From assembly GCA_964635715.1 (NCBI GenBank), contig CAZWNZ010000001.1, forward strand, positions 74,358-138,357: DNA of 64,000 bases, in the 5' to 3' direction. The translations under genes and the position numbers were made by a program. Within the stretch, counting starts at the first letter, position 1. Each line of letters begins with the position of its first letter. A model generated the notes under the pieces. It made no database searches. It was given only the letters and a program-made list of their open reading frames with translations, and was not told where the DNA came from. The DNA comes from an uncultured Gammaproteobacteria bacterium. Lineage in GTDB: Bacteria > Patescibacteriota > Microgenomatia > UBA8517. Of the stretch, positions 1 through 64,000 are shown in pieces.

Positions 1-91
1 AAATCCGTCTGCAGCAAGATTATTGCTCCAAGCAATAAAAGTTCCCTGATCAAGCTGTAAAGTTCCAAAAAAAGAAAGTACAATTCTTAAT

Positions 92-1285
92 ATGAGAGCA
101 ATAAAAAGAATATATAAAATATTGAGTGAAAAAAAATTGGTTTTTGCTTTCTTCGCTTTAGCTCTCATAGTTTATTTCATAACTTCGGCAGGTAAAACTC
201 CTTACGACTATTTTACCCGACTTTCCGATTCATTTCTCCAGGGAAAATATTATCTCACAGTAAACCCACCATGGCTTTCTGAATTGATACCGGAAGGAAT
301 AAATAAATTTTATGTTGTCTATCCTCCTATGCCGGCAATTTTAGCAATGCCTTTCCGTCTTGTACTGGGAGAGTTATTTGAGCAACAATTTTTGGCTCAT
401 ATTTTAGGCGCAGGTATCGTTGCTCTGACAATGCTTACTTCATGGAGTGTTAAAAAAGACAAAAAATTGATGGTGTGGATAGGTCTTCTGACTGCTCTTG
501 GAAATATAATTTGGTTTTTATCCGCCACCGGCTCTTCATGGTATCTGGGACAAATTTCTTCAGCTTTTTTCTTGTCATTTGCATTATATGAAGCACTAAC
601 TAAAAAGCGGCCATTCATCACAGGATTGTTGTTTGGTGCAGCTTTCTTGTCTCGGATAAATATCTGCGTTTCCATACCGGTTTTCTTGTACGCATATTGG
701 AATAAGGAAAAATGGTTTGTAAACTATCTGAGGTTTGGACTGGGGATGCTGCCATTTATACTTTTCAACTTCTTTTATAACTACATCAGATTTGAAACTA
801 TTTGGGATCAGGCTTACTACTTATTGCCAAGCGTATTAAACGAACTTGACAAACCCTGGTTTATTAAAGGGGTAATGAATGTTGCTTACATTCCCAGTAA
901 TCTAATTGCTGCCTTTTGGTCTTTTCCCAAAATTTTGAAAGTGCCTCCTTATATTGAGCCTTCGTGGGCGGGGCTTGCCATTTGGATAACAACCCCAGCT
1001 TTTATTTTTTCGCTCCGTGCGCCTATTAAGGAAAAACTGACACGGTTTTTATGGATCTCCGTTCTTCTTACTTTTTTAACGGTTTCCATGCATGGCGGGA
1101 CGGGTTGGGCGCAGTTCGGTTATAGATTCGCTGTTGATTTTTACCCTTTCCTTTTTTTGCTCGTCATTAAAAGTGTTGCCAAAACCGGAGTCAGGTGGAA
1201 CCATTGGTTCTTGTTGATTCTATCTATCGTAGTTAATCTCTGGGGAGTTATCTTTATAAACAAATTTGGATGGGTCAGTTTTTAA
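92..1285 (+). CDS. Polytopic integral membrane protein, GT-C-like (ArnT/PMT-type) glycosyltransferase candidate
   Basis: 397-aa ORF with many hydrophobic helices; resembles membrane glycosyl/mannosyltransferases; no precise family assignable by eye. Confidence 0.45.
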   Translation: MRAIKRIYKILSEKKLVFAFFALALIVYFITSAGKTPYDYFTRLSDSFLQGKYYLTVNPPWLSELIPEGINKFYVVYPPMPAILAMPFRLVLGELFEQQFLAHILGAGIVALTMLTSWSVKKDKKLMVWIGLLTALGNIIWFLSATGSSWYLGQISSAFFLSFALYEALTKKRPFITGLLFGAAFLSRINICVSIPVFLYAYWNKEKWFVNYLRFGLGMLPFILFNFFYNYIRFETIWDQAYYLLPSVLNELDKPWFIKGVMNVAYIPSNLIAAFWSFPKILKVPPYIEPSWAGLAIWITTPAFIFSLRAPIKEKLTRFLWISVLLTFLTVSMHGGTGWAQFGYRFAVDFYPFLFLLVIKSVAKTGVRWNHWFLLILSIVVNLWGVIFINKFGWVSF

Positions 1286-1286
1286 A

Positions 1287-2366
1287 ATGAAAAAGATTAC
1301 TCTTTATCTAATTCTTAATAGGGTTGCACTTTTTCTGATTGCTTTTTTTCTTTCAAAGATAGAGACTTTTAGTAAATTCTTACTTACCTTCGGTCACAGA
1401 TGGGACGGCAATAGTTACATATTTATAGCAACGCATGGTTATGTAACTACCGGTCCCGAAAAAAATTTTTTGGTTTTTCCGCCTCTTTATCCATTATTTA
1501 TCAAGTTCGTCTCCTTCTTAGGAATTAATCCAATATTGGGCGGTGTAATCATTTCAAATATCTTTTTTATATTGGCTATACTTGTTTTATATAAACTGAT
1601 CTGTCAAAAATGGAGTAAAGAGATTGCCCTTACTACCATAATTTTAATTTCAGTTTTTCCGACCACATATTTCTTTTCAGTTGCGTACCCGGAGTCTCTA
1701 TTTGTGTTTCTCTTTGCTTTATCATTTTATTTCTCCAGCAAAAATAAATTTTTCCTTTCAGCCCTGGTGGGTGGTTTTGCAGCAATTACCCGCCCTTTCG
1801 GATTGGTTATTTTTCCATCAATTCTTCTCTTTATGTTGAATGGTAAAAAGACAGACTTGAAAAATCTATTTATTACCGGCGCCTTATTTATCCTACCTAC
1901 AATTCCCTACCTTTATATAAATTATTCATTGTTTGGTAGCCATCTGGCCTTTGCAACACTCTTAAAAGAAAATTGGCAAAAAAGTTTAGACTTTCCATGG
2001 AATGGGATTCTTGCATGCTGGAAAGTGGGAATTTTTACTCAAGATTCTTTCATCTACAAATACTTAGTGGGCTATGCCGAGGCAATTGCTTCTACGGTTG
2101 CCTGGATCTTCACAATGATAGGAATTAAGAAATGGAAATTTAAGTCACCATACCTACTTTACTTATTTTTAGGAACTCTCTTATTTACCTCAACCGGCTT
2201 TATATTAAGCTCGCCCCGATACCTTCTTTCAATACCGCCATTTTTCATTCTCTTTGCCGAACTTATTTCTAAAAAGAAGTTAATTTTATTTATCTGGATA
2301 CCGATTTCTTTAGGTTTGCTTTGCCTATTTGTGAAAACATTTACTTCGGGAAGTTGGGCTTTTTAA
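1287..2366 (+). CDS. Polytopic integral membrane protein, second GT-C-like transferase candidate
   Basis: ORF 1266..2366; the MKKITLYL start at 1287 lies 2 nt after the upstream stop; more than 8 predicted TM helices. Confidence 0.4.
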   Translation: MKKITLYLILNRVALFLIAFFLSKIETFSKFLLTFGHRWDGNSYIFIATHGYVTTGPEKNFLVFPPLYPLFIKFVSFLGINPILGGVIISNIFFILAILVLYKLICQKWSKEIALTTIILISVFPTTYFFSVAYPESLFVFLFALSFYFSSKNKFFLSALVGGFAAITRPFGLVIFPSILLFMLNGKKTDLKNLFITGALFILPTIPYLYINYSLFGSHLAFATLLKENWQKSLDFPWNGILACWKVGIFTQDSFIYKYLVGYAEAIASTVAWIFTMIGIKKWKFKSPYLLYLFLGTLLFTSTGFILSSPRYLLSIPPFFILFAELISKKKLILFIWIPISLGLLCLFVKTFTSGSWAF

Positions 2367-3451
2367 TTAGTAAGTACTGAGGCAAACCACTTTTGAATTT
2401 CGCTCCAGTTTCCATTTCCGGCTTTCGGAATAAAAACATATAAGTTATCATATTCCGCCGTTGCTTTAGGATTTTCTAAAAATTCTTCAGGCAAAGTAAA
2501 CTGCTCTATATTACTGCTATCCCAAACTTTTCTAACCAAAATTCCGGCCGTAGGATAATCAATATCTGTCTCGACATATTTTTCAACAATGGACAAAAGC
2601 ACTGAGATATTACCTGGCGACAAATATTTTAAAGGGTTAGTCAGTTTGTTTTTTATCGCTTCAATCACCTTCTGTTGTCTGGCTTCACGGGCGATATCTG
2701 TACCCTCATCACCCTCTGCATGACGCGAGCGGACAAATTTTAGGGCGGTTTCTCCGTTCATGGTCTGGACACCTGAATAAAAAGTTACTGCTTCATAACG
2801 GCAAGCATACGATATGTCTCCGTTACAAGTGTCGTTTTCCTTTCCCTCGATTGGGTACAAAGTGTCCGTAAAATCATTCTCCACATTAACCTCAATTCCG
2901 CCGAATGCATCGACAATTTCTTTAAACGCCGAAAAATCTACAACAACCGCATATTGTATGGGTTGACCCACAACATCTCCCACAATTTTTTTGGTAAAAG
3001 AAATTCCGCCACCAGTTTCCTCCTTAGTAAAATAGGCTGTTCCTTCATTACCCCAATAGTAAACAGAATTAATTTTTGATTTCAAATTCGGAAGCCAGAG
3101 ATCTCTTGGAATCGATATGGTTTTGGCCATACCGTCGGAGACCGGAATTGAAACCAAAATTATGGAATCTGTGAGATCCGCACCCTCATGATTTCCGCCG
3201 GATTTGCCCATCACTAAAATATTTATTCTTCCGTTAGTGGTATTAACTTGATCGGAGGGGGAGGCAATAAAATTGTAAGCTGCCCGGGCAACTAAAGGAA
3301 ATTTGCATACAAAAATACCAAGTCCCGAAATAAATAAAAGTGTCAAACCTAAAAACACCAAAAGGAACACTTTCCAAGGTTTATTTTTTGATTTTTTAGC
3401 CTCTTTTGCCGGTCGCTCCACTACATCTTCAGTGTTAGAATTATCAGACAT
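2363..3451 (-). CDS. LytR-CpsA-Psr (LCP) family cell-envelope phosphotransferase
   Basis: N-terminal TM anchor then LCP core (INILVMGKSGG...ADLTDSIILVSIPVSDGMAKTISIPRDLWLP). The ORF runs to 3517, but the internal start MSDNSN at 3451 avoids a 68-nt head-to-head overlap with the helicase. Confidence 0.7.
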   Translation of the reverse strand: MSDNSNTEDVVERPAKEAKKSKNKPWKVFLLVFLGLTLLFISGLGIFVCKFPLVARAAYNFIASPSDQVNTTNGRINILVMGKSGGNHEGADLTDSIILVSIPVSDGMAKTISIPRDLWLPNLKSKINSVYYWGNEGTAYFTKEETGGGISFTKKIVGDVVGQPIQYAVVVDFSAFKEIVDAFGGIEVNVENDFTDTLYPIEGKENDTCNGDISYACRYEAVTFYSGVQTMNGETALKFVRSRHAEGDEGTDIAREARQQKVIEAIKNKLTNPLKYLSPGNISVLLSIVEKYVETDIDYPTAGILVRKVWDSSNIEQFTLPEEFLENPKATAEYDNLYVFIPKAGNGNWSEIQKWFASVLTN

Positions 3452-5417
3452 GTCAGATTCTAGTATAACAGGCCAGAGCCCCCATTCGACAGAGAATGTT
3501 GTAACCGGCTTAAACAAACAACAACAGGAAGCCGTTACCTATACCGACGGGCCACTTTTGGTCTTAGCGGGTGCAGGGTCCGGAAAGACCAAAGTCTTGA
3601 CCCACAGGGTAGCTTATTTTATTTCCAAAGATTTAATAAAACCTGAAAATGCACTTCTTTTGACATTCACCAACAAAGCTGCTGCCGAAATGAAAGAGAG
3701 AATCTCAAAACTTCTAGATTCTAGATTCCAGATTCTAGCTTCTACTTTTCATTCTTTCTGTGCCAAAATTTTAAGAATCGACGGCGAGAATATTGGAGTT
3801 CCCAAAAACTTCATCATTTACGACGAAGCTGATCAAAAAGACTCCGTCAAAGAAATTATGGATACCCTCGGTCTTTCTACCGATCAATATGCCCCGTCCT
3901 CAATTCTCAATGGAATAAGTGAAGCAAAAAATCAAATGCTTTCCCCGGCAGAATATATTAACTTCGTCAGAAGTGACTGGCAGGAAGTTGCAGCTAAAGT
4001 TTATCTGGAATATGAAAAGAAATTAAAAGAAATTGGGGCGTTGGACTTTGACGATCTTCTTATTAAAACAGTAAATCTCTATCAGGAAGTTCCTGAAATT
4101 TTGAAGAAATGGCAGGAGCACCTAACTCACATCTTCGTTGACGAATGGCAGGATACCAATAAAATTCAATATACCCTGACCAAACTCCTGGTTGGACAAA
4201 GAAACAATATCACGGCGGTAGGGGATGCTTCCCAATCTATCTACTCGTGGAGAGGCGCCGATTACCGAAATATTAATTATTTAACGCGCGATTATCCAAA
4301 TATAAAAATAGTTAATTTAGAACAAAACTATCGCTCAACGGAAAATATTCTTAATGCTGCCAATTTGGTTATTTCCAAAAATACTAGCCATCCGATATTA
4401 AAACTTTGGACAGAAAAAGAAAAAGGGGGAAGGATTAAGCTTTATGCCGCAAGAAATGGTTTTGATGAAGCGGACTATGTCGTGAGCGAAATTGAACGAC
4501 TAGCCCGATCCAAAAATTACGGGTACAAAGACATCGCCATTTTATACCGTACAAATGCCCAATCCCGTGTCTTGGAAGAAGCCTTCCTGCATACAGGTAT
4601 TCCCTATGTTCTCGTCGGTGGAGTCAAGTTTTATGACAGGAAGGAAATTAAAGATGTTATCAGCTTTATCAGATATATAGTAAACCCTAAAGATTCTGTT
4701 TCCAAAAGAAGAATTGAAAAAATAGGCATAAGGAGATTTGAAAAGCTAGATACCTTCAGGGTCGAAAGTCCGGACCTAACCGGACTTACAACTCTGGATC
4801 TACTCGATATTGTAATTCAAAAGACTGACTATCTGGCGCTTTTTCAAAAAAACACTGAAGAGAATCTGACCAGACTGGAGAACTTAAAAGAATTAAGAAG
4901 CGTGGCGACTGAATTTCCGGTTGTCAACGATTTTTTGGAAAATGTCACGCTAGTGGAAACCTCACAGGATTCGAATAAGCACATTACCCCAAATTCTCAA
5001 CTTAAAGACTGTGTATCACTGATGACTCTACATGCTGCCAAAGGTTTGGAATTCCCGATTATTTTTATAGTCGGAATGGAAGAAGGGCTTTTTCCACACA
5101 GCAGGTCTCTAATGGATAATAATCAAATGGAGGAAGAGCGCCGTCTTGCCTACGTCGGCATTACTCGTGCCAAAGAAATTCTTTACCTTACATATGCCAA
5201 CTCCCGTCTCTATTTTGGAGAAAGAATCAGCAACCCTCCAAGTCGTTTTATTATGGATATCCCCGAAGACCTTTTGGAGAACGTAGGTGATAAAATATGG
5301 AGAGATGACGCGTCCTCCAAAGCTTTGGCGTCGGAGGATTTAAAATTAGATTCAGTTGATGACATTAAAGGAACTTTTGATGACATTATCGAGAAATATT
5401 TAGAACATGACGAATAA
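3450..5417 (+). CDS. UvrD/PcrA/Rep-family ATP-dependent DNA helicase
   Basis: Q-motif and Walker A (LNKQQQEAV...GAGSGKTKVLTHRVAYF), DEWQDTN Walker B-type, C-terminal GLEFP/VGITRAK motifs. The ORF opens at 3303, but ATG 3450 gives a canonical N-terminus. Confidence 0.85.
   Translation: MSDSSITGQSPHSTENVVTGLNKQQQEAVTYTDGPLLVLAGAGSGKTKVLTHRVAYFISKDLIKPENALLLTFTNKAAAEMKERISKLLDSRFQILASTFHSFCAKILRIDGENIGVPKNFIIYDEADQKDSVKEIMDTLGLSTDQYAPSSILNGISEAKNQMLSPAEYINFVRSDWQEVAAKVYLEYEKKLKEIGALDFDDLLIKTVNLYQEVPEILKKWQEHLTHIFVDEWQDTNKIQYTLTKLLVGQRNNITAVGDASQSIYSWRGADYRNINYLTRDYPNIKIVNLEQNYRSTENILNAANLVISKNTSHPILKLWTEKEKGGRIKLYAARNGFDEADYVVSEIERLARSKNYGYKDIAILYRTNAQSRVLEEAFLHTGIPYVLVGGVKFYDRKEIKDVISFIRYIVNPKDSVSKRRIEKIGIRRFEKLDTFRVESPDLTGLTTLDLLDIVIQKTDYLALFQKNTEENLTRLENLKELRSVATEFPVVNDFLENVTLVETSQDSNKHITPNSQLKDCVSLMTLHAAKGLEFPIIFIVGMEEGLFPHSRSLMDNNQMEEERRLAYVGITRAKEILYLTYANSRLYFGERISNPPSRFIMDIPEDLLENVGDKIWRDDASSKALASEDLKLDSVDDIKGTFDDIIEKYLEHDE
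3712..3741. repeat. Heptamer tandem array (AGATTCT/AGATTCC units) inside the helicase CDS
   Basis: ttctagattctagattccagattctagcttc; encodes LLDSRFQILAS. Confidence 0.6.
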
Positions 5418-6405
5418 AATTGACGAAATTGCCACACATCCTTTACAGACAACTTATTGGGAGGATTTTAGAAAAGCTTGGGGAAATGAAGTTTTAGAAA
5501 CTCCCTGGGGGATTCTCACGGTTCACAAAATTCCGGCAACTTCCTACAAATTAGCCATTTTTGAAAAAGGACCGGCACCCAGCCGAGAGATGTTAATAGG
5601 ACTAAGGGATATTGCGCAAAATAATAATATTATATTCATCAAATTAGAACCTAATGTTGGCTGGGAAATTCTAAATTCTAAATTCCAAATTCCAAATAAA
5701 TCCGAATTAATTAAAATTCTAAAAGAAAACGGAGCCGTTCCAGGAAAGCGTTTTTTTACCCCAACAACTTTTTGGATTGATTTAACTAAGTCCGAGGAAG
5801 ACCTGCTAAAAAGTTTTACAAGTAAAACCCGCTACAACATCAGACTCGCTGAGAGAAAAGGAGTAAAAGTGAAAGAAGATAATTCCGAGAAAGCTTTCCA
5901 AAGCTATCTCGATTTAACCCGAGAGACAACTCAAAGGCAGGCTTTCTTTGCACATACAGAAAAATATCACCGGCTTATGTGGAAGTACCTGGGTGAAAGC
6001 CAAGAGATAAAAGATAAAAGAATTGCACATCTAATGACAGCAACTTATCGGGGCAAAATTATCACAACATGGATACTTTTTACCTGGAAAAACTTTTTGT
6101 ATTATCCCTACGGGGCTTCAACCAATGAACATAAAGAGGTCATGGCCAATAACTTAATGATGTGGGAAGCGATAAAATTCGGTAAGAAACTCGGACTTAC
6201 CACCTTTGATCTCTGGGGGAGAGAGGAAGGTAAAGGATTCACAAAATTTAAGGAAGGTTACAATCCCAAAGTAATTGAGTTTCTAGGCACTTGGGATTTG
6301 GTGGTGAATAAATCAATTTACTGGATTTATAGAGTAGCGGAGGGAATTCGTTGGAAAATCTTAAAAACTTCAGCAAGAATTGGTTTATCCCGCCATAGAT
6401 TTTAA
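5407..6405 (+). CDS. FemAB-family peptidoglycan interpeptide-bridge peptidyltransferase
   Basis: KTRYNIRLAERKGVKV and overall FemX/FemAB-like layout; ATGA overlap with the helicase stop. Confidence 0.65.
   Translation: MTNKIDEIATHPLQTTYWEDFRKAWGNEVLETPWGILTVHKIPATSYKLAIFEKGPAPSREMLIGLRDIAQNNNIIFIKLEPNVGWEILNSKFQIPNKSELIKILKENGAVPGKRFFTPTTFWIDLTKSEEDLLKSFTSKTRYNIRLAERKGVKVKEDNSEKAFQSYLDLTRETTQRQAFFAHTEKYHRLMWKYLGESQEIKDKRIAHLMTATYRGKIITTWILFTWKNFLYYPYGASTNEHKEVMANNLMMWEAIKFGKKLGLTTFDLWGREEGKGFTKFKEGYNPKVIEFLGTWDLVVNKSIYWIYRVAEGIRWKILKTSARIGLSRHRF
5667..5701. repeat. Heptamer tandem array (AAATTCT/AAATTCC units) inside the FemAB-like CDS
   Basis: aaattctaaattctaaattccaaattccaaataaa; encodes EILNSKFQIPNK. 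Confidence 0.6.
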
Positions 6406-6407
6406 AG

Positions 6408-7259
6408 ATGATAGATATCAGACAAAGTGGATCCTACGCCAAATATTTAAGAAGTCTTGGCTGGACTGTCGAGCGAATAGGAGGAATAAACTACTTCATT
6501 AAAAAGATGCCCATTTTAGGTTCAATTTTAAAGCTTCAAAGACCTGAGGAAATCAGAATGGACACGATCAAGGAATTATGCCAAAAATACGGTGTTTTTC
6601 AGATAATTATTGAGCCCAAAAACAACTTAGATGCTAAATATTTGGAATTTTCTGGCTTCAGGCTCTCAAAATCCACATATTTACCAAGTAAAACCTTACA
6701 AATTGACTTAACCCAAAGTAAGGAGGAGATTTTGAAACATTTTAAAAAAGATGCCAGGGCCGCAATTCGAAAGGGAAGTGATATAAAAAACGCAGAACAC
6801 ATAACCCCCGATGAAATAAAAATATTCCGGGAGGAGTGGAAAAAATCTGTAAAAACGTCACGATATGTACCGTCAGCCGAGCAACTAATTAAACTTAAAA
6901 AAAGTTTTCCACAATCACACTCGATGTTCCTTACGTCGCACAATATTTCTGGCAGAATTATAGGTGGAGTGATTTTCACGACTTCTTTCCACGAAAGATC
7001 AAACCATATCACATATTACTGGCAAGCATTCACAAATAAGGAGGGACGCACTTCCCTATCCCAGTACTTTCTCCTCTATCAAGGTATACTATGGGCCAAA
7101 AAGAAAGGCTATAAGGTTTTTGACTTTGAAGGAATATTCGATCCCCGATTCCCCAACAAGAGCTGGCTTGGTTTTTCCCACTTTAAACGCTCTTTTGGAG
7201 GCTACGAAGTTGATTATCCGGGGTGCTATACTATGTTTAGATTTCCATCCAAAATATGA
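6408..7259 (+). CDS. FemAB-family protein, shorter paralog
   Basis: C-terminal GFSHFKRSFGG matches the FemAB C-terminus; tandem with the preceding paralog. Confidence 0.55.
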   Translation: MIDIRQSGSYAKYLRSLGWTVERIGGINYFIKKMPILGSILKLQRPEEIRMDTIKELCQKYGVFQIIIEPKNNLDAKYLEFSGFRLSKSTYLPSKTLQIDLTQSKEEILKHFKKDARAAIRKGSDIKNAEHITPDEIKIFREEWKKSVKTSRYVPSAEQLIKLKKSFPQSHSMFLTSHNISGRIIGGVIFTTSFHERSNHITYYWQAFTNKEGRTSLSQYFLLYQGILWAKKKGYKVFDFEGIFDPRFPNKSWLGFSHFKRSFGGYEVDYPGCYTMFRFPSKI

Positions 7260-7525
7260 AAACCATAACAGAACTAGAGAAAGACATTGAAGAAATTAAA
7301 AAAAGAAACAATAAGGTAGAAATTGATAAAGCTTGGGAGACTTCATTTATTAGAAGATTACTTTTAATGCTTTTTACCTACTTTGCTATCGCCATTTACC
7401 TTAATGTAATTAAAGTTGATTCCCCATGGTTAAATGCAATTGTACCAGCTGTTGGTTTTATGCTTTCAACTCTTACCCTTCCTTTTTTTAAGAAGATTTG
7501 GATAATACTTTCTAAAAAAAATTAG
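7256..7525 (+). CDS. Small membrane protein, hypothetical
   Basis: ATGA-coupled to the upstream gene; one or two hydrophobic helices. Confidence 0.3.
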   Translation: MKTITELEKDIEEIKKRNNKVEIDKAWETSFIRRLLLMLFTYFAIAIYLNVIKVDSPWLNAIVPAVGFMLSTLTLPFFKKIWIILSKKN

Positions 7526-7906
7526 TCTGTATTTTTCAGTTTCTTTCAAACTTTCCTCTAGGAAAAACAAGTTTATCTTATCCCCATTACTCATTTCTTT
7601 TGGTGCAGTAGTAATTTTGATCAATTCCTCTGTTGTTCGACTACCAATTGTTTCATATCTTCCAGACATATTACCTATTACACCAGACACTATAATCAAA
7701 AATCTCCCTGGTCCATCATCTGCCAAAGCGTGTGCTAGTTCATGTTCTGCCTCAGATTTAGCAACATATTCGTAATTACCTTCCGTCATAACTTTATAGA
7801 AATCATCAATGGCTCTTATTTTCTCGTCTGCACTTGATAAAACATCACTTTGCCAATGGGTGTGTGGAAACCATTTCTGGGATTCAATGTTTTCTATCAT
7901 TTCCAC
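7466..7906 (-). CDS. Hypothetical protein with HEXXH (HELAH) motif, possible small metallopeptidase-like
   Basis: AEHELAHALADDG motif; no other recognisable domain; 60-nt convergent overlap with 7256..7525. Confidence 0.3.
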   Translation of the reverse strand: MEMIENIESQKWFPHTHWQSDVLSSADEKIRAIDDFYKVMTEGNYEYVAKSEAEHELAHALADDGPGRFLIIVSGVIGNMSGRYETIGSRTTEELIKITTAPKEMSNGDKINLFFLEESLKETEKYRLIFFRKYYPNLLKKRKGKS

Positions 7907-8001
7907 GAATTATATACCACAAGTAAATCTAAACAGCTTACAATTGATTATTGAGTGATTAATAAGGTATTTTAAATCAATTCTAATATATAATTATTGC
8001 C

Positions 8002-8262
8002 ATGGTTATTGAAAAGAAGGTTTGGCCTGAATATTTTAAAAAAATTAAGTCTAGTGACAAAACATTTGAACTAAGACTTGCTGATTGGAAATGTAAAACT
8101 GGTGATATCTTGATACTTAAAGAATGGGACCCAAAAACCAAAGAATACACAGGTCAAGAGATTGAGAAAAAAGTTACCTATGTGATTAAAACAAAGGATC
8201 AAAAATTTTGGAGCAAAGAAGAAATTGAAAAATACGGTCTTCAAGTAATTGGGTTTAAATAA
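8002..8262 (+). CDS. DUF3850/ASCH-like small protein
   Basis: MVIEKKVWPEYFKKIKSSDKTFELRLADWKCKTGDILILKEW matches the DUF3850 pattern (KxWPEYFxxVxxGxKTFExRxND...GDxLxLxEW). Confidence 0.55.
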   Translation: MVIEKKVWPEYFKKIKSSDKTFELRLADWKCKTGDILILKEWDPKTKEYTGQEIEKKVTYVIKTKDQKFWSKEEIEKYGLQVIGFK

Positions 8263-11199
8263 TTATTCTTCAGATTTACAAAATAGTGAGAATTCACAAC
8301 CCATCTGACAAAACATGTGGCTACTACACTTGAAATCACTTTTCTCTATTTCATCACGTACTTTATAGATTTCCTTAACTGCATCTTCTAATTGTTTTGC
8401 GGTTCTAACTGTTGAAATCTTTTCTTGAGAATCTAGATAATACAAAGATAGTTTAATTTTATCTGGAGTTTTCCCAAATGGTGGTTCTTGTATCTTTGTT
8501 GCAGCTAAAGCGTAGAAAGAAAGTTGTAGGTTTTTATCTACTTCCGATTGACTTGGGATTGTTGCCCCAGTTTTGTAGTCAATTATTTCAATTGATCCAT
8601 CAGAGAATGTATCCACCCTATCCACTTTCCCTCCAATCTTTAAGTCTTTACCGAGGGGAATCACAAATGGTTGCTCGAGTGCAATTGGTAAGTTCTTTGG
8701 ATCAAATCCTGTTTTAATAAATCCTGAAAGATATAATTTTCCTTTATTGAAAAACTCAGTCTCGTGTTTTTTTGATGAGTACCCTTCTTTTATCCAATTC
8801 TTTTCTAATAGTTCGAATATCAATTTTTCGTTCGTGTTTTTGGAATTTGGAATTTGGAATTTGGAATTTAAGATTTCTGAATAGAAATCTTTTAGGGCCG
8901 CATGCATAGCAGTTCCAAATGATTGACTGGCAGAAGGTTTTGTTGGAACTTTTAAGATGTATCTTAATTTGTAATGCATTGGACACGTTTCAAAAGTTTC
9001 GATTTGGGAGAAACTCAAGTAGTCAATCTTGAGTTTCGGAATCTGGAATTTTGAATTTTGAATCTTGTGAGGTTCATAATCAAGAAATGACAACTGTTTT
9101 GTTTTATCTGAATTCGAGATTCGAGATTCGAGATTCTGCCCGAGCGCTTCAAAAATAAACGGTGAGAGTTTCTTCTCACGCTTTCCTTCACCATAATAAT
9201 CAGCTGCTGTTAGGTATAGTCTTTCTTTTGCACGAGTCATTGCAACATAAAAAAGCCTACGTTCTTCTTCCAGGTGGAAATCCCCCACTGGAAGAACTTC
9301 TTTTATTATCTCTTCCGGAATTGGAATTTGTTCACGGCGTTCCATTGAAGGAAATCTTTGCGAGACAAGGTTCGCTATAAATACCACTGGGAATTCCAAA
9401 CCTTTTGCTGAATGAACGGTCATAATATTAACAGCATTTACTTCCGTCCAGTCCTCATTAGTAGCCAATGGGCTTTCCCCTAGTTCCATTGATAGGTCCA
9501 GCCAGTCAACTACGGCAGGAACTGTGGCGTCTTCATTATCGACTTCGTAGGTTTTCAATTTATCAAAAAACTTTGAAATATTTTTGGCCCGGCTTTCCGC
9601 TTCGACAGATGACGGAGACAGTAGTTTTTGAATTAGACCTGTGTCTTCCAAATAGTAATAAAGAATTTGACCAGCAGTCTCTTTTTTAATTAAGGAAAGA
9701 TGTTTTTTAATTATCCCAAGTAACTTTTTAACTTTTTCTTTTGTTTCATCACCCACCACTACTTCGTCAATCTTTTCTGAAGTCTCAAATAAACTAATAT
9801 TGTATTTTCTTGAGAAGTTACCCATTGCAGCAATGTCACGAGAATTAATGTCAAAATAGTCATTGGAAAGAACTTTATAAAAAGCGACTGAATCTTCAAA
9901 GTCATAAAGAACTTTGAGGTATGAAATCAGGTCAATTATTTCAGGTTGTTTAAATAGTCTTCCCGGACCCAAAAATTGATATGGAATTCCGTTTCTGCCC
10001 AAGGCTCTCGTAATTGGTTCTGCGTGATTATTTGCACGTACTAGTATGGCAATATCTCCCCATTTGTAACTATCGTCCGAATTAAGTTTTACAATTTGTT
10101 TGGCAATTTGGTCGGCTTCGTTTTCAACCCTATCTGCATGAATGAACTTAATTTCGTTTCCATCTTTAGTAATTTGGGATTTTAACCTCTTGTCAATTTT
10201 TTCCACCACCTCAAGTCTATCGGGGTCATTAAACTTTATAAGATCATGACTTCTGTCCAATATTTCCTGAGTGCTTCTATAATTTTTAGTTAGTACTACA
10301 ACCTTTGTTTTTGGATAGCTACTTCTAAATTGAATTATGTTAGATACTGCTGCGCCACGGAAACGATAGATACTTTGGTCATCGTCCCCTACCACATTTA
10401 TGTTTCCATTCTTCCCTGCTAGAAGTTTTGTCAATTCATTTTGTGCATAGTTAGTATCCTGGAATTCATCAACCAAAACATACCTAAATTGTTTTTGATA
10501 TTCCGAGAGAATGTTGGGTCTATCTCTAAATAGTTTTAAAGTTTTTATAATGAGGTCTCCAAAGTCCATTACCCCTTCTTGAACTTTCAACTCATCATAA
10601 GCTTTATAGACTTTTGCCAGTTCCATAAATTTTCCCCTTTCGACCTCGTACTCTTCAGACAATTTGGAATTTGTAATTTTGAATTTGGAATTTACCCAAG
10701 CGTTATATTCGCTTGGGTTTATGTCTTCATCTTGAAGTCGGCTAAAGTGTTGTAAGAGTCCACTAATAAATTTTGTAGGATTTCCTAAAGGCCTAAAATA
10801 ATTTAGATCCAGTTTAAAAAGATTTTTACGAAGCAGCTGAATACTTTCTGCCTCACTCATTAATTTATAACGAGGGTCCAGTCCGATATGAAGCGCCTCA
10901 CGCCGGAGTACCCGATCGCAGAAAGAATGGAAGGTCATTATCCACATTTGCGTGTATCCGTAGGGCAAGCCTATATCCACTCTTTCTTCCATCTCACGTG
11001 CGGCTTTTTCCGTAAAAGTTAGTGCCAAAATTTCAGACGGCTTGGCGTGTTTTCCCAGAATTAAATATTTGATTCTTTCGGTGACAACTGTGGTTTTTCC
11101 TGTTCCGGCGCCGGCAATTATAAGAAGGGGGCCTTTGCCAAATTTAATGGCATCAATCTGCTCTTTGTTTAGCTTAAGATTTGAAGTTTTGTCTGTCAC
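8263..11199 (-). CDS. UvrD-like helicase fused to a C-terminal PD-(D/E)XK (RecB/Cas4-like) nuclease with a Cys cluster (AddB/helicase-nuclease type)
   Basis: N-terminal GAGTGKT Walker A and DEFQDTN; C-terminal CPMHYKLRYILKV...VDRVD...IIDYKTG nuclease motifs; terminal CSSHMFCQMGCEFSLFC suggests an Fe-S cluster. Confidence 0.8.
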   Translation of the reverse strand: MTDKTSNLKLNKEQIDAIKFGKGPLLIIAGAGTGKTTVVTERIKYLILGKHAKPSEILALTFTEKAAREMEERVDIGLPYGYTQMWIMTFHSFCDRVLRREALHIGLDPRYKLMSEAESIQLLRKNLFKLDLNYFRPLGNPTKFISGLLQHFSRLQDEDINPSEYNAWVNSKFKITNSKLSEEYEVERGKFMELAKVYKAYDELKVQEGVMDFGDLIIKTLKLFRDRPNILSEYQKQFRYVLVDEFQDTNYAQNELTKLLAGKNGNINVVGDDDQSIYRFRGAAVSNIIQFRSSYPKTKVVVLTKNYRSTQEILDRSHDLIKFNDPDRLEVVEKIDKRLKSQITKDGNEIKFIHADRVENEADQIAKQIVKLNSDDSYKWGDIAILVRANNHAEPITRALGRNGIPYQFLGPGRLFKQPEIIDLISYLKVLYDFEDSVAFYKVLSNDYFDINSRDIAAMGNFSRKYNISLFETSEKIDEVVVGDETKEKVKKLLGIIKKHLSLIKKETAGQILYYYLEDTGLIQKLLSPSSVEAESRAKNISKFFDKLKTYEVDNEDATVPAVVDWLDLSMELGESPLATNEDWTEVNAVNIMTVHSAKGLEFPVVFIANLVSQRFPSMERREQIPIPEEIIKEVLPVGDFHLEEERRLFYVAMTRAKERLYLTAADYYGEGKREKKLSPFIFEALGQNLESRISNSDKTKQLSFLDYEPHKIQNSKFQIPKLKIDYLSFSQIETFETCPMHYKLRYILKVPTKPSASQSFGTAMHAALKDFYSEILNSKFQIPNSKNTNEKLIFELLEKNWIKEGYSSKKHETEFFNKGKLYLSGFIKTGFDPKNLPIALEQPFVIPLGKDLKIGGKVDRVDTFSDGSIEIIDYKTGATIPSQSEVDKNLQLSFYALAATKIQEPPFGKTPDKIKLSLYYLDSQEKISTVRTAKQLEDAVKEIYKVRDEIEKSDFKCSSHMFCQMGCEFSLFCKSEE
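8841..8882. repeat. Heptamer tandem array (TGGAATT x4 plus two degenerate units) inside the helicase-nuclease CDS
   Basis: tggaatttggaatttggaatttggaatttaagatttctgaat; encodes ...NSKFQIPNSKFQ. Confidence 0.65.
9037..9066. repeat. Heptamer tandem array (GGAATCT/GAATTTT units) inside the helicase-nuclease CDS
   Basis: cggaatctggaattttgaattttgaatcttg. Confidence 0.6.
9109..9136. repeat. Heptamer tandem array (GAGATTC, 3 perfect copies plus TGAATTC) inside the helicase-nuclease CDS
   Basis: tgaattcgagattcgagattcgagattc; encodes LESRISNS. Confidence 0.65.
10661..10695. repeat. Heptamer tandem array (AATTTGG/AATTTTG units) inside the helicase-nuclease CDS
   Basis: aatttggaatttgtaattttgaatttggaatttac; encodes NSKFKITNSKL. 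Confidence 0.6.
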
Positions 11200-11220
11200 G
11201 ATCAGATTGTAGCACGAAAT

Positions 11221-12216
11221 TTATTCCAACTCCTTCGTTTCTTTTTTTATACCACTTCCCAACTTTCCGGCACCTGCAATTTTTTGGCCCAACGTCCCAA
11301 AACTATTAAACACATTATTCATCATATTAAAAGCGTTAGTTAAATGTTTTTGTAAAACTCCTAAATTTTCTTCCGTCTTTTCATAATCTTTTTGAATTGC
11401 CCTTAAAGAAGAAAGAATTTCTTTGGCTCTGCTTTCGATTTTTTGTCCCTCAAAACTCATAAGAATTGCCCGAAGATATGCATAGAAAGTTGTCGGAGAA
11501 ACAGGTAATACTCTTTTGCCTTGGGAGTAATCAAACAAATCCTGATTATTTACGACTTCGTAATAAACTCCCTCAGAGGGAATGTACATAAGAGCATAGT
11601 CAATAGTTCCCTCCTCCGTCAAAATATATTTTTTACCGATAGAGTCGATGTGAGTTTTGACATCTTTTACAAATTCACGTTCATATATTTTCTTTTCGGC
11701 GTCAGTTCCCGTAGTTGTCATCTTTCTAAAATTCTCCATAGGAAACTTGGAGTCCACCGGAATAATTCCTCCTGAAGTTTTGATTGCAGCATCCACTTTT
11801 TCTCCACTTTTAAAAGTGTATTGAAGGTTAAAAGATTCTTTCGGCAGAAATTGACCAAGCATTTCTTTTAAGACCTGTTCCCCTATATTTCCACGGACTT
11901 TAGGGCTCCTTAAGAAATCTTGCAGGTCTTTCATCCCTCTTCCGATTTCACTAAACTCTCCAATATTCTTTTGGACCTGAGAAATAACCCGAGCAGCATT
12001 GTCCAGGCGCTCATTCATAGCTTGAGTATTCTGCTGAAGAGAGCTCAAAAGGGTACGCCTATCTTCCTTACTTCCGGTTTGAAGCATTTTAATTACTTCC
12101 AAAAGCTCTTCTGAAGGCTTTTGGGACTGTTTTAAATCAGAGAGTTTTCGATTAATAAAAATGGTCAGGATTACAAGTGCCGCTAATACTATAATGAGAA
12201 TTACTATTGGATCCAT
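11221..12216 (-). CDS. rmuC: DNA recombination protein RmuC
   Basis: N-terminal TM, long coiled coil, C-terminal RmuC-like region (YALMYIPSEGVYYEV). Confidence 0.7.
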   Translation of the reverse strand: MDPIVILIIVLAALVILTIFINRKLSDLKQSQKPSEELLEVIKMLQTGSKEDRRTLLSSLQQNTQAMNERLDNAARVISQVQKNIGEFSEIGRGMKDLQDFLRSPKVRGNIGEQVLKEMLGQFLPKESFNLQYTFKSGEKVDAAIKTSGGIIPVDSKFPMENFRKMTTTGTDAEKKIYEREFVKDVKTHIDSIGKKYILTEEGTIDYALMYIPSEGVYYEVVNNQDLFDYSQGKRVLPVSPTTFYAYLRAILMSFEGQKIESRAKEILSSLRAIQKDYEKTEENLGVLQKHLTNAFNMMNNVFNSFGTLGQKIAGAGKLGSGIKKETKELE

Positions 12217-12223
12217 ATAACCA

Positions 12224-12251
12224 ATTCTAAATGATAAATTCTAAATTACAA
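12224..12251. repeat. Heptamer tandem array (AATTCTA/AATGATA units), intergenic or at the 5' end of the next ORF
   Basis: aattctaaatgataaattctaaattaca. Confidence 0.5.
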
Positions 12252-12587
12252 ATGAAACGAAAGGACAGAAAAGAACAGGTTTTGAAACGTAAAAACTTTC
12301 TCCCCACCCTTCTTTTGACGATTCTTTTTTGGATTTTACTTGCCGCTTTAATCTATTTTGTAGATCCGGGAACCTTTGGTGTTGTCCCACTATTTTTCAT
12401 TACATTCTTTGTAGCTCTGCTTTTTACTTTTTCTCTTATCTTTGCCAACTCCAGACGTGGTCTTCTCATCTCTCTATCTATATCTCTCTTCTTGGTTCTC
12501 ATGTATTTAGGAATCGGCAACTGGCTAAATTTGGCTTTAATAGTTGCAATTGCCTCATGTATCGAGATATATTTCAGCTTGAAATAA
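12231..12587 (+). CDS. Small polytopic membrane protein, hypothetical
   Basis: Three predicted TM helices; first 21 nt are repeat-derived, so the real start may be 12252 (MKRKDRK). Confidence 0.35.
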   Translation: MINSKLQMKRKDRKEQVLKRKNFLPTLLLTILFWILLAALIYFVDPGTFGVVPLFFITFFVALLFTFSLIFANSRRGLLISLSISLFLVLMYLGIGNWLNLALIVAIASCIEIYFSLK

Positions 12588-12591
12588 CAAA

Positions 12592-12924
12592 ATGAATTCA
12601 TCGCTTAAAAGAGGGCTCCTCCGAACTTTTGTCCAAATGCTCGAGGACCTGGAAGACAAAAAAGAGACAGAAAAATTTTTAAAAGATTTTTTTGATGACA
12701 AAGAATTAGAAATTTATATAAAAAGAATTTCTATCGCCTACTGGATCAAAAAAGGCAGAGACGAAGAAAATATTAAAAGGAATCTTCTTGCTTCTCCTAA
12801 AGAGATAAAATTGGCCCGTGAGATGTTAAAAAAAGAAGGAGTAAAACTTGCTATCAAAAAGATTGAGGCAGAAGAATGGGCAAATCAGTGGGTAGAAAAA
12901 ATAAAAAAATTTAAGAAAAGCTAG
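12592..12924 (+). CDS. Hypothetical small basic protein, possibly TrpR/YerC-like helix-turn-helix
   Basis: 110 aa, K/E-rich; weak resemblance only. Confidence 0.3.
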   Translation: MNSSLKRGLLRTFVQMLEDLEDKKETEKFLKDFFDDKELEIYIKRISIAYWIKKGRDEENIKRNLLASPKEIKLAREMLKKEGVKLAIKKIEAEEWANQWVEKIKKFKKS

Positions 12925-12957
12925 CTTCAAACCCTCCTTACGCTGTACAATACACGT

Positions 12958-14382
12958 ATGGACAAGAAAAAATACTACTTAACTACAACTTTGCCCTATG
13001 TAAACGCGGATCCACACATCGGCTTTGCGCTTGAAATTGTGCAGGCGGACACCTTAGCCCGTTATCACAGGCTTTTGGGAAAAGAAGTTATATTTAATTT
13101 CGGTACGGATGAACATGGCCAGAAAATTTATCAAAAAGCACTCGACGCTGGCCGCGATCCTCAGGAATATTGCGATGAATATGCTAAAAAGTTTGATGCA
13201 CTTAAAAAAGCATTAAATCTTAGTTATACAAATTTTATTAGAACCACCGACCCCAAGCACATTGAGGCGGCTCAGGAATTTTGGAAACTTTGCGATAAGG
13301 CTGGAGATATTTACAAAAAAACTTATAAAACAAAATATTGTGTTGGCTGTGAATTAGAAAAAACCGACTCGGAGTTGGTTGATGGCCGATGTCCCCTTCA
13401 TCCCAATCAGGAGTTGGAAATAATTGAGGAGGAAAATTATTTCTTTAAGTTCTCTAAATATCAAAAGCCTTTGCTTGATTTTTACGAAAGAAATCCAGAC
13501 TTTGTAATTCCTGCAGGTAAATTTAAAGAAATAAAAACTTTTGTTGAAAATGGGTTGTCTGATTTTTCCATCTCCAGACTAAAATCCAAGATGCCCTGGG
13601 GAATCCCGGTTCCCGGTGACGACTCTCAGGTAATGTATGTTTGGTTTGACGCTCTTGTAAATTATATTTCTACTCTAGGCTGGCCAAAAGATTTAAAAAA
13701 CTACAAAGATTTTTGGCCGGGAATTCAAGTTGCCGGAAAAGATAATTTGAGACAACAAACTGCCACATGGCAGGCAATGTTAATGTCTGCAGGGCTTCCC
13801 AATTCCAAACAGGTTTTTATTCACGGATTTATCACCGTTAATGGACAAAAAATCAGCAAGAGCCTAGGAAATACAATTAATCCAATTGAAATTACCGAAA
13901 AATACGGGACTGATGCTTTACGCTATTATCTTTTAGCAAAAGTAAATCCAGCTGAAGATTCCGATTTTACTTTTGAAAAATTTGAGGAAGTTTACAACGG
14001 CGAACTTGCAAACGGACTTGGAAATTTGGTAGCACGCATTATGCAGCTCGCACAAAATAATTTGGAGGAAGGAACACGTCCAGAACCCGTGGGTTTCCCA
14101 GAAGAATATACTGACGCAATTGAAAATTATGAATTTAATAAGGCGTTGAGTTTTGTATGGGAATTGATTCAAAAATTAAATGAGAAAATCACAGAAACCA
14201 AACCATTTGAACTCATAAAATCAGATCCAGAATCCGGCAAGAAATTAATTTTTGATCTAACTCAAGAGCTGTATTTTATTGGCCGTTTATTAAATCCATT
14301 TTTGCCTGACACAAATAAAATTATAAAAGATGCAATTGTTTCAAATAAAAAACCAGAATCTCTTTTCCCCCGCCTAAGCTAA
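12958..14382 (+). CDS. metG: Methionine--tRNA ligase (short form)
   Basis: Class I aaRS: YYLTTTLPYVNADPHIGFALE (HIGH region), Zn knuckle CVGCELEKT...GRCPLH, KISKSLGN (KMSKS). Confidence 0.9.
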   Translation: MDKKKYYLTTTLPYVNADPHIGFALEIVQADTLARYHRLLGKEVIFNFGTDEHGQKIYQKALDAGRDPQEYCDEYAKKFDALKKALNLSYTNFIRTTDPKHIEAAQEFWKLCDKAGDIYKKTYKTKYCVGCELEKTDSELVDGRCPLHPNQELEIIEEENYFFKFSKYQKPLLDFYERNPDFVIPAGKFKEIKTFVENGLSDFSISRLKSKMPWGIPVPGDDSQVMYVWFDALVNYISTLGWPKDLKNYKDFWPGIQVAGKDNLRQQTATWQAMLMSAGLPNSKQVFIHGFITVNGQKISKSLGNTINPIEITEKYGTDALRYYLLAKVNPAEDSDFTFEKFEEVYNGELANGLGNLVARIMQLAQNNLEEGTRPEPVGFPEEYTDAIENYEFNKALSFVWELIQKLNEKITETKPFELIKSDPESGKKLIFDLTQELYFIGRLLNPFLPDTNKIIKDAIVSNKKPESLFPRLS

Positions 14383-14385
14383 TTT

Positions 14386-15876
14386 ATGCGTAAATTTATT
14401 GAAAAACACGACAAAACAATTCAGCGTCTTTTGGAAATTCTTCCGGGTTTTTGTTCATGGAATTTTATTCTTCTCCCTTATTGGGGAATCTTTGTTTTTC
14501 CTGAGTTTATTGCTTACATTATTCTCTTATTTAATATTTATTGGCTTTTCCAATCAATTCAGATTGCCGTATCTTCCGTTATCTCCCATACTAAAATTCA
14601 AGCAGCTAAAATTTACGATTGGATGGGAGACGTCAGGGGTTTCCCGGATTGGAAAAAAGTTCGGCATATTGTGATTATTCCCACTTACAAAGAGCCTCTT
14701 TATATTCTTGACCGTACTTTGAATTCTCTTGCATCCCAAACGCTTCCGACTAAACAAATTATCCCCGTCCTGGCTATGGAAAAAAATGAGCCGGAAAATG
14801 ATCGGGAAGCTAAGTGGAAAATCCTTAATGAGAAATACGGTAAACTTTTCTGTAATTTATTTAAAACAGTTCACGAGCTTAAACCCGGTGAAGCCGCCGG
14901 AAAATCTTCAAACGAAAAATACGCAGCAGTTTGGATGAAAGAAAACTATATTGATGCTAAAAAAATAAATATCGACTATTACACGGTTTCCTCCTGCGAC
15001 GCTGACCACAAATATCATCCCCAGCACTTTGCCTGTCTTACATACAAATTCCTGGATGATCCTGAAAGATACACAAAATTCTGGCAACCGGCAGTTATGT
15101 TTTATAACAACATTTGGGAGGTTCCGGCAATAATAAGAGTTTTCAATACTTTGATGAGCATTTACAACCTGTCTCAACTTCCCCGCCGCGATCGACTAAT
15201 AAACGCTCAGAATTATGCGCTTTCATTTAAATTGTTGGACAAAGTTGGATATTGGGATGCCGACAAAATTCCGGAAGATTGGGGAATATTTTTTAAATCG
15301 TTTTATAAATCCGGTGGTGGAATCGAGGTAGAACCGATTTTTCTACCTCTTTGGGCAGATGCGGCACAATCAACTTCTCTTTGGAAAACACTAAAAAACC
15401 AGTATCAGCAAATCAAAAGATGGGCCTGGGGTGCAAGCGACGACCCTTGGATTATCAAAAGTTACTTTTTAACCAAAGGTGTTCCGTTTTGGGATAAAAC
15501 CATGAGGCTTATTCAGGCGCTTTGGTCTCATTTTCTTTGGCCGGTTAACTGGTTTACTATTACTATTGGTCTTTCAATTCCGACTCTTCTTAACCCAGCC
15601 TTTGGGAGAACCGCCCTCGGATATACTGTTCCCAAACTTTCATCTTTAATTTTGACCATATCACTTGTTTTCCTTATTGTGACAATAGTTATCGACAACA
15701 TTCAAAAACCAAAAAGGCCAAAACATTTTTCATTTTTCAGATTTCTTCTTACACCGCTTGAATTTGTACTAATGCCTGTTGCAGGATTCTTCCTTTCAGC
15801 AATCCCCGGCTTGGATGCCCACACCCGCCTCATGCTCGGAAAATATATTGAATACAAGGTCACCGAGAAAGTGTAG
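14386..15876 (+). CDS. Family 2 processive beta-glycosyltransferase (CesA/chitin-synthase-like) membrane protein
   Basis: HIVIIPTYKEP, DADHKYHPQHF (DxD region), QQIKRWAWG (QxxRW), N- and C-terminal TM helices. Confidence 0.75.
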   Translation: MRKFIEKHDKTIQRLLEILPGFCSWNFILLPYWGIFVFPEFIAYIILLFNIYWLFQSIQIAVSSVISHTKIQAAKIYDWMGDVRGFPDWKKVRHIVIIPTYKEPLYILDRTLNSLASQTLPTKQIIPVLAMEKNEPENDREAKWKILNEKYGKLFCNLFKTVHELKPGEAAGKSSNEKYAAVWMKENYIDAKKINIDYYTVSSCDADHKYHPQHFACLTYKFLDDPERYTKFWQPAVMFYNNIWEVPAIIRVFNTLMSIYNLSQLPRRDRLINAQNYALSFKLLDKVGYWDADKIPEDWGIFFKSFYKSGGGIEVEPIFLPLWADAAQSTSLWKTLKNQYQQIKRWAWGASDDPWIIKSYFLTKGVPFWDKTMRLIQALWSHFLWPVNWFTITIGLSIPTLLNPAFGRTALGYTVPKLSSLILTISLVFLIVTIVIDNIQKPKRPKHFSFFRFLLTPLEFVLMPVAGFFLSAIPGLDAHTRLMLGKYIEYKVTEKV

Positions 15877-15880
15877 AACC

Positions 15881-15901
15881 AGATACCAAATTCTAGCTAC
15901 T
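15881..15901. repeat. Short heptamer array (AGATACC AAATTCT AGCTACT) between convergent gene ends
   Basis: Shares the TCTAGCTACT core with the array at 49899..49930. Confidence 0.4.
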
Positions 15902-16846
15902 GGACATTAGTTCTTTGTAGTATCCAATCGTTTTCTGAAGTCCTTCTTCTAAACTAATTTCTGGCTCCCAACCAAGAACTGTTTTTGCTTTTGTAATATC
16001 CGGCTGTCTTCTCATTGGATCGTTCTCCCTAAACTTTCCTGTAAATTCAATTAAAGATTTTGAACCGGTAATTTTGATAACCAAATCGGCAAGTTCTTTC
16101 ATTGTAAACTCGCTAGGATTTCCTAAATTAAATATCTCCCCTTTTGTCCCCTCCGTAAACATCGCTTTGACGATTCCCTCGATTAAATCGTCAACGTAGC
16201 AAAACGATCTGGTTTGAGATCCGTCGCCATCAATTTTAATAGGAGAGCCAAAAAGGGCTGCCATTATAAAATTAGAAACAACTCTTCCGTCGTCCTTTTG
16301 CATCCTCGAACCGTAGGTGTTAAAAATTCTAATAATCCTGGCATCTATATCATATTTTCGAAGATAAATGTATGTAGCTGTTTCTCCGTATCTTTTGCTT
16401 TCATCATAACAACTCCTTGGTCCAAAAGTATTAACATTACCAAAATAAGTCTCTTTCTGAGGATGCTCCAGAGGGTCTCCATATACTTCAGATGTCGAAG
16501 CCAAAAGAAACTTAGAACCCATTTTTTTGGCTAGTTTAAGCATATTTAAAGTTCCCATAGAATTGGCTAAAAAAGTCTCTTCAGGGTAATTTTGATAATC
16601 AATTGGAGATGCAGGAGAAGCGAAGTGAAATATATAGTTAAAAGGTAAAAGGTTAAAGGTAAAAGGTTGGGTAACATCGGCTTCTATAAACTCAAAATTG
16701 GGATTTGCCATCAAGTGTTCAATATTCTTTTTTGATCCGGTCAAAAAATTATCCAAACAAATCACTTTATAACCATCTTTTATTAATCTGTCACATAAAT
16801 GGCTGCCAATGAAACCTGCACCACCCGTCACCAAAACATTTTGCAT
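15893..16846 (-). CDS. NAD-dependent epimerase/dehydratase, UDP-glucuronate decarboxylase (UXS)-like
   Basis: VLVTGGAGFIGSHLCDRL Rossmann motif, YDESKRYGE catalytic YxxxK. Confidence 0.85.
   Translation of the reverse strand: MQNVLVTGGAGFIGSHLCDRLIKDGYKVICLDNFLTGSKKNIEHLMANPNFEFIEADVTQPFTFNLLPFNYIFHFASPASPIDYQNYPEETFLANSMGTLNMLKLAKKMGSKFLLASTSEVYGDPLEHPQKETYFGNVNTFGPRSCYDESKRYGETATYIYLRKYDIDARIIRIFNTYGSRMQKDDGRVVSNFIMAALFGSPIKIDGDGSQTRSFCYVDDLIEGIVKAMFTEGTKGEIFNLGNPSEFTMKELADLVIKITGSKSLIEFTGKFRENDPMRRQPDITKAKTVLGWEPEISLEEGLQKTIGYYKELMSSS
16640..16667. repeat. Heptamer tandem array of a different unit (AAAAGGT x4) inside the UXS-like CDS
   Basis: aaaaggtaaaaggttaaaggtaaaaggt; encodes the inserted-looking FTFNLLPFNY segment. 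Confidence 0.55.
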
Positions 16847-16851
16847 ATAAG

Positions 16852-18405
16852 ATGATTATATCTTACACTAGGTATAATATGAAATCCTTTTGGAAGATTA
16901 GGACCCTTTGGGATAAGCTTCATAGGGTCGGTGATTTTCTTCATTTGCCAGATATACCCAATTGGTTAATTGCAATTCTTTTTCTGGTTTTCCTTTTAAG
17001 AGTCCCCTCTTTCTTTGAACCTTACTACTACGGAGACGAAATGATTTACATGGCTTTGGGTCAAGGTGTTCGACAGGGAGAAACCCTCTACCAGGATTTA
17101 CACGACAATAAGCCGCCTCTTTTATATTTGACCGCTGCTTTATCGGGAAATTTATTCTGGTTTAAAGTAATTTTGACTTTCTGGGTTCTGGCTACTATTG
17201 TACTTTTTCACAAACTAACTGAAACCTTGTTGGAGAAAAATAAAAAAGCCCAGAAGATTGCCACTTCCATATTTGCACTTCTGACCACTTTACCATTACT
17301 GGAGGGCTTAACTGTAAATTCGGAGTTGTTTATGATCGGATTTACAATTTTGGCATTTATTATCCTTTTAAGAAAAAATGTTACCAAAAAGAATGTTTTT
17401 TTTGCAGGCATGCTCTTCGGGGTCGGAACACTTTTTAAAGTTCCTGCAGCTTTTGACGCACCGATAATTGTTTTCTATTGGGTAATCACGAGGGGTTTTA
17501 AAGATTGGAAAAAAATCCTTGGAGATACTTTTATTTTGATTATTGGATTTTCCCTTCCCGTACTTGCTACTTTTATTTGGTATTTCACCAAGGGTGCTCT
17601 TCCGGAATATATTAAGGCTGCCTTTATGCAAAATGTCGGTTACTTAAGCAGTTTCCGTCCGGGAGATGTGCAAAAATCATTTCTGGTCAGAAATGCCCCA
17701 CTTTTGATACGAGGTAGTGTTGTTCTTATCTTTTCGACACTCCTGTTTATTTTCAGAGATAAACTTTCAAAAAGATTTGTACTTTTATCACTCTGGGTGA
17801 TTTTTGCTCTTTTTGCAATCACTCTTTCGGAGCGTCCTTATCCACATTATTTAATCCAAGCCATAGCACCTGTTTCAATTTTGATGTCCGTATTCTTTCT
17901 TGAGAAAAGTATTGAACAGTCCTTAGTCGTTCTCCCTTTAGCGGTTTTTCTTTTTGTACCGATTTATTACAATTTTTGGGTTTACCCGACAACAACCTAC
18001 TATGTAAGATTTATTAAATTCGTTTCCGGTAATGAGAGTAGGGAGACATATTTCAATAGTTTTTCTTCAACCACAAACAGAAATTATCAAATAGCCGAGT
18101 TTTTATCACAATCGAGCCTTCAGAACGATCACGTCTTTATGTGGGATCCGGATTCATCTGCTGTTTATTCCCTAGCCAAGCGTCTTCCACCAATAAAATA
18201 TGTGGCAGATTATCATGTAAATGATTACTCAACAAAAGCAATTGAAGCAAAAAATATTGCCGCAAACCCACCTAAATTCATTATTCTCACCGATTCGCAC
18301 CCATACCCGGAACTAACTCAACTCCTAAAAAGTAATTATTTATTAATTAACCAAATAGATGACGCCAATATCTATTCCCGAATTGATTTTGCTCCTGCGA
18401 AATAG
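16852..18405 (+). CDS. GT-C fold membrane glycosyltransferase (ArnT/PMT, GT39/GT83-like)
   Basis: YYYGDEMIYMALGQ...LHDNKPPLLY motif region, 10 or more TM helices, C-terminal periplasmic domain. Confidence 0.6.
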   Translation: MIISYTRYNMKSFWKIRTLWDKLHRVGDFLHLPDIPNWLIAILFLVFLLRVPSFFEPYYYGDEMIYMALGQGVRQGETLYQDLHDNKPPLLYLTAALSGNLFWFKVILTFWVLATIVLFHKLTETLLEKNKKAQKIATSIFALLTTLPLLEGLTVNSELFMIGFTILAFIILLRKNVTKKNVFFAGMLFGVGTLFKVPAAFDAPIIVFYWVITRGFKDWKKILGDTFILIIGFSLPVLATFIWYFTKGALPEYIKAAFMQNVGYLSSFRPGDVQKSFLVRNAPLLIRGSVVLIFSTLLFIFRDKLSKRFVLLSLWVIFALFAITLSERPYPHYLIQAIAPVSILMSVFFLEKSIEQSLVVLPLAVFLFVPIYYNFWVYPTTTYYVRFIKFVSGNESRETYFNSFSSTTNRNYQIAEFLSQSSLQNDHVFMWDPDSSAVYSLAKRLPPIKYVADYHVNDYSTKAIEAKNIAANPPKFIILTDSHPYPELTQLLKSNYLLINQIDDANIYSRIDFAPAK

Positions 18406-18433
18406 ATATCGTAAAATAAAGTCCTTAATAAAT

Positions 18434-18769
18434 ATGTTGCTTAATAAAGTAGTGTTTCGTAATCTCTTTATAGTTGCCGGGGTACTGAGTATTCTAGATA
18501 TTATAGGTGTGCTTGTCATTAGAGATTTATTACCCCCACTATTGCCTGTATTCTATGGAAAACCTACAGGGACGGAGCAACTAGCCCCAACCTATTTTAT
18601 TTTTGTTATTCCAAGTGTATCTATTTTGATTACAGCTCTAAATTTATTTATTAATACTAATGCTAAAGACATTTTTATAAAGAAAACTTTAGCCATGGTG
18701 TCACTTGCGGTTTCTCTTATGGCAACAATAACTGTATTCAAAATTATTTTATTAGTTGGTTTTTTCTAA
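18434..18769 (+). CDS. Small polytopic membrane protein, hypothetical
   Basis: ORF 18359..18769; the internal start at 18434 avoids overlapping the upstream gene. Confidence 0.3.
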   Translation: MLLNKVVFRNLFIVAGVLSILDIIGVLVIRDLLPPLLPVFYGKPTGTEQLAPTYFIFVIPSVSILITALNLFINTNAKDIFIKKTLAMVSLAVSLMATITVFKIILLVGFF

Positions 18770-19862
18770 AATGGATAGTTTACGAAATCTTTTTCTATTA
18801 CCCTGGATTGTCTCGGCTGTAATTGCTTTTCTAACAACTCCTCTGGCCATAAAATTTGCCAAAAGAATAGGTATTATCGATGATCCTGCAAAAAACAAAC
18901 ACCCTAAGGTAATTCACACTTACCCTATTCCGCGTGGAGGAGGTATTCCCATTTTCCTTGCACTTCTGGCATCAAGCTTAGTATTTTTACCTATTGATAA
19001 ACATCTCATAGGGATTCTGATTGGAGCCATAGTTCTGGTAATCATGGGTGTATTGGATGATAAATATAATCTCAATCCCTACTTAAGACTTATAATTGGC
19101 ATGATCGCTGCAGCAATACCGATAGCGTTCGGCATTGGAATCTCATTTATATCCAATCCAATAGGTGGAATCATTAATCTGAGTCAGCCCCAAATCAGTT
19201 TTGACTTATTTGGTCAAACTCACAGTATTTGGATCATTTCCGATTTGTTTGCAATTCTTTGGATCACTTTCCTCATGAATATCGTCAACATGGGTGCCAA
19301 AGGTGTTGACGGACAACTAAGTGGTGTTACTGTTATCGCAGCCTTGACTATCGCTTTTTTGTCGTTAAGATTTTCTGCTGACATAACCCAATGGCCTGTG
19401 ATTATTCTCGCTGCAATAACTGCAGGTGCCTACTTTGGATTTTTACCTTGGCACATATTCCCTCAAAAAATAATGCCCGGATACAGCGGAAGTACCCTGG
19501 CAGGATATTTATTAGCCATCCTTTCGATTCTTTCAACAACAAAAGTCGGGACTTTAGTTGTTGTTTTGGGTATCCCCCTTATTGACACTGGATATACAAT
19601 CATCAGACGCATTCTCAACCACAAATCTCCTGTATGGGGAGATCGGGGGCATTTACACCACAAACTTCTGGACGCTGGATTAAGTAAGACTCAGGTTGCA
19701 GTTTTTTATTGGATAATAACTGCAATTCTCGGATTTATGGCACTCAATTTGAATACTGCCAACAAGATATATACAATGGTTGGAATAGCCATGTTTTTAG
19801 GTGGCTTAATACTATGGCTGACACACAATCCCAAAAAGAAAAACTCTCAAAAGCATCCATGA
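18756..19862 (+). CDS. Polyprenyl-phosphate N-acetylhexosamine-1-phosphate transferase (WecA/MraY, GT4 family)
   Basis: VLDDKYNLNP and MNIVNMGAKGVDGQLSG (NxxNxxDGxDG) motifs; 10 TM helices. Confidence 0.8.
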   Translation: MVFSKMDSLRNLFLLPWIVSAVIAFLTTPLAIKFAKRIGIIDDPAKNKHPKVIHTYPIPRGGGIPIFLALLASSLVFLPIDKHLIGILIGAIVLVIMGVLDDKYNLNPYLRLIIGMIAAAIPIAFGIGISFISNPIGGIINLSQPQISFDLFGQTHSIWIISDLFAILWITFLMNIVNMGAKGVDGQLSGVTVIAALTIAFLSLRFSADITQWPVIILAAITAGAYFGFLPWHIFPQKIMPGYSGSTLAGYLLAILSILSTTKVGTLVVVLGIPLIDTGYTIIRRILNHKSPVWGDRGHLHHKLLDAGLSKTQVAVFYWIITAILGFMALNLNTANKIYTMVGIAMFLGGLILWLTHNPKKKNSQKHP

Positions 19863-20788
19863 TATTAGCGGCAATAAAAGTTGCCAGACCCGTTCATTGG
19901 ATCAAAAACCTCTCCGTTTTTGCAGCTATTTTCTTGTCAGGATATTTATTTGACACAATCCAATTTAGAAATACCGTCTGGGCTTTCATTGCTTTTTGTT
20001 TTATATCTTCAGCGGCTTATATCGTTAATGATATATTTGATAGAAAGGCAGATCGCCTTCATCCAACCAAAAAATTCAGACCGATCGCGTCAGGTGTTTT
20101 ACCTGTACCTATTGCAATACTGGAAGCAATTTTTTTTATTGTTATTTCTATATCCACCTATCACATCGGTAAGTTGGATCCGATATTTTTGACTATAATT
20201 CTTACCTATCTAATTTTACAACTATTGTATAGCTTAAAACTGAAAAACATTGCCATACTCGATATCATCATTGTTGCTACAGGCTTCATCTTGAGAGTTT
20301 ATGCCGGAGCTTTTGTAATCAACGCTCACCTTTCAGTCTGGTTCCTTCTTTGTGTAATCTCTGTTGCTTTATTCCTGGCTTCCGGCAAAAGAAGGGCTGA
20401 GCTGAATTTGATTCAGAATTCGGAAGAACTGACGAGAAAAAGCCTACGCAATTACCACAAAGATCTTTTAAACAGCTATGTAACCATGTTCGGAAATGCC
20501 TCATGGCTATCATGGTCTCTTTTTACCTTCTTTGAAAGTCCGAAAGCTTCTCTTCCTTTCTGGTTGGTACTGGCTGAGCTCTCAAAAACAACAGCTATCG
20601 GAAAACTTTTAATGCTTACCATTCCGATAACTATTTTTGGAATCATGAGGTATGAATCACTAATTTTCCAGGGAAAGAGTGAAACGCCGGAAAAACTTCT
20701 TTTAACCGACAAGGCATTAATAGCAGCAGTATTCCTTTGGGTCATAATTGTATATTGGGTACTTTATAGTGGAATAGCAGTTTTATAA
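19859..20788 (+). CDS. UbiA-family decaprenyl-phosphate phosphoribosyltransferase (DPPR synthase, Rv3806c-like) homolog
   Basis: NDIFDRKADRLHPTKKFRPIASGVL closely matches the DPPR-synthase signature; ATGA overlap with the upstream stop at 19859 (ORF opens at 19709, alternative ATG at 19814). Confidence 0.7.
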   Translation: MILAAIKVARPVHWIKNLSVFAAIFLSGYLFDTIQFRNTVWAFIAFCFISSAAYIVNDIFDRKADRLHPTKKFRPIASGVLPVPIAILEAIFFIVISISTYHIGKLDPIFLTIILTYLILQLLYSLKLKNIAILDIIIVATGFILRVYAGAFVINAHLSVWFLLCVISVALFLASGKRRAELNLIQNSEELTRKSLRNYHKDLLNSYVTMFGNASWLSWSLFTFFESPKASLPFWLVLAELSKTTAIGKLLMLTIPITIFGIMRYESLIFQGKSETPEKLLLTDKALIAAVFLWVIIVYWVLYSGIAVL

Positions 20789-20794
20789 CAAATT

Positions 20795-21640
20795 CTACTC
20801 AAGAATGGAACTTACAGTAGCATATTTACCTGATACCCAGCCTGTTATTCCGGACGGCAAACCGGATTTTGAAGCCTGATATTGAATTTCTATCCATCCT
20901 GTTGCAACATCAGTATCCAAATAAGCAAAAGAGCTTCCCGAATCAACTTGTGCTATTTCTTCTCCATTCTCACCAGGTAAGGTGCGTACTCTCAAATATC
21001 CTGTTGGTGTATCCAGAATAGTAACTTTTTGAACAACTTTTTTGTCTAAAGCCATGGATTCTTCGGAAATTCCCTTTCCCAGCTTTACATAAAACGTTAA
21101 TCTATAACCATCAAGCGTTTTGACAGTTGATGAAAAATCAGAATAGCCTGGAGATTTTATTGTAATTGTGTGCATCGCAGGTGAGATCGTTGAAGATATG
21201 TAAGGAGAAAAACCACGCGAAACGCCGTCAATTAAAACTTGAGCATTTTCAGGCTGAGATATTGCAGCCAACCCGGCAACACCGCTACCACTCTCGTCAA
21301 AAGAAATTACATAACCTGAAGACTTGTCCTCTGTAGACGCGAAATTTCTTCCTACAGCAGTTTCTACTCCTGATATTAAAGTAATTGATGTCTCAAATGG
21401 AATGAGGTTTTCACTCGAGCCTTGCGGCACAAGTCTTAAAAGAATTTTTCCTGCGTCGTGTGTACCCTGAAATGGTGTTTCTCCAACAAGTAAATCATCT
21501 ATATAAACCGAGGCTGTTGGTGTGGTTTCTATTCTTATTCCTCCCGGTTTGGGATTTAAATAGCCTATCAGAAAAAAACCGGCTATACATAAAGCCGTTA
21601 AAGAAATCACTACAATTATGATTGTTTTTAATATCTTCAT
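20795..21640 (-). CDS. Secreted/anchored PEGA-domain protein
   Basis: Signal/TM MKILKTIIIVVISLTAL, then PEGA-like repeats (VLIDGVSRGFSPY...HTITIKSPGYSDF). The ORF track extends to 21796, but that extension is antisense to tRNA-Cys. Confidence 0.55.
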   Translation of the reverse strand: MKILKTIIIVVISLTALCIAGFFLIGYLNPKPGGIRIETTPTASVYIDDLLVGETPFQGTHDAGKILLRLVPQGSSENLIPFETSITLISGVETAVGRNFASTEDKSSGYVISFDESGSGVAGLAAISQPENAQVLIDGVSRGFSPYISSTISPAMHTITIKSPGYSDFSSTVKTLDGYRLTFYVKLGKGISEESMALDKKVVQKVTILDTPTGYLRVRTLPGENGEEIAQVDSGSSFAYLDTDVATGWIEIQYQASKSGLPSGITGWVSGKYATVSSILE

Positions 21641-21684
21641 TAGTGAACGAGTGTAGCAAATGAATGTGTTAAAATACAAGCATT

Positions 21685-21756
21685 GGCCACGTGGTGAAGT
21701 GGAAACACGGGAGTCTGCAAAACTTCTATGCACCAGTTCGATTCTGGTCGTGGCCT
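21685..21756 (+). tRNA. tRNA-Cys (anticodon GCA)
   Basis: Cloverleaf folded by eye: acceptor GGCCACG/CGTGGCC, anticodon stem GGAGT/ACTTC with loop CTGCAAA, T-arm ACCAG-TTCGATT-CTGGT, discriminator T, no encoded CCA. Confidence 0.75.
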
Positions 21757-21846
21757 CTCGTAAACTCGAGTCCACTTCTTCGTCGATGCCGGACACAGCC
21801 CTGGAAACTTGACTTTTAGGCTTTTCATGCTGTAGAATTGCGACTT

Positions 21847-21871
21847 ATCCCGCATAAAGCGGGATTTTTTG
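21847..21871 (+). terminator. Rho-independent terminator-like hairpin downstream of tRNA-Cys
   Basis: atcccgc-ataaa-gcgggat followed by TTTTTT; a second hairpin ccggtc-ttaaaa-gaccgg lies at 21891..21908. Confidence 0.45.
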
Positions 21872-21982
21872 TGCTCCTGATTGGAGCCAGCCGGTCTTAA
21901 AAGACCGGTTTAGTTATATCACGGCTAGTTGAACATTTAGCCGAAAATATGACCCCTCGTGCCAGGGTAAAAATGGCACATT

Positions 21983-22663
21983 ATGAGAAAAATCAGTATT
22001 GAACTGCCAAAGTACCGCCTTCAGCTTGACATTAAAACAAAGCTAATTAAAAGGCGTAAACCTTTGTTGGAAGAACCCATTATACCCAAATCTTCCACTA
22101 TCAAAAGAAAATACAGGACGGGAAGTCATCCTGCAAAAGTAGTCAGATATCTTGTTGACCATAAAAATATAAAAAAGATTTTTGCCTCAAGCTTTGTCTT
22201 TATTACCGTTTCAACAATATTTGTCCCCCATTCTGAAAGTTTACAGGCTCAAGAGGCTGAAAATGTAGTTATAGAATCCCAAACAAATCTAGTTACCGAA
22301 AAGTCGATAACATATCCCATAGAAAAGATTGTTGTTAACCAAGGATATGGAGTTTTTCATAGAGCAATTGACTTTGGAGGAAACACAAATACTGATATCT
22401 ATCCTATTGCTAACGGAATAGTTGCTTATGCAGGCTGGGATCGTACAGGATATGGTAATCTTGTTGTGATCCAGCATAAAAATGGCATCGACTCTTACTA
22501 TGCCCATTTATCAAAAATTTATGTCTCAACAGGAGAAACTGTAACTACAAGCAGGGTAATTGGAAAAATGGGAGCCACAGGGCGTGCCACAGGAGTACAT
22601 CTTCATTTGGAAATTCACCAAAACGGAGTTTCCCTAAATCCCCTGACTGTTTTGTCGAAGTAA
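21983..22663 (+). CDS. M23-family (LytM-type) peptidoglycan endopeptidase
   Basis: HxxxD and HLH motifs (ANGIVAYAGWDRTGYGNLVVIQHKNG...GVHLHLEIHQNG). Confidence 0.8.
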   Translation: MRKISIELPKYRLQLDIKTKLIKRRKPLLEEPIIPKSSTIKRKYRTGSHPAKVVRYLVDHKNIKKIFASSFVFITVSTIFVPHSESLQAQEAENVVIESQTNLVTEKSITYPIEKIVVNQGYGVFHRAIDFGGNTNTDIYPIANGIVAYAGWDRTGYGNLVVIQHKNGIDSYYAHLSKIYVSTGETVTTSRVIGKMGATGRATGVHLHLEIHQNGVSLNPLTVLSK

Positions 22664-22880
22664 ATATAACTCGAACAATTCTAAAGCTTTCTGTGCAACC
22701 GGATGAATACAAATCTCTTTCGCTTTCTTTAAATCCGCAGAGACGTGAATACTTTTGTTTTCCAGATTGCCAAGTTTTTTCCCCCATTTTTCGACCAGAT
22801 ATACGTGCTTACAACTAACAATATTGTCCTCCTCTTCAACAACAATTAATCCAAGTTCTTCACCTTCAATATTGGTTAGA
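22664..22880 (-). pseudogene. Start-less ORF fragment resembling the C-terminal two-thirds of a NUDIX hydrolase (possible gene remnant)
   Basis: Open frame EFGLTNIEGEELGLIVVEEEDNIVSCKHVYLVEKWGKKLGNLENKSIHVSADLKKAKEICIHPVAQKALELF with no in-frame ATG/GTG/TTG and a stop immediately upstream; the Nudix-box N-terminus is absent. Confidence 0.3.
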
Positions 22881-22998
22881 CCAAACTCTTAAAAATAATA
22901 AAAATTACACTATTTTTTGAAGTAGCTTCCTCACGTTCAACCATATACTGACAATTTAGCACTATTAAGCTTTATTTCAAGTGAAGATCCTGAGATAT

Positions 22999-24627
22999 CT
23001 AGTAATCCATTCCGCCCATTCCTCCGGGCGGCATCATGGGCTCTTTTTTGGGTTCGGGAATATCGGTAACTAGCCCTTCGGTTGTCAGAACCATCATGGC
23101 TACACTTGCAGCGTTTTGGAGTGCACTTCTGGTTACCTTAACAGGATCTATAATTCCCATTTTGAGCATAGATCCGAATTCTCCCGTGAGAGCGTTGTAA
23201 CCGAAATCCACATCCTTTTGTGCCAATATTTTCTTAAGAACCACATCCCCATCTTCTCCGGCATTTTTCGCAAGCCATTTAATCGGTTCCTCCAGAGTTT
23301 CCTTAACGATATCTACACCAACCTGTTCGTCTCCCTTTTCTACCCTAACACTCTTGATTACTTCCGCGGCCCTAAGAAGTGCTGTCTCACCTCCCGGAAC
23401 GATTCCCTCTTCAATTGCGGCCTTTGTTGCTCCCACCGCATCTTTAACTCTTTCTTTTTTATCATTCAGTTCTATTTCTGTAGCAGCACCCACATTAATT
23501 TGAGCAACTCCACCGGCAAGTTTTGCCAATCTTTCCTCAAACTTTTCCTTATCAAAATCTGAGTCAGAAGCTTTAATTTGACTCTTAATAGACTCAACTC
23601 TGGAATCTATAATTTTTTTGTCGCCTTTTCCTCCAATTATTCTAGCGTTGTCTTTGTCTGCCCAAACTTTATCCGCCTGTCCTAAATCAGTTATTTCGAT
23701 TGATTCAAAATTACGGCCGGTATCTTCAGAGACAACAGTTCCACCTGTAAGTATGGCTATATCCTCAAGCATCTCTTTCCTTCTGTCTCCAAAGCCGGGG
23801 GCTTTGACTGCCAAAACATTAAACGAACCCCTGAGCTTATTTACTACCAGTGTAGCCAAAGCTTCTCCTTCAATCTCATCGGCAATAATTACTAAGTTCT
23901 TAGAGACTTTTACAAATTTTTCTAAGAAAGGTAGAAGATCCTGAATTGAAGAAATCTTTTTGTCGGTTAAAAGAATGTAGGGTGATTCAATCTCAGCCTC
24001 CATTTTATCAGGATTGGTTACAAAGTAGGCAGAGGCGTATCCCTTATCAAACTCCATACCTTCTTTATATTCAATATCAATCGTCAGACCTTTTCCTTCT
24101 TCGACAGTAACAACTCCATCACGACCGACCCTGTCGAGTGCCTCAGCGATTTTTGCCCCTATTGCATCATCCCCTGCTGAAATAGTGGCCACTTGAGCAA
24201 TTTCTTCTTTTCCTTTAATCGGCTTTGCCATTCTTTTCAGTTCTGCTGTCACAGCCTCGACTGCTTTTTCCATACCCTTTTTAACAATCATGGGGTTTGC
24301 TCCTGCATCAATTTTAATCATTCCTTTTTGAGTCATCACTTGAGCGAGAAGTGTCGATGTTGTTGTTCCATCGCCTGCGTTATCGTTGGTCTTACTGGCT
24401 GCTTCTTTGACCAATTGGGCTCCCATATTCTCAAAAGGATCGGGAAGATCAATCTCCTTGGCAACACTGACTCCATCATGAACAATGTTTGGGGCTCCCC
24501 ACTTTTTATCCAAAGCTATATTGCGTCCTTTGGGACCAAGTGTTGTAACAACAGCTTTAGCAACAATATCAATTCCCTTAAGCAGGGATTCCCTGGCCTC
24601 ATTTGAAAATTTTAATTGTTTTGCCAT
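22999..24627 (-). CDS. groL: Chaperonin GroEL (60 kDa)
   Basis: Unmistakable GroEL sequence ([22 protein letters not shown]...) with C-terminal GGM repeat tail. Confidence 0.97.
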
Positions 24628-24639
24628 ATTTGGTATTTA

Positions 24640-24936
24640 TTACTTTGTCTCAACTGCCAAAATATCTTCAAATTTAACAAACATATATTCCTTACCTTCT
24701 ATCTTTACCTTATTCCCTCCCCACTCTTTATAAAAAACAACTTCATTAAGTTTCGCGGGAGACCTCACCTCGCGGCCATCGTCAAAAATAGGCTCACCTA
24801 CTGCAATTACTTTTCCTTTCTGGGGTTTTTCGGAAGCAGTATCTGGAAGATAAATTCCGGAAGCGGTTTTGACTTCTGCCTCCAAAGGTTCAACTAAAAC
24901 GTATCCCGGAGTTGGTTTTAGATTCAGTTTTGTCAT
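24640..24936 (-). CDS. groS: Co-chaperonin GroES (10 kDa)
   Basis: LKPTPGYVLVEPLEAEVKTASGIYLPD... Confidence 0.95.
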   Translation of the reverse strand: MTKLNLKPTPGYVLVEPLEAEVKTASGIYLPDTASEKPQKGKVIAVGEPIFDDGREVRSPAKLNEVVFYKEWGGNKVKIEGKEYMFVKFEDILAVETK

Positions 24937-24980
24937 CGAATTTATATTTTAAAAAAATAGAGAAGGTTGTCAACTACCAA

Positions 24981-25007
24981 TTAGCATTCCAACCTTCTGA
25001 GTGCTAT
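24981..25007. promoter_or_regulatory. CIRCE operator (HrcA site) upstream of groES
   Basis: TTAGCATTC-N9-GAGTGCTAT against consensus TTAGCACTC-N9-GAGTGCTAA; 45 nt upstream of the groES start. Confidence 0.7.
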
Positions 25008-25030
25008 TTTAGGAATTATCGAAGGTGATG

Positions 25031-25879
25031 TCAATAGCCCAATTTATTAAGAATTTTTTTACTCAAATCATTGGGGTGAAAGATCGCCCTTGTCGGCCCA
25101 ACCGTCTCTCTTGTAATTTTACCTTTCATATATAAAGCCTGAAATTTGAATGCCAGGGTTTCAAGCACGTTGAATTTAAATTGTTTCGTATATTTTAAAC
25201 TATTAGTCTTGGGTTTTATTTCAATTGCGTTAGGCCAAAAATCCAATGCCCATTTATTTTCACTTAAGAAGTGTTCGTATATATGGTCTTTGTCAACCAA
25301 TGGAATTATCTGTAGAATCTCATGTGCCGTAAAAAAATTTCTTTCTTTACTCCCCCATTTGAGATTACTTTGATCAAGCCAGATATTTAGACATAGTTCA
25401 CCCCGTTCCTTTTTACCCGGTTTTCTGACCTTAAAATTCATTAATTTCAATACCATGTATGTCATAATTCTTGTTAACCATAATTTTCCTTCTTTTGTGA
25501 TAATTATCAAATCTATATCACTACCCTTACTCGCGTTTTTCATCGCAAGCGATCCTGTTATACCCACCATTTTGACTGTCGGAACCAGAGCAATTATCTT
25601 TGAGGCATTTGACGCAATCTTAATTTTTTTTTGAGAAATCCTTTCTCTTACCAAATGTTTATAAACTAATCCACTACGATTTCTGACAAAATAAAACCCA
25701 TTTTTGCAATCAACATCAACTTTTACAGTCGGCGGATTGTGGGGCGTCCATTTAATTAACTCTGGAAAATTCAAAGGGTAGTCAAAAATATTATGATAAA
25801 ACACGGAAAATGTTTCATTGGGACTTAGATCTTTACAAAACAAATCTTTTTTGTAGACAAAATCACGAAGATGAGACAT
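25031..25879 (-). CDS. Hypothetical protein, possible Pol-beta-fold nucleotidyltransferase
   Basis: GITGSLAMKNASKGSDIDLIII resembles the GS...D.D nucleotidyltransferase motif; weak. Confidence 0.35.
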   Translation of the reverse strand: MSHLRDFVYKKDLFCKDLSPNETFSVFYHNIFDYPLNFPELIKWTPHNPPTVKVDVDCKNGFYFVRNRSGLVYKHLVRERISQKKIKIASNASKIIALVPTVKMVGITGSLAMKNASKGSDIDLIIITKEGKLWLTRIMTYMVLKLMNFKVRKPGKKERGELCLNIWLDQSNLKWGSKERNFFTAHEILQIIPLVDKDHIYEHFLSENKWALDFWPNAIEIKPKTNSLKYTKQFKFNVLETLAFKFQALYMKGKITRETVGPTRAIFHPNDLSKKILNKLGY

Positions 25880-27348
25880 TATTTAACAGAAATTCCATAT
25901 TGCGACAGAACTTGGGATACACCTTGAGAAACTGTAGTCAAAACCTCATCTGCCGAGTCATCTCCATCAGCAACGGCATTGACAGCATCTCGGAAGTAAT
26001 TTGAAATTTGAGTGTTTATTCCGGTAGCTCCGTCAAATGTACGGCTGGCAAGATACCAGCTCTTTGCACCCGAAGCTTGACTGATCAAAGAACCTATAAT
26101 CAGATGGTCACTAAGTAGCTTGGCCATTTCGATTCTGGGGTAAGGTTCTCCAAAGGATCTTACCTTTGATTGATTTAAATAAAGCTTTTGTAAGGAATCC
26201 GATGTCGAAAGAAAGCCTAAGAAATCCCAGGCTGTAGATTTGCTTGAACTTTTTGACCAAACACCCTGAGCCCAATAGGTGGCATATGTCACGTCGGGAT
26301 CGTTGGGATTATCCTTGGAGACTTGAGGAATTGGAACGGTTTTGAAATTCAAGTTCGGATTTTTTGATTGAATTTCAAATGCTCGCCAACTAGGTGCTAT
26401 ATACATTGCTAATTTTCCGGCTGCAAAAGCCTGCGTTGACGGCGGTAAAGTTGTATCCCAAACACCGTCGCTTGATGAGAAAAGGGTAAAAAATGTCAAC
26501 GCGTCTTCAGCAATCTTTCCCTCAGGGTTAGACAAGTCTACCCCATTTTGAATCATTAAAAGTGCCAGAATTTCCTGCCAATGATCAACATTTTCCGTTC
26601 TTCCCATAGCAATCCCCGATTGAACAACAAGGCCATTTTCATCCTTTATGGTCAGCTCTTTTGCTAAACTTCTAAGGCCATCCCAGGTGGTAGGAGGTGT
26701 TTTTCCCTCCTTGTCAAAAATATCCTGATTTATATATAAGGTTAAGGCATCATATCCCAATGGAATACCGACAATGGAATTGCCATAAGAAAAATCGGAC
26801 AACATTACCGGGTAGAAATTCTTAGAATAATCGGCGGCAGTCATAACTGAAGAAGGTAAGGCATCCAAATTTGATTTCATCATCGGAACCCAGGTGTTAT
26901 GAAAGGTAAAAATATCAGGACCTTGTCCTTTTGATAGTGAATTTGCCAGTCTTTCTCTATAATCTTCCTTTGATTGCTCAACGTAGGTAATTGTTACTCC
27001 GGGATGAGATGCTTCATACTCAGAAATTAACGGTTCAACAGCAGATGAATCCTCCCAAAGACCCCACCAAATTATTTCACTCGTCTTATTTCCTTTATCT
27101 TTAAAAAAGATGCTCAAAATTGAAACAGCAATACCAATTACCAATACTAGTATTCCAACCATAATTAACACTTTTGAGAATTTTTTTCTGGTAGGAGTTT
27201 GGGGCGCCACCGGGGATGAAACAACGGGAACTTGTGTCTCTTGGGTTTGAGGAGAAACAACTTGAGTAGTATCAATTACAGGAACAGAGGATGTATCCTG
27301 TACAGGCTCCTGTGTTTTATTTCTATTAAAAATGTTTATAGGTGACAT
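25879..27348 (-). CDS. ABC transporter extracellular solute-binding protein (family 1, sugar/oligosaccharide type) with N-terminal membrane anchor and P/T/Q-rich linker
   Basis: IWWGLWEDS...GQGPDIFTFHNTWVPMM SBP_bac_1-like; 1-nt stop/start overlap (TAATG) with the downstream gene. Confidence 0.65.
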   Translation of the reverse strand: MSPINIFNRNKTQEPVQDTSSVPVIDTTQVVSPQTQETQVPVVSSPVAPQTPTRKKFSKVLIMVGILVLVIGIAVSILSIFFKDKGNKTSEIIWWGLWEDSSAVEPLISEYEASHPGVTITYVEQSKEDYRERLANSLSKGQGPDIFTFHNTWVPMMKSNLDALPSSVMTAADYSKNFYPVMLSDFSYGNSIVGIPLGYDALTLYINQDIFDKEGKTPPTTWDGLRSLAKELTIKDENGLVVQSGIAMGRTENVDHWQEILALLMIQNGVDLSNPEGKIAEDALTFFTLFSSSDGVWDTTLPPSTQAFAAGKLAMYIAPSWRAFEIQSKNPNLNFKTVPIPQVSKDNPNDPDVTYATYWAQGVWSKSSSKSTAWDFLGFLSTSDSLQKLYLNQSKVRSFGEPYPRIEMAKLLSDHLIIGSLISQASGAKSWYLASRTFDGATGINTQISNYFRDAVNAVADGDDSADEVLTTVSQGVSQVLSQYGISVK

Positions 27349-27403
27349 ATAATTATATAAAGATTAAGCGGAGTATATTTAAATGTTATCATATGCCTGA
27401 AAT

Positions 27404-29185
27404 ATGACAAGATATTTTAAAAAAATAGGTTCCTACTTTAAGAAAAACGAAAGAGTGTTTGAACACTTTCTTTTGTCCCTAGGTGTTCTGGTCTTAATAC
27501 TTTTTGCATGTCTTGCTTCATATTTTATTTCTTATTCAGGAAAGATTTACCCAAATATCTATATCAGCGGAATAAGTATTTCCGGCAATAATTATGAAGG
27601 CGCCACCTCAATCATTACAGAAAAAATTTCCATACTTAATGAACTAAATCTCATGTATCAAGATCGAAAATTTCCAATTAAATTAATCGACATTGGTTTT
27701 TCTTATAACCTACCTGAATCTATCAATCTTGCTTATAATTATGCCAGGACCGGAAACTTCTTATACGATTTAAAAACGCGGATTTCACTTTTATTCTCAA
27801 AACAAAATCTTAATTTAAAATATAACCTGAATGAGGATGAACTGAAAAAATCAATCGCTTTTATTTCAGAGGATATTTCTGAGGAAGCGTTAGAACCATC
27901 CATTACTATTAACGGCGAGGATATTGTAGTCAGTAAAGGCAGTGTGGGTAAAGAGGTCGACCAAAGTTTATTGATAGAAATTATTAAAGAGAACTTGGCT
28001 TTAAACAACCAAAATGACATAACAATCCCGGTCAAGATAATTGACCCCACATTAACCCCCGATCAAGAAACCGCATATGTCGCACGCGCATCCAAATATT
28101 TGGGTAAGGAAATTAATATTACTTTTGAATATAACACTTATAATTTCAAGGGTCCCGAAATTATTCAACTGCTGGACCCTTCCTCCGGTTATCGCAATAA
28201 AAACATCTCTGATCTTATTAATAATATAGCGGCTTCGGTTGAAAGAGATCCTCAAAATTCCAAATTTAATTTTGCAGGTGGAAAAGTAGTTGAATTTCAA
28301 GCATCTCTCGATGGAATATCTGTAAACGATCAGGAATTTAAAAGTGTTTTGATTGAGAATTTGGAAAAATTGGCTGATTCTGACGAAAAATCAATAAATT
28401 TCAGCGTACCTGTTAATAAAACACCACCCCAGATTACAACCGATGAAGTTAATAATTTGGGAATTGAAAAACTTATCGGTAGAGGTTCTTCTACTTATTA
28501 TCATTCGATAACTTCCCGTGTCCACAATGTTGCCCTTGCCGCTTCCCGTATTAACGGGACATTAGTAAAACCAGGTGAAACATTTTCCTTTAACCAAGCC
28601 TTAGGTGAAGTATCTGGAGCTACAGGGTATCAACAGGCTTATATTATTAGTGAAGGTAGAACAATTCTCGGTGACGGAGGTGGAGTTTGCCAGGTTTCAA
28701 CAACATTATTTAGAGCACTACTTGATGCAGGACTTACAATAACTGAAAGACAATCTCATGCATACCGCGTGAGTTATTATGAACAAGATTCTCCGCCAGG
28801 GTTGGATGCAACAGTATACAGCCCATCTCCGGATCTAAAATTTATAAACGACACGCCTGGCCATATTTTAATTCAAGCCATAGCCGATACCAAAAACTAT
28901 TCTTTAGTGTTCGAACTTTACGGAACAGATGACGGTAGAATTTCAACAGTTTCAAAGCCTATTGTTTCCAATGTTTCTTCTCCACCGGAGGACTTGTATC
29001 AAGATGACCCAACTCTGCCGGCAGGAACAATCAAACAAATTGACTGGAAGGCCTGGGGAGCAAAGGTTACATTTAATTACAAGGTAACCAAAAACGGCAA
29101 AGAAATAATAAATAAGACTTTTATCAGCAATTACAAACCCTGGCAGGCAATCTATTTGAAAGGCACTGGGCCGATAGTCCAGTAA
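27404..29185 (+). CDS. VanW-domain protein with N-terminal TM anchor
   Basis: GGGVCQVSTTLFRALLDAGLTITERQSHAYRVSYY is a VanW-domain signature. Confidence 0.7.
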   Translation: MTRYFKKIGSYFKKNERVFEHFLLSLGVLVLILFACLASYFISYSGKIYPNIYISGISISGNNYEGATSIITEKISILNELNLMYQDRKFPIKLIDIGFSYNLPESINLAYNYARTGNFLYDLKTRISLLFSKQNLNLKYNLNEDELKKSIAFISEDISEEALEPSITINGEDIVVSKGSVGKEVDQSLLIEIIKENLALNNQNDITIPVKIIDPTLTPDQETAYVARASKYLGKEINITFEYNTYNFKGPEIIQLLDPSSGYRNKNISDLINNIAASVERDPQNSKFNFAGGKVVEFQASLDGISVNDQEFKSVLIENLEKLADSDEKSINFSVPVNKTPPQITTDEVNNLGIEKLIGRGSSTYYHSITSRVHNVALAASRINGTLVKPGETFSFNQALGEVSGATGYQQAYIISEGRTILGDGGGVCQVSTTLFRALLDAGLTITERQSHAYRVSYYEQDSPPGLDATVYSPSPDLKFINDTPGHILIQAIADTKNYSLVFELYGTDDGRISTVSKPIVSNVSSPPEDLYQDDPTLPAGTIKQIDWKAWGAKVTFNYKVTKNGKEIINKTFISNYKPWQAIYLKGTGPIVQ

Positions 29186-29194
29186 TATTAGTAA

Positions 29195-30286
29195 GTGATC
29201 GGCCAAATGTCGTATAATAGCTTCATGAAAATAATAAAATGTGACGAAAGCTCGGTCAAAATCGCCGTTGATGTTTTGAAATCAGGAGGTTTAATAATTT
29301 ATCCTACCGAAACACTTTATGGAATTGGGGCTGATGCAACAAACCCAGATGCCATTAAAAAACTTACAGAGTATAAAAATAGGCCATTTGGAAAACCGTA
29401 TTCTATTGCTGTTGCTAATAAAAAAATGGCAGAAAAATATGCAGAGATTAATAACACTGCTAAGAGTTTGTATGAAAATTTTTTGCCCGGTCCTTTGACA
29501 ATTATATCGAGAGGAAAGCACACACTTGCGCCGGGAATTGAAAGTGAAGATAAAACTTTGGGAATAAGGATCCCTGACTACAAGCTGGTATTGGAAATTA
29601 TAAAAGCATTTGGAAAACCGATAACCTCCACATCAGCTAATGCCAGCTACAAAAAGCGCCCATATAAAATTTCTGACGTCCTGGAAAATATTAGTGACAA
29701 ACAAAAAAAACTGATAGATCTTATCATCGATAATGGTGAGCTTCCTCATAACGAACCGTCAACTGTTGTTGATACAACACTTGACGATCCGGTTATACTT
29801 CGTCAAGGGAAAATTAAGTTTAATAAAAAGAATCAGATTCTTTCCAAAAATGAAGAAACGACGCAAAACTTGGCTAAAGAAATTTGGCAAAAGTACGAAG
29901 CACACAAAGGTCGTCGTGCAATTGTTTTTGCTTTGGAGGGTGAAATGGGGGTCGGCAAAACTCAATTTACCAAAGGTTTGGCACGCTCCATGGGGATTGA
30001 AGATTTGGTGACCTCCCCCACTTTTGCTTTAGAAAACGAATACAAAATACCAAACACCAAATATAAATTGTACCATTTTGATGCGTGGAGGCTTGAAAAC
30101 TCAGAGGAAATGAAGGCTTTAGGCTTTGAGGATTTAATCAAAAATAAATCCGTTGTTTCGATTGAGTGGGCTGAAAAAGTTGCCGATTTGATTCGTGAAT
30201 TTGACGATGAGGCGATAATTATTTGGATAAACATAAGGTTCGGGGATATGGAAAATGACAGAATAATCTCATGGGGAAATATATGA
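29195..30286 (+). CDS. Fusion of threonylcarbamoyl-AMP synthase (TsaC/YrdC) and P-loop TsaE
   Basis: N-terminal YrdC fold (LIIYPTETLYGIGADATNPDAIKKL); C-terminal TsaE (ALEGEMGVGKTQFTKGLA...SPTFALENEY...YHFDAWRLE). Confidence 0.75.
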   Translation: MIGQMSYNSFMKIIKCDESSVKIAVDVLKSGGLIIYPTETLYGIGADATNPDAIKKLTEYKNRPFGKPYSIAVANKKMAEKYAEINNTAKSLYENFLPGPLTIISRGKHTLAPGIESEDKTLGIRIPDYKLVLEIIKAFGKPITSTSANASYKKRPYKISDVLENISDKQKKLIDLIIDNGELPHNEPSTVVDTTLDDPVILRQGKIKFNKKNQILSKNEETTQNLAKEIWQKYEAHKGRRAIVFALEGEMGVGKTQFTKGLARSMGIEDLVTSPTFALENEYKIPNTKYKLYHFDAWRLENSEEMKALGFEDLIKNKSVVSIEWAEKVADLIREFDDEAIIIWINIRFGDMENDRIISWGNI

Positions 30287-30292
30287 AAGTTA

Positions 30293-30320
30293 ACTCAAAT
30301 ATCAAATCTCAAAACTCAAA
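30293..30320. repeat. Heptamer tandem array (AACTCAA/ATATCAA/ATCTCAA units) between the TsaCE stop and the canonical tsaD start
   Basis: aactcaaatatcaaatctcaaaactcaa. Confidence 0.5.
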
Positions 30321-30327
30321 GCTGACA

Positions 30328-31368
30328 ATGTTGGCGATAGATACCAGCTGCGACGAAACTTCCGCTGCTGTAACTGAAGGTACAGCAATTCTTTCAAATG
30401 TTATTTGGTCACAAGCTTCTGCACACGCAAAATTTGGCGGAGTTATGCCGTCCCTTGCTAAAAGAATGCATGAAGAAAGAATTAATTTCGTTGTTGAAAA
30501 GGCCTTAAAAAAAGCATTCCCCAAATCCCCATCTACCATCAACCATCTACTATCTACCAAAATTGATGCCATTGCCGTCACTGTCGGGCCCGGCCTTTCC
30601 ATAGCTTTAGGCGTTGGCATTAATAAAGCCAGGGAAATCGCCGAAAAATATAATAAAAAGCTTATTGCAGTAAATCATCTGGAGGCCCACTTATTCTCCC
30701 CATTCGCGAATTCTAAATTCGAAATTCTAAATTCTAAATTCCCAATGCTTGGCTTGGTAATTTCAGGCGGCAATACAATACTAGTTAAGATTAACAAAGT
30801 TGGGTCCTACAATATTCTTGCACAAACCACCGATGATGCTTTAGGGGAAGCTCTTGATAAAGCTGCTAGAATGCTCGGACTTGGCTATCCGGGAGGTGCA
30901 ATTTTGGAAAAGATGGCTAAGCTTGGAGATTCTAAAAAATATAACCTTCCTGTTCCTATTGTCGGTCAGGAAAAAAGAATGATTTTTACCTACTCCGGTA
31001 TTAAAACCTCTTTCTCGCGACTTGTTGAATCTGAAAAACCATTAACGAAAGGGGAAGTTGAAAATTTAGCAGCATCATTTCAAAATGTTGCCTTTAAACA
31101 TATCGAGCGCGTGCTACAGTATTACTTAATTCACAATTCTCTATTCAAAATTCAATATTTATTGGTCGGTGGCGGCGTTTCTGCCAATGTCGAAATTCGA
31201 AAAAGGTTGAGAAATCTATGTAAAAAATATTCAATAAATGTAGTATTTCCGACAAACAAAAAACTATATGGAGATAATGCAGCAATGATTGGAATAGCTG
31301 CTTATTTAAATCAAAATTTTGTAAAACTGGAGGAAATTGACCGGAAGCCTAACTTAAAATTAGCCTGA
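30328..31368 (+). CDS. tsaD: tRNA N6-adenosine threonylcarbamoyltransferase TsaD (Kae1/Gcp family)
   Basis: MLAIDTSCDETSAAV canonical N-terminus; the ORF could instead start at 30283 (ATGA overlap with TsaCE); carries the heptamer-encoded insert ANSKFEILNSKFP. Confidence 0.88.
   Translation: MLAIDTSCDETSAAVTEGTAILSNVIWSQASAHAKFGGVMPSLAKRMHEERINFVVEKALKKAFPKSPSTINHLLSTKIDAIAVTVGPGLSIALGVGINKAREIAEKYNKKLIAVNHLEAHLFSPFANSKFEILNSKFPMLGLVISGGNTILVKINKVGSYNILAQTTDDALGEALDKAARMLGLGYPGGAILEKMAKLGDSKKYNLPVPIVGQEKRMIFTYSGIKTSFSRLVESEKPLTKGEVENLAASFQNVAFKHIERVLQYYLIHNSLFKIQYLLVGGGVSANVEIRKRLRNLCKKYSINVVFPTNKKLYGDNAAMIGIAAYLNQNFVKLEEIDRKPNLKLA
30709..30743. repeat. Heptamer tandem array (AATTCTA/AATTCGA, 5 units) in-frame inside tsaD
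   Basis: aattctaaattcgaaattctaaattctaaattccc. Confidence 0.65.
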
Positions 31369-31402
31369 ATCGTGGTACAATGTGAGGCATATACATCTAA
31401 AT

Positions 31403-33469
31403 ATGGACAAAGCATACGAACATTCAAAATTTGAGACAAAAATATATGAAAAATGGGAAAAATCCGGCGCTTTTACTCCGAAAGTAGATAAAAAGAAAAA
31501 ACCATTCACCATTATCATGCCGCCCCCTAACGCTAATGATCCTCTACATATAGGTCATGCCAGATTTGTAGCAATTGAAGATGTTTTAATCCGCTACCAC
31601 AGAATGAAAGGTGAATCTACATTATGGCTACCCGGAGCAGATCATGCCGGTATTGAAACCCAGTATGTTTTTGAAAAAAAACTCAGAGACAAAGATCAAT
31701 CGAGGTTTGATTTTGATCGCAACACACTTTACAAAATGATTTGGGATTATGTGGAAGACAATACCGGACTTATGGAGAGCCAGTTGAGGAGACTTGGTGC
31801 ATCGTGTGATTGGACAAGATTTAAATTTACCCTTGATCCGGACATTGTTACCTTAGTTCAAAAAAGCTTTAAGAAACTTTTTGATGAAGGGCTTATTTAT
31901 CGTGGCAAAAGGTTGGTTAATTACTGTACTCACTGCGGAACTGCTTATTCAAATCTTGAAGTTGATTATGTTGAAAGGAAAGACCCTCTTTACTACATGA
32001 AGTATGGACCGTTTATCCTTGCGACAACGAGACCGGAAACAAAATTCGGCGATACGGCTGTTGCGGTCAACCCCAAAGACAAAAGGTATAAAGATTATGT
32101 AGGTCAGGAAATTACTGTTAAAGGTTTAATTGGAGATTTTAAAGTTAAGGTGATAGCCGACGACTTAGTTGACCCCGAATTTGGTACAGGTGTTGTTAAA
32201 GTTACCCCAGCGCACGATTTTAATGATTTTGAAATGGGAGAGCGCCACAATCTTGAGATTAAACAGGTAATTGACTTAGATGGAAAACTAAATGAGCTGA
32301 CAGGAAAATACAGAGGTCTTTATGTCAACCAAGCAAGAAAACAAGTTGTTGAAGATCTTGAAAAAGCCGGACAGATGGTGAAGGTAAACAATGACTACAA
32401 CCATGTGGTAGGAACATGTTACCGCTGCAAAAACACAATTGAGCCCATGCTTCTTGATCAATGGTTTTTGAAAGTCAAACCGATGGTTGATAAATCTATA
32501 ACCGCAATAAAAAAAGGTGATGTTAAATTTGCTGCTAAAAAGTACGAAAAAATTGCCAAAAACTGGTATAAAAACTTAAAGGATTGGAATATAAGTCGAC
32601 AGATTGTTTGGGGCATAAGAATACCGGCATATCGATGCGAAAAATGTCTTGAGTGGACTATCACTGAAGGAGAGGTTCCAACCACGTGCGATAGCTGTGG
32701 GCACAACAAACTTACTCAGGACACCGACACTTTTGATACCTGGTTTTCTTCAGGACAATGGCCGTACGCAACACTTAAAACTACCAAACCCGGAGATTTT
32801 GAGCACTTCTACCCCACATCTGTTATGGAAACTGCTTATGACATTCTCCCCTTCTGGGTTATAAGGATGATCATGTTTGGAGTTTATATGGAAGAAAAAG
32901 TTCCTTTTAATGAAGTATTAATCCATGGACTTGTACGGGATAAAAACGGCTTAAAGATCAGTAAATCAAAAGGTAATGTCATAGACCCAATTGAAATGGC
33001 CGACAAATACGGCGCGGACGCTCTTCGTATGGGTATTCTCTGGGGAGCACTTGTAGAAAATGATATTGCTCTTTCAGAGGAAAATATTAATGCACAAAAG
33101 AAATTCTGCAACAAAGTTTGGAATGCGGCTAGATTTGTCCAAGGTTTTGAAGGAACCAAATCAAATCCTAGTGTTATTAAAAGCTATGACATGTTTATGA
33201 AAACTTTAACTAGTGACGTAACAAAACTGCTCGATAAATTTAAACTTAATCAGGCAGCTGAAATTCTATACAAAAGATTCTGGAATAACTTTTGTGATAT
33301 GCGCATAGAGGATGCTAAAAAAGGCCTTCTATCAAAAACGGATCTAAAGAGAGGGCTTTTTATTTACTTGAAACTTCTCCATCCATTTATGCCCTTCGTG
33401 ACAGAACAGATTTGGGAAGAGTTGGGAGAAAATGAACTTCTAATTACCTCACCCTGGCCTGCCTCGTAA
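31403..33469 (+). CDS. valS: Valine--tRNA ligase (compact form lacking the long C-terminal coiled coil)
   Basis: IIMPPPNANDPLHIGHA (ValRS-type HIGH region), KISKSKGN (KMSKS); ORF opens at 31382. Confidence 0.7.
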   Translation: MDKAYEHSKFETKIYEKWEKSGAFTPKVDKKKKPFTIIMPPPNANDPLHIGHARFVAIEDVLIRYHRMKGESTLWLPGADHAGIETQYVFEKKLRDKDQSRFDFDRNTLYKMIWDYVEDNTGLMESQLRRLGASCDWTRFKFTLDPDIVTLVQKSFKKLFDEGLIYRGKRLVNYCTHCGTAYSNLEVDYVERKDPLYYMKYGPFILATTRPETKFGDTAVAVNPKDKRYKDYVGQEITVKGLIGDFKVKVIADDLVDPEFGTGVVKVTPAHDFNDFEMGERHNLEIKQVIDLDGKLNELTGKYRGLYVNQARKQVVEDLEKAGQMVKVNNDYNHVVGTCYRCKNTIEPMLLDQWFLKVKPMVDKSITAIKKGDVKFAAKKYEKIAKNWYKNLKDWNISRQIVWGIRIPAYRCEKCLEWTITEGEVPTTCDSCGHNKLTQDTDTFDTWFSSGQWPYATLKTTKPGDFEHFYPTSVMETAYDILPFWVIRMIMFGVYMEEKVPFNEVLIHGLVRDKNGLKISKSKGNVIDPIEMADKYGADALRMGILWGALVENDIALSEENINAQKKFCNKVWNAARFVQGFEGTKSNPSVIKSYDMFMKTLTSDVTKLLDKFKLNQAAEILYKRFWNNFCDMRIEDAKKGLLSKTDLKRGLFIYLKLLHPFMPFVTEQIWEELGENELLITSPWPAS

Positions 33470-33538
33470 AATCGCTCCTTGAACCGCATTTGAATAAAAT
33501 TGAAGAGGTAAAAGGAAAGATTTACTGGGGCCAAAAGA

Positions 33539-34426
33539 TTAAGGCTTAATTGTAGCGGAAGGAGAACTTGTAGAGCTTGCTTTGGGGCTCGCTGTAGCTG
33601 TTGCCTCAGTAAATTTAAAAGACTCATAAAAACTATCAAAATTACTGTCTACAATGGCCCCATTACTAATGGCGATTATTTTATTATCACTATTTATCAT
33701 TATTTGCTCAAGGACCCAAGTTGCTAAGGATGAGGTTGTAACAGTAACCTTTGTGGCAGGAAGACCACTAATGGTAATCTTTTCCTGTTGTACCTTTCTA
33801 TCAGTACCAAACTGTTTACCCATATCAGCAATAATTTGATCGGCAGTTTTATTGTTATAAATATTTATTACCCATTGGACATCTTCTCCAACACTTGAAG
33901 GACCAAAACCGATTGTGTCGGCAGAAGTTTCTGTCCCTACCAATCGCCAATCTGAGGGGTATCTGACTGAAAAGCCAACTGCAGTATTTGTATAAGTCTC
34001 CCAATTCGCAGTCGGATCTGCGGTCGGAGTCGCCGTTACTACTGCAACAGGTGACGGTGACGGAGTTGGAGTTGGCGTAGAAACGGCAAAATATTTTGTC
34101 CATAGCAGATAGCCGCCTGCGCCAAGAATCGTAAGTAACAATATTATTATTGCAACAACAATGAGAGGTGAGCTTTTCTTGGGAGCTTCATCTGTTGAAT
34201 TTTGTTCCATTGGTGGTGTGGGTGGTTGATCGGACGGTGGACTGGGTATTACCGAAGGGGCGGGAGTTTCCGGCATAGGGGGCTGAGGAGTTGGCTGCGT
34301 CATAGGTTCGGACGGCGAAATAACATTGGTTGTTTCTTCCAATGGAACTGATACCTGAACTTCAGGTTCACCAGGTTGATTAGAAGATATACTTTCCCCT
34401 TGTGGGACAGGCACATTTGGGTCCAT
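33539..34426 (-). CDS. Pro/Thr-rich membrane-anchored hypothetical protein
   Basis: Pro-rich N-terminus, single TM (LIVVAIIILLLTILGAGGYLLW), C-terminal globular domain of unknown function. Confidence 0.4.
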   Translation of the reverse strand: MDPNVPVPQGESISSNQPGEPEVQVSVPLEETTNVISPSEPMTQPTPQPPMPETPAPSVIPSPPSDQPPTPPMEQNSTDEAPKKSSPLIVVAIIILLLTILGAGGYLLWTKYFAVSTPTPTPSPSPVAVVTATPTADPTANWETYTNTAVGFSVRYPSDWRLVGTETSADTIGFGPSSVGEDVQWVINIYNNKTADQIIADMGKQFGTDRKVQQEKITISGLPATKVTVTTSSLATWVLEQIMINSDNKIIAISNGAIVDSNFDSFYESFKFTEATATASPKASSTSSPSATIKP

Positions 34427-34441
34427 ACTTTAGACTAACAC

Positions 34442-34708
34442 ATGGATAACCGTATGGTCAATAAAGACATTAACCATTTGATTTTTATAGTCGGTGTTTT
34501 CGTCTTACTTCTTTTAAGTCTGGTTAATATCAAAACCGTTTTCTCTAAGAAAGAGGTTTTGGGACTGGAAACCCAAATTCAATCTGACGACAAATTTTGG
34601 AATGATTTTTTAATAAAAAACCCAAATTACTTACCAGGCTGGGTCGAATTGGGTAAAGCAGACGTCGCTTCAAAGATTGATCCTAATTACTGGGGCTTGG
34701 AACACTAA
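34442..34708 (+). CDS. Small membrane-anchored hypothetical protein
   Basis: 88 aa with an N-terminal TM helix. Confidence 0.3.
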   Translation: MDNRMVNKDINHLIFIVGVFVLLLLSLVNIKTVFSKKEVLGLETQIQSDDKFWNDFLIKNPNYLPGWVELGKADVASKIDPNYWGLEH

Positions 34709-34710
34709 TA

Positions 34711-35391
34711 TTATTCTTTTGAAGATTCTTCAGTAGGTGTCGCACCCTCAGCAGGAACTTCTCCCTCAGTAGGTGTCGCACCCTCAGCAGGAACTTCTCC
34801 CTCAGTGGGAGCCGGGGCTTCTACAACTTCCTCTTTTTGAGGAGGTTCTACTTTAGCAAGAATCGCTTCCAGATCGCTTTTAATTTCAACCTTTGACTTA
34901 TCATAGTTGAGATCCTTTACGAAAACTGACTGATCAACCTCTGCAAGTGCGCTTACGTCTATTTCAAATTTTTCAGGAAGATCGCCGGGCAATGCCTCCA
35001 CCTTAATTTCATTAAGATATTGGACAACTGTTCCGAGGGCTTGTTTCTCCGCGGGTGATTCGCCTGATAGCTCAACAGGAATATCCGCTTCAACTTTCTC
35101 CTTAAGGTCAACCTGCAAAAAGTCAACATGGACAGGCGCATCTGTGATTGGGTTGTATTGAAGATTGTGAATTAAAACTGGCTTTTCCTCATTTTCCACA
35201 ACAAGCGTTAAAAGACCGGTCTCACCTATTTCCTTGAATATTTTTTCAAAATCTTTAAGGTTAACCTGAACCGATTGAGATTTAACTTTTTTTCCATAAA
35301 CATTGCCAGGAAGAATTCCTTCCTTGCGAAGGTTTTTTACTTTCCTACCCTCCAATGTCCTTTTGTCTGCTTTTAATATCGTTTTTGCCAT
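34711..35391 (-). CDS. rplY: 50S ribosomal protein L25 / general stress protein Ctc with acidic repetitive C-terminal tail
   Basis: MAKTILKADKRTLEGRKVKNLRKEGILPGNVYGK; tail contains tandem EGEVPAEGATPTEGEVPAEGATPTE. Confidence 0.8.
   Translation of the reverse strand: MAKTILKADKRTLEGRKVKNLRKEGILPGNVYGKKVKSQSVQVNLKDFEKIFKEIGETGLLTLVVENEEKPVLIHNLQYNPITDAPVHVDFLQVDLKEKVEADIPVELSGESPAEKQALGTVVQYLNEIKVEALPGDLPEKFEIDVSALAEVDQSVFVKDLNYDKSKVEIKSDLEAILAKVEPPQKEEVVEAPAPTEGEVPAEGATPTEGEVPAEGATPTEESSKE
34736..34808. repeat. Tandem ~36-nt direct duplication inside the rplY 3' tail
   Basis: aggtgtcgcaccctcagcaggaacttctccctcagt repeated twice. Confidence 0.7.
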
Positions 35392-35392
35392 T

Positions 35393-38017
35393 TCAATATT
35401 TCAACCTTACATATAAATCACGTACCAATGTCGTATTATATAGGTAAGAGCCCGCTTCGGTCAAGGAAAAGGCTGGATTTGAGTTTTGCATTTTTGAATC
35501 GGACCAAACATTAATCGCCACCGGATATTCACCGATCCCTGCTTGTTTTCTAAAATACAAATTATATTCTTCAAAAGCCTTTTCTTTTTTTGTACTCCAT
35601 GTAAACGAAAACTGTTTTGTTTCGCCAGCTAAAACCTCGACAATTACACCTATTTCCTTTCGCCCTTTTGCACTAGTTATATCAGGTGTCAGCGACTCCA
35701 GATCCTGCCCAAACGAACTTGTTATTGATACACCTTCCACCGTCTCGGGAACAACAAGTCTTATATAGGATTTATATCTACCGGAAAGACCTAGATTTAT
35801 ATTAGCTGAATTATTTAAAGTCAGTGTCAATGTTCTATCGATCGTTTCATTTTTGATGTCAACATTCAAAGATACGTCTCTATTTACAAAATAATTAGCC
35901 TTGTTTACACCAACGTTTGCCTCCACAATTCCTATCAGATCAGAATAGCAATTTACCTCACATACCGGAATAAACACAGATCCGTCCCAATTCAGGTTAC
36001 TTATCACTCGCTGGGTGTCAGCATTATGTAAAAACAATTGAATATGTCTTTGGTCTAAATTTTCGTATGCGTACTTTAAAAGCAAATTTTTCTGTGAATA
36101 GGATAGATTGTCCATTTCACTTAGGATACTTCTGGAAAGTGCCGTTAAAAAACTTGCTTTTTTATGGGTCCCGGGGAAAAAATTATCTTGCACCTCAGAT
36201 TGAACTTTTTCGTATAGATTTTCTGCGGTGATATTAATATCGTAATCAGATAAATAAATAGCGCCACTAACATTTAAAAAATCTTTTATTGGATATAAGT
36301 CGATAGCAAAAACTCCGTCGACTTGCTGATCAACTTCTTTATCCAAAAACCATTCGGCGCGCTTTGCTGAAGTCGGAAAATCCGGATCCCAATTTGAATC
36401 CCTAAGCCACCAGTTCGCTTCTCCTAAATATTTGTTAATTGGAGTTGGTGGTTCAACGTGTCCATTTAACTGTCCATCGGCAGAATAAACATCGCTAATT
36501 GTAAAATCCGAAAGCCTTCCACGATCAAATGTTAAAAGTCCATAAGAACCGATGAACCCTCCTGTTGGTCGAAGTTCCATGTTGTTTTGAAACAAAACAA
36601 GATATGTCTGAGTGTTTGCAGATCCGAGAATTTCCGGGGCTTTTCCGGCTAAAACGGTCAACTGGGATACAAGCTGCTTATATTTATTTAGGTCTATTTT
36701 TGACATTAAATATCTGGCAGCAAAAGAATTATCGTCTACACCTTGAGTACTTACCTTATCAAGAACGGCAACATAATCACCAATCGACTGCAACTTCTTT
36801 TCTGAATCATACAGGACTTCCTCTACAGAATAGGGAGTTTGTCCGAGGATATTACCAACTAAATTACCGGCTGTTCTCGCCAGTGGAATACCTGAAATTC
36901 CTATTTTAGAAATATTTGTAAGTACTAGTGATAAATATTCTGTTTCAATATATATTCTACCCACCAAGGGGATATTTTTTAATATTTTGCTTTCGGCATA
37001 ACCTACCTCTGAAATCGTGTTGCTTGCCCGAAACAAATTTATTGCAGTGTCGTCACTACCCTTTTTAAATTGACTGTATGAAAAATAACTAAGACCTGCA
37101 CTGGTTAGTACAAAAACAAACGGCATTAAAAAAATAATCAGCAATGACAGCAAAAATGGTTTAATAAATTTTTGTTTGCTGGATATTTTGGATAAGTTGC
37201 CGGTTTTTACAGTTTTGGATTTCTTGACTGATGATGGTTTTGTATGCCCTTCATTAATCCATCTATAAGTTTCTGATAACATAAATTCCACACTTCCTTT
37301 TAATTGGAAACGTTCTGCGTTTCGCGGTAAGATGTCTGTATTTTTGTTTGAAGTGGTTACTAGTTTAACGTTACCAAGCAAACGCACATTTTCTTTCCAA
37401 AACTGTGTTGACAATGTTTCAGCTCCCAATAAAAACATTTCTTTTCCATATGGACCGAAGGCAAAAAGCCATTTTACAATTTGCCTGGCAGCATCGCTTA
37501 CGAAAAGCGGATATATAATTTCACCTACGCAAAAATCTATTTGTCTTCGGGAAATCATGGAGTTTAAGTAAGCAGACATTTTCAAATCGCTTTCAAGATC
37601 TATTCGCGGACCCAAAAGATCACCAACATATATCACACCAAGGTTTTCCTGAAGGTTTTTAAAAAAAACGTTTGCTTCCGAATAAATTTCTTTTGGTAAT
37701 ACAATGAATGCTTTAGTTTCACTAATATCAACGACTCGTAAAAAATGTTGAACAAAACTAATAGTTGATTGGATTTTTAAAAAACCCGATAAACACATAA
37801 TGTACCTGTATGAAATGTTATTGTCATATTTACTTGTATGGGAAACATTAAACCTGTCTTTAGCTGCAATGTGTGAAGTTTTAATAACCCATTCATCAAC
37901 ATTGTCTGTAAATATGTTAACCAGACAATTATTTGCTAAAAGATTTTCAAGTAAGTTAATTGCTAAAAAACTTGGTTCAGAGTAAAGACATACTAAAAAT
38001 TTGGTCGACGAGTTCAT
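35393..38017 (-). CDS. Large membrane-anchored DUF4012-domain protein with an N-terminal Rossmann-like region
   Basis: Central TM (FIKPFLLSLLIIFLMPFVFVL); YLVLFQNNMELRPTGGFIGSYGLLTFDRGRL matches the DUF4012 signature. Confidence 0.5.
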   Translation of the reverse strand: MNSSTKFLVCLYSEPSFLAINLLENLLANNCLVNIFTDNVDEWVIKTSHIAAKDRFNVSHTSKYDNNISYRYIMCLSGFLKIQSTISFVQHFLRVVDISETKAFIVLPKEIYSEANVFFKNLQENLGVIYVGDLLGPRIDLESDLKMSAYLNSMISRRQIDFCVGEIIYPLFVSDAARQIVKWLFAFGPYGKEMFLLGAETLSTQFWKENVRLLGNVKLVTTSNKNTDILPRNAERFQLKGSVEFMLSETYRWINEGHTKPSSVKKSKTVKTGNLSKISSKQKFIKPFLLSLLIIFLMPFVFVLTSAGLSYFSYSQFKKGSDDTAINLFRASNTISEVGYAESKILKNIPLVGRIYIETEYLSLVLTNISKIGISGIPLARTAGNLVGNILGQTPYSVEEVLYDSEKKLQSIGDYVAVLDKVSTQGVDDNSFAARYLMSKIDLNKYKQLVSQLTVLAGKAPEILGSANTQTYLVLFQNNMELRPTGGFIGSYGLLTFDRGRLSDFTISDVYSADGQLNGHVEPPTPINKYLGEANWWLRDSNWDPDFPTSAKRAEWFLDKEVDQQVDGVFAIDLYPIKDFLNVSGAIYLSDYDINITAENLYEKVQSEVQDNFFPGTHKKASFLTALSRSILSEMDNLSYSQKNLLLKYAYENLDQRHIQLFLHNADTQRVISNLNWDGSVFIPVCEVNCYSDLIGIVEANVGVNKANYFVNRDVSLNVDIKNETIDRTLTLTLNNSANINLGLSGRYKSYIRLVVPETVEGVSITSSFGQDLESLTPDITSAKGRKEIGVIVEVLAGETKQFSFTWSTKKEKAFEEYNLYFRKQAGIGEYPVAINVWSDSKMQNSNPAFSLTEAGSYLYNTTLVRDLYVRLKY

Positions 38018-38154
38018 GTTAACTACTATTTTACCGCAATTGAAAAAATTTTATTTACGCTAATTACTGCAGTAAAAAAGTTTTCAAGTTTACAAGTTTA
38101 TCAAAAGAATAAAAACACTCGGAACGTGAAATTTTCACAGAAGTTATCCCGAAG

Positions 38155-38577
38155 TCAAACGTGCCGATCCAATTCCTCGTTGACTAATCCATCTGCGATT
38201 TTATTTTTCTCACGCGGGACGTTTTTAAAAAAAATTTTCATTTTACTTCTTGCCATTAGCCGTCTAATTTCCAAATTCAAAATTATCAATTCATTTTTCT
38301 TTACTTTATAAATGCCATTTAACTGTCTAACCACCAACTCTGAATCAAGAATAAATTGAATACTGTTGTTGGCAAATTTATTTTCATTTTCAAGCAACCA
38401 TTCAAGGGCCAAAATAACAGCATTATACTCTGCCACATTATTTGTTGTCGTATTTAAAAATTTAGAATTTTTAAATATAACCCTGTCGTCAAAAACAACA
38501 GCAAAACCGCAAGCAGCCGGTCCGGGGTTTCCACGGGAGCCACCATCTGTAAATATCAAAATCGGTTCATTTTGCAT
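38155..38577 (-). CDS. rnhA: Ribonuclease HI
   Basis: IFTDGGSRGNPGPAACGFAV...AEYNAVILALE...ELI...DSELVVRQL...REKNKIADGL carries the RNase H catalytic-site pattern. Confidence 0.85.
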   Translation of the reverse strand: MQNEPILIFTDGGSRGNPGPAACGFAVVFDDRVIFKNSKFLNTTTNNVAEYNAVILALEWLLENENKFANNSIQFILDSELVVRQLNGIYKVKKNELIILNLEIRRLMARSKMKIFFKNVPREKNKIADGLVNEELDRHV

Positions 38578-38601
38578 GCAATTAGTTTAACAGAAATTAA
38601 A

Positions 38602-39852
38602 TCACTTTTCTCTGAAGAAAATTCCAAGTAAAGTAGCTAGTAGTAATAAATTTTGTTGAATCGTAAACCAATAGTGATCAAAAAGTCCGGTAATTAAAAC
38701 AAACAACACAACGAGTGTCCACCATATTTTTTTCCTTTCGATATTCACACAAATTGTTTTATAAAAAATAATACATAAAAACAACAGACCAATTAATCCT
38801 GTCTCTGCGGCTATCAATAAAAAGATATTATGAACGGGTTGTAAAAGCCATACGTCACTTGTGTGGTAAATATTTGTCGCCGCACTCGGTATGAAATTAT
38901 TCAATCCCCTGCCACTAAACCAGTTTTGTGAAAAAACTCCACCGGCAATTTCTGCCAACACAATTCGCTCGGAAGTACTTTGGGAAATACTTATGTTATT
39001 AACTGAAATTCGTTTAGAAAAGAAGGCAAAACAAAAACTAATTAAAACACAAGCAAATATAATAAATACTATTGTTTTGCGCCCTAAAATATTATTTCTG
39101 AAAACATACACCAATGCACAAGCAATAATTCCAATAAAAGCGGATAATGAAAAGGTTGTTAAGAGAGCTACTAATATTATAAACAGCCCCACACAAAGCC
39201 CAATCTTTTTTTTGTTGAGGTATTGGGAAAACATAAATAATAGTGATGCATAGTAGTACCCCGCTAAAGAATTAGGATGGGAAAAAGTTGAGTAAGCCCT
39301 TAGGTGATTTATACCCAAAAAATTGTTCAGAGCTATCCCCGGAGTATGTAATGTAAATGATCTTTCACCAAGCAGATAAAAAATCTTACCCGACGTCTCC
39401 CCTCTCACAACTTGAAGTATCCCGATAATAGAAAAAAACACTAGAGAGTAAAACAGGGTTGAGGATACGTCTTTGACACTAAAGATATCTCTCCGAGATT
39501 TTACATAATAAGCAAGTAAAATCAACTCAAAAAATTTTAACCATCTAATAAACGTTATCGGAATGCTAAATGAAAAAAAAGTATTGATTAAGCAAAATGC
39601 AAAAATAATATAAATATATTTTCTGTACATTATCCAATCTTTTTTTATTATTCCGGAGTTTCTAATTGCCCAATAAATAAACAGTAGTAGAAACAAAATA
39701 TCTGTAAAATAAATTGAAGGAGACAGATAATCGACCCTTATTCCAAAAACAAAAGCAAACTTTGGCCAGAAATGTACTGCCAATTGTGTCGGAAAAAGAA
39801 ATATAAGTAGAAGATTTAAATATTTATCAAGAAGCTTGATTTTGGAAATCAC
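38602..39852 (-). CDS. O-antigen ligase/polymerase (Wzy_C) family polytopic membrane protein
   Basis: About 11 TM helices and a YSTFSHPNSLAGYYY Wzy_C-like loop. Confidence 0.55.
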   Translation of the reverse strand: MISKIKLLDKYLNLLLIFLFPTQLAVHFWPKFAFVFGIRVDYLSPSIYFTDILFLLLFIYWAIRNSGIIKKDWIMYRKYIYIIFAFCLINTFFSFSIPITFIRWLKFFELILLAYYVKSRRDIFSVKDVSSTLFYSLVFFSIIGILQVVRGETSGKIFYLLGERSFTLHTPGIALNNFLGINHLRAYSTFSHPNSLAGYYYASLLFMFSQYLNKKKIGLCVGLFIILVALLTTFSLSAFIGIIACALVYVFRNNILGRKTIVFIIFACVLISFCFAFFSKRISVNNISISQSTSERIVLAEIAGGVFSQNWFSGRGLNNFIPSAATNIYHTSDVWLLQPVHNIFLLIAAETGLIGLLFLCIIFYKTICVNIERKKIWWTLVVLFVLITGLFDHYWFTIQQNLLLLATLLGIFFREK

Positions 39853-40310
39853 TTTTTCGGATTAATTATTAAGTATCTATCTTCCCCTTCCCCCTCTGAA
39901 GTTGTCTCCACATCCTTGTTGTCTGCTAATGCCAAATGAACAACCCTTCTCTGCCAGGCTTTAAGGTTATAAAGGTTTTGCGCATTACCTGTTTCAATAG
40001 CTCTTTGCGCTGTCGTTTCTGCAAGGTCTCTTAAGTAATCTTCTTCCTTTTGTCTGTAATCTCCAATATTAACAACGATCTTTCCCCACTCCCCGGTTTT
40101 CTGTTTAAACAATAAGGATAAAATGCTTTGTATACTCAGTAAGGTTTCGCCGCGTTTTCCTATTAAAAGACCTGTTGCTTCTCCGCCTTCGATATTAACA
40201 ACCATATAATCACTTTCTTTGTCATAAACCACTTCAACGCCTGTGTCCACTGACATCAACTTAAGTAATTTCTCCGCTATTTCTTTTAAGATTAAAGCAT
40301 TTTCTTTCAT
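39849..40310 (-). CDS. jag: Jag/KhpB RNA-binding protein (KH + R3H)
   Basis: R3H motif region RRVVHLAL; conserved position downstream of yidC. Confidence 0.75.
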   Translation of the reverse strand: MKENALILKEIAEKLLKLMSVDTGVEVVYDKESDYMVVNIEGGEATGLLIGKRGETLLSIQSILSLLFKQKTGEWGKIVVNIGDYRQKEEDYLRDLAETTAQRAIETGNAQNLYNLKAWQRRVVHLALADNKDVETTSEGEGEDRYLIINPKK

Positions 40311-41152
40311 TTTGTTTGTATAATTTTAGACTTTACACTGCTAAGTGAAGATTTTATCAGATTTACAGCTGGCGTCAAACTCCCCCATCCTGACATAGAT
40401 ACTTGTTGGACAACATTAAATACTGAATAGACAAGCCAATATAAAGCTAAACCGGAAGGAAGTTTCAGTCCAAAAATTAGAGTCATGAGAGGCATCATAT
40501 AAATCATGGACTTTTGCATTGCTACCTGCGTATCATCTAAATCCCCTTTAGTTTTCTTGGCAATTTTCTGCTCCTGTGTTATGTATGGAGTTGTGATTTT
40601 CACAGATAAAAACTGCGCAATTGTTGCAAGAATTAAGAATAATCCGGGTAAGGCGAATGGAATTCCCGGAATTTTAAAAGTATCGGGCATACTGATATCC
40701 ATATAGAAAAAATCCGTATTCAAGGTTTGTTCTTGGCTAAATTTAAGCGGATTATACAAAAGTTCATTCAATTTACCCGAAGCAATTTCTTCACCGGAAA
40801 GAGCAGTTGTAAAAACCCTAAAAAGAGCAATTAGAACAAGAAACTGTAAAATATATGGGAGGCATCCAGCTGTGGGATTAATCTTATTTTGCTTATAAAG
40901 TTCAGCTTGAGCTTGAGAGAGTTTAACTTTATCACCACTGAATTTCTTCTTCAGTTTTTCTAATTGTGGATTAAGATCTTTTATCTTTTTCATCGACTCG
41001 AGATAAGGCTTTGTTAGAGGTCTTAAAGCAAAAATCAAGAAAAGACTGAAGAAAATAATCGCCACACCCAGATTTTCACCCAAGTATTTGTAAAACAAAA
41101 TAAGGCCGTTTGTTAACGGTTGAACCAGTATTGTTGTAAAAATATTTCCCAT
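40307..41152 (-). CDS. yidC: Membrane protein insertase YidC
   Basis: YidC/Oxa1 core with 5 TM helices; the ORF extends to 41185, but the start at 41152 avoids overlap with yidD. Confidence 0.85.
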   Translation of the reverse strand: MGNIFTTILVQPLTNGLILFYKYLGENLGVAIIFFSLFLIFALRPLTKPYLESMKKIKDLNPQLEKLKKKFSGDKVKLSQAQAELYKQNKINPTAGCLPYILQFLVLIALFRVFTTALSGEEIASGKLNELLYNPLKFSQEQTLNTDFFYMDISMPDTFKIPGIPFALPGLFLILATIAQFLSVKITTPYITQEQKIAKKTKGDLDDTQVAMQKSMIYMMPLMTLIFGLKLPSGLALYWLVYSVFNVVQQVSMSGWGSLTPAVNLIKSSLSSVKSKIIQTK

Positions 41153-41153
41153 G

Positions 41154-41375
41154 TTATTTGACAGGGTCCCACCCAGGTTTTCCAAATGGGTGACACCGGC
41201 TCACTCTCATAATTCCTAAAAGCATGCCTTTCTTAAATCCGTATTTATTCAAGGCTTCTATTGTATACTCAGAACAGGTCGGTGTAAAACGGCACGCATT
41301 TCCTAACATCGCAACCAAAATCGGGGATATGTATTTCCGATATAAACGAATCAGGTAAATAGATATCTCTTTCAT
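41154..41375 (-). CDS. yidD: Membrane protein insertion efficiency factor YidD
   Basis: YRKYISPILVAMLGNACRFTPTCSEYTIEAL...GIMRVSRCHPFG. Confidence 0.8.
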   Translation of the reverse strand: MKEISIYLIRLYRKYISPILVAMLGNACRFTPTCSEYTIEALNKYGFKKGMLLGIMRVSRCHPFGKPGWDPVK

Positions 41376-41716
41376 TTCATTATTCCTGCATTTTTTAACG
41401 AGGTTCGCACCTCCTTCATTAATTCTACCGTTGAGACTCTGGAAATTGTTGTCTTAGCTAAAAAAACAACATCGTAGCCTACATTTAAATTTATACTATC
41501 AAGCCTGACTGCTTCACTCATTGCTCTTTTAAATCTATTTCTGTCAACGGCTTCCTTTGCTACTTTTGTAGAAACAATAAAACCGAATCTACAAGGTTCT
41601 TCGTCGGTTCTTTTAAAAAAGGCAACACCAAAACTGTTTGATTGCAAGACTTTACCCTCATTTTGGATTCTGGAAAAGTCTTTCGCCCCTGTAATTCTAT
41701 ATTTTTTAGCAAGCAT
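41372..41716 (-). CDS. rnpA: Ribonuclease P protein component
   Basis: RITGAKDFSRIQNEGKV...RFGFIVSTKVAKEAVDRNRFKR. Confidence 0.85.
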   Translation of the reverse strand: MLAKKYRITGAKDFSRIQNEGKVLQSNSFGVAFFKRTDEEPCRFGFIVSTKVAKEAVDRNRFKRAMSEAVRLDSINLNVGYDVVFLAKTTISRVSTVELMKEVRTSLKNAGIMK

Positions 41717-41796
41717 TGTTTTGTTTTTGTTCAGTTTCCATTACTAAAGCAGGAAAAAACACATGGAGTTCGGTAAATAAACTTTAAGATTAACTA

Positions 41797-41937
41797 TTAT
41801 ACCGCAAGCTTTTTTCGTCCCTTCGCCCTCCTCAATCCCAAAACTTTTCTTCCTGACTTAGTACTCATCCTGGATCTAAACCCGTGAGTCCTGACTCTCT
41901 TGATTTTGCTCGGTTGATATGTTCTTTTTGTTGACAT
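41797..41937 (-). CDS. rpmH: 50S ribosomal protein L34 (46 aa, too short for the ORF track)
   Basis: Translated by eye: [46 protein letters not shown], stop TAA; canonical rpmH-rnpA synteny. Confidence 0.85.
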
Positions 41938-42013
41938 GAGTAATATTATATCAAAGAAATTATAAATTAGGAATTAGAAATTCGAAGTTAATTAAAATGG
42001 GGCTTGACGAATT

Positions 42014-42123
42014 GTGGATAACTCATTAAAAGTACATAGTACAAAGTACCTAGTACTTAGATTCCTAACTTCTGTCCTTGCCCTAATTTTTAGCTTCGTA
42101 CTAAGTACTGTGTACTAGGCACT
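42014..42123. promoter_or_regulatory. dnaA upstream control region: perfect DnaA box plus GTAC-rich imperfect inverted repeat
   Basis: TTATCCACA on the minus strand at 42014..42022; arms AGTACATAGTACAAAGTACCTAGTACTTAG (42031..42060) and GTACTAAGTACTGTGTACTAGGCACT (42098..42123) are mutually reverse-complementary at CCTAGTAC and AGTACTTAG. Confidence 0.5.
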
Positions 42124-42130
42124 ATTTTAT

Positions 42131-43492
42131 ATGAATAATGAACAAATTTGGAAAGATTCTTTAGAAATAATTAAAGTAACTGTTTCGCCGGCAATTTTTT
42201 CCACATGGTTTTCTCAAACACATCTTATATCTTTGAATGATTTAGATGAAAGGGTGATTGTGGAAGTGGGGTGCCCAACCTCTTTCGCAAAAAATACTAT
42301 TGAAGCAAGATATTTTGGACTAATTCAAGACTCATTGTCAAAAGTGGTTGGCAAAAAATGTGATTTGTCTTTTATCGTAAAATCAAAACCAAAAGTTGAT
42401 AAAGCTCCAATTGACGACACGTCCCCTCTTTTCTCAACTGAAAAAGATGAAAAAACTACTTTAGAAATACTTCAAAGGTCACGAATTAGACCCAGTTTTA
42501 CCTTTGAGAATTTTGCCGTTTCAGGAAGTAATCAAATGGCCCACGCAGCCGCGGAGGCTGTATCGAGAGATTTGGGATCCGCTTATAACCCTCTTTTTAT
42601 TTGGGGTGGGGTAGGGGTCGGAAAAACACACCTCATGGTCTCTGTAGGAAATTATGTTTTACGAAATGATTCTGGAAAAAAAGTTCTTTTTTGTACGGGA
42701 GAAGATTTTACAAACGACATTGTAGAGGGGATTAGAAACAAGACAACGCAGGCATTTAGAAATAAATATAGAAAACTTGATCTGTTACTAATTGACGATA
42801 TTCAGTTTATTGCAGGTAAAGACACTGTGCAGGAAGAATTTTTCCATACATTTAATGCCGTCACTTCTGTCGGTGGTCAAATAATCCTTACTTCTGATCG
42901 ACCACCTTCTGAGATATCCAGACTCGAAGAAAGACTTAGAAGCCGCTTTGAAGCAGGATTAATTGTGGACGTAGCACCACCGGATTTTGAGTTAAGATGT
43001 GCAATAACTCAAATTAAATCCAGAGAGAAAGGAATTGATCTTTCATCAGAGCAGGTTCAAATGATTGCAGCCAATTCCGAGGCGGCTAGAAAAATCGAAG
43101 GGGTTCTAACAAGAATATTGACAGAGATTCATCTCAAAAACATTGTTGTCACCAATGAACTCATTGAATCTATGTTTGCTAAAAGCCTTGATACCTCCGG
43201 TAAAATCACCAAAAGCTCACCGGAACAAGTAGTTGAGGCGGTTTCTAAGTATTTTCAGCTTGGCAAGAGACTTCTTTTGGGAGATAGCCGGGCAAGACCA
43301 ATAGCCCGACCCAGACAAATTTTAATGTATCTTTTGAGAACACATCTCGGCCTTCCCCTCGAAGAGATTGGAAGAATAGTCGGAGGAAGGGACCATACAA
43401 CAGTGATGCATGCTGTGGAAAAGATTACACAACTAGCCACAAACGATGTGCAAATCCGTGAGGATATTTTGAAGATAAAAAGTGTAATTTGA
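42131..43492 (+). CDS. dnaA: Chromosomal replication initiator DnaA
   Basis: AAA+ Walker A GGVGVGKTHL, Walker B LLLIDDIQF, C-terminal DNA-binding helix ...DHTTVMHAVEKI. Confidence 0.95.
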   Translation: MNNEQIWKDSLEIIKVTVSPAIFSTWFSQTHLISLNDLDERVIVEVGCPTSFAKNTIEARYFGLIQDSLSKVVGKKCDLSFIVKSKPKVDKAPIDDTSPLFSTEKDEKTTLEILQRSRIRPSFTFENFAVSGSNQMAHAAAEAVSRDLGSAYNPLFIWGGVGVGKTHLMVSVGNYVLRNDSGKKVLFCTGEDFTNDIVEGIRNKTTQAFRNKYRKLDLLLIDDIQFIAGKDTVQEEFFHTFNAVTSVGGQIILTSDRPPSEISRLEERLRSRFEAGLIVDVAPPDFELRCAITQIKSREKGIDLSSEQVQMIAANSEAARKIEGVLTRILTEIHLKNIVVTNELIESMFAKSLDTSGKITKSSPEQVVEAVSKYFQLGKRLLLGDSRARPIARPRQILMYLLRTHLGLPLEEIGRIVGGRDHTTVMHAVEKITQLATNDVQIREDILKIKSVI

Positions 43493-43740
43493 GGATATTT
43501 TTCTAAAATTCTAACTTATCAACAGCAGTATTAAACTTATCCACAAATTTATTCACAAATTACTACGCATAATATCAACACAAAAACATCCCGAAAAACG
43601 AATTCGAAAGTGGTTTCTTTTCAACTTATCAACCCTTTCTACTACTAGAACTACTAGTATATATATGATAAATACAAGAAAACCGAAAACAAATAAATAT
43701 TGATTTTTGAGTGTTTTCCTTTTACCCTTAACCTACTGTT
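43493..43740. promoter_or_regulatory. Putative oriC segment in the dnaA-dnaN spacer (DnaA boxes plus AT-rich unwinding stretch)
   Basis: TTATCCACA perfect at 43537..43545; one-mismatch boxes TTATCAACA 43516..43524, TTATTCACA 43549..43557, TTATCAACC 43626..43634; AT-rich tatatatatgataaata near 43660. Confidence 0.6.
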
Positions 43741-44862
43741 ATGAGAGTACAAGTACTACAAGAGAACTTAGAAAAAGCTATTGGCATAACAACAAGATTT
43801 GCCAGTGCCAAAGCACAACTTCCCATTCTTGGTAATGTACTCATATCAACCCGCAAAAGTAAAATTTATATTTCTTCAACAAATTTGGAAATTTCGGCTT
43901 CTGTTAAGATTGGTGCAAAAATTGAAGAAGATGGTGAAATTAGTATTCCTGCAAAAATTATTTCGGAATTAGTACCAAATTTACCCAAGGAAACGATTGG
44001 TCTACAATCGGAAAAGGAGCAGCTGAAGATTTCCACAAACGGCTTTACTTCAACTATTCTGGGAATGGATTCAACAGACTTTCCCAAAATTCCGAATGCT
44101 TTAAATGAGAAAAACACAATCAGTTTTTCTAAGAAGCTACTTTCTGAAAGTTTAGGTAAAGTCGTATTTTCAACTTCTACAGATGAAACACGTCCCATTT
44201 TGACAGGAGTTCTTTTTATTCTTAAAGATAATTCTTTGTCTTTAGTAGCAACTGATGGCTTTCGTCTTTCTAGAAAAAATGTTTTACTAAAGGATTTTAA
44301 AGGAGAGGAAAAATCTGTTGTAATTCCGAAAGGAATCCTGGGGGAGATAATTCGAGGTGTTTTTGAAACAGACGATATTTTGTTTGATCTTGAAGAGTCT
44401 GAAAAACAAGTTCTCTTTGAATTGGAGGATACGGTACTTACATCCAGACTTCTGGAGGGGGAGTATCCGGATTTTGAAAAGATTATTCCAAAAGAATCAA
44501 ACATAAAAGTGTTTTTAGATAAGGAGGAATTTTTAAGGGCAGTAAAATTGGCTTCGATATTTGCCAAAGAGGCTGCAAATGTTGTGAAACTGAAAATTTT
44601 GAAGGATTCCATAAAAGTTTCTGCAGAAAGCGGACAGGCGGGGAGCCAGGAAACAAAAGTCGATGCGAAAGTTGAATCCGGAATTTCGAATTTTGAATCT
44701 GGATTTGAGATTGCTTTTAACTTCCGGTATTTGGAGGATTTTATTCATTCGGTTACAGGCGAAGAATTATCTATGGAGTTTGTAAGTTCTACTTCTGCCG
44801 GGGTGTTTAAGGACACAAGCGATGAAAATTATCTTCATCTAATTATGCCGGTTAAGATGTAA
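43741..44862 (+). CDS. dnaN: DNA polymerase III beta sliding clamp
   Basis: Three-domain clamp pattern (MRVQVLQENLEKAIGITTRFAS...) directly downstream of dnaA. Confidence 0.9.
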   Translation: MRVQVLQENLEKAIGITTRFASAKAQLPILGNVLISTRKSKIYISSTNLEISASVKIGAKIEEDGEISIPAKIISELVPNLPKETIGLQSEKEQLKISTNGFTSTILGMDSTDFPKIPNALNEKNTISFSKKLLSESLGKVVFSTSTDETRPILTGVLFILKDNSLSLVATDGFRLSRKNVLLKDFKGEEKSVVIPKGILGEIIRGVFETDDILFDLEESEKQVLFELEDTVLTSRLLEGEYPDFEKIIPKESNIKVFLDKEEFLRAVKLASIFAKEAANVVKLKILKDSIKVSAESGQAGSQETKVDAKVESGISNFESGFEIAFNFRYLEDFIHSVTGEELSMEFVSSTSAGVFKDTSDENYLHLIMPVKM

Positions 44863-44868
44863 AAATTC

Positions 44869-45321
44869 TTATTTTTGTGGAACTTCATCCATCGGGGAAT
44901 TTTTAAGTATATTTGGTTTGAAATTTAGTTCTATTGGGGGAATTACTTCTCCTGTTGAAGACTTTGCTTCGATAGTCATTTTGTATGAAACTTCATATTG
45001 CCACCCCTCCATTGCTCGTACAAAGAGAGACGTGTTGTTGTCATCGGTTTCAATAATTGTGTCTGTTTGGGGATTAGTGTTAATAACGAGAGAACTGATA
45101 TCGATCGGTTTTGAAAAATAGAATTCTATAGAAGAAGTGCTTAAAAGTGAACCTGAAGAGTTATTTTCCGGAACTGATTTTATAAGTTTAAATTCTACAT
45201 ACGGGGTAGGTGTCGGTTTTTGTCTAAATCCGACGCCAGACTTAGAAAGGATCCAAACTATTGACAAGACAGATAGAACAAGAAGAATAAAAACTGGTAC
45301 AATTTTTTTGTTTTTTAGCAT
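44869..45321 (-). CDS. Small exported/anchored beta-rich protein, hypothetical (last gene of the T4SS-like operon)
   Basis: N-terminal TM/signal (IVPVFILLVLSVLSIVWIL), Ig-like-looking remainder. Confidence 0.35.
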   Translation of the reverse strand: MLKNKKIVPVFILLVLSVLSIVWILSKSGVGFRQKPTPTPYVEFKLIKSVPENNSSGSLLSTSSIEFYFSKPIDISSLVINTNPQTDTIIETDDNNTSLFVRAMEGWQYEVSYKMTIEAKSSTGEVIPPIELNFKPNILKNSPMDEVPQK

Positions 45322-45335
45322 AACTAAATTATAAC

Positions 45336-48023
45336 TTATTTGCAGAAATAGTCTTCCGGTTTAACCCAGCGACCGTTCATTTGAAACTCAATGTGTAAAT
45401 GAGTATTTGATCCTTGGTTAAAAAGAGTGGTAATCTTTTGCCCCGACGTTACTGTTTTTGGAACTATTTTACTTGCAACGTGAGTAAGGACAATTGAATA
45501 TGAACCTGTAGTATCTTTATATATAACCGAAAAACCAACTCCGTTGTTGTTGAAGCTTCCGTCATAATTCCATACTACTTCTTTTCCTAAAACTGTCGGA
45601 GCATAGACGGTATTTATTCCAGAGGGGAATACGTCGAATGCATATCCGTAATACGAGCAGGCTGGAGAGTCGCAACCTGTTTGTTGAGGTAATGAGTATC
45701 TATAAGGGATTCCTCCCATCATATTCCAATAAGAAGTACTTCCATGGCCCGTGTTGGTGGCTGGATTGTAGGAAAAATTGTTTTGATTAAGAGGTACGGC
45801 TGCCGGGACAGGGCATGAAATGGGTGGGGTCCCAAAAGTAACCGACGCGCTTGTTTCTGCTGTTGTGCCGGTTACTTCTCCCGTATCCGCTGTCACAGTA
45901 ACAGTATCTATTATTGCCGAATTTGTAAAACTGTTGTCGTAAGTTGAAGTATAGGTAAACACATATGGAAGGGATGGTGATATTGAGTCTATCGTAGTTG
46001 GAGCGTCACTAATTGGAGGACAGTTTTTATTGGCCGTACTAATTACTTTGCAGTCGTATTTAATAGATATGTTTGTAAGGGCACTTCTCTTAGCCCTGAT
46101 TGTTATTTTATAAGTAATTGTCTTCGGAAGTTCTTTGTTTGTAAAAGGTCCGGGCGGCTCCGGAGTTTTAATAATATCAATATACGGATTAGACGTTCTT
46201 CCAAAAGTACTTTCAGACACGGGGACTACATAGGCTCCGGAGTTGATTATAAAAAGAATTAAGGCAACCACAATAGGCAAAGCAAATATGGTTATTAAAA
46301 TTGGCATGCCAATGGAAGAAAAGACTGCTCCCCCCAGAGCTGTAAAAAATCCCCCTATGCTTCCACCCACTACACCAAGAGAAGAAATTCTACCGGAAGC
46401 AAAACTTGCAAGAAAACCGGTGCCCACACCTAGGGCAACCGCTCCCGCTAAACCAATAAAAGGAGCTGTAATTAAGGCAATAACGGAACCTACTATGTAA
46501 GGAGCTGCTTTCTTAACTTTACTCCAATCAATTTTACTTGCAATAAAACCAATCACTGCTCCAATGGCTGTTCCAATAACTGGAACCACACTACCAGCAG
46601 CGGCGCCGGTGCCTGCGCCAGCCGCTCCTCCTGCGGCAGTTCCGACAGCTTTTCCTGCAAATGAACCAGCCAGCTTACCTGCTGTACTTGTGACAGCTTT
46701 TTTCCCAATCTTTTTACCGGCTACAGAGACTATCTTTTTTATTCCAAAATTTATACCGGTTTTCCCTCCGATAAAATTCAAAATCGGTCCGAAACCATTT
46801 TGTACAGCAATTCTTCCGAAAAAAGTTGTCCCTTCCCACGCAACAGCAGAGGTGCCCATTCCAAAATAGGACAAAGCACCCTGAACAGGTATAGAACTGT
46901 ATGTTTTGGCCAGTAAACTATCAACAGGTAATTTATCAATTAAACCATCCAGTCGCACAGAGGCCCTCCGTAAAATACTTGTTTTTATTTTGTCTATACC
47001 GAATTCTTTTACTTCCCCAAGGAAAGAACCTTGGTTATTAAGCAGGTCCAGATTGGTTTGAGGAATCTGGGACAAATTGTACTCATGGAAATCTGTCTGC
47101 GGTGAGTCAGAAAAGGTTATTTGTAGTTTATCGATCTCTTTGGGTCCAAAAACCACATTGGTAAAATTTTCTCCAAAAGTGGAAACAATCAGTTCACGAT
47201 TGAAAGAATACTTGGCAAAGTATTGATCCGAATTCTCTAAAGCAACGTTAATAAAATTTTGTCGGAGATTGATATCTGGTAATGTTTTTGTAATTAAGTC
47301 TTCATTTGTGGCAAATGCACTAGTAATAACAGTTTCTTCGGCCAGTGATTTGCCTTGGAGATTTTTTACCGTTTCGTATGCAGCCTCTTTGGCCAGAATG
47401 CGCATTTCTTCTTGTGTGGTGTTTTGCGGATTAGACAAAGAAATTTTGTTTTCGATTGTCTCGGTTATTTGGTCGACCAATCTTTTGGGGTCTGCTTTTG
47501 CGGCCTCTTTAAGTACGTCAATTTGTTTTGCTTGCTCATCGGATATTGGTGGGATTTCAGTACCCTCAACTTTTACATATGTCTTCGTGTTTTTTAGTTG
47601 ATCAAAAAGTTCTTGCCTTCTTTTAATTGAGGCCTCGACTTCTTTTTGAGCTTTTTGGATGGTTTCTTTAATCTCCGCCTCGCGTTTCTGTTGCTCCATT
47701 TCTTGGAGCTCACGCGTTTCTTTGTCGGGTAAATTGGACTCAACTGGTTTTTCTTCGTTTTGAGATCCTGAGACAATCCCTACCAAGGCTTTTTGAGCAT
47801 CATGAACTGTTAGCAATCTTTTTTGGGCGTCTTTTGCACTCAAATCTATTTGTACACCCGTCAGATTTTTAATAAAATTTACAAAAGATTGTCGATTTTT
47901 CCAATTGTATTCTCCAGAATAAAATGGCGTATCGGATGAATATATGGCGTCTTCCGGAAAAAAATGTCCAAAGGCCAACATTAAATCGTCCAGATTTTTT
48001 TGTGTAATACTAATTTTTGCCAT
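45336..48023 (-). CDS. Giant bifunctional protein: cytoplasmic coiled-coil N-domain, Gly/Ala-rich multi-TM block, extracellular M23 peptidase domain (candidate T4SS cell-wall hydrolase, VirB1/PrgK-type role)
   Basis: E/K-rich coiled coil; about 6 TM helices in a GAGTGAAAG-rich region (aa ~470-600); C-terminal M23 motifs (...AFDVFP... and SNTHLHIEFQMNG); 2 nt downstream of VirB4. Confidence 0.6.
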   Translation of the reverse strand: MAKISITQKNLDDLMLAFGHFFPEDAIYSSDTPFYSGEYNWKNRQSFVNFIKNLTGVQIDLSAKDAQKRLLTVHDAQKALVGIVSGSQNEEKPVESNLPDKETRELQEMEQQKREAEIKETIQKAQKEVEASIKRRQELFDQLKNTKTYVKVEGTEIPPISDEQAKQIDVLKEAAKADPKRLVDQITETIENKISLSNPQNTTQEEMRILAKEAAYETVKNLQGKSLAEETVITSAFATNEDLITKTLPDINLRQNFINVALENSDQYFAKYSFNRELIVSTFGENFTNVVFGPKEIDKLQITFSDSPQTDFHEYNLSQIPQTNLDLLNNQGSFLGEVKEFGIDKIKTSILRRASVRLDGLIDKLPVDSLLAKTYSSIPVQGALSYFGMGTSAVAWEGTTFFGRIAVQNGFGPILNFIGGKTGINFGIKKIVSVAGKKIGKKAVTSTAGKLAGSFAGKAVGTAAGGAAGAGTGAAAGSVVPVIGTAIGAVIGFIASKIDWSKVKKAAPYIVGSVIALITAPFIGLAGAVALGVGTGFLASFASGRISSLGVVGGSIGGFFTALGGAVFSSIGMPILITIFALPIVVALILFIINSGAYVVPVSESTFGRTSNPYIDIIKTPEPPGPFTNKELPKTITYKITIRAKRSALTNISIKYDCKVISTANKNCPPISDAPTTIDSISPSLPYVFTYTSTYDNSFTNSAIIDTVTVTADTGEVTGTTAETSASVTFGTPPISCPVPAAVPLNQNNFSYNPATNTGHGSTSYWNMMGGIPYRYSLPQQTGCDSPACSYYGYAFDVFPSGINTVYAPTVLGKEVVWNYDGSFNNNGVGFSVIYKDTTGSYSIVLTHVASKIVPKTVTSGQKITTLFNQGSNTHLHIEFQMNGRWVKPEDYFCK

Positions 48024-48025
48024 AA

Positions 48026-49894
48026 TTATTTGTCAGCGTATGGATTGGTGTTTACCTTCACAACTTCCTGTGGTTTAGTTGTAATTAATCTGTTTTCTTC
48101 TTCCGAAGCAACAATTCTAATTGGGGCATGGTGTGGCCCTGCAAAGAAAATGCCTTCTCCAACATTGGCTGCAAGAAGAAGCCTTTTTTCTCCTTGGGAC
48201 AAATAGAAGACCTCGCCAATCTTATCAATTGCGGCAGGGGATTGCTTTAAGAGAAGCTGCATGGCGCTATTTGTGACAATAGCCTTTCCAATGTCCTGTC
48301 CGAGGAAGTCCTCGACGTCCTGAGTGATTGTAGTGAGTCCTAGATAGTATTTACGGGCCCTTTTAACAACACTCCATAAAAATTGGGCAGTATCGGGATA
48401 TCTCATCATGTGCCAAGCTTCATCTACAATCAAAATTCTTCTCTTGAGATTCTTTTTAACCCTAGTCCAAATATAGTCGAGAATAATAAACATGGCGATT
48501 GGGCGAATGGCGTCCTGCATATCTTTAACAGAAAACACAGTGAAGGGATTGATAATGTTAATGTTAGTTTGTTGATCGAAAATTCCTACAAAGCTTCCTC
48601 TAACAAATTTTTCAAGTCTGGCGGCAAGATCCAGAGCTTCAGGTGATTCCATGCCGATCAGGGTTTTGTAAAGATCTTCCATGAGAGGGGGTTCTTTGCC
48701 TTGGGTCTCGGGATCCATAGTAATTCCTTTGGCCCGATAAGTCATTATTAAGGCACGGTCAAGCAATGCCTCCTGAATTGGGGTGATTGCCCCCATAATC
48801 ACTTTCATTAGGGAATGAAGAGAAAGTATTTTTAGTCCAAGCTGATTTTCACCCTCTTCACGGATTTGGGACAGATCAAAAGGATTAATTTTTGCCTGGG
48901 AATTGTAGGAGAATGATATATATTCACCACCCACCGCTTCGGCTATAGATTTATATTCGCTTTCAGGATCAATAACTATTGTTTCGACCCCTGTCATGAG
49001 CGACCTTAGCGCCTCAAGTTTAACAAAATAGGATTTACCGGCTCCCGATGTTGCAAAAATTGTCATGTTGGCATTTTGCAGGCTAAACCTATCAAAAATA
49101 ATAAAAGATTCGTTTTGAGAATTCATTCCATAGAGAACACCTCTGTCACTTGAAAGTTCGGTTGAGGTTAGGGGAAAAGTTGTGGCAACCGATGTGGTAT
49201 CCATATTTCTGGTGATGTTAAGGCGGTCGATGCCAAACGGGGCAGTTGCCAAAAACCCCTCTGACATATTTAGCATGGCATGTTTGCTGACAATCATAAG
49301 GGATCCAAGTTGAGATTCGACCTGTTTAGTTATTTGATTCAGTTCCTCAACGGAATTTGCAGGGATTGTAATGTAAAAACCAAATTCGTAAAATCTTTCA
49401 ATTCCTTTAACTAATTGTTCCTGCAGCGCCTGAGCATCCTCTAATTTTGCCTGTGTCACCGGATCAACCAGTTTTCCCCGTTCGATATCTGTGGTCATTT
49501 CAGCTTCCATTTCGGCGATTTTTCGCCTTAGATCATCAAGAACGCTCTTTCCGTCGACTGGATAGATATAAAAAGAAATATCCAAAGAGGTATCAATATT
49601 GACTACGGGTTCGAGCCACCCCGGGGCGACAAATCTTGGATATCCACCGACAAAAATTGTCCTGAAATAGACATCGTTGACTTTGATATAGTCAAAATCA
49701 ACCTCAACCGATTGGGGTGAAATTACATCAAGTAGGTTCATTCCCTGATTCATAACCGAATAGGCGGCTGAAACAACCGGAGGCTTAACCTCCGTATTAG
49801 AATCTTGAATCTTGAATCTTGAATCTTGAGACGTGGAGCCTAAATCCTGATCTGCAGGTTTTATATTTGGTGTTTTTGTAATATTGTTTTGCAT
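48026..49894 (-). CDS. VirB4/TrbE/CagE-family T4SS ATPase, C-terminal ~620 aa (middle plus ATPase domains)
   Basis: Walker A IFATSGAGKSYFVKLE, Walker B ILIVDEAWHMM (the hhhhDEAW typical of VirB4), mid-domain KVNDVYFRTIFVGGYPRFVAPGWL. Confidence 0.8.
   Translation of the reverse strand: MQNNITKTPNIKPADQDLGSTSQDSRFKIQDSNTEVKPPVVSAAYSVMNQGMNLLDVISPQSVEVDFDYIKVNDVYFRTIFVGGYPRFVAPGWLEPVVNIDTSLDISFYIYPVDGKSVLDDLRRKIAEMEAEMTTDIERGKLVDPVTQAKLEDAQALQEQLVKGIERFYEFGFYITIPANSVEELNQITKQVESQLGSLMIVSKHAMLNMSEGFLATAPFGIDRLNITRNMDTTSVATTFPLTSTELSSDRGVLYGMNSQNESFIIFDRFSLQNANMTIFATSGAGKSYFVKLEALRSLMTGVETIVIDPESEYKSIAEAVGGEYISFSYNSQAKINPFDLSQIREEGENQLGLKILSLHSLMKVIMGAITPIQEALLDRALIMTYRAKGITMDPETQGKEPPLMEDLYKTLIGMESPEALDLAARLEKFVRGSFVGIFDQQTNINIINPFTVFSVKDMQDAIRPIAMFIILDYIWTRVKKNLKRRILIVDEAWHMMRYPDTAQFLWSVVKRARKYYLGLTTITQDVEDFLGQDIGKAIVTNSAMQLLLKQSPAAIDKIGEVFYLSQGEKRLLLAANVGEGIFFAGPHHAPIRIVASEEENRLITTKPQEVVKVNTNPYADK
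49800..49827. repeat. Four perfect GAATCTT heptamers at the 5' end of the VirB4 ATPase ORF
   Basis: gaatcttgaatcttgaatcttgaatctt; encodes QDSRFKIQDS at codons ~23-32. Confidence 0.7.
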
Positions 49895-49898
49895 ATTT

Positions 49899-49930
49899 TC
49901 TAGATTCTAGCTACTAACTACTAGATTCTT
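49899..49930. repeat. CTAG-rich heptamer array (TCTAGAT TCTAGCT ACTAACT ACTAGAT) in the 19-nt gap separating the two VirB4 ORFs
   Basis: Provides TAG stops on the coding (minus) strand between 49914..50648 and 48026..49894. Confidence 0.6.
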
Positions 49931-50648
49931 GTTTGTCCAATATAACTTCCGGTTCTTTTTTAACAGCCGGCTTCTCGGGATTGTAAATGGAATAGTAAAG
50001 ATTGATAAGCTCAGGTGTGGTAAGTTGTTTGAATTTCAGTCCCAATCTCCCTGCCTGGCGGATCAAGTGGTCGCGTCTTGGATAAAGGGTGATTTTTGCT
50101 TTCTTAATAACGTACGATTTCGGAAATGGCAGGGGTCCTCCTCCTTTGGTAATCGCGGCTACAGATTTGGCAATACCAAGTTCAAGGGGGGATAAATAAA
50201 GGATAACAAAAAATCTTTTACCCAAAACATTTTTCTTTTTAACGGATTCACTGATAAAGTTCCGGTAGTTTTGCATCAAGTTGGAGAGTAGCGGTTGGGT
50301 CATTTTTTTTGCCTGTTCATCGAGAAAATTCAGATAGGATGAAATATCTTTTTTCTGTGTCAGAACTACAATCTGTGTAGAAAAAGTCAGAGAGTTTATC
50401 ATGGCTGCATAGGCTGCAATTACCGCCTCTTGTTCTTTTTCTGAAAGGAGACCAAAGTTTAAAGAAGTAGATTCCATAATGAGTGAGGCGCCGCCATCTT
50501 TATAGATAACAATGTCGTTTGTTATATCCGCAACCGGCACGAAATCCTGTGTTGTGGCCGTAAGCGGTTTGTCGGGAACACTCAGGAAAGGAATCTTAAG
50601 TTTAGAATTTTGAATCTTGAATTTTGAATCTTGAATTTTACTATTCAT
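49914..50648 (-). CDS. VirB4 N-terminal-domain-like protein (separate ORF; apparent split of the VirB4 gene)
   Basis: DITNDIVIYKDGGASLIMESTSLNFGLLSEKEQEAVIAAYAAMINSL resembles the N-terminal region of monoderm-type VirB4 ATPases (tentative, by eye); 244 + 622 aa equals the usual VirB4 length; 5' end carries the heptamer-encoded MNSKIQDSKFKIQNSKLKIP. Confidence 0.5.
   Translation of the reverse strand: MNSKIQDSKFKIQNSKLKIPFLSVPDKPLTATTQDFVPVADITNDIVIYKDGGASLIMESTSLNFGLLSEKEQEAVIAAYAAMINSLTFSTQIVVLTQKKDISSYLNFLDEQAKKMTQPLLSNLMQNYRNFISESVKKKNVLGKRFFVILYLSPLELGIAKSVAAITKGGGPLPFPKSYVIKKAKITLYPRRDHLIRQAGRLGLKFKQLTTPELINLYYSIYNPEKPAVKKEPEVILDKQESSS
50591..50639. repeat. Seven-unit heptamer array (GAATCTT/GAATTTT alternating) at the 5' end of the VirB4-N ORF
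   Basis: gaatcttaagtttagaattttgaatcttgaattttgaatcttgaatttt. Confidence 0.65.
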
Positions 50649-51016
50649 TTTATTAGTTTTGATTTTTTAATCAGCCCATTTAATATTTTCAAAGTAATTA
50701 CGGATTGATCATATAAATGATCGAACTCCTTTTGTCCAATAAATTTGACATCTCGGGATATGATTAGTTGGTTTTGCAATTCGGTAATAGACCCTGCTGA
50801 GATTCTAAAGAACTGCAATTTTTCTTTATAGGAATATCTACTAAATCCTTCAGCAATATTGCTTGTTATTGAAACTGCACAACGCCTCATTTGATTTGTA
50901 ATTCCAAACATCTCAGATTTCGGAAAATTACCAGTCACTTCGTAGATGCCAATAACAAGTTGATGCCCTTCTTTCCAGGCATTTAAATCAGTAAAATTAA
51001 TAATTTTATTTTCCAT
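50645..51016 (-). CDS. Four-helix-bundle protein (TIGR02436 / 23S rRNA-IVS protein / Avd family)
   Basis: ITNQMRRCAVSITSNIAEGFSRYSYKEKLQFFRISAGSITELQNQLIISRD is a textbook family signature; ATGA-coupled to VirB4-N and abutting the stop of the upstream gene. Confidence 0.8.
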   Translation of the reverse strand: MENKIINFTDLNAWKEGHQLVIGIYEVTGNFPKSEMFGITNQMRRCAVSITSNIAEGFSRYSYKEKLQFFRISAGSITELQNQLIISRDVKFIGQKEFDHLYDQSVITLKILNGLIKKSKLIK

Positions 51017-52108
51017 TTAATTTAATGGTGTTCCACTAGATTCGAGATTCAAGATACTAGATTCTACTTGTAGTCTTTTTCCTGTAACAAGTATTGGTGG
51101 AATTATCTCTCCCTTAGCCTCAAAATTGACGGGCATAAATTGATAACCGTCCTTTTCGCTGATAATGCTGTATTTCCCGTTTTCGAGAGGTGTGACTGCC
51201 ATAAAATGGCCAAGCTTGTTGCTTCTGAGAGCCCTTATTGGTCTTCCATATTCATCTCGTATTTCGATTATTGCGCTTTCTATTATTCTTCTGGCCTCAT
51301 CGACAACTTGTCCGACAATAACATTTGGACTGGTTGGGGGATTGGGCGGTGTGGCATCGATCGAGAATATCGCCTCTTTTGTAGACACTATTTCCTCACC
51401 GACGACTGTCGGATTGACTTGCTGAGTTTGGAATTGTGCTGTTTGGTCAATGATTTTTGGTTTTTCCTCCACAACAAGATGGGAGGTCTGTGGTGAAACA
51501 ATTTTAACAGGGTTGCTTACCGGAATTTCAAGTTTTTTAGGTTCAGTAGAAGCTACAGGTTGGTTGGTTGGTTGGGCTACTGTCGTAGCCAGTGGTGTTT
51601 TAATACCCGCAAGTATGCCGGCTAGTTTGGAAAAAAAACCTTGTTCAGCAACCTCGAGTTTGGCAAGTGGTCCTTGCGGAGACCTGGAGCTGTCAAGATA
51701 GTTTTTAACAGCCGCATCCTGATTTTGTGTTTGAGAATTTGGGATGTTTGAGGACGGACTTTCGTCCTGAAAAAATTTCCGGATACCTGTTGTTTTTTTC
51801 CAGTGGAAAGTAGTAGGAGAATAAATTGCTTTAAAGAAAGCCAGGATCCACTGTTCCAGTGGGCGTTCCTCAAGAGGAACAAAAGCCATAGCAGCTCCAA
51901 GAATGACAAATATAATTATAAAAGGCCATTTAATAATTCCCGGAAGGGGGGTTGCGTAAAATATCAAACCAACTAATACGCCCCCCGCAAGTTCAAAGAA
52001 TTGCTTAAGAGTCATATCTCCAACCAATTTGAATTGGTAAGAACTTACGTTTTGTGGTATCGGATGTTGTTCCATGCTCTTGAGCAGGGCGAAAGAGCAC
52101 AAAAGCAA
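51017..52108 (-). CDS. VirB3/PrgI-like two-TM membrane protein with a long Q/P/T-rich extension and C-terminal beta domain (tentative)
   Basis: TM hairpin FFELAGGVLVGLIFYATPLPGIIKWPFIIIFVILGAAMAFVPLEERP in the position VirB3 usually occupies upstream of VirB4. Confidence 0.4.
   Translation of the reverse strand: MLLCSFALLKSMEQHPIPQNVSSYQFKLVGDMTLKQFFELAGGVLVGLIFYATPLPGIIKWPFIIIFVILGAAMAFVPLEERPLEQWILAFFKAIYSPTTFHWKKTTGIRKFFQDESPSSNIPNSQTQNQDAAVKNYLDSSRSPQGPLAKLEVAEQGFFSKLAGILAGIKTPLATTVAQPTNQPVASTEPKKLEIPVSNPVKIVSPQTSHLVVEEKPKIIDQTAQFQTQQVNPTVVGEEIVSTKEAIFSIDATPPNPPTSPNVIVGQVVDEARRIIESAIIEIRDEYGRPIRALRSNKLGHFMAVTPLENGKYSIISEKDGYQFMPVNFEAKGEIIPPILVTGKRLQVESSILNLESSGTPLN
51038..51065. repeat. 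Heptamer array (AGATTCG AGATTCA AGATACT AGATTCT), opposite orientation to the array at 50591..50639
   Basis: agattcgagattcaagatactagattct; lies in the 3' end of the upstream CDS. Confidence 0.55.
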
Positions 52109-52193
52109 AGCTTTTTGAGTCTTACCCTATACTTTTAAGACTATCCCGTGAAGGGGGTAATTCAAGGGGAAACCTTTTTCACAAGGACTAAAC

Positions 52194-52784
52194 CTAGTTG
52201 GCACTACAACAACAGCAACCCACATCACTATCATGATCGCTGCTACTATAGCTAGAATTGCTGTCATACACTTTTCTAGAAGGATCTATGTATGCCTTGG
52301 CCAACACCTCTTCAAGTTTATTAGCATTTTGCCAGTCTTGTTTTTGTAGACAAACCAATGCCTGTGCGTTAATGGATATGGATTCGTTGTCGGGAGCAAT
52401 TTGAATCTCTATAGATGAATAGTCATAACTACCCGTATGGTTTGAATCAACCTTTCCGTCGGCCCCAATTTTAAAAGATGTTCCCCAAACAAGTGCGATT
52501 CTACCTGTAGATGCAACATATTTTAGTTGATGGCTTTTAACATTACCATCAAGCATCTCTTTATCTATTCTTTCAAGGCAGTGAAGGATATTACTACTTC
52601 CGACAATTTCATTATTTTTAGAAATTACAAATTGAAGTCTTCTTTCCTCAGCTTCCTTTTCAAGCCTCTTCTTTTCTTCGTTAGCCAACCTTTCTTTTTC
52701 GAGGACCTCCTGACGGGCTTTTTCCTGTCTGGCAGCCTCCTCAGCTCTTTCCTGTTGAATACGCTTTATTATTTCAATTGGCAT
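52194..52784 (-). CDS. Hypothetical protein with coiled-coil N-terminus and Ser/Cys-rich C-terminal tail; candidate YcaO/SagB substrate
   Basis: Ends ...YDSNSSYSSSDHDSDVGCCCCSAN; lies immediately downstream of the SagB-type dehydrogenase in the same operon. Confidence 0.4.
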   Translation of the reverse strand: MPIEIIKRIQQERAEEAARQEKARQEVLEKERLANEEKKRLEKEAEERRLQFVISKNNEIVGSSNILHCLERIDKEMLDGNVKSHQLKYVASTGRIALVWGTSFKIGADGKVDSNHTGSYDYSSIEIQIAPDNESISINAQALVCLQKQDWQNANKLEEVLAKAYIDPSRKVYDSNSSYSSSDHDSDVGCCCCSAN

Positions 52785-52818
52785 ATTTGGCTGTATTATA
52801 TGTCTACAACAATAAAAG

Positions 52819-53451
52819 TCAAGCTCCTATAGCCAAATAGTATATTGGATATTCCTCACGGGGATTTATGTCGAGGAGTTTAATTAGCGGCTTTTCGTTT
52901 AACATTCCAATTGCACAACATCCGATTCCAAGACTCGTTGACAGTAAATATATATTTTGCGCAACATGCCCAGCTTCAATATAAGGAAAATACATCCCTC
53001 TTTCTTTATATTTATCTGTGGTTCTATGAAATACAGAAGTAAGAATTATCAAAACAGAAGCTTTTTTGAACCATAACTGTTTTGTCATCCAGATCTGATC
53101 AATATCCTTGGTTGCCATTTTTCTGTGTAGAATTTCTAACCCATGACTAATTGGATTGTAGTGATATAAACCTTGCCTAATATTTCCGCCTTTCATGACA
53201 AGTATATAAGCCTCGAGCGGATATTTTGCGCCAGCAGATGGATAAACACGAAAGGGGTTTTTTTCTTCATAAGGATTTTGTCTAATTGCCGCTAGACTGT
53301 GGTATAGAATATCAGACAAAGTCTTTTTGCCCACCGTTTTTCCTGTAAAGTTCCTAGATGATGTTCTACTTTTTATGATTTTTCTTAATTCTCCGGCCGT
53401 ATTTGTTCGGGGGAGTGGTATTTTTTCTAACCTGGAATAAGTTTTGTGCAT
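52819..53451 (-). CDS. SagB-type (nitroreductase-fold, FMN) dehydrogenase of azoline/azole RiPP pathways
   Basis: RTSSRNF...YPSAGAKYPLEAYILV...GLYHYNP...KYKERGMYFPYIEAGHVAQNIYLLSTSLGIGCCAIG matches the TIGR03605 SagB-type pattern. Confidence 0.7.
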   Translation of the reverse strand: MHKTYSRLEKIPLPRTNTAGELRKIIKSRTSSRNFTGKTVGKKTLSDILYHSLAAIRQNPYEEKNPFRVYPSAGAKYPLEAYILVMKGGNIRQGLYHYNPISHGLEILHRKMATKDIDQIWMTKQLWFKKASVLIILTSVFHRTTDKYKERGMYFPYIEAGHVAQNIYLLSTSLGIGCCAIGMLNEKPLIKLLDINPREEYPIYYLAIGA

Positions 53452-53453
53452 AC

Positions 53454-54812
53454 TTAAAAAGGATGAATTTTTGATAGCTCATTAACATTCATATTTAGAT
53501 TTACATCAATATTCCTATTTTTTGGAACTTCAGTGAGTCTTTTTATGCCAAAATATGGATATCTTTCGTCGTGCCATAGAGGTACCATTTCTGGGACAAG
53601 AACCTTGACAACTTTCAAACACACTTTTTCAATTTCAGGAGTCGTCATGTCGATATAATATGCGGTGCACCCAATGTTTTTAAGCTTTGAAAGAGTGTAC
53701 TTAAGATATTCTTCATCTGTCTTGAACATTGTTGTTTTAGTCAACGAAACTTGCTTGGAGCTCTTAATAAAATTTTCGACCTGCCCTATCATATGCGGAG
53801 CTGACCACTCACGATGTTTCTGCCAATTAAACCATTCAAACGATCCTTTTGGGGGCGGAGGGTTGTTCACATAAAAATATTTTTTTCTATTTGTTACATA
53901 TCTTCTGAGCGCCTCAATCGCCGATATCTTTAACACATTAGCTGTGTCTAGGCCGGCCCCCAGGCCACAACACACCGCAGGGCCCACGCCCGTTCTGTCT
54001 ACAAGAAGGCAAACAACTGAAAATATTCCAGTGTCTAGCGTGGTATCAAAAAAATAAATCTCAAAATTATATCTGGCGAATTTTTCTACAAGTTCTTTTA
54101 ATTCTTTATTTGACTTGTCTAGCGAAATCAAGCGTTTTGGTATTTCTGGAAGAAACGAAATTACATACCCATCCCTCTCAATAATTTCACAAAGCCCCCT
54201 ATAAACAGCAAAATCAATGTTTGGACCGCAGGCGGCCCCCGTACTTATAGGCATTCGTATAACTGGTTCATTGTGTTGTTTGTGGGAATAATTTGCGTAT
54301 GCTAAAGAGGCAGGTATTAGTTTTTTCTCATGACTTATTAGATTATGCCCCATCAGCCAATTAATCTGCGAGTTTCTGGATATATTAAACTTTTTGTACT
54401 TTTTTGTGGACAGCTGTTTGGGTGTAAAAGGAACAAAAACTGTTGGATCAATGGCATTATTTTTTAACTGTATATATGATCCATGTACAAACTTTTCCGG
54501 AGTTTCGTTCAAGATACAATAATGTTCTATAGCTTCGGTTATTGAACGTTCGATGGATGTTCTCTCGTTGTCGCTTCCACCATAACCATAGGCAGTGTTA
54601 ACTTTGTTTCCTTTTGAATATCTTTCACAGGAATATATAAAAAACTGGGGAATGTCTGGCCATGTTTTACTTTGAGTTAGTTGTCCAAGTATTTTATGGG
54701 ATTGCAGGTCATTGTGGATTTTTTTAAAACGAGAAGACAATGGTAATTTTGAAAACGGAAATGTCCTTACTGCAGGGTCATGGGGCAGAGCGATTCGAGC
54801 ACCGTTTTTCAC
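53454..54812 (-). CDS. YcaO-domain protein (ATP-dependent cyclodehydratase family)
   Basis: GYGGSDNERTSIERSITEAIEHY (G-GxG-S-ERS-EA-ER motif) and PISTGAACGPNIDFAVYRGLCEIIERDG (PxSxGxAxG...E..ERD) are YcaO ATP-binding signatures. Confidence 0.8.
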   Translation of the reverse strand: MKNGARIALPHDPAVRTFPFSKLPLSSRFKKIHNDLQSHKILGQLTQSKTWPDIPQFFIYSCERYSKGNKVNTAYGYGGSDNERTSIERSITEAIEHYCILNETPEKFVHGSYIQLKNNAIDPTVFVPFTPKQLSTKKYKKFNISRNSQINWLMGHNLISHEKKLIPASLAYANYSHKQHNEPVIRMPISTGAACGPNIDFAVYRGLCEIIERDGYVISFLPEIPKRLISLDKSNKELKELVEKFARYNFEIYFFDTTLDTGIFSVVCLLVDRTGVGPAVCCGLGAGLDTANVLKISAIEALRRYVTNRKKYFYVNNPPPPKGSFEWFNWQKHREWSAPHMIGQVENFIKSSKQVSLTKTTMFKTDEEYLKYTLSKLKNIGCTAYYIDMTTPEIEKVCLKVVKVLVPEMVPLWHDERYPYFGIKRLTEVPKNRNIDVNLNMNVNELSKIHPF

Positions 54813-54886
54813 AAGGATATTTTAGCACGGGTTAGCAATTTTTAACTGTATTTCAATTCACCCTGATCATGTTATATAATTAGCCT

Positions 54887-57622
54887 ATGCCAGAAACATT
54901 AGGAAGACCGGGCATTCCTTCACAATTGGAATCAAAGGGATTCTATCATACACCACACAAAGACGATGGTTCTGGCTTGCCCGAAATTGATCCAGCAGAC
55001 GCAGCTTTGAATGATGCAATAAATCGACAGATTGGAAGAGAATTTGAGGTCAATGCAGAGATGGCAACAAATCCGGAAACTTCAGCTGATTTTTTTGAGG
55101 GTCTTAGGGGAGTTGAAGAATTACAAGAGGATGGGAACGTTCCGAAGGAAGCTCAAGATCGTTGGACTCCGTCAAGACTTCATTCGGCAATGTATTACAA
55201 TGCCAAGGCACTTGGTGTTTCTATAAATGAGCTTCTTAGGAAAGGAAGAATTGAGCCAACAAAGATTACTGAGCTCATAGATGGAAAGGCGGTAGTCACT
55301 GATGGATACAAACCAACTAAACCCAAGTTTGCATCCTTCGCAATATCATATGAGCCATTTAAGGCTGGAAATGTCAAATTGGGTAATGGCTTTAATCGTG
55401 ACGAAATTGATTATAAATATGATTTTGGAATACCAACAGAAAATTCAAATAAGAGGCTTGAGATGGCTCTTGCAGTCAAGAAGGGTATAACTGAATATCA
55501 AGCACGCTTGATCCTGGGTGAACATATTTCCGTAAGGACCAGTCTGAGATTTCGCGACTCTTTAGAAGACTTGGTGGGTATTATGCATAGTGGTAGTGTT
55601 ACTTATTTTAAGGGTGATCATTTGAAGGGATTGTTTAATTTGCCTAGCGTGCGGGAATTAGAAGGCGGTATAAAACTGTCCGATACAAATAAAGAACAAG
55701 TTAGGACGAGAGTAGAAGAAGAAAACGCAAAACAACTTTCAAAAGAAAACAGACCACTCACAGATGAACAAAGAGAAATTGTCACGGCATCAATTAGAGA
55801 CCCTCTAATATCTAAAGAATTTGAAAACAGACACGAATTTGGTGATCAAGTTGAAGAGGCAATTTTTCTTAATATGATAATGTTAAATTCCTCAGGAAAA
55901 ACCAGAATGCAGGAGTTTCTCAAAAGACCAGGAGTAATTAAATTAATGTCGAGGTTGGCAGATAAGGATGTCAGTTTACAAAATTTATTAAACAAGAAAG
56001 ATTTAGAATTGATGACAAATGAGCAGGTGATGCTGAGCAAGGCTAAACAGTGGCAACTTGCACACATTGGGGATGTCGATAATTGGATAGATGACAAAGA
56101 TAGATATTTGGAAAACACCACAGTCAGAATGAAAAATGGAGTTGAGGTAAAAGAGGGTGGAACAAAGGTAAGAGTGAAAGCAACTTGGAGGGAAGAATCA
56201 GAAATAGGTCTCCGTAAAGAGTTAACTAAATGGGCAAATATTTCCGCCTGGGGCGGAAACCCTTCTGAGTTTAGTGCAGATAAAGAAATTCGATTTATTG
56301 AAGGTGCTATTGGAGATGTTGTTGGAAGCAAGGAAGCTGCTTGGCTTGCGGCAACATTTTTGAGATCAATCGGTGCATATGCCTCCGAGGGATATGCGGT
56401 TCTTCCACCAAAGGATGGGGGAAGCGTGAAAGGTAGATTTTTATTACCATTAGGAGAAGGTCGATATATAAGCGGGGACGATACAGGAAAATTTTATGCA
56501 AATCTGTTTAACTTAAAAGAAGGGCTAAAAGGTCGCGCATCTGGCCTGAAAGATATGATAGGTAGAGTTCCCGACATGGCAATGAACCTTTTTGATTGGG
56601 CTGGAGTTGAGGTGGGTAATGCAGACGGCACCGACCCCGAATATCCTCTTAATTGGGATGGAACAATGCAAAAAAGATCTGTATGGGATGCCTGGCTTGG
56701 GACAGCGGAGCAGCCATTGAGAGATATATTAACTGGTGGAGATGTGGTGGAAGTTGCTAAGATAGATGGGAATATTCTTAACAAACTTAGTGATGAAGAT
56801 AAGGAAACGGTTACAGCTAACAAAATGGGATTTGTTGAAGTCAAAAGAAAAACAAATAACAGTGGTAAGGAAGAAGTGGTTTATAAAGTTCTAGATTTAG
56901 ATACAAATGACAGAATCTCTTCGGGGAGAGTTTTAATAAAAGGAATTAAAAACAAACACGGGCTGCCGCTTATCGATAAAAACAATCAAGAAAAAATGTT
57001 TTTGTGGGTTGCTGAGGAAAAAGGTAAAAGATTAGGAGATCTGAATTTCAAAACACTTGAAAGAGAATTCCATGGAACTTTCACAATTATGCAGTGGCTT
57101 ATGGGGAACGGGGAGGGACCAACAGGCGTTTTTGTTGATGCTCTAAAGACAAATTTCAGGCCTGAGGATTTTGAAATGAATGAGCTCAAAAAGAAAATTA
57201 AGTATATCGGAATTGTCATGAATCCGGTAGTTCTAACAAAAGGTTCTCAACACCTATATAAAGATGCGGGCGGGGCTGCTGGAGTAGTCCAAAATGTATT
57301 TTTTGATAATTTAATGAATGCAAGAAAACGCAGCAATTGGTTTGCTCAGAATATTTTAGGCAACTTTGTAAAACTATTTAATCCTGATGGTGGAGTAACA
57401 ACCACCTCCTCAGCAATGCTTGTTGATGCGTATATTACTGAAGCAAAAAAGAAATCTGGCATGGAATCAGTATCCGACCTGGTCAAACATTATATAGACG
57501 GAAATGGGGATATGAGAACGATAGCTGGAGAAAAAACTAACACTGTTGTTAAGCAAGTTATCGAAAGTGCGAGTCTTACAGATAAAAATATTGGCATGAT
57601 TAGGGGTAAAAATACCTATTAA
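54887..57622 (+). CDS. Large (911 aa) hydrophilic orphan protein, no signal peptide or TM; GC-richer than its surroundings
   Basis: Long uninterrupted ORF, divergent from the YcaO operon; TATAAT-like box at ~54868; no recognisable motifs by eye. Confidence 0.5.
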   Translation: MPETLGRPGIPSQLESKGFYHTPHKDDGSGLPEIDPADAALNDAINRQIGREFEVNAEMATNPETSADFFEGLRGVEELQEDGNVPKEAQDRWTPSRLHSAMYYNAKALGVSINELLRKGRIEPTKITELIDGKAVVTDGYKPTKPKFASFAISYEPFKAGNVKLGNGFNRDEIDYKYDFGIPTENSNKRLEMALAVKKGITEYQARLILGEHISVRTSLRFRDSLEDLVGIMHSGSVTYFKGDHLKGLFNLPSVRELEGGIKLSDTNKEQVRTRVEEENAKQLSKENRPLTDEQREIVTASIRDPLISKEFENRHEFGDQVEEAIFLNMIMLNSSGKTRMQEFLKRPGVIKLMSRLADKDVSLQNLLNKKDLELMTNEQVMLSKAKQWQLAHIGDVDNWIDDKDRYLENTTVRMKNGVEVKEGGTKVRVKATWREESEIGLRKELTKWANISAWGGNPSEFSADKEIRFIEGAIGDVVGSKEAAWLAATFLRSIGAYASEGYAVLPPKDGGSVKGRFLLPLGEGRYISGDDTGKFYANLFNLKEGLKGRASGLKDMIGRVPDMAMNLFDWAGVEVGNADGTDPEYPLNWDGTMQKRSVWDAWLGTAEQPLRDILTGGDVVEVAKIDGNILNKLSDEDKETVTANKMGFVEVKRKTNNSGKEEVVYKVLDLDTNDRISSGRVLIKGIKNKHGLPLIDKNNQEKMFLWVAEEKGKRLGDLNFKTLEREFHGTFTIMQWLMGNGEGPTGVFVDALKTNFRPEDFEMNELKKKIKYIGIVMNPVVLTKGSQHLYKDAGGAAGVVQNVFFDNLMNARKRSNWFAQNILGNFVKLFNPDGGVTTTSSAMLVDAYITEAKKKSGMESVSDLVKHYIDGNGDMRTIAGEKTNTVVKQVIESASLTDKNIGMIRGKNTY

Positions 57623-57636
57623 TTGAAGATTAAATT

Positions 57637-59511
57637 TTAAGTACCACCCTCAACTTTGGGTTTTTTGTTTTTCAAAGCTTCCTTTACCCTGGTTGTCCAG
57701 TTGGCAAGTTTGTCTTCCAGAGCCACCTTTCTGGCAGTTTCTAAATATGGAGCCCCTGTTTGTCCCCAGGCCCACTTGGCTGGTCCAAATGCCTCCCCAA
57801 TTGCACTACCATAAGCAAACGGCTTACCTGTAATGAACCCTTGGACAATTTCAGTGGCCTTGGGAATTAAAGTAAAAACAACGAAACTTACTGCCATAAA
57901 AATCAATCCAACAACCAAGGAATTATTACTCAGACCCAAAAGAGGAAGTTGTACGGAGCTGGATAACGCTTGGTTGGTTGTTCCCAAAATGGCATCTGCA
58001 ATACTTGATCCAGTAATTAGTCTCAAAAGTCCTGCCCCAAAACCGTTTGGGAAAGCATTTTCGATCCCTAAGAGAAGAAAAATGTATGCCAACAAAAATA
58101 AAACTCCAGTAATTACAAAAACAGCAAGAGACGAAACAAAGCTTTTTAGCCACGAAGCAAAACCTAAATTAGAAATAATTATACCAGCTGTTATTTGAAG
58201 CGGAGCGGCTATTGTTAATAGAAATATTTGGGCACAAGCTTTGGTGAGTTTCCATACAATTTTAATAGAGGTGACAAGTGTCATAATAGTAATTATTATT
58301 AGCAAAATAATGTAAACAATCACGCCGACTGAGAGTATGTCTCCAAATCCTTTAAGAACGTCTTTAATGTAAATAGCTAGGCCAAATGAAAAATATTTTG
58401 AAAATTGAGTCAAATAATTGGCGACTAAGGCAAACACACCTTTTCCGTCTGGACCGTTAGTTAGCCAGCTGAATACATAAGCAGCGCTAGTATCTCCATA
58501 TTCCGATCCTGGAACAGCTTTGACGATTGGGGCAGCAAAAATACTAATCAATCCTATTACGACATACATGAGATCGATTAGAAATCCAGCTATTGCATAC
58601 GAAAAAGTTACCAGAACTAAGGCAATCAATATTTTAGGGATGGCTGATTGAATGGTGATTACAACTTGTGGTGATATTTTAACTCTGAACATTACCATGA
58701 ACGACAAAACAATGGCGGCAATCACAAAAAGAATGTAAGCCATGTTTCGCACAGCGACCCACATATTTTGGACTACTTCTAAAAACTGAAAACCGACACC
58801 CATATCGTTTGTTTGCGCTTTTACACTTTTAACAGGTTGAAGTTTTTGAAAAACACCCTTTGTATAAGAAATTCCTGAAAAAGGGCGATCGTCGGCAAAA
58901 ACTGCTGCTAATAAAGGAGTATTGGCATGATCCGAACCTGCAATTATATTGTTTTTAATTTTCAAAAAAGATTCAGAATTGGAAACGTCCTCCAGTATAC
59001 ACGTATCTTCAGTTCCACCATTTAATAAACATTGGATAGCCGACACAGAACCCTCACCTGATGTTGAGTTTATAATAAAGCTGTAAATACTATAAAATAT
59101 CCACTGAACCTGTGCTGCAGTATATCTTTCTCCGAAAATCTCATTGGGGTTGGAGTTGTCATATACTTTACTTGACCATTCCTGAAAAGATTGGTTGTAC
59201 CAAGTTCCGGATGAAGCCGTTGTTGATGATGTTGTTGTAGAGTCACCACTGACACACGCTACATCTGTCGCGCTTTGACAAGATTCTTTATCAGTTATGG
59301 CAGTGCAATAATCGGAGTCGACCTCATAACCATCATTACAATCGGCATATGATTCTGCTTCCGCCCTACATGAAGTTAAGTTCCACTTACATTCAAAAGT
59401 GTTGGTTGCCGCTTGTATTTTGGAAACGGGTGCGGCAATGAAATAAAACAAGCCAAAGATAAAAAAAGATGCGAGCAGTTTTTTCATTTGATTTATCCTT
59501 AATCTTATCAA
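57637..59511 (-). CDS. VirB6/TrbL-like polytopic T4SS membrane protein with Cys-containing extracellular N-domain
   Basis: Signal peptide (MKKLLASFFIFGLFYFIAAPVSKIQA from 59487), 6 or more TM helices, hydrophilic C-terminus; located between the pilin array and the VirB3/VirB4 genes. Confidence 0.45.
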   Translation of the reverse strand: MIRLRINQMKKLLASFFIFGLFYFIAAPVSKIQAATNTFECKWNLTSCRAEAESYADCNDGYEVDSDYCTAITDKESCQSATDVACVSGDSTTTSSTTASSGTWYNQSFQEWSSKVYDNSNPNEIFGERYTAAQVQWIFYSIYSFIINSTSGEGSVSAIQCLLNGGTEDTCILEDVSNSESFLKIKNNIIAGSDHANTPLLAAVFADDRPFSGISYTKGVFQKLQPVKSVKAQTNDMGVGFQFLEVVQNMWVAVRNMAYILFVIAAIVLSFMVMFRVKISPQVVITIQSAIPKILIALVLVTFSYAIAGFLIDLMYVVIGLISIFAAPIVKAVPGSEYGDTSAAYVFSWLTNGPDGKGVFALVANYLTQFSKYFSFGLAIYIKDVLKGFGDILSVGVIVYIILLIIITIMTLVTSIKIVWKLTKACAQIFLLTIAAPLQITAGIIISNLGFASWLKSFVSSLAVFVITGVLFLLAYIFLLLGIENAFPNGFGAGLLRLITGSSIADAILGTTNQALSSSVQLPLLGLSNNSLVVGLIFMAVSFVVFTLIPKATEIVQGFITGKPFAYGSAIGEAFGPAKWAWGQTGAPYLETARKVALEDKLANWTTRVKEALKNKKPKVEGGT

Positions 59512-59537
59512 ACCAATGCAAAAAATGTTAGTAGGTT

Positions 59538-61949
59538 TTAATAACAGTCAGCGCTAAAGGGATACCCAGTAAAGTTGCAGCTTGTCATTGTGTTCCAATG
59601 GATATCCATAAGTTCCATATATTGTTCTGCTTTAGGTGGTAACTCTTTCTTGTCTATATTACAGTATCCGTAATAGTAAATAGAAAAGAACATTTCGGTG
59701 TCGCGCCCCTTGCCGAAACATGAAGCATACTGAGGAGCGGTTTTATAATATTCCATAAGTTCGAAAAACTCATTAATTTGTGCAGTAAAACCTCTGTACT
59801 TGGAGCTGTTTATCCCAAAGTCCTGATTGGAAATTTCATAATTACTTGCACCGCTCTCATTTACCCATAGGAGTAGTGTAAATGCAGGGTTTACGTTAGC
59901 TGCAATAGATTTTCTGACAACATCGTTATAGCATTCCAGAACATGATCACCCTCGCGTCCTTCCCAAGCGATTGCAAACTCATGCAAGTCTTCCTTTGAA
60001 ATTAATTTTGGTGCTAAAGAAGATACATCGGCAGCCGTTTGGTCGCAATCGATCCCTGTATTTGTTATATCTTCGATGATGTCATTTTCTGCAAAAGCAA
60101 TTTGTTCCCCATACCCCTTTGGTCTGAGAGCTGTTTGGATTCCCTTTAGGAAGTACTCCGAAACTCCTCCGACGTGGGGAATTTTAAGGTCGGTATTAGA
60201 CTCACTCATATCCGTGCCGGAGTATGTGATGTTGGAAGAACCTGCTATGTCAATTATTTTCCCGACGCCTCCCTCAGTGTTTGTTTTTGGAAAAATTCTC
60301 TTAAAAACTGACATGGATCCTGCCACAAGACGCGACCAGACATCATCCACAAGGGGAATGTTGGACTGAGTGGAAAGATTTATATAAACCTTTTTACTGC
60401 ATTTTTGCCTGACAATTTGAGGAATACACTCCTTGTCTATAAGCGAACCACAACGTTCGCCGACATAATGACCGTTATAGCACATGCAATCAAGAGGCTC
60501 GGTATCGCAAGGTTTGTCTATCAGAGAACCACAGCGTTCGCCGACATAATTTCCGTTAATGCACATACAGTCGAGAGGGTCATCTTCCGTGGTAGGTTCG
60601 TTAAATATGCAGGTAAAGCCGGCGGTATAAGAAAGGTCTCCTGTTAGTTGATTGGCAAAGAGGTCGTCTCCTGCATTTGAACGTACTTCCACGGTGCTGC
60701 ACGATGTATCTGAAATATTCGTAGGACTACTTACTTTCTCCTCTCCTTGCGGTATATAAGTATCCTGTAAAAGCGAACCTAACTCATCGGCTTCGACCAT
60801 GTGAGGCAGAAATAGAGTGGAAGGCAATTGGTTGGAAAAAGTGATGTTTTTAACCGTAACCCCGGTAGTATTTAGATTGGTTGATGAGGAAACGTTATCT
60901 ATTTTAATATTTCCCTCCACATCTTCTGTTGATGAGAGGGAAATATATGGAAAAAGTTCCGCATATTTGCTTTTAACAAGAGGATTTTTTACACAAATGA
61001 GTTGATTGATAACAGGTATTAGGGCACATGTGTCTCCCTGCCATTCTCTATATGCTTTAAGATATTCTTTTTCATTTTCAAATTGTTCATTCCAGGGGAG
61101 AGGAGGGGTTCTTTTGTTCCAAGCTACACCAACATATCGATTGATTTCTTCGGATGTAGCATTCGGTAAAAGATTTAGGATGGCTCTCTTTAAAATATTG
61201 GAAATACCTCTGGTGATACCAAGACCGCCACTTTCCCATTCTGTAAGGCGATATGTATTGGAAATGACACTATTTTCATCATGACACCCAACAGGATCTC
61301 CACTTAATGAAGTACAGACGACAACTTTATCGTGCTGCGTCTCCTTAGCTGATTCTATCATTTCAATTTGCTGAGCTTGTTGGATAGCTTGAGGCAGAAG
61401 TTTTTTTAGTGGCCCGGAATAATTTACAAAATTCTGATCAGTGTCATTGGCACTGCCATATTCAGTGCGGTTTGTGACACCGTTTAAGTACCAGCTGACA
61501 TATTCATTCATTTTTTGAGCGTCATCAAAACTCTCCTCGGAACTTTGCGAATTGATAACATCCTCAGTATTGCCCATAATAGGCAACTCAGCTCCGCTTA
61601 GGTTGATAGTCACGCTTTTGTTTACGTCTATATTGTATGTGCAGTAAATTTTGCCGTTTTTGGTCGTGCAGTCACCGGGAGTTCCGGGATAGTAAATATC
61701 AATGGTATTGGTAAGCGTTAAATCAGTTCCACAGTATGTTGCATAGTCTGAGACGCTGCTGGAACATTGTGTGTTTGCTTGATAGGGTCTAAGAGAGTGA
61801 AACTCTTCATCGTCGGCCAGTGTGCTATCGGTTGTTTCATCGCACTTTATATTTGTATTTGACGGAATCTGGGAGTGAACAGATGTTGGATCAAACAGGG
61901 ATAGAAAAAGAAACAAGGGAATTAGAAAGAGAACATGCAGTTTATTCAT
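59538..61949 (-). CDS. Large secreted Cys-rich protein with tandem EGF-like ~24-aa repeat; candidate surface adhesin or T4SS-associated surface factor
   Basis: Signal peptide MNKLHVLFLIPLFLFLSLFDPTSVHS; PLDCMCINGNYVGERCGSLIDKPC / PLDCMCYNGHYVGERCGSLIDKEC tandem. Confidence 0.5.
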   Translation of the reverse strand: MNKLHVLFLIPLFLFLSLFDPTSVHSQIPSNTNIKCDETTDSTLADDEEFHSLRPYQANTQCSSSVSDYATYCGTDLTLTNTIDIYYPGTPGDCTTKNGKIYCTYNIDVNKSVTINLSGAELPIMGNTEDVINSQSSEESFDDAQKMNEYVSWYLNGVTNRTEYGSANDTDQNFVNYSGPLKKLLPQAIQQAQQIEMIESAKETQHDKVVVCTSLSGDPVGCHDENSVISNTYRLTEWESGGLGITRGISNILKRAILNLLPNATSEEINRYVGVAWNKRTPPLPWNEQFENEKEYLKAYREWQGDTCALIPVINQLICVKNPLVKSKYAELFPYISLSSTEDVEGNIKIDNVSSSTNLNTTGVTVKNITFSNQLPSTLFLPHMVEADELGSLLQDTYIPQGEEKVSSPTNISDTSCSTVEVRSNAGDDLFANQLTGDLSYTAGFTCIFNEPTTEDDPLDCMCINGNYVGERCGSLIDKPCDTEPLDCMCYNGHYVGERCGSLIDKECIPQIVRQKCSKKVYINLSTQSNIPLVDDVWSRLVAGSMSVFKRIFPKTNTEGGVGKIIDIAGSSNITYSGTDMSESNTDLKIPHVGGVSEYFLKGIQTALRPKGYGEQIAFAENDIIEDITNTGIDCDQTAADVSSLAPKLISKEDLHEFAIAWEGREGDHVLECYNDVVRKSIAANVNPAFTLLLWVNESGASNYEISNQDFGINSSKYRGFTAQINEFFELMEYYKTAPQYASCFGKGRDTEMFFSIYYYGYCNIDKKELPPKAEQYMELMDIHWNTMTSCNFTGYPFSADCY
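60405..60560. repeat. Tandem ~72-nt duplication inside the secreted-protein CDS (encodes the Cys-rich repeat)
   Basis: gaaccacaacgttcgccgacataatgaccgtt... vs gaaccacagcgttcgccgacataatttccgtt... Confidence 0.65.
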
Positions 61950-61973
61950 GACAATTCATTATAACAGTAGAAG

Positions 61974-62270
61974 TTAATTGGGGAGTACGACGTTAAAATC
62001 GGTAACATTTGCTCCGGTCAGATTCTTTATAAGTAAAAGAATTAAATAAGAGACAAGGATAATAACAAGCCCTGTAATCGCAGAAGTTAATGTTTTTTTG
62101 GCTCCCTCCGCAGCTTTCGGGTCTCCTCCTGATGTAATAAATTTAAAGCCACTAATTATTAGAAGAAAGAACAGAACTATTCCTGCCAAACCTAACGCAT
62201 AGCCAATTATGTTTTTAAAAACATCTCCCAGGTCGGCGATTGTAGCAATAGAATCACTAGCCATAAGCAC
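61974..62270 (-). CDS. VirB2/TrbC-like T4SS pilin, paralog 1
   Basis: Two hydrophobic helices flanking ITSGGDPKAAEGAKKTLTSAITGL. Confidence 0.55.
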   Translation of the reverse strand: MLMASDSIATIADLGDVFKNIIGYALGLAGIVLFFLLIISGFKFITSGGDPKAAEGAKKTLTSAITGLVIILVSYLILLLIKNLTGANVTDFNVVLPN

Positions 62271-62307
62271 ATTCTAAACTAAAAAAAGTTAGCGGGCAAT
62301 AAGACGG

Positions 62308-62643
62308 TTAAATTGAGGGGATAGCCAAAGAGAATATGTCAACACCGAAGAAGGTATTGATAAGGGCTACAATTGCCCATGCGGCGAAGACTATTACAAG
62401 GCCGACAAGAGCTGCTGTAATTTGGTTTCTGGCAGTTTCAGTTTTGACTTTATCTCCACCTGACGCAATCCATTTGATACCACCAATAACCAAAATGAAA
62501 AAGAAAATAATTGCAGCAACTATGACAATCAACCTGATACCACCCGAAATAATTTCAGGAATGGTCAAATCTCCTAATTTCTCAAAATTGGAATCACTTG
62601 GTTGAAGTTCAATTGTATCGGCTGCTAAAAGTAATTTTTGCAT
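62308..62643 (-). CDS. VirB2/TrbC-like T4SS pilin, paralog 2
   Basis: IKWIASGGDKVKTETARNQITAALVGL; the ORF runs to 62763, but the start at 62643 (MQKLLLAADT) avoids overlap with paralog 3. Confidence 0.5.
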   Translation of the reverse strand: MQKLLLAADTIELQPSDSNFEKLGDLTIPEIISGGIRLIVIVAAIIFFFILVIGGIKWIASGGDKVKTETARNQITAALVGLVIVFAAWAIVALINTFFGVDIFSLAIPSI

Positions 62644-62656
62644 TTGTATACAAGTA

Positions 62657-62983
62657 TTATCGAATAAATAGTTTACTGATGTCAAGAGCCAGTAGGTCAA
62701 TATTAAAGAAATGCTCCAACAATTCAAGTACTGCAAACGATGCGAAAAGAATAATAAGTCCAACCAAAGCGCTGGTTATTTTCCCGCGTGCGGCTTCGAC
62801 AGCTTGCTTGTCTCCACCGGAAGTGATCCATTTGATTGCTCCCATAACTAATGTAAAAAAGAAAATCACTACACCGATGATTAAGGCTAGGGTTATAAGT
62901 TTGGGGACAAAGTTTTGGAAAAAAGTTACACCATCAGAACCCAGATCTGATGTTATTGGATTAATTATTGTACTGCCTCCCAT
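62657..62983 (-). CDS. VirB2/TrbC-like T4SS pilin, paralog 3
   Basis: IKWITSGGDKQAVEAARGKITSALVGL. Confidence 0.55.
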   Translation of the reverse strand: MGGSTIINPITSDLGSDGVTFFQNFVPKLITLALIIGVVIFFFTLVMGAIKWITSGGDKQAVEAARGKITSALVGLIILFASFAVLELLEHFFNIDLLALDISKLFIR

Positions 62984-62985
62984 AT

Positions 62986-63354
62986 TTATTTGTTTAAATT
63001 AGTAATATTGCCAAATAGGCTGGTAAGATTCAAGATATCCGCTATACCCAGGATCTTTCCGATCAAACTTACTATCAAAACAGCCAAAAGTACGACAATC
63101 AAACCAATGATACCTGTTGTTATTCTTTTCCTCGACCCTTCCAAAGCCTGTTTGTCTCCGCCCGCACCGATCATGCTGATGGCTCCTGTTATAAATACAA
63201 ACAAAAACCAGATAATTGCAACAACAGTCATTACCCCGATTGCCATAGAAATAATAGAAGAAAGCTTACTAACACCATCACCAACATTTTCTCCCAAAGT
63301 TCCGATTCCCACAAAACCGTCTTTTGGTGCAATTGATAAAGCTAGTGTTTTCAT
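62986..63354 (-). CDS. VirB2/TrbC-like T4SS pilin, paralog 4
   Basis: ISMIGAGGDKQALEGSRKRITTGIIGL. Confidence 0.55.
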   Translation of the reverse strand: MKTLALSIAPKDGFVGIGTLGENVGDGVSKLSSIISMAIGVMTVVAIIWFLFVFITGAISMIGAGGDKQALEGSRKRITTGIIGLIVVLLAVLIVSLIGKILGIADILNLTSLFGNITNLNK

Positions 63355-63866
63355 AGTTCCGGTATTGTCGGGTTAAGTATATATGTTGCGTCGCCAAAAA
63401 TTAATCGTCCAAAAATAGCTGCCAAGACTAACGCTCCTGCTGCAACCAATAGACCAACTGCCGTTTGCCAGATTTTTGCCCAAGCTCCGGCGACTTTTTT
63501 GGGATCATCACCTGCAGAGAGGAAAGAGTATCCTGCAAGAATAAAATTAATAAGTGCATAGACTCCGGCGCCGGCTATTAAGATCCAAATAGCATACTGG
63601 ATTACTGTCCCAATAGCCGTACCCGGATTATCCCCATATTTGGATAATGCCGCTGGGGTGTCAATTTTTCCAAATGGGTTGTTGCTGGTGCCGCCTGAGC
63701 CAGTGTTTGATATACAACAATGTGCACTACAATAATATCCGGAGCCACACTCAGAAGAAGTGCTGCATTCGTATGGATAACATGCCGCCCGAATACTATT
63801 AGTCTGCAGTAATAGGAAAAAGCCAAAACTTAAAAGTATATAAAGGAATTTGGTTGTTATTTTCAT
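63351..63866 (-). CDS. VirB2/TrbC-like pilin, paralog 5, with signal peptide and extra Cys-rich N-terminal module
   Basis: AACYPYECSTSSECGSGYYCSAHCCIS followed by the pilin core FLSAGDDPKKVAGAWAKIWQTAVGL. Confidence 0.5.
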   Translation of the reverse strand: MKITTKFLYILLSFGFFLLLQTNSIRAACYPYECSTSSECGSGYYCSAHCCISNTGSGGTSNNPFGKIDTPAALSKYGDNPGTAIGTVIQYAIWILIAGAGVYALINFILAGYSFLSAGDDPKKVAGAWAKIWQTAVGLLVAAGALVLAAIFGRLIFGDATYILNPTIPEL

Positions 63867-63870
63867 TTGT

Positions 63871-64000
63871 TTAGATAATATCAGGCATTCCTAACAGTTG
63901 TCCGATCAATTTTACTATCCAATAGGATGCAAACACAACAACAAGGCCGATTACAGCAGAGGTAATAGTCTTTTTGGCTTGTTCATTCTTTTGAGGATCG
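63871..64000 (-). CDS. VirB2/TrbC-like pilin, paralog 6 (3' part only; truncated by the window edge)
   Basis: Reverse translation DPQKNEQAKKTITSAVIGLVVVFASYWIVKLIGQLLGMPDII*. Confidence 0.45.
   Translation of the reverse strand, partial: DPQKNEQAKKTITSAVIGLVVVFASYWIVKLIGQLLGMPDII

Follow-up and report, generated by a model that had tools for sequence, protein, structure and literature searches.

Translated heptanucleotide tandem arrays in housekeeping genes of a Woesebacteria-like bacterium

About 19 tandem arrays with a period of 7 nt lie in the 64,000-nt stretch of DNA analysed here (the window), and most of them are carried in frame within housekeeping genes. The host of the window is a tiny-genome, groundwater-type, Woesebacteria-like bacterium that belongs within the Candidate Phyla Radiation (CPR). 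The arrays are probably (probability about 0.58) heptanucleotide microsatellites that arose by slippage or template switching, were homogenised within and between arrays, and were filtered by reading frame and by the tolerance of protein loops.

Results

Arrays in the window were detected with TRF, with our own period scan and with a scan for the GAATYTN family that allowed at most one mismatch per unit. Under strict scoring, the period scan of the window returned 12 strong period-7 runs, compared with 0.0 in 30 order-3 Markov shuffles. Among periods 3 to 21, none was enriched in the window except 7 and its multiples 14 and 21, and no offset-7 excess was present in the window outside the discrete arrays. 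The family scan recovered 12 arrays of 4 to 5 units, where 0.6 to 0.8 were expected. These data bear out the original prediction that the period-7 arrays are real and form a dispersed family far above chance. On the coding strand, GAATYTN corresponds to A[AG]ATTCN. When runs of the family were counted by length in the window with one mismatch allowed, 2078 single units were observed (2118 expected), with 33 runs of two (34.7), none of three (0.55), eight of four (0) and four of five (0). Exact single heptamers numbered 165, against 166 expected.

TRF placed period-7 arrays at 3712, 5666, 8839, 9046, 9112, 10661, 12223, 16639, 30292, 30709, 49800, 50605 and 51038, confirming most starts in an earlier list of at least 14 arrays. 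It also found arrays absent from that list at 30529, 31129 (as period 14), 41955, 42031 and, weakly, 30114, and the family scan added another at 44674 in dnaN. The arrays at 12224 and 49899 are degenerate, and several units fall outside GAATYTN, namely AAAAGGT (16639), CCATCTA (30529), AACTCAA (30292) and AGTACNT (42031). Position 15881, listed earlier as an array between convergent stops, holds a single AAATTCTAG only and was rejected. Over 14,489 nt, the window is identical to L001, which is an independent Logan assembly of this region. Homologous arrays occur in many other assemblies, and the arrays are therefore not an assembly artefact.

Similar arrays were found in relatives. In 1.05 Mb of related Microgenomates there were 64 period-7 arrays, compared with 0 to 2 in shuffles; any other period gave 0 to 12 arrays, the multiple 14 excepted. 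The density of period-7 arrays in the window was 2 to 5 times above that in these relatives, whose arrays often lie in the same protein loops with different units. Contrary to the earlier proposal, the repeat is thus not specific to this genome, since period-7 arrays are common across related Woesebacteria and Microgenomates. Pairs of arrays within one locus shared units in 24.6% of cases, compared with 9.0% for different loci (permutation p ~0.001). Array lengths in the clade peaked sharply at 31-33 nt, and some of the non-coding arrays (n=13) also had this length. About 83% of arrays are inside ORFs; as this fraction approximates coding density, the arrays show no positional preference.

As predicted, all arrays inside ORFs of the window keep the reading frame and are translated. 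Their hosts are UvrD, FemAB, an AddA-like helicase-nuclease, an epimerase, TsaD, DnaN, and TraC/VirB4-like and PrgI-like proteins. In all four window arrays whose majority unit would place a stop in frame, a deviating base is found in that codon. Read on the coding strand, the majority unit contained no stop in 45 of 63 arrays, while its reverse complement would be free of stops in only 19 of 63. Array orientation, for which a strand or replication bias had been considered, tracked stop avoidance and not replication. No frameshifted allele was seen. Net insertions were observed at AddA site 4 (+21 nt), the TraC-like N terminus (+21), TsaD site 1 (+27) and FemAB (+33), in agreement with the original prediction of lineage-specific insertions. 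At TsaD sites 2 and 3 and in UvrD and the epimerase, however, the arrays overwrite an existing loop, and this equal length among orthologs counts in part against that prediction. The expected lack of MITE-like ends was confirmed, as the arrays show neither terminal repeats nor target duplications, their flanks are not conserved, and inverted partners near arrays were not enriched. Three inverted array pairs in the window form long-range stems in predicted RNA folds, and these predicted structures are weak (z -0.1 to -2.0).

In the UvrD-like helicase, a TAGATTC-type array of about 4.7 units (3708..3744, plus strand; aa 137-148, LLDSRFQILAST) overwrites a loop at a length equal to that of orthologs, and the CAG of a variant unit stands exactly where TAG would be in frame. 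The AAATTCT/AAATTCC array of the FemAB-like protein (5665..5697, plus strand; aa 87-97, EILNSKFQIPN) lies inside a 33-nt segment that is missing in L017 and L018, and a decayed form is shared with L016. The UXS-like epimerase carries an array with the coding-strand unit ACCTTTT, or AAAAGGT on the plus strand (16639..16667, minus strand; aa 60-70); its length equals that in L016, and it was therefore formed by overwriting and not by insertion. In the C-terminal domain of the sliding clamp DnaN, the array (44674..44701, plus strand) consists of GAATCCG, GAATTTC, GAATTTT and GAATCTG.

The AddA-like helicase-nuclease contains four arrays, all on the minus strand. Site 1 (10660..10694; AAATTCC/AAATTCA; aa 169-180, VNSKFKITNSKL) is a clade-wide hot spot at which, depending on the lineage, the unit is AAATTCC, AAAGTCA, AAAACTC or AAAAGGT. 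Site 2 (9109..9136; GAATCTC, 3.6 units; aa 688-697, NLESRISNS) has the rare stop-free GAAT coding orientation, and co-occurs with site 3 (9038..9067; AAGATTC/AAAATTC; aa 711-721, KIQNSKFQIP) in the window, P0150, P0199 and P0205. Site 4 (8839..8876; four perfect AAATTCC units plus AAA; aa 775-787) makes the gene exactly 21 nt (7 aa) longer than in L016 and L018; its array-bearing alleles, in the window, P0140 and P0203, are patchy on the ortholog tree. Between the near-identical strains L016 and L145, 51 of 22,967 nt are different. Within their 2,967-nt AddA gene, all three differences fall within the 35-nt array, and two of these are identical C/A changes exactly 7 nt apart, with length unchanged. 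In L125, an identical 36-nt array, internal variants included, occupies two of the AddA hot-spot sites, which are separated by 1.6 kb.

Four plus-strand arrays are found in TsaD. The N-terminal extension array (30292..30320; AAATCTC-type; NSNIKSQNSK) is common to L012, L013 and L015 and missing in many orthologs, and the extension is predicted by AlphaFold2 to be disordered. Site 1 (30529..30559; CCATCTA) is an insertion of 27 nt (9 aa) that follows helix 1; it is patchy among orthologs, with other units there in distant relatives. Site 2 (30707..30741; AAATTCT; NSKFEILNSKF) lies in the loop between HLEAH and LGLVISGG, whose length is conserved in the clade. Site 3 (31129..31159; degenerate ATTCAAA-type; IHNSLFKIQY) occupies the loop after a long helix. 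At sites 2 and 3 the existing loop was overwritten at equal length. Across lineages, the units at sites 1 and 2 are CCATCTA, ATTAAAA, AATGGAA, AAATTCT, CAATATC or AATGCTA. The site 2 arrays of the window and L002 share 92% DNA identity and are identical at 10 of 11 synonymous positions, compared with 67% over the whole gene and 48% at its synonymous positions; relatives closer than L002 have other units, and in L015 the array has decayed without replacement. In the AlphaFold2 model (pLDDT 86), the TsaD arrays map to termini and to loops between core elements.

The arrays of the VirB4/TraC/PrgI region are likewise on the minus strand. A perfect AAGATTC array of 4.3 units (49800..49829; codons 22-32, SQDSRFKIQDS) sits in an expanded inter-domain linker of the VirB4/TraG-like ATPase. 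Upstream, a degenerate array with TAG stops (49899..49929; GAATCTAGTAGTTAGTAGCTAGAATCTAGA on the minus strand) runs across the stop of the TraC-like ORF, ending 5 nt short of the codon at which the ATPase starts. The previously noted VirB4 gap is a real split, with this stop-containing array at the junction, and the gene is fused elsewhere (787-aa P0260). However, the split is also present in relatives without the 49899 array, which is therefore not demonstrably its cause. Near the N terminus of the TraC-like ORF (orf244), alternating AAGATTC/AAAATTC units (50591..50640; aa 3-20) represent an ancestral NSKFKIP motif with a 21-nt expansion relative to L147. At the C terminus of the PrgI-like protein, a GAATCTA-type array in GAAT coding orientation (51037..51064; ESSILNLES) has lost its in-frame stop through one variant base, and forms with 50603-50631 an inverted pair flanking an inserted IVP/Avd-like gene.

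Arrays also occur in spacers. A degenerate AATTCTA/AATGATA array (12223..12253) sits where rmuC and a small ORF diverge, in the short spacer separating them, and overlaps the first codons of the small ORF. The rpmH/rnpA-dnaA spacer, a putative oriC, has two arrays: an AT-rich AGAAATT-type array (41955..41990), at the position of which L015 also has a period-7 AT-rich tract, and four AGTACNT units (42031..42060) directly after a DnaA box (TGTGGATAA). The latter array matches L015 at 29 of 30 nt, and is probably a functional origin element distinct from the coding arrays.

Discussion

A slippage-prone element was among the earlier suggestions, and this reading fits the data best. Replication slippage or transient template switching in a 7-nt register would generate the arrays and keep the DNA periodic, and ectopic short-patch conversion would allow arrays to copy onto each other. 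Such copying would give each genome its own preferred unit family, here GAATYTN. Within genes, selection would retain products in which the frame is intact, through steps of +21 nt (three units) or length-neutral conversion, and which are also free of stops and placed where the protein tolerates them, in surface loops, linkers or termini. This filter for frame, stops and tolerance would account for the reuse of the same TsaD and AddA loops across the clade and for the A-rich, stop-poor coding strand of the arrays. The encoded peptides (NSKFQIP, KIQDSRF and similar) would be neutral by-products.

Several observations favor these heptanucleotide microsatellites: the enrichment of period 7 alone, in the window and in 1.05 Mb of relatives, with periodicity limited to discrete arrays; the diversity of units by lineage at reused loops; the unit-periodic differences between L016 and L145; constant-length overwriting (UvrD, epimerase) together with exact +21 nt steps (AddA site 4, TraC-like); unit sharing within loci and the duplicate array of L125; stop-avoiding translation; and the loop positions in TsaD. 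The published prevalence of long heptanucleotide SSRs also supports it: in many bacteria no other class of long SSR is reported to be as common, and about 7 nt has been proposed to match the stretch of DNA that the polymerase holds (Mrazek 2007, in the summaries of PMC4679880 and PMC4692102). Against it, stepwise slippage predicts many arrays of 2-3 units, whereas the run lengths of the GAATYTN family are quantised. The 31-33 nt length peak is accounted for only partly by a reading-frame rule of 1+3 units; intergenic Xanthomonas heptamer arrays likewise favor four units (PMC4692102). Steps of 21 nt do not add up to the net differences of +27 and +33 nt, and the near-identity of TsaD site 2 in the window and L002, which neutral concerted evolution does not predict, points to sequence bias, selection or transfer. 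No enzyme or repair defect tied to the arrays was found in the 64-kb window.

It is rather unlikely that the arrays are copies of a small selfish element, non-autonomous and about 28-33 nt in size, that inserts as a block where tolerated in frame and possibly passes between lineages by recombination; we take such a block to be comparable to the in-frame Rickettsia palindromic elements. The block-like size, the lack of a 2-3-unit class in the GAATYTN family and its presence at 12 sites in 64 kb would agree with such an element, as would the L125 duplicate, the near-identical array in the distant TsaD ortholog L002 and the patchiness of array alleles (AddA site 4; sites 2 and 3), which was judged on a rough, star-like NJ tree. 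Yet these arrays have no terminal repeats, target duplications, conserved flanks, enriched inverted partners, or transposase or integrase association; one site holds many different units in relatives, UvrD and the epimerase were overwritten at constant length, and the L016/L145 change is unit-periodic. Quite unlikely, too, is a role as functional cis-elements, DNA or mRNA binding sites or structural signals read through 7-nt phasing and held in position by selection, with candidate binders such as a protein of the nucleoid or of replication, or an RNA-binding protein that forms oligomers. Unit sequence at a given site is not conserved between lineages, arrays decay unreplaced in some close relatives (L015, TsaD site 2), positional preference is absent, orientation follows stop avoidance, the predicted RNA structures are weak and no candidate binding protein was found. 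In favor of such a role are positions kept across deep divergence despite unit turnover, the narrow array size, unexpectedly high synonymous-site conservation in the TsaD array, the conserved putative oriC arrays beside the DnaA box and the three long-range stems.

Selection at the protein level for flexible loop peptides rich in Asn, Ser, Lys, Phe, Gln and Ile, with DNA periodicity secondary, would fit the location of arrays in loops and termini and the hydrophilic, NSKFQIP-like motifs that recur in many proteins. It is nonetheless very improbable, as a 7-aa peptide repeat needs no 7-nt DNA period and the DNA is periodic even at synonymous positions; moreover, stop-containing majority units (TAAATTC, TAGATTC) do occur and are rescued by one base, and non-coding DNA has the same arrays. 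Dependence on DNA uptake has been suggested for CPR bacteria, and known uptake sequences likewise accumulate in tolerant parts of genes. The earlier idea of uptake signals, which here would mean that a naturally competent CPR bacterium gains arrays through biased uptake and recombination, is nevertheless scarcely credible: it is largely refuted by the singleton counts, which are at expectation with or without one mismatch. In addition, units vary between sites and lineages, and known USS/DUS are dispersed single motifs and not tandem arrays.

As far as they are described in PMC4692102, the long heptanucleotide SSRs of the Mrazek et al. 2007 class (cyanobacterial STRR, Xanthomonas GGGAATC, Nostoc GGGGA(T/C)T) resemble the present arrays in their head-to-tail 7-nt units, a dominant unit family specific to the genome, specific enrichment of period 7, a preference for about four units, differences in sequence and length between close relatives, and a proposed origin by polymerase slippage. 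In that account, however, they lie mainly between genes and are under-represented within coding sequence, and the Xanthomonas and Nostoc units are G-rich, their four-unit preference being ascribed to G-quadruplex formation. The arrays of the window and clade are instead about 83% inside ORFs of housekeeping genes, translated, A/T-rich without G4 potential, and found in the same protein loops across a CPR clade. In marine Beggiatoaceae, cyanobacteria and Bacteroidetes, TAACTGA direct repeats are likewise dispersed heptamers (2-6 copies) with a patchy phylogenetic distribution; they have stops in all frames in one orientation, which constrains their orientation within ORFs, and the few coding cases are at protein termini or peripheral (PMC4679880). 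A single fixed unit predominates in Beggiatoaceae, most copies are at most a few nucleotides upstream of a start codon, a placement that suggested a translational regulator, and only 24 sets contain or overlap coding regions (PMC4679880), in contrast to the many lineage-specific units and mostly gene-internal arrays described here.

Rickettsia palindromic elements are selfish repeats that also lie in frame inside conserved functional genes, add peptide at surface positions where this is tolerated and occur patchily among orthologs, but they are palindromic, about 100-150 bp long and not tandem microsatellites (PMC1779305, PMC10969869). The present arrays lack palindromic structure or ends, often replace sequence and evolve unit-periodically. 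Contingency-locus SSRs (Haemophilus) are slippage-prone short tandem repeats within or beside genes that switch surface or virulence genes by frameshifting changes in copy number (PMC2651432). Unlike these, the arrays are in essential housekeeping genes and fixed in frame. Borg elements share with them fast-evolving tandem repeats of independent origin in many genes that add low-complexity peptide. Borg repeats are reported to create disordered protein regions and, within ORFs, to have units that are multiples of three and longer than 7 nt. Since the unit here is 7 nt, every array passes through all three frames. Slippage-prone 7-base microsatellites are thus known in other bacteria; what is unusual in this organism is that they are mostly coding and located in essential proteins.

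Period-7 tandem arrays exceed chance in the window

Tandem Repeats Finder (TRF) assigned period 7 to 19 of its 47 rows for the window, and TRF together with our own scans resolved the arrays as head-to-tail 7-nt copies with 4 to 5 units per array. In a period scan (match +1, mismatch -2, score of at least 12), 12 period-7 runs were detected in the window compared with 0.0 in 30 order-3 Markov shuffles, and no period from 3 to 21 was enriched in the window besides 7 and its multiples 14 and 21. When placed in one orientation, most units read as GAATYTN. This family forms 12 arrays of 4 to 5 units, counting both strands and at most one mismatch per unit, where shuffles of order 1, 3, and 5 gave an expectation of 0.6 to 0.8. 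The original prediction of an array family above chance was thus borne out, with chance and composition ruled out by the order-1, -3, and -5 Markov shuffles. A genome-wide 7-nt periodicity was also ruled out, since masking of the arrays abolished the offset-7 excess. Nor are the arrays an assembly artefact, because the window is identical over 14.5 kb to the independent Logan assembly of SRR8925806 and homologous arrays are found in many samples.

The list of arrays initially proposed required revision. No array was present at 15881, those at 12224 and 49899 are degenerate, and arrays at 30529, 31129, 41955, 42031, and 44674 had been missed. Several arrays of the window are built from units unrelated to GAATYTN (AAAAGGT, CCATCTA, AACTCAA, and AGTACNT). 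Thus, the common denominator of the arrays is their period, and not one unit sequence. An Rfam gathering scan of the window returned one tRNA only and no known RNA family at the arrays. Within IMG/VR (2.9 million contigs), the GAATYTN-family pattern was present in 46 stretches, about one-third of them in giant-virus MAGs, a result that we consider uninformative with regard to a phage origin.

Arrays are translated in frame within conserved genes

The proteins encoded in the window (GC content of ~38%) have their nearest named relatives in MAGs of Candidatus Woesebacteria and Microgenomates. Pfam assignments placed arrays in genes for a UvrD-like helicase, a FemAB-like protein, a UXS-like epimerase, DnaN, a PrgI-like protein, a TraC-like ORF, and a VirB4/TraG-like ATPase. 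Four arrays are carried by an AddA-like helicase-nuclease (sites 1 to 4 at 10660..10694, 9109..9136, 9038..9067, and 8839..8876, all on the minus strand) and four by TsaD (N-terminus at 30292..30320 and sites 1 to 3 at 30529..30559, 30707..30741, and 31129..31159, plus strand). As predicted, every array within an ORF of the window keeps the frame. Because three units make 21 nt, each array passes through the three frames in turn and, whatever its phase, specifies a repeat of 7 aa (e.g., NSKFQIP and KIQDSRF); one array-spanning TsaD peptide is NSKFEILNSKFPMLGLVISGGNTILVK. In an AlphaFold2 model (mean pLDDT of 86), the TsaD arrays map to the disordered N-terminus and to loops between core elements.

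For four window arrays, in UvrD, FemAB, TsaD site 2, and PrgI, the majority unit would by itself place a stop in the reading frame, and in 4/4 a deviating base falls in exactly that codon (e.g., TAA to GAA or TAG to CAG). Across the window and its relatives, the majority unit is free of stops in all frames of the coding strand in 45 of 63 coding arrays, while its reverse complement is stop-free in only 19. The coding strand nearly always carries the A-rich A[AG]ATTCN form because this orientation is stop-poor, and the composition of arrays on that strand is poor in G (A 843, T 528, C 345, G 173). Replication-strand bias, which had been put forward for checking, was rejected: on both sides of a putative origin at ~42 kb, array orientation tracks the coding strand and stop avoidance. 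The 7-nt period also holds at synonymous positions. Since units with stops do occur and are patched by deviating bases, and since the period extends to synonymous positions, protein-level selection is not the cause of the periodicity. Thus, the arrays are translated and their unit is set at the DNA level.

Several further features of these genes and their surroundings were observed. A 363-aa TsaC/Sua5 (PF01300)-TsaE (PF02367) fusion (29195-30286, plus strand) lies directly 5' of tsaD, overlaps it, and is kept in relatives. About 1 in 12 close AddA orthologs (P0122, P0130, P0133, P0146, P0148, P0155, P0159, P0189, and P0210) reaches ~1,330 aa and carries intein/Hint domains (PF14890, PF01079); the window AddA (978 aa) has no such domain. 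ORF 34711-35391 (minus strand; ribosomal protein L25/TL5 by annotation of relatives) contains, close to its 3' end at 34730-34806, a perfect tandem duplication of 36 nt (2.1 copies, 100% match), which encodes a 12-aa repeat unrelated to the heptamer arrays. 

The same sites carry different units in related Microgenomates

TsaD orthologs of 52 to 82% identity have period-7 arrays at the same sites with other units: CCATCTA, ATTAAAA, or AATGGAA at site 1, and AAATTCT, CAATATC, AATTTCC, or AATGCTA at site 2. Some relatives, such as the metagenomic locus L015, have lost periodicity from the TsaD loop. Many lineages have an array at the hot spot of AddA site 1, with units including AAATTCC, AAAGTCA, AAAACTC, and AAAAGGT. 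In 80 metagenomic loci sampled around AddA orthologs (1.05 Mb in total), 64 period-7 arrays were found compared with 0 to 2 in shuffles; other periods gave at most 12 arrays each, the multiple 14 excepted. The original prediction of a genome-specific repeat is contradicted by this wide and often site-sharing distribution. Array density was 0.35 to 0.85 per 10 kb in relatives with AddA identity of at least 46%, and no array was found in 93 kb of loci at identities of 45% or less. With 1.9 arrays per 10 kb, the window lineage is array-rich, not unique. On a rough neighbor-joining tree of 111 orthologs, AddA alleles with arrays were patchy. This pattern would fit recurrent origin or recombination, and we place little weight on it because the tree is star-like.

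A second insert family, distinct from the heptamers, recurs in frame at the same variable AddA sites of other Woesebacteria (P0141, P0179, P0214, P0228, P0229, P0220, P0231, and other proteins; loci L069, L013, L107, L120, and L125). It encodes NPAFAKASAGNK, PSFAKASEGRAK, or DPTSYKTSRGLE, or QRSRLRQGFGEAKEE in the opposite reading, and its DNA is ~30 nt, GC-rich, and quasi-palindromic (e.g., CCTGCCTTCGCCAAGGCTTCGGCGGGCAA), occurring outside ORFs as well. No member was found in the window.

Arrays expand some loops and overwrite others

The expectation that repeat-encoded segments are insertions held for part of the arrays when host proteins were aligned with orthologs. AddA site 4 is exactly 21 nt longer than in loci L016 and L018, the FemAB array sits within a 33-nt segment missing from L017 and L018, TsaD site 1 is an insertion of 27 nt, and the TsaD N-terminal extension is encoded by its array. 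The N-terminus of the TraC-like protein has an ancestral NSKFKIP motif that is expanded by 21 nt relative to L147, and the related proteins P0011 and P0013 show an expansion of 33 nt. In contrast, loops at the arrays of UvrD, the epimerase, and TsaD sites 2 and 3 are equal in length to those of orthologs, which indicates that native sequence was overwritten there. All length differences observed at arrays are multiples of 3 nt.

The TraC-like ORF (orf244) and the adjacent ATPase ORF are fused in a 787-aa related protein, P0260, in which orf244 corresponds to residues 4-202 and the window ATPase to residues 213-768 (65% identity). A degenerate array with TAG stops does lie at the junction in the window, as the original prediction held for stops in the VirB4 gap. 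However, the two genes are likewise separate in L147 and L148, which lack the junction array, and so the array cannot be called the cause of the split. Between the PrgI-like and TraC-like genes, a PF05635 gene (50645-51016, minus strand; 118 bits) of the 23S-rRNA-intervening-sequence-protein/bAvd-like type, not at this position in L147 and L148, is bracketed by inverted arrays at 50603-50631 and 51038-51066 (29 nt, 83% complementary). Both the MFE and centroid RNA folds pair the two arrays and enclose the ORF (z = -1.9), an arrangement that recalls rRNA intervening sequences.

Array differences between strains point to copying in a 7-nt register

The proteins P0125 and P0126 (988 aa) differ at two residues, both inside the array. 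Of 22,967 positions compared between loci L016 and L145, 51 differ, and all three differences in the AddA gene (2,967 nt) fall within its 35-nt array, where a Poisson estimate of our own predicts ~0.08. Two of the three are the same C/A change spaced 7 nt apart at constant length, which is an apparent signature of unit-to-unit copying. Units are also shared between arrays of one locus more often than between loci (24.6% versus 9.0% of pairs; permutation P of ~0.001). In L125, AddA site 1 and AddA site 3, separated by 1.6 kb, carry an identical 36-nt GAAGAATTAAGAATTATGAATTATGAATTATGCAAAG; thus, arrays apparently copy onto one another as well, which would explain the GAATYTN family of the window. 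The unit-periodic differences between L016 and L145, the +21-nt steps, and the +33-nt expansion of P0011 and P0013 support the earlier suggestion of a slippage-prone element.

Over the whole 23 kb, the 51 differences between L016 and L145/L146 are strongly clustered (e.g., at 300-840, 3583-3672, 9380-9515, and 16740-16773), which suggests short-tract homologous recombination among co-occurring strains.

Origin of the arrays and alternative explanations

We propose that the arrays are heptanucleotide microsatellites, produced when replication slips or briefly switches template with a register of 7 nt, that homogenisation would act within and between arrays, and that selection would filter the products for frame, stop avoidance, and loop tolerance. 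In many bacteria, heptanucleotide repeats are described as the most frequent class of long SSR, and it has been proposed that 7 nt corresponds to the stretch of DNA bound within the polymerase (Mrazek 2007, as relayed in PMC4679880 and PMC4692102). Perfect 9-bp hairpins stand directly 5', in the coding direction, of AddA sites 4 and 1 (8877-8899 and 10695-10717, minus strand; arms AAGAUUUCU/AGAAAUCUU and CCCAAGCG.../...CGCUUGGG; fold z of -3.4 and -3.5). By their predicted folds, these hairpins might stall polymerases and favour slippage; in a comparison of arrays with control segments, an adjacent hairpin was not a general feature.

Simple stepwise slippage is a misfit to the lack of excess short runs. 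Observed and expected GAATYTN-family runs were 2078 and 2118 for one unit, 33 and 34.7 for two units, and 0 and 0.55 for three units, against 12 runs of 4 to 5 units. Array length has a sharp, clade-wide mode at 31 to 33 nt. Within ORFs only steps of three units are in frame, so that one unit plus three would give four, and two exact +21-nt cases back this rule. However, +27 and +33 nt also occur, the non-coding arrays (n = 13) include the 31- to 33-nt class, and a four-unit preference is also known from intergenic Xanthomonas heptamer arrays (PMC4692102); reading-frame quantisation is thus only partly supported as the full cause of the mode. At TsaD site 2, the arrays of the window and L002 share 92% identity and agree at 10 of 11 synonymous positions, compared with 67% for the whole tsaD gene and 48% at its synonymous positions, and relatives closer than L002 have other units at this site. 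Such conservation suggests a preferred "attractor" unit, DNA-level selection, or transfer.

The missing short arrays, the sharp size mode, and the conservation of TsaD site 2 keep alive, at low probability, both a mobile block that inserts arrays and a role of the arrays as functional elements. Like Rickettsia palindromic elements (RPE), the arrays lie in frame within conserved genes and are patchy among orthologs. Against a mobile block, MITE, or palindromic element, array flanks share no motif and reverse-complement partners within ±60 nt of arrays occur at the control rate, in agreement with the prediction that MITE-type inverted ends are lacking. Tests for a terminal inverted repeat, an internal palindrome, defined ends, and a target-site duplication were negative, and three inverted array pairs in the window fold weakly (z from -0.1 to -2.0). 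The uptake-signal reading (USS/DUS) offered originally fails because the single unit is not over-represented (165 observed versus 165.7 expected). Phase variation of the contingency-locus type was rejected, as the arrays preserve the frame of essential genes (tsaD, dnaN, and helicases) and differ in length by multiples of 3. CRISPR arrays consist of repeats of ~24 to 48 nt separated by unique spacers; here the 7-nt copies are contiguous and spacer-free, and the periodicity is indeed too short, as had been noted. We regard it as improbable that a dedicated sequence-biased process, or a binder in 7-nt phase, makes or keeps the arrays as an active in-frame loop-rewriting system in Microgenomates. 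In such a system, breaks would be filled by a reverse transcriptase, or by a polymerase of repair or priming, that copies a 7-nt template about four times over, or a protein would bind 7-nt-phased A-tracts, as hinted by conserved oriC arrays.

Heptamer arrays at a putative origin and other non-coding sites

The rnpA/rpmH-dnaA spacer (41717-42130) is oriC-like. A putative DnaA box, TGTGGATAA (~42014-42022), is followed by AGTACNT x4 (42031-42060), and a second run, GTACTNN x4 (~42098-42125), lies just 5' of the dnaA start. The AGTACNT run is identical to L015 at 29 of 30 nt within a diverged spacer. Cumulative GC skew has its minimum near 44 kb, and past dnaA a period-12 repeat (43533-43561; unit AAATTTATCCAC) contains a DnaA-box sequence. 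The GTAC heptamer arrays, which are conserved, may have a function as elements of the origin or of a promoter. In the distant relatives L105 (4230-4252 and 6054-6104; CTAAACG x3 and x7) and L131 (200-218; AGTCCCT), non-coding arrays stand directly 5' of the same promoter-like sequence, (CTCA/CC)TATGCTACAAT, which suggests that some lineages use heptamer arrays in regulation.

Relation to known heptanucleotide repeats and significance

By period, genome-specific unit families, a preference for about four units per array, and variability, these arrays belong to the class of bacterial heptanucleotide SSR/LSSR, which includes cyanobacterial STRR, Xanthomonas GGGAATC, and Beggiatoaceae TAACTGA. The STRR of heterocystous cyanobacteria have their own units (e.g., CCCCAGT), in contrast to the A/T-rich units (GAATYTN and others) of this Woesebacteria-like CPR host. 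Heptamers of Xanthomonas, Nostoc, and Beggiatoaceae are mainly intergenic and under-represented in coding sequence, whereas 63 of 76 arrays in the window and relatives lie in long ORFs, a share close to the coding density. Unlike known heptamer SSRs, the arrays are mostly coding and translated, occupy housekeeping genes, and return to the same loops of proteins throughout a CPR clade. RPE and the disorder-making repeats of Borgs are alike in consequence, not in structure. The G-quadruplex heptamers of Xanthomonas and Nostoc need at least four tracts of three or more G; here a unit has at most GG and no G-quadruplex potential. Because A/T-rich arrays and G-rich Xanthomonas arrays have the four-unit preference in common, our comparison suggests that the published G-quadruplex account of this preference may be incomplete. 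No description of heptamer repeats in CPR or Microgenomates was found in open-access papers.

As the fastest-changing sites among near-identical strains, the arrays could serve in strain typing. If our interpretation is true, some "lineage-specific inserts" in CPR annotations and alignments may be microsatellite products, and the arrays would offer a handle on replication and repair traits of organisms so far ungrown. Mutation in a 7-nt register would continually create or rewrite surface loops and termini of essential proteins in a major bacterial group that is uncultivated, would occasionally yield gene-junction sequence, and would bear on how proteins vary in reduced CPR genomes.

Follow-up and report, generated by a model that had tools for sequence, protein, structure and literature searches.

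The T4SS of Patescibacteria (CPR) was described between 2023 and 2025. In the published account of Quinonero-Coronel et al. (2025; PMC12102498), the system of this clade has TrsD and PrgI, has undergone loss of the relaxase, with many T4CP genes of Patescibacteria in distal positions, and carries pilin arrays of 2–11 genes that are abundant in Microgenomatia, where proximity of the T4SS to dnaA/dnaN is the rule. Wang et al. (2023), as cited in PMC12857230 and PMC11665869, found the T4SS and its pilin array to be essential in Southlakia epibionticum, and in this Saccharibacteria system, a homologue of the locus described below, epibiotic growth on the host bacterium is reported to depend on the T4SS.

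The locus described here, from a window of 64 kb (the whole stretch of DNA analyzed), is real and conserved rather than new. We consider it highly probable that the interval is a chromosomal, vertically inherited T4SS typical of Patescibacteria, carried by a member of Candidatus Woesebacteria (Microgenomatia), and that it serves as a core host-interaction machine. It shares with the Patescibacteria clade an MPF-FATA-related VirB4, a separate TrsD, a PrgI/VirB3 protein, and tandem VirB2-like pilins, as well as the lack of a nearby relaxase and T4CP and, as reported for Microgenomatia, a position adjoining dnaA/dnaN/rnpA; there is no essential difference. To the published system, the locus adds a VirB6 candidate (by position and fold level) for Microgenomatia, where PMC12102498 calls VirB6 “scarce”, along with collinear orthologous pilin paralogues, an opposite-strand slot gene that is kept across genomes, swapped C-terminal domains in the large TM protein, and a YcaO cassette inserted in this lineage.

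In comparison with the MPF-FATA prototype, the Prg/Pcf system of pCF10 from Enterococcus faecalis, the locus has the same combination of a CD1110-family VirB4 and PrgI, and its gene order is like prgH-I-J-K-L (VirB6-like, VirB3-like, VirB4, large wall-associated protein, small bitopic protein). However, the PcfC coupling protein, the relaxase, and the LPXTG adhesins are found only in pCF10, which is without pilins, whereas the locus has a pilin array, a VirB4 split from its N-domain, and no detected SLT or CHAP domain. The MPF-T systems, R388 Trw and Agrobacterium VirB, have VirB2-like pilins, VirB3, and VirB4 in common with the locus, and the fold of one locus protein hints at TrwI/VirB6, but the present locus is chromosomal and non-conjugative, belongs to a monoderm organism, and has no VirB5, B7, B8, B9, B10, B11, or D4. 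Profile searches of the locus proteins returned no VirB8-like or VirB1-like domain above threshold.

A preliminary description of this DNA had proposed a minimal CPR-type T4SS instead of a complete conjugative element, and ORF analysis and profile searches recovered all of the genes that it listed on the minus strand and placed them in T4SS families: VirB4 (CD1110/MPF-FATA), TrsD-like, PrgI/VirB3-like, and PF18895 pilins. Its statement that VirD4, a relaxase, and an integrase are missing up to the window end is borne out for the whole 64 kb, in which no VirD4 coupling protein, relaxase, or integrase occurs among ORFs of ≥120 aa; a VirD4 homologue could be encoded elsewhere in the genome. As the T4SS is accompanied by no relaxase, coupling protein, or integrase, the locus is read not as a conjugative element but as a host-interaction machine. 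With its CD1110-type VirB4 and VirB2-like pilin array, it is supported as a minimal, relaxase-less, monoderm-style CPR/Patescibacteria T4SS.

The VirB4 ATPase (48026–49894, minus strand) is of the CD1110/MPF-FATA type. It scores 375.7 bits with conju_CD1110 (NF045971, NCBIfam; cutoff 325), matches P-loop_TraG at 9.7e-27, and carries the Walker A (ATSGAGKS, 281–288) and DEAW Walker B (ILIVDEAW, 487–494) motifs noted previously; the ATPase is T4SS-type and not HerA/FtsK. Its homologues are 82–96% identical across Woesebacteria/Microgenomates. The neighboring gene (49914–50648, minus strand), which was overlooked in the preliminary description, encodes a 244-aa TrsD/TraC-like protein that corresponds to a separate VirB4 N-terminal domain (NF041427 TrsD, E = 3.2e-8). 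It aligns to positions 102–234 of VirB4_plasma and 2–110 of conju_CD1110, is 78–88% identical to its relatives, and has orthologues that match PF26593 TraC-like. The VirB3-like 2-TM protein was likewise recovered as a PrgI/VirB3-like protein (51017–52108, minus strand; PF12666, 32.6 bits vs GA 27) with TM peaks at 37–55 and 61–79, a long extracellular tail ending in a β-sandwich, and a CarboxypepD_reg-like match at 264–323; its true start is likely the ATG at 52075 (MEQH at residue 12), and it is 59–76% identical to its relatives. A membrane-proximal motor would then comprise the CD1110-type VirB4 and its detached TrsD-like N-domain, with the PrgI/VirB3-like protein as a tether.

The channel role probably falls to a 624-aa polytopic membrane protein (57637–59511, minus strand), a candidate VirB6 subunit on the basis of TM peaks and structure search. 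Besides ~7 TM helices, this protein has a signal/anchor and an ectodomain with conserved WYNQ...EIFGERYTAAQVQW; it has no Pfam match, and its family comprises at least 3412 50%-identity clusters, 0 of which have a Pfam domain. In its AF2 model, the TM region has a pLDDT of >90. The six best Foldseek matches among 350,542 PDB chains are all TrwI/VirB6 (E 0.04–0.3, best 0.044; TM-scores 0.35–0.43), and hhalign against PrgH and TrwI was negative. The polytopic nature of the VirB6/TrbL-like protein of the preliminary description is thus confirmed, but its assignment to VirB6 is suggestive and not significant, a hint at the level of the fold.

The gene immediately downstream of virB4, which corresponds in position to PrgK/VirB1, encodes an 895-aa membrane protein (45336–48023, minus strand; TM peaks 476–593). 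Its cytoplasmic coiled-coil N-half, a TM cluster rich in Gly/Ala, and an ectodomain that is conserved are followed at the C-terminus by a variable enzyme-like domain, M23-like in this case. It had been presented as a giant TM-anchored M23 hydrolase; the TM anchoring stands, but the Peptidase_M23 match (20.4–22.4 bits) is below the GA of 28.7 and covers only profile positions 30–96, the HxH half, with an HLH at 875 and no HxxxD motif in the M23-like region. The orthologues in L002 and L005 have a C-terminal HExxH (LSHELGH/LTHEVSH) in place of M23, and the M23 label is a weak one, specific to this genome and not common to the orthologues. The protein occupies the site where monoderm systems encode a wall hydrolase, and it may thereby serve passage through the cell wall. 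The product of the last operon gene (44869–45321, minus strand) is 150 aa long and has a TM helix at its N-terminus (TM peak 7–25) and an Ig-like ectodomain (Big_5, 23.4 bits vs GA 23.6). L002, L005, L093, and L094 each have a single-TM gene of 140–192 aa here, the sequences showing next to no similarity; the position is that of pCF10 PrgL (VirB8-like), and by position the protein is a putative VirB8 counterpart.

At the other end of the locus are six tandem VirB2-like T4SS pilin genes (61974–64000, minus strand), which the preliminary description had called VirB2/TrbC-like and which belong to the T4SS_pilin family, PF18895. The five complete ORFs (61974–62270, 62308–62643, 62657–62983, 62986–63354, and 63351–63866) include three with scores above the GA of 26.6 (38.9, 33.3, and 32.0 bits) and two below it (21.1 and 19.8 bits); the sixth (63873 to beyond 64000) is cut by the window end and is read from its C-terminus only. 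Each pilin has two TM peaks. The pilins are collinear, one-to-one orthologues of those in L007 with 46–81% identity, whereas paralogues are 18–37% identical. In relatives, the array stops after eight pilins, where it adjoins SpoIID-like, bPH, smpB, and comF-like genes. Between the array and the VirB6-like gene lies the gene for the secreted Cys-repeat protein (59538–61949, minus strand), 803 aa in length with a signal-like N-terminus, 26 Cys, and a tandem 24-aa Cys repeat (PLDCMC.NG.YVGERCGSLIDK.C) at 458 and 485. No Pfam or PDB sequence match was found for this protein; its orthologues occupy the same position in L002, L005, L007, L093, and L094 and are 29–48% identical where compared. Presumably, the extracellular structure is a pilus or tube, with at least six VirB2-like pilins, ancient and diverged in sequence, as its building blocks and the Cys-rich protein as a tip or adhesin.

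The origin region is marked by dnaA (42131–43492, plus strand; Pfam DnaA), a DnaA-box cluster in the dnaA-dnaN spacer (43516–43557), and dnaN (43741–44862, plus strand; Pfam DnaN), and the cumulative GC-skew minimum is at 40–42 kb. The locus had been said to start 7 nt after the dnaN stop; the gap is 6 nt, and the operon, which converges with dnaN, has its 3′ end there. In related genomes, including four additional, independent Woesebacteria assemblies that extend to dnaN, the genes are clustered and not dispersed, in the order pilins, Cys-rich, VirB6-like, opposite-strand large gene, PrgI, TrsD, VirB4, large TM, small TM, dnaN, dnaA, rnpA, yidD, yidC, and jag. The full order recurs in L002–L004, L005–L006, L093, and L094, and the T4SS part recurs in L007. 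Identities to L002 and L005, respectively, are 93% and 82% for VirB4, 88% and 78% for the TrsD-like protein, and 76% and 59% for the PrgI-like protein, compared with 86% and 71% for DnaA and 77% and 62% for DnaN; the conservation of VirB4 exceeds that of DnaA, DnaN, and YidC. The corresponding values are 39% and 29% for the 895-aa protein, 34% and 44% for the VirB6-like protein, and 48% and 29% for the Cys-rich protein. Strong constraint on the cytoplasmic core, combined with rapid evolution of the surface parts, is the pattern that a core host-contact machine would show. The GC content of the locus (0.37–0.41) is the same as in the rest of the window, and no tRNA flanks it, the sole tRNA being 23 kb away.

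By analogy with Saccharibacteria, which depend on the homologous locus to grow on their host bacterium, the T4SS most likely delivers something to the host cell or takes something from it. The gene identities, the synteny kept with dnaN, the conservation pattern, and the lack of mobility genes in the 64 kb are direct observations; pilus assembly, the channel role, and any statement on substrate or transport direction are inferences. The same machine working inward, as a ComB/Ced-like importer that supplies host-derived DNA or nucleotides to an organism unable to make its own, is an unlikely variant. It is consistent with the absence of a relaxase and coupling protein from the window, with the comF-like gene close to the array in relatives, and with PMC11665869, which names import as a candidate role (in S. 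epibionticum, competence is dispensable and the T4SS essential). VirB4 weakly matches the archaeal DNA importers CedB (50.9 bits) and CedD (30.3 bits), but with cutoffs at 700 and 600 bits, respectively, these scores fall far short; the locus shows no component for DNA binding and no nuclease, and the sequence gives no indication of transport direction. Still less probable is a pilus for adhesion only, in which pilins and the Cys-rich protein would anchor the cell on its host without any translocation. Conserved pilin paralogues, six to eight in number, fit such a structure, as do the large Cys-rich protein that is secreted and the adhesin-like, fast-evolving surface parts, but an ultra-conserved VirB4/TrsD/PrgI motor has been kept, and attachment in cultivated Patescibacteria is already served by type IV pili (PMC12857230). 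That the block is an accessory mobile island (an ICE or remnant) inserted beside dnaN, along the lines of the accessory, inserted locus of the preliminary description, is very improbable: T4SS genes classically travel on mobile elements, CD1110 is a conjugative family, and the locus holds variable cargo (e.g. the IVP gene, the YcaO cassette, and, in L005, PycTM), but this reading is largely refuted by a dnaN junction and gene order identical in the four other assemblies, the conservation of VirB4, ordinary GC, the lack of mobility genes in the window and of a flanking tRNA, and the dnaA/dnaN rule of Microgenomatia (PMC12102498).

Within the vertically inherited T4SS locus, a variable region holds a YcaO cassette, an IVP gene, and a 911-aa plus-strand gene, which are cargo and not core parts; these five genes of the interval had been omitted from the preliminary description. 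The gene for the 23S-rRNA-intervening-sequence protein (IVP; 50645–51016, minus strand; PF05635, 1.7e-34), inserted cargo encoding a four-helix bundle, is missing at the same site in L002, L007, and L093, and L005 and L094 carry it elsewhere within the locus. The 911-aa soluble protein is encoded on the opposite strand (54887–57622, plus strand) in a conserved slot flanked by the VirB6-like and PrgI-like genes. It has no TM, 0 Cys, and no match in Pfam, NCBIfam, or PADLOC. All six genomes (6/6, window included) have an opposite-strand slot gene of 749–911 aa; the proteins from the window, L005, L093, and L094 are fast-evolving, with 34–41% identity, and those of L002 and L007 have no detectable similarity to the others.

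The YcaO cassette (52194–54812, minus strand) consists of a YcaO cyclodehydratase (53454–54812; YcaO 7.5e-51; TOMM_cyclo_SagD, 213.7 bits vs 219.25), a SagB-type dehydrogenase (52819–53451; antibiot_sagB, 122.8 bits vs 78.4), and, as third gene, a 196-aa soluble protein with a C-terminal GCCCCSAN, the CCCC-tailed protein (52194–52784). The trio is absent from L002, L005, L093, and L094 and is kept in L007, L009, L012, and ~10 metagenome loci without T4SS genes. This embedded cassette alone is comparable to TOMM/azole RiPP systems with structured protein-like leaders, e.g. NHLP (PMC12455567), as a SagD-subfamily YcaO and a SagB-type dehydrogenase adjoin a product with a terminal Cys cluster. 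By analogy with such leaders, the long structured N-terminal part of the 196-aa protein could be a recognition element.

From 44869 to the end of the window, ORF listing and translation reveal a run of minus-strand genes with a single plus-strand interruption at 54887–57622. In terms of the motor, the 622-aa product of 48026–49894 (−) scores 375.7 bits with NCBIfam NF045971 (cutoff 325), which identifies it as a VirB4 ATPase of the monoderm CD1110 type; it also matches P-loop_TraG in profile searches (9.7e-27) and carries both a Walker A motif (ATSGAGKS, residues 281–288) and a Walker B motif (ILIVDEAW, residues 487–494). The gene directly upstream encodes a 244-aa TrsD-like protein (49914–50648, −) that matches NF041427 at E = 3.2e-8 and 33.7 bits, below the curated cutoff of 200, and aligns to N-terminal positions of VirB4 profiles; its orthologues match PF26593. 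Since this gene matches both TrsD/TraD and the VirB4 N-terminus, VirB4 is accompanied by a detached N-domain protein. A 363-aa PrgI/VirB3-like protein (51017–52108, −) scores 32.6 bits against PF12666 (gathering threshold, GA, 27) and has two transmembrane (TM) helices, visible as two TM peaks. The VirB4 ATPase with both Walker motifs and the VirB3-like two-helix protein of the preliminary description are thus both borne out.

At the opposite end of the locus, PF18895 (T4SS_pilin) recognises six small ORFs, five of them complete and the last interrupted where the window stops; three of the six score above GA, two below, and one is the interrupted ORF. All have two TM helices and a G(G)D..K loop, in agreement with the six tandem VirB2/TrbC-like proteins described previously, the sixth being incomplete. 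The arrays of two relatives, L007 and L008 (loci from other assemblies), contain eight pilins each. The window pilins are collinear, one-to-one orthologues of the L007 pilins at 46–81% identity, whereas paralogues are 18–37% identical, values that point to an old set of distinct paralogues and not a recent amplification. Such ancient paralogues, kept in fixed order, speak against a simple form of antigenic variation driven by recent amplification. In a comparison with L007 (6412–7029), the pilin at 63351–63866 (−) has an N-terminal signal peptide and a six-Cys knot (CYPYECSTSSECGSGYYCSAHCC) not shared by its L007 orthologue; there, a similar Cys-rich extension is found on another pilin, the first of the array.

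Beyond the pilin array in L007 and L008, in divergent orientation, lie SpoIID-like, bPH-domain, NHL-like (628 aa), smpB and comF-like genes, and no T4SS or mobility genes were found there. Within the 64 kb of the window, no ORF of at least 120 aa has a Pfam match to a relaxase, a coupling protein (VirD4/TcpA) or an integrase, as had been noted for VirD4, relaxase and integrase from the sequence. A conjugative MPF-FATA element (ICE or plasmid) was rejected because these three functions are missing both from the 64 kb and from the region flanking the L007 and L008 arrays. What is present is a CD1110-type VirB4 with an adjacent TrsD-like protein, a PrgI-like protein and a PF18895 pilin array, in a chromosomal cluster near dnaA/dnaN that is free of relaxase and coupling protein within 64 kb; the kind of system proposed initially, a minimal CPR-type T4SS, is therefore retained. 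Quinonero-Coronel et al. 2025 (PMC12102498) describe exactly such a system. Its VirB4 forms a Patescibacteria clade related to MPF-FATA, homologues of TrsD and PrgI/VirB3 are abundant, VirB2-like genes come in arrays of 2–11 (especially in Microgenomatia and Saccharimonadia), relaxases are nearly absent, and in Microgenomatia and Paceibacteria the genes lie close to dnaA, dnaN and rnpA. Hence the locus is an already published system, correctly recognised, and the window contributes no new kind of system but a clean Woesebacteria example with testable details. According to two reviews (PMC12857230, PMC11665869), Southlakia epibionticum needs the T4SS and pilin array to grow as an epibiont (Wang et al. 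2023), a requirement given there for Saccharibacteria only, and effector delivery or import are named as candidate roles. The Patescibacteria T4SS is among the few candidate machines for host exploitation by these ultra-small, biosynthetically poor bacteria.

VirB6 has been described as “scarce” in Microgenomatia, presumably via divergence (PMC12102498). The 624-aa polytopic protein (57637–59511, −) belongs to a large family (1009 word-index matches; at least 3412 clusters at 50% identity with E up to 1e-3) with no Pfam domain. Across the TM region, the AlphaFold2 model (from 53 homologues) reaches a pLDDT above 90. When it was compared with 350,542 PDB chains by Foldseek, the six top-ranking matches were all TrwI/VirB6 of the R388 T4SS, with probabilities of 0.63–0.97 but E values of only 0.04–0.3 and TM-scores of 0.30–0.43. 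Pfam searches at E up to 5 and PDB profile searches gave no VirB6 match, and hhalign against the single sequences of PrgH and TrwI yielded nothing; among the 150 matches listed from the representative library there are only close family members and no link to VirB6/TrbL. Of the earlier assignment as a VirB6/TrbL-like polytopic protein, the polytopic character stands, and a VirB6 identity is likely but unproven. The protein offers a testable pointer to the likely VirB6 of Microgenomatia.

Neither this protein nor the neighbouring 803-aa Cys-rich protein (59538–61949, −; 26 Cys) matches a family in profile searches, and a scan of genome contigs with the latter retrieved only two relatives. The motif LWxxESGxSNY...DFGI in the Cys-rich protein, suspected of being SLT-like, was dropped after Pfam searches at E up to 5 and PDB profile searches were negative. 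Residues 458–508 (window 60400–60580) hold a tandem 24-aa Cys motif, PLDCMC.NG.YVGERCGSLIDK.C, that is duplicated in this genome's copy only; the proteins of L002 and L007 carry it once or in a divergent form.

The core gene order parallels prgH-prgI-prgJ-prgK-prgL of pCF10. By this analogy of position only, the 895-aa protein (45336–48023, −) would occupy the place of the PrgK hydrolase and the 150-aa protein (44869–45321, −), with a TM segment and an Ig-like domain, that of PrgL/VirB8. The 895-aa protein was initially taken for a giant TM-anchored M23 hydrolase of VirB1 type. It is indeed a large TM protein, but its Peptidase_M23 score of 20.4–22.4 bits falls short of the GA of 28.7, and an HxH motif (HLH) is present and HxxxD absent. 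Its orthologues (L002 11858–14710; L005 11859–14813) align up to the last ~150 residues (window 45336–45800), where the M23-like HLH end is replaced by an HExxH zincin-like motif. The M23/VirB1 assignment is therefore unsupported at the domain level, although the place of the protein in the locus keeps a role in remodelling the wall plausible. A genuine M23 peptidase at 21983–22663 (+), with 105 bits and both HxxxD and HxH, contrasts with the 895-aa protein and serves as the reference for a real M23 domain in this genome.

The locus is flanked by dnaA, dnaN, rnpA, yidD, yidC and jag. Together with three DnaA boxes clustered in the dnaA-dnaN spacer (43516–43557) and a cumulative GC skew minimum at 40–42 kb of the window, these replication genes place oriC at dnaA-dnaN. 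Between the end of the last T4SS gene and the dnaN stop lie 6 nt, and the two genes are convergent, so the block does not start 7 nt after that stop, as had been stated; the dnaN-proximal end is the 3′ end of the operon. Promoter and terminator scans gave no excess over shuffled controls.

The preliminary description also regarded the block as accessory and inserted beside dnaN. Four independent assemblies that reach dnaN (loci L002–L004, L005–L006, L093 and L094) share one order: pilins, large Cys-rich protein, polytopic protein, 750–910-aa opposite-strand gene, PrgI-like, TrsD-like, VirB4, large TM protein, small TM protein, dnaN, dnaA, rnpA, yidD, yidC and jag. A fifth, L007, has the same T4SS part, the sequence compared ending inside virB4. 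VirB4 homologues at 82–96% identity come from Candidatus Woesebacteria/Microgenomates assemblies. Identities of the window proteins to those of L002 and L005 are 93% and 82% for VirB4, 88% and 78% for the TrsD-like protein, 86% and 71% for DnaA, 81% and 73% for YidC, 77% and 62% for DnaN, 76% and 59% for the PrgI-like protein, 48% and 29% for the Cys-rich protein, 39% and 29% for the 895-aa protein, and 34% and 44% for the VirB6-like protein. By these values the cytoplasmic motor is constrained at least as much as the replication machinery, VirB4 being more conserved than DnaA or DnaN, and the surface-exposed parts evolve fast. The GC content of the locus (0.37–0.41) is the same as in the rest of the window, where housekeeping genes are found (UvrD-like helicases, LeuRS, MetRS, GroEL, TsaD, ribosomal protein L25) and the sole tRNA lies 23 kb from the locus. 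Given the conserved order, the conservation of VirB4 and the matching GC, the terms accessory and inserted are unsupported.

The two T4SS transcription units, both minus-strand and to the right of oriC (window 40000–64000), would therefore run head-on against replication, an unusual arrangement for genes this strongly conserved. L008 (CAZIPM010000014.1), labelled “uncultured Gammaproteobacteria bacterium”, has a Woesebacteria-type pilin array and flanks syntenic with L007; the label probably reflects a mistake in binning or in labelling of the public record.

The plus-strand interruption (54887–57622) encodes a 911-aa protein with no TM segment and no Cys. Each of the six Woesebacteria loci compared has a gene for a soluble 749–911-aa protein in this opposite-strand slot (elsewhere at L002 5394–8096, L005 3795–6140, L007 14085–16643, L093 5135–7384 and L094 5097–7376), and the products have no family match in Pfam or PADLOC. 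The slot proteins of four genomes are 34–41% identical, and those of L002 and L007 show no detectable similarity; L002 is dissimilar although its VirB4 is the closest, the VirB4 proteins being 82–93% identical. One may speculate that the slot protein is a T4SS substrate, a polymorphic effector, and a rapidly evolving soluble protein in a conserved slot could be screened as such.

Genomes differ in what lies between the VirB6-like and TrsD-like genes. In the window this stretch holds a cassette (52194–54812) of a YcaO protein of the SagD subfamily (213.7 bits; subfamily cutoff 219.25), a SagB-type dehydrogenase (122.8 bits; cutoff 78.4) and a 196-aa soluble protein ending GCCCCSAN. A word-index search places the 196-aa protein in only four clusters, all of which start MPIEIIKR and end GCCCCS(AN/GR), and in three of the four (window, L007 and L012) its gene is directly upstream of PrgI. 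Scanning metagenomes with the YcaO alignment identified 16 loci with YcaO proteins 41–59% identical; where sequence continues, YcaO is again followed by the dehydrogenase and by a 195–260-aa protein that has a Ser-rich linker and ends in a Cys cluster (e.g. GCCCETCCS, ECCSH, CECCCECSC). The CCCC-protein alignment, used in a corresponding scan, yielded 600 pattern matches and no true relative. Because no T4SS genes occur near the metagenome cassettes within the available flank of up to 6 kb, a functional link between cassette and T4SS was rejected, and the cassette is therefore an independent module, which entered the variable part of the T4SS locus in a single sublineage. In none of the cassette loci was an E1-like partner found. 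The CCCC protein has a predicted globular domain of frataxin-like fold, with no significant Foldseek match, and a disordered tail ending CC(CC). Recognition of structured, protein-like leaders by YcaO has a precedent in NHLP (PMC12455567), and the cassette, which is widespread in metagenomes, could produce a new kind of azole-modified product, a folded protein instead of a peptide. That the slot protein is a translocated effector and the cassette at the same time such a maker of azole-modified folded protein is, as a joint reading, improbable.

A gene for a 23S-rRNA-intervening-sequence protein (a bAvd-like four-helix bundle) sits at different positions within the T4SS locus across genomes (window 50645–51016 (−); L005 1637–1993; L094 7576–7959), and no reverse transcriptase was found near it. 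In the window it separates the PrgI-like from the TrsD-like gene so tightly that stop and start codons overlap. In L005, a PycTM-domain gene (7550–8074), encoding a Pycsar-type defence effector domain, replaces the YcaO cassette in the same variable region.

Follow-up and report, generated by a model that had tools for sequence, protein, structure and literature searches.

The 64,000-nucleotide window analyzed here very probably carries an ordinary chromosomal type IV secretion system (T4SS) locus of a genome belonging to Woesebacteria (Microgenomates, Patescibacteria/CPR), in which ORF1 and ORF2 represent a conserved pair of a TrsD-like protein and a VirB4 ATPase, and the heptad arrays around them are secondary (Table 1). 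The VirB4 motor of the Woesebacteria lineage would be encoded by two genes, the TrsD-like ORF1 and the VirB4 ATPase proper (ORF2), lying in an operon of the order prgI, four-helix-bundle gene, trsD, virB4 and 895-aa gene. As judged from the sequences, trsD and virB4 are likely translated separately, and the two products presumably assemble non-covalently into a motor like that of the fused VirB4. The two-gene form in the vicinity of dnaA and dnaN is already known for Patescibacteria (PMC12102498).

Table 1. Genes and heptad arms of the T4SS locus, with positions counted from the first nucleotide of the window.
Feature	Coordinates	Strand	Remarks
rnpA	41372-41716	-	chromosomal origin context
dnaA	42131-43492	+	chromosomal origin context
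dnaN	43741-44862	+	chromosomal origin context
895-aa gene, same operon, downstream	45336..48023	-	weak M23 peptidase match at the C-terminus
ORF2, virB4/trsE-type ATPase	48026..49894	-	622 aa; middle and P-loop domains
Arm D	49797..49829	-	4.3 perfect AAGATTC units (GAATCTT); residues ~22-32 of ORF2, non-conserved leader
Arm C	49899..49929	-	CTAG-rich, degenerate heptads with a GAAT core; spans the end of ORF1, its two in-frame TAG stops and the greater part of the spacer
ORF1, trsD-like gene	49914..50648	-	244 aa; stand-alone VirB4 N-terminal domain, Pfam PF26593 'TraC-like'
Arm B	50588..50640	-	AAAATTC/AAGATTC array, ATTC core; residues 4-19 of ORF1
Four-helix-bundle gene (23S rRNA intervening-sequence protein family)	50645..51016	-	PF05635 E=1.7e-34; TIGR02436 E=2.3e-33
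prgI/VirB3-like membrane protein gene	51017..52075	-	Pfam PrgI E=1.2e-7; probable ATG 52075
Arm A	51038..51066	-	degenerate period-7 array; coding strand TAGAATCT AGTATCT TGAATCT CGAATCT; GAAT core; TRF 3.9 copies
T4SS pilin-like (VirB2-like) gene 1	61974-62270	-	PF18895 (E=9e-10 and 5e-8 for the two pilin-like genes); NF045849
T4SS pilin-like (VirB2-like) gene 2	62308-62763	-	as for gene 1

The two ORFs were found as an earlier sequence-only reading of this DNA had delimited them, and its division of VirB4 into an N-terminal part (ORF1) and a middle-plus-ATPase part (ORF2) agrees with the order in which the two cover the VirB4 profiles. ORF1 was matched by VirB4 profiles at N-terminal positions only (conju_CD1110 positions 2-110; VirB4_plasma positions 102-234 with E=5.5e-10), and by the TrsD/TraD profile NF041427 with E=3.2e-8 and 33.7 bits, which is under the curated cut-off of 200. 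No match to ORF1 was obtained in the Pfam profile search, and the precomputed database annotation of the identical protein P0001 is PF26593. Of the 1958 homologues of ORF1, the 120 best all carry the PF26593 annotation and are without exception stand-alone proteins of 219-244 aa, and the mean column identity of the ORF1 family alignment was 79%. Searching PDB sequences with the ORF1 family profile yielded nothing at E<=1, and the structure prediction for ORF1 from a 19-sequence alignment gave no usable model (pLDDT 40.8, pTM 0.28). ORF2 scored 375.7 bits against conju_CD1110 (NF045971; cut-off 325), covering positions 163-735 of 752, and contained a P-loop_TraG match (E=1e-26) with intact Walker A (GAGKS, residues 284-288, 49045-49031) and Walker B (LIVDEAW, residues 488-494, 48433-48413) motifs. 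The ORF2 polypeptide, which starts at profile position 163, is devoid of the N-terminal domain, and this domain is ORF1. Altogether, ORF1 is homologous to the N-terminal portion of VirB4 and is a separate ORF directly upstream of virB4. The conserved part of ORF2 begins at TEVKPP (49795), being preceded by a non-conserved leader.

Fused homologues were identified as well. P0122 (787 aa) shares 48% identity with ORF1 over P0122 residues 4-199 (E 6e-61) and 64% identity with ORF2, and an ORF1-like N-terminal domain was present in the same chain in 57 of the 150 best ORF2 cluster representatives. As in single-chain VirB4 (the conju_CD1110 family and the fused CPR protein P0122), ORF1 and ORF2 span the whole profile in order and bear the same ATPase motifs. 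Unlike the single-chain version, the locus encodes two polypeptides, which together have ~30 + 45 additional non-conserved leader residues plus a short C-terminal tail on ORF1.

The surroundings of the two ORFs are those of a Patescibacteria T4SS. Orthologs of prgI lie upstream of trsD in all loci, and the 895-aa gene is kept downstream of virB4 in relatives. In the window, the longest ORF of prgI starts at TTG 52108, the ATG of ORF1 overlaps the stop codon of the four-helix-bundle gene (ATGA), and the rnpA/dnaA/dnaN block (41372..44862) directly adjoins the T4SS cluster. The window thereby contains the feature set of the Patescibacteria T4SS (MPF-FATA-like), namely PrgI/VirB3, TrsD, VirB4, VirB2-like pilins and proximity to dnaA/dnaN/rnpA. 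A survey of chromosomal T4SSs of Patescibacteria (Microb Genom 2025, PMC12102498) describes TrsD, whose prototype is that of pGO1, as remotely homologous to the VirB4 N-terminus and as the most abundant T4SS component, with 1664 copies beside virB4. The same source places the Patescibacteria T4SS near dnaA/dnaN/rnpA and reports trsD, virB4 and prgI as essential in Ca. Southlakia epibionticum ML1. The locus examined here resembles the surveyed ones in the component set, the position relative to dnaA/dnaN/rnpA and the adjacency of TrsD to VirB4, but differs from them in the four-helix-bundle cassette between prgI and trsD and in the arrays read into three gene ends. A term search of PMC12102498 found no mention of a cassette between prgI and trsD or of translated heptad arrays. 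A separate VirB4-N homologue of ~200-240 aa immediately upstream of a VirB4-type ATPase is likewise seen in TrsD and TrsE of pGO1 and TraD and TraE of pSK41 (the MPF-FATA class). Unlike those staphylococcal plasmids, the genes here are chromosomal and sit beside the replication origin of a CPR bacterium, and ORF1 reaches only 33.7 bits against NF041427, for which the curated cut-off is 200.

The separation of the two genes is conserved. trsD and virB4 were separate ORFs in all 52 GTDB (Woesebacteria) species loci holding both genes, as well as in L001-L006, and the relative frame offsets of the two genes across the loci were 0, 1 and 2, all of which occur. In L005 and L028, the two genes overlap stop to start with no repeats at the boundary. 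Between the window and L001, pN and pS were 0.053 and 0.727 for ORF1 and 0.034 and 0.686 for ORF2, and both genes are under strong purifying selection. Since every Woesebacteria locus sampled has the split, with frame offsets of 0, 1 and 2, we regard it as older than the arrays, and the notion that a heptamer array had split the gene is not supported. The sequence-only reading had left three options open, (i) a pseudogenised T4SS, (ii) a genuinely two-piece VirB4 and (iii) a switch in which the repeat copy number fuses or splits the ATPase. The evidence supports the second option, and the first and third options were not retained for the reasons given below. What that reading had named as speaking against its switch, a two-ORF arrangement without repeats in related genomes, was indeed observed in L005 and L028, with separate ORFs in 52 of 52 species loci.

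The period-7 arrays are a genome-wide feature of the window and not specific to the VirB4 gene. TRF detected 19 of them, whereas 20 shuffles had 2.05 on average and 5 at most, the pattern AAGATTCAAGATTC had 8 matches against 0.07 expected, and 12 of the 19 arrays share an ATTC/GAAT core, for which the expectation was 8.5%. Tandem arrays of 7-nt units scattered genome-wide, as in the window, are also known as the STRR heptanucleotide repeats of heterocystous cyanobacteria; the unit sequences are different between the two, and many of the arrays here lie inside coding regions. Array B (50591-50640), which had been described as a 7-unit array at the start of the upstream half, does comprise ~7 units, albeit imperfect, with AAAATTC and AAGATTC alternating and one unit degenerate (TRF: period 7, 4.6 copies, 88%; period 14, 2.5 copies, 100%). 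In ORF1, the array is translated as KIQDSKFKIQNSKLKI, and the ORF1 leader is longer than those of the aligned orthologs. Array D (49800-49829), correctly recognized earlier as four perfect GAATCTT units, starts 65 nt past the ATG of ORF2 and encodes SQDSRFKIQDS. The last ~10 codons of prgI are encoded by heptad arm A.

The four arms are arranged in a regular manner: A is a direct repeat of C and B of D, and A/C are inverted relative to B/D. Inverted repeat I1 pairs A with D (90% over 29 nt) and I2 pairs A with B (83%), while C matches A in direct orientation (80% over 30 nt) and D in inverted orientation (71% over 31 nt). The A:B duplex was calculated at -21.4 kcal/mol with a z-score of -4.5; the C:D duplex was weak (z -2.4), as was its counterpart in L025 (z -1.1). 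Among the relatives examined, a cassette at the prgI/trsD site was found only in L019 and L064-066 and was absent in most. Furthermore, seven four-helix-bundle genes in L019, L022 (two genes), L025, L065, L067 and L069 are flanked by inverted short-period arms with GAAT/ATTC-type cores, and the duplex z-scores ranged from -3.4 to -8.4 for six of the seven. An eighth gene, a partial copy in L025, had no inverted arms.

23S rRNA intervening sequences consist of an ORF of PF05635 (four-helix-bundle, 'S23p') between stem-forming inverted ends. The cassette in the window shares with them the protein family and the inverted ends able to pair, as its PF05635 ORF is bounded by such ends. Unlike these intervening sequences, it is located between protein genes of an operon, prgI and trsD, not inside a 23S rRNA gene, and its arms are tandem GAAT/ATTC heptads that are partly translated. 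We tentatively propose that the arrays belong, as arms or as footprints, to a family of small inverted-repeat elements, with GAAT on the left and ATTC on the right, some with a four-helix-bundle (23S-IVS/Avd-like) gene and others being cargo-less hairpins, which enter the genomes of Woesebacteria and other CPR bacteria at gene boundaries and donate coding sequence to their neighbours; the genome-wide richness in period 7 would be a by-product of the element or its protein. In our main reading of the locus, A and B are the left and right inverted arms of a small, putatively mobile cassette that carries the four-helix-bundle gene and lies between prgI and trsD, whereas C and D, at the trsD/virB4 boundary, form an inverted pair of this heptad type without cargo, possibly originating from such an element. 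As the insertions would have hit gene boundaries, parts of the arms are now translated and form the C-terminal end of PrgI and the N-terminal leaders, not conserved, of TrsD and VirB4, and the TAG-rich arm C gives stops in all frames. As the C:D pairing is weak, also in folding (z -1.75 and -2.13), C and D may instead be independent products of local slippage and not a remnant element. We found no description of such a heptad-armed element family, and the literature search returned no relevant paper on heptamer repeats in Woesebacteria/CPR or on heptad-flanked PF05635 genes.

Slippage might also account for all of the arrays. Each could have grown on the spot, independently of the others, out of short seeds in linkers under little constraint, unrelated to cassettes, with the inversion of A/C relative to B/D being a coincidence of a genome-wide preferred unit; we consider this possible, though rather unlikely. 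The proposal that every period-7 array belongs to an inverted pair was rejected, as arrays inside long ORFs of the window (among them those at 8839, 9046, 10661 and 30709) lack an inverted partner in their vicinity, and such single arrays favor the slippage reading. Orthologous sites bearing different units in different genomes point in the same direction, and so does the heptad-like NSKFKIP at the start of ORF1 in species without the cassette, because of which array B could be partly native sequence that was expanded later. On the other hand, slippage in place does not readily explain why the seven further four-helix-bundle genes, distributed in five other genomes and in some cases in unrelated contexts, have inverted arms at both ends, why one unit family recurs at several boundaries within a genome, or the excess of the ATTC/GAAT core among the window arrays.

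The junction itself does not permit a fusion of the two ORFs by slippage. The spacer is indeed 19 nt in length (49895-49913) and TAG-rich (coding strand TAGCTAGAATCTAGAAAAT), but its description as a heptamer array holds only in part: the block is degenerate (coding strand ATCTAGT AGTTAGT AGCTAGA ATCTAGA), TRF at a minimum score of 30 reported no array in the spacer, and the block extends over the final ORF1 codons. L025 carries a homologous block. Likewise, the CTAG cores, which had been thought to supply the stop codons, close the two frames other than that of ORF1, whereas the in-frame stops of ORF1 (TAG TAG, 49916-49911) derive from the GTTAGTAGC part. With all three frames closed at the junction, a fusion by one-unit slippage is impossible; in a simulation that removed or duplicated 7 nt once at each possible place of arrays B, C and D, no product longer than 300 aa was obtained from the ORF1 ATG and the two ORFs were never joined, which disposes of the fuse/split switch. 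Inspection for a ribosome-binding site before the ORF2 start was uninformative, as a Shine-Dalgarno-like core occurs upstream of only 1 of the 46 genes in the window. A regulatory hairpin hiding the ORF2 start was considered as the main explanation and dropped, and we make no claim of such sequestration, because the folding z-scores at the junction were too weak (-1.75 and -2.13); those of the junction hairpins in L001 and L022 were between -0.8 and +1.3.

A contingency switch that leaves the ORFs unfused, in which slippage in the arrays (especially in the four perfect units of D, or in B) toggles the translation of ORF2 or ORF1 as in neuO of Escherichia coli K1, strikes us as quite improbable. 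Both genes have, among their first ~35 codons, an array whose unit length is not divisible by three (B and D), and a one-unit change in D would shift the frame of ORF2, as ATG 49894 is the sole canonical start upstream of TEVKPP. neuO, residing in prophage CUS-3, provides a precedent with a very similar unit, AAGACTC (AAGATTC here), in the 5' coding region, read in three frames as a 7-aa repeat, but its alleles have 3 to 53 units with a mode of 20 (PMC13001214), in contrast to the ~4 units of D. In the Logan data, two contigs of this genome break off within array B, where they overlap by 29 nt, which leaves room for some population heterogeneity at this array; an exact look-up of ORF1 gave no record, as the contigs break inside the gene. 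Against a switch, no off alleles were seen, both ORFs being intact in the window and in all 52 species loci. Unit numbers at A and B were unchanged in a strain that differs by 36 substitutions and no gaps over 1215 nt (97% identity), three independent samples of a sister species were identical to one another across seven heptamer arrays, the longest of 8.3 units, and C and D were read through with equal unit numbers in an independent assembly. Unlike neuO, the arrays and loci compared here (A, B, the sister-species arrays and the 52 loci) showed no on/off polymorphism. For array D, two metagenome scans (exact flanks with a variable gap; a conserved 26-mer) recovered no strain-level sequence, and querying a database with the N-terminal 150 aa of ORF2 gave only fragments of <=89% identity and no strain variants. 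The reported essentiality of such T4SS genes in the one patescibacterium tested (PMC12102498) also disfavors toggling.

There is next to no chance that a formerly fused virB4 was broken by a recent nonsense or frameshift event into a pseudogenised T4SS: fused homologues do exist (P0122 and 56 others) and the junction has stops in all frames, but the same break recurs in all 52 species, pN is far below pS in both halves with synonymous sites near saturation, the Walker motifs are intact, the entire operon is conserved, and stand-alone proteins make up the best 120 of the 1958 ORF1 homologues. An assembly or sequencing artefact producing a false break at the repeat is just as hard to credit; short-read assemblies are error-prone at repeats and Logan contigs break in array B, but the independent Logan assembly (SRR8925806) matches the C spacer, the D array and both reading frames exactly, and the repeat-free orthologs keep the break.

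An apparently split VirB4 in a CPR genome calls for annotation as trsD and virB4 rather than as a pseudogene or a switch, and the two genes are a pair that is conserved and probably essential. More generally, when a break is kept across species in three relative frames and both halves are under purifying selection, it represents a stable gene fission despite the presence of repeats. Mobility of the heptad-armed cassettes, if real, would account for the odd period-7 content of these genomes and for the spread of the long-enigmatic "23S IVS protein" genes outside rRNA, and would show how selfish DNA can turn into protein sequence at N- and C-termini.

The VirB4 region of the window encodes a 244-aa protein resembling TrsD, a stand-alone version of the VirB4 N-terminal domain (ORF1), followed by the remainder of the ATPase (ORF2). 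ORF2 matched the VirB4-like CD1110 family with 375.7 bits against a curated cut-off of 325, covering only positions 163-735 of the 752 in the profile, and carries Walker A (GAGKS, residues 284-288) and Walker B (LIVDEAW, residues 488-494) motifs. ORF1 matched VirB4 profiles at their N-terminal positions only, and the TrsD/TraD family with E=3e-8, below the curated cut-off. In a fused VirB4 homologue of 787 aa (P0122), the first 199 residues shared 48% identity with ORF1 and the remainder 64% identity with ORF2, and the 150 top-ranking cluster representatives for ORF2 included 57 with an ORF1-like domain within the same chain. Judging from these profile matches and fused relatives, the two ORFs together correspond to a complete VirB4. 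Several VirB4 orthologs are ~1150-1250 aa long (L022 4733-8320, L025 4687-8316, and L039 4644-8171; P0121, P0124, and P0125), and their alignment to ORF2 is interrupted, falling into two stretches; this suggests that intein-like sequences are inserted close to the P-loop.

Coordinates of the genes and heptad arrays around the split VirB4
Feature	Position	Strand	Core	Relation or sequence
prgI/VirB3-like gene	52075..51017	minus		
Array A	51038-51066		GAAT	direct repeat of C
Four-helix-bundle gene, 23S-rRNA-IVS protein family	51016..50645	minus		
ORF1, 244 aa	50648..49914	minus		
Array B	50588-50640		ATTC	direct repeat of D
Array C	49899-49929		GAAT	direct repeat of A
Spacer, 19 nt	49913..49895	minus		TAGCTAGAATCTAGAAAAT
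ORF2, 622 aa	49894..48026	minus		
Array D	49797-49829		ATTC	direct repeat of B
895-aa gene	48023..45336	minus		

The split is conserved among the relatives. Among the 1958 database homologues of ORF1, the best 120 were all stand-alone proteins of 219-244 aa from Woesebacteria/Microgenomates, annotated as PF26593 "TraC-like"; their mean column identity was 79%, and all end just past KKEPEV(I/V)LE. A scan of GTDB species representatives yielded 54 loci, 52 of which hold both genes, and in 52/52 these are separate ORFs in relative frames 0, 1 or 2. According to a 2025 survey (PMC12102498), TrsD, whose prototype is from pGO1, bears remote homology to the VirB4 N-terminus, is the commonest T4SS component in Patescibacteria with 1664 copies adjoining virB4, and is essential in Ca. 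Southlakia epibionticum; T4SS loci of Patescibacteria lie close to dnaA, dnaN and rnpA. The window (G+C, 37.8%) resembles the surveyed loci, as it possesses rnpA, dnaA and dnaN (41372-44862) and two VirB2-like pilin genes (61974-62763). Thus, the split is a known and conserved architecture, and a two-gene VirB4 is ordinary for the Woesebacteria lineage; the two-piece VirB4 proposed in the sequence-only reading is correct and already published. Directly 5' of the T4SS operon lie genes for a YcaO/SagD-type cyclodehydratase (53454-54812) and a SagB-type dehydrogenase (52819-53451), a thiazole/oxazole-peptide maturation pair, likewise present in L061, a Logan contig from SRR8925806.

The two ORFs, the repeat arrays at their starts and the CTAG-rich spacer noticed in the sequence-only reading are confirmed, with small corrections. 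By TRF, array D comprises 4.3 perfect GAATCTT units (49800-49829), translated within ORF2 as SQDSRFKIQDS, while array B is imperfect with ~7 units (50591-50640), translated within ORF1 as KIQDSKFKIQNSKLKI; the coding-strand units are AAGATTC and AAAATTC. Block C over the spacer is a degenerate heptad run, in which TRF called no array, extending into the final ORF1 codons. The CTAG cores had been proposed as the source of stop codons; block C, with six TAG triplets, does close all three frames, but ORF1's own stops come from GTTAGTAGC. A search for ribosome-binding sites was uninformative, because a Shine-Dalgarno-like core lies upstream of only 1/46 genes in the window. TATAAT-like boxes occur 6-12 nt before many starts (e.g., 7906, 11199, 12958, 16846, 27348, 52784, 54887, and 61949), and together with the scarcity of Shine-Dalgarno cores suggest widespread leaderless mRNAs.

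A pseudogenised T4SS is refuted, since the pN/pS values against the sister species (0.053/0.727 for ORF1 and 0.034/0.686 for ORF2) indicate strong purifying selection on both halves. Neither does a repeat-number change that fuses or splits the ATPase hold as proposed: simulated loss or duplication of any single 7-nt stretch in arrays B, C and D never gave a product of >300 aa from the ORF1 start. The stops of ORF1 precede the final stop in the frame of ORF2, and therefore a single frameshift cannot join the ORFs. The same two-ORF arrangement was also found at junctions without repeats, with the ORF2 start overlapping the ORF1 stop (ATGA) in L005 and a GTG start of ORF2 just before the ORF1 stop in L028, the very outcome that the sequence-only reading had set as refuting its switch. 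A weaker version, in which array D would turn ORF2 on and off as the AAGACTC repeats do in neuO (PMC13001214), is unlikely, and no finding spoke for it. The single odd point is that two Logan contigs from SRR8925806 (L061 and L063), each 100% identical to the window, end within array B (50607-50635) with a 29-nt overlap; this could reflect heterogeneity of unit number in the population or just an assembly-graph effect. D holds only ~4 units, the ORFs are intact in 52/52 species, and an assembly of this genome made independently (Logan) reproduced C and D exactly. Arrays A and B are identical in the SRR8925812 strain (97.0% identity over 1215 nt, with 36 substitutions and no gaps), and in the sister species seven heptamer arrays, the longest with 8.3 units, did not differ among three independent samples.

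The heptamer arrays are not specific to the VirB4 locus. TRF detected 19 period-7 arrays in the window (e.g., 3712-3744, 5666-5697, 8839-8869, 9046-9136, 10661-10693, and 30709-30741), where shuffled sequence averaged 2.05 (~9-fold), with no enrichment of other periods; among periods 5-15, perfect arrays of at least 3 copies were found for period 7 alone, and 12 of the 19 arrays share an ATTC/GAAT core (8.5% expected). Most of the 19 lie inside ORFs, where translation turns them into repeats of 7 aa, KFQIPNS being one example; at 3712-3744, CAG replaces TAG in the unit where TAG would be in frame. The rnpA-dnaA intergenic region (41955-42136) harbors two, AGAAATT and AGTACAT, and a 36-nt inverted pair of AGTAC heptads that ends at the dnaA start codon, with a fold z-score of only -1.5. 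Separately, ORF 34711..35391 contains a perfect 36-nt tandem duplication (34730-34806; 2.1 copies, 100% identical).

Arrays B and D are inverted relative to A and C (A:D, 90% over 29 nt; A:B, 83%), and A and B flank the four-helix-bundle gene. Most relatives lack this gene, prgI and trsD overlapping at the site, while L019 and L064-066 possess it there. Inverted short-period arms with similar cores flank 7/7 further four-helix-bundle genes (two in L022 and one each in L019, L025, L065, L067, and L069), those of L067 and L069 being in unrelated gene contexts. The duplex energies computed for 6/7 were well under shuffled controls (z, -3.4 to -8.4), and the A:B pair of the window gave -4.5; a partial eighth copy in L025 had no inverted short-period arms. 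The PF05635 (23S-IVS protein) cassettes thus delimited are ~450 bp (window 50588-51066; L019 3561-4063; L022 618-1019 and 2025-2467; L025 2455-2915; L067 and L069 ~1430-1950), their ~30-nt inverted arms being tandem heptads (once octads) with a left GAAT and a right ATTC core, and this architecture recurs across genomes and gene contexts. The stretch between C and D is just 69 nt long and contains the ORF2 start; a homologous pair occupies the same place in L025, and cargo-less inverted heptad pairs occur in both flanking intergenic regions of L001, the sister species.

We infer that the heptamer arrays are the arms of small cassette-type elements, which would have landed on gene boundaries, the arms then being partly absorbed into reading frames. 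The weak C:D pairing (z of -2.4 in the window and -1.1 in L025) and unimpressive RNA-fold z-scores count against this reading, and local slippage starting from native seeds is a live rival for the origin of the arrays. No description of four-helix-bundle cassettes associated with inverted GAAT/ATTC heptads was found in the literature searched, and it is solely this association of the gene cassettes with the inverted arrays that merits follow-up.
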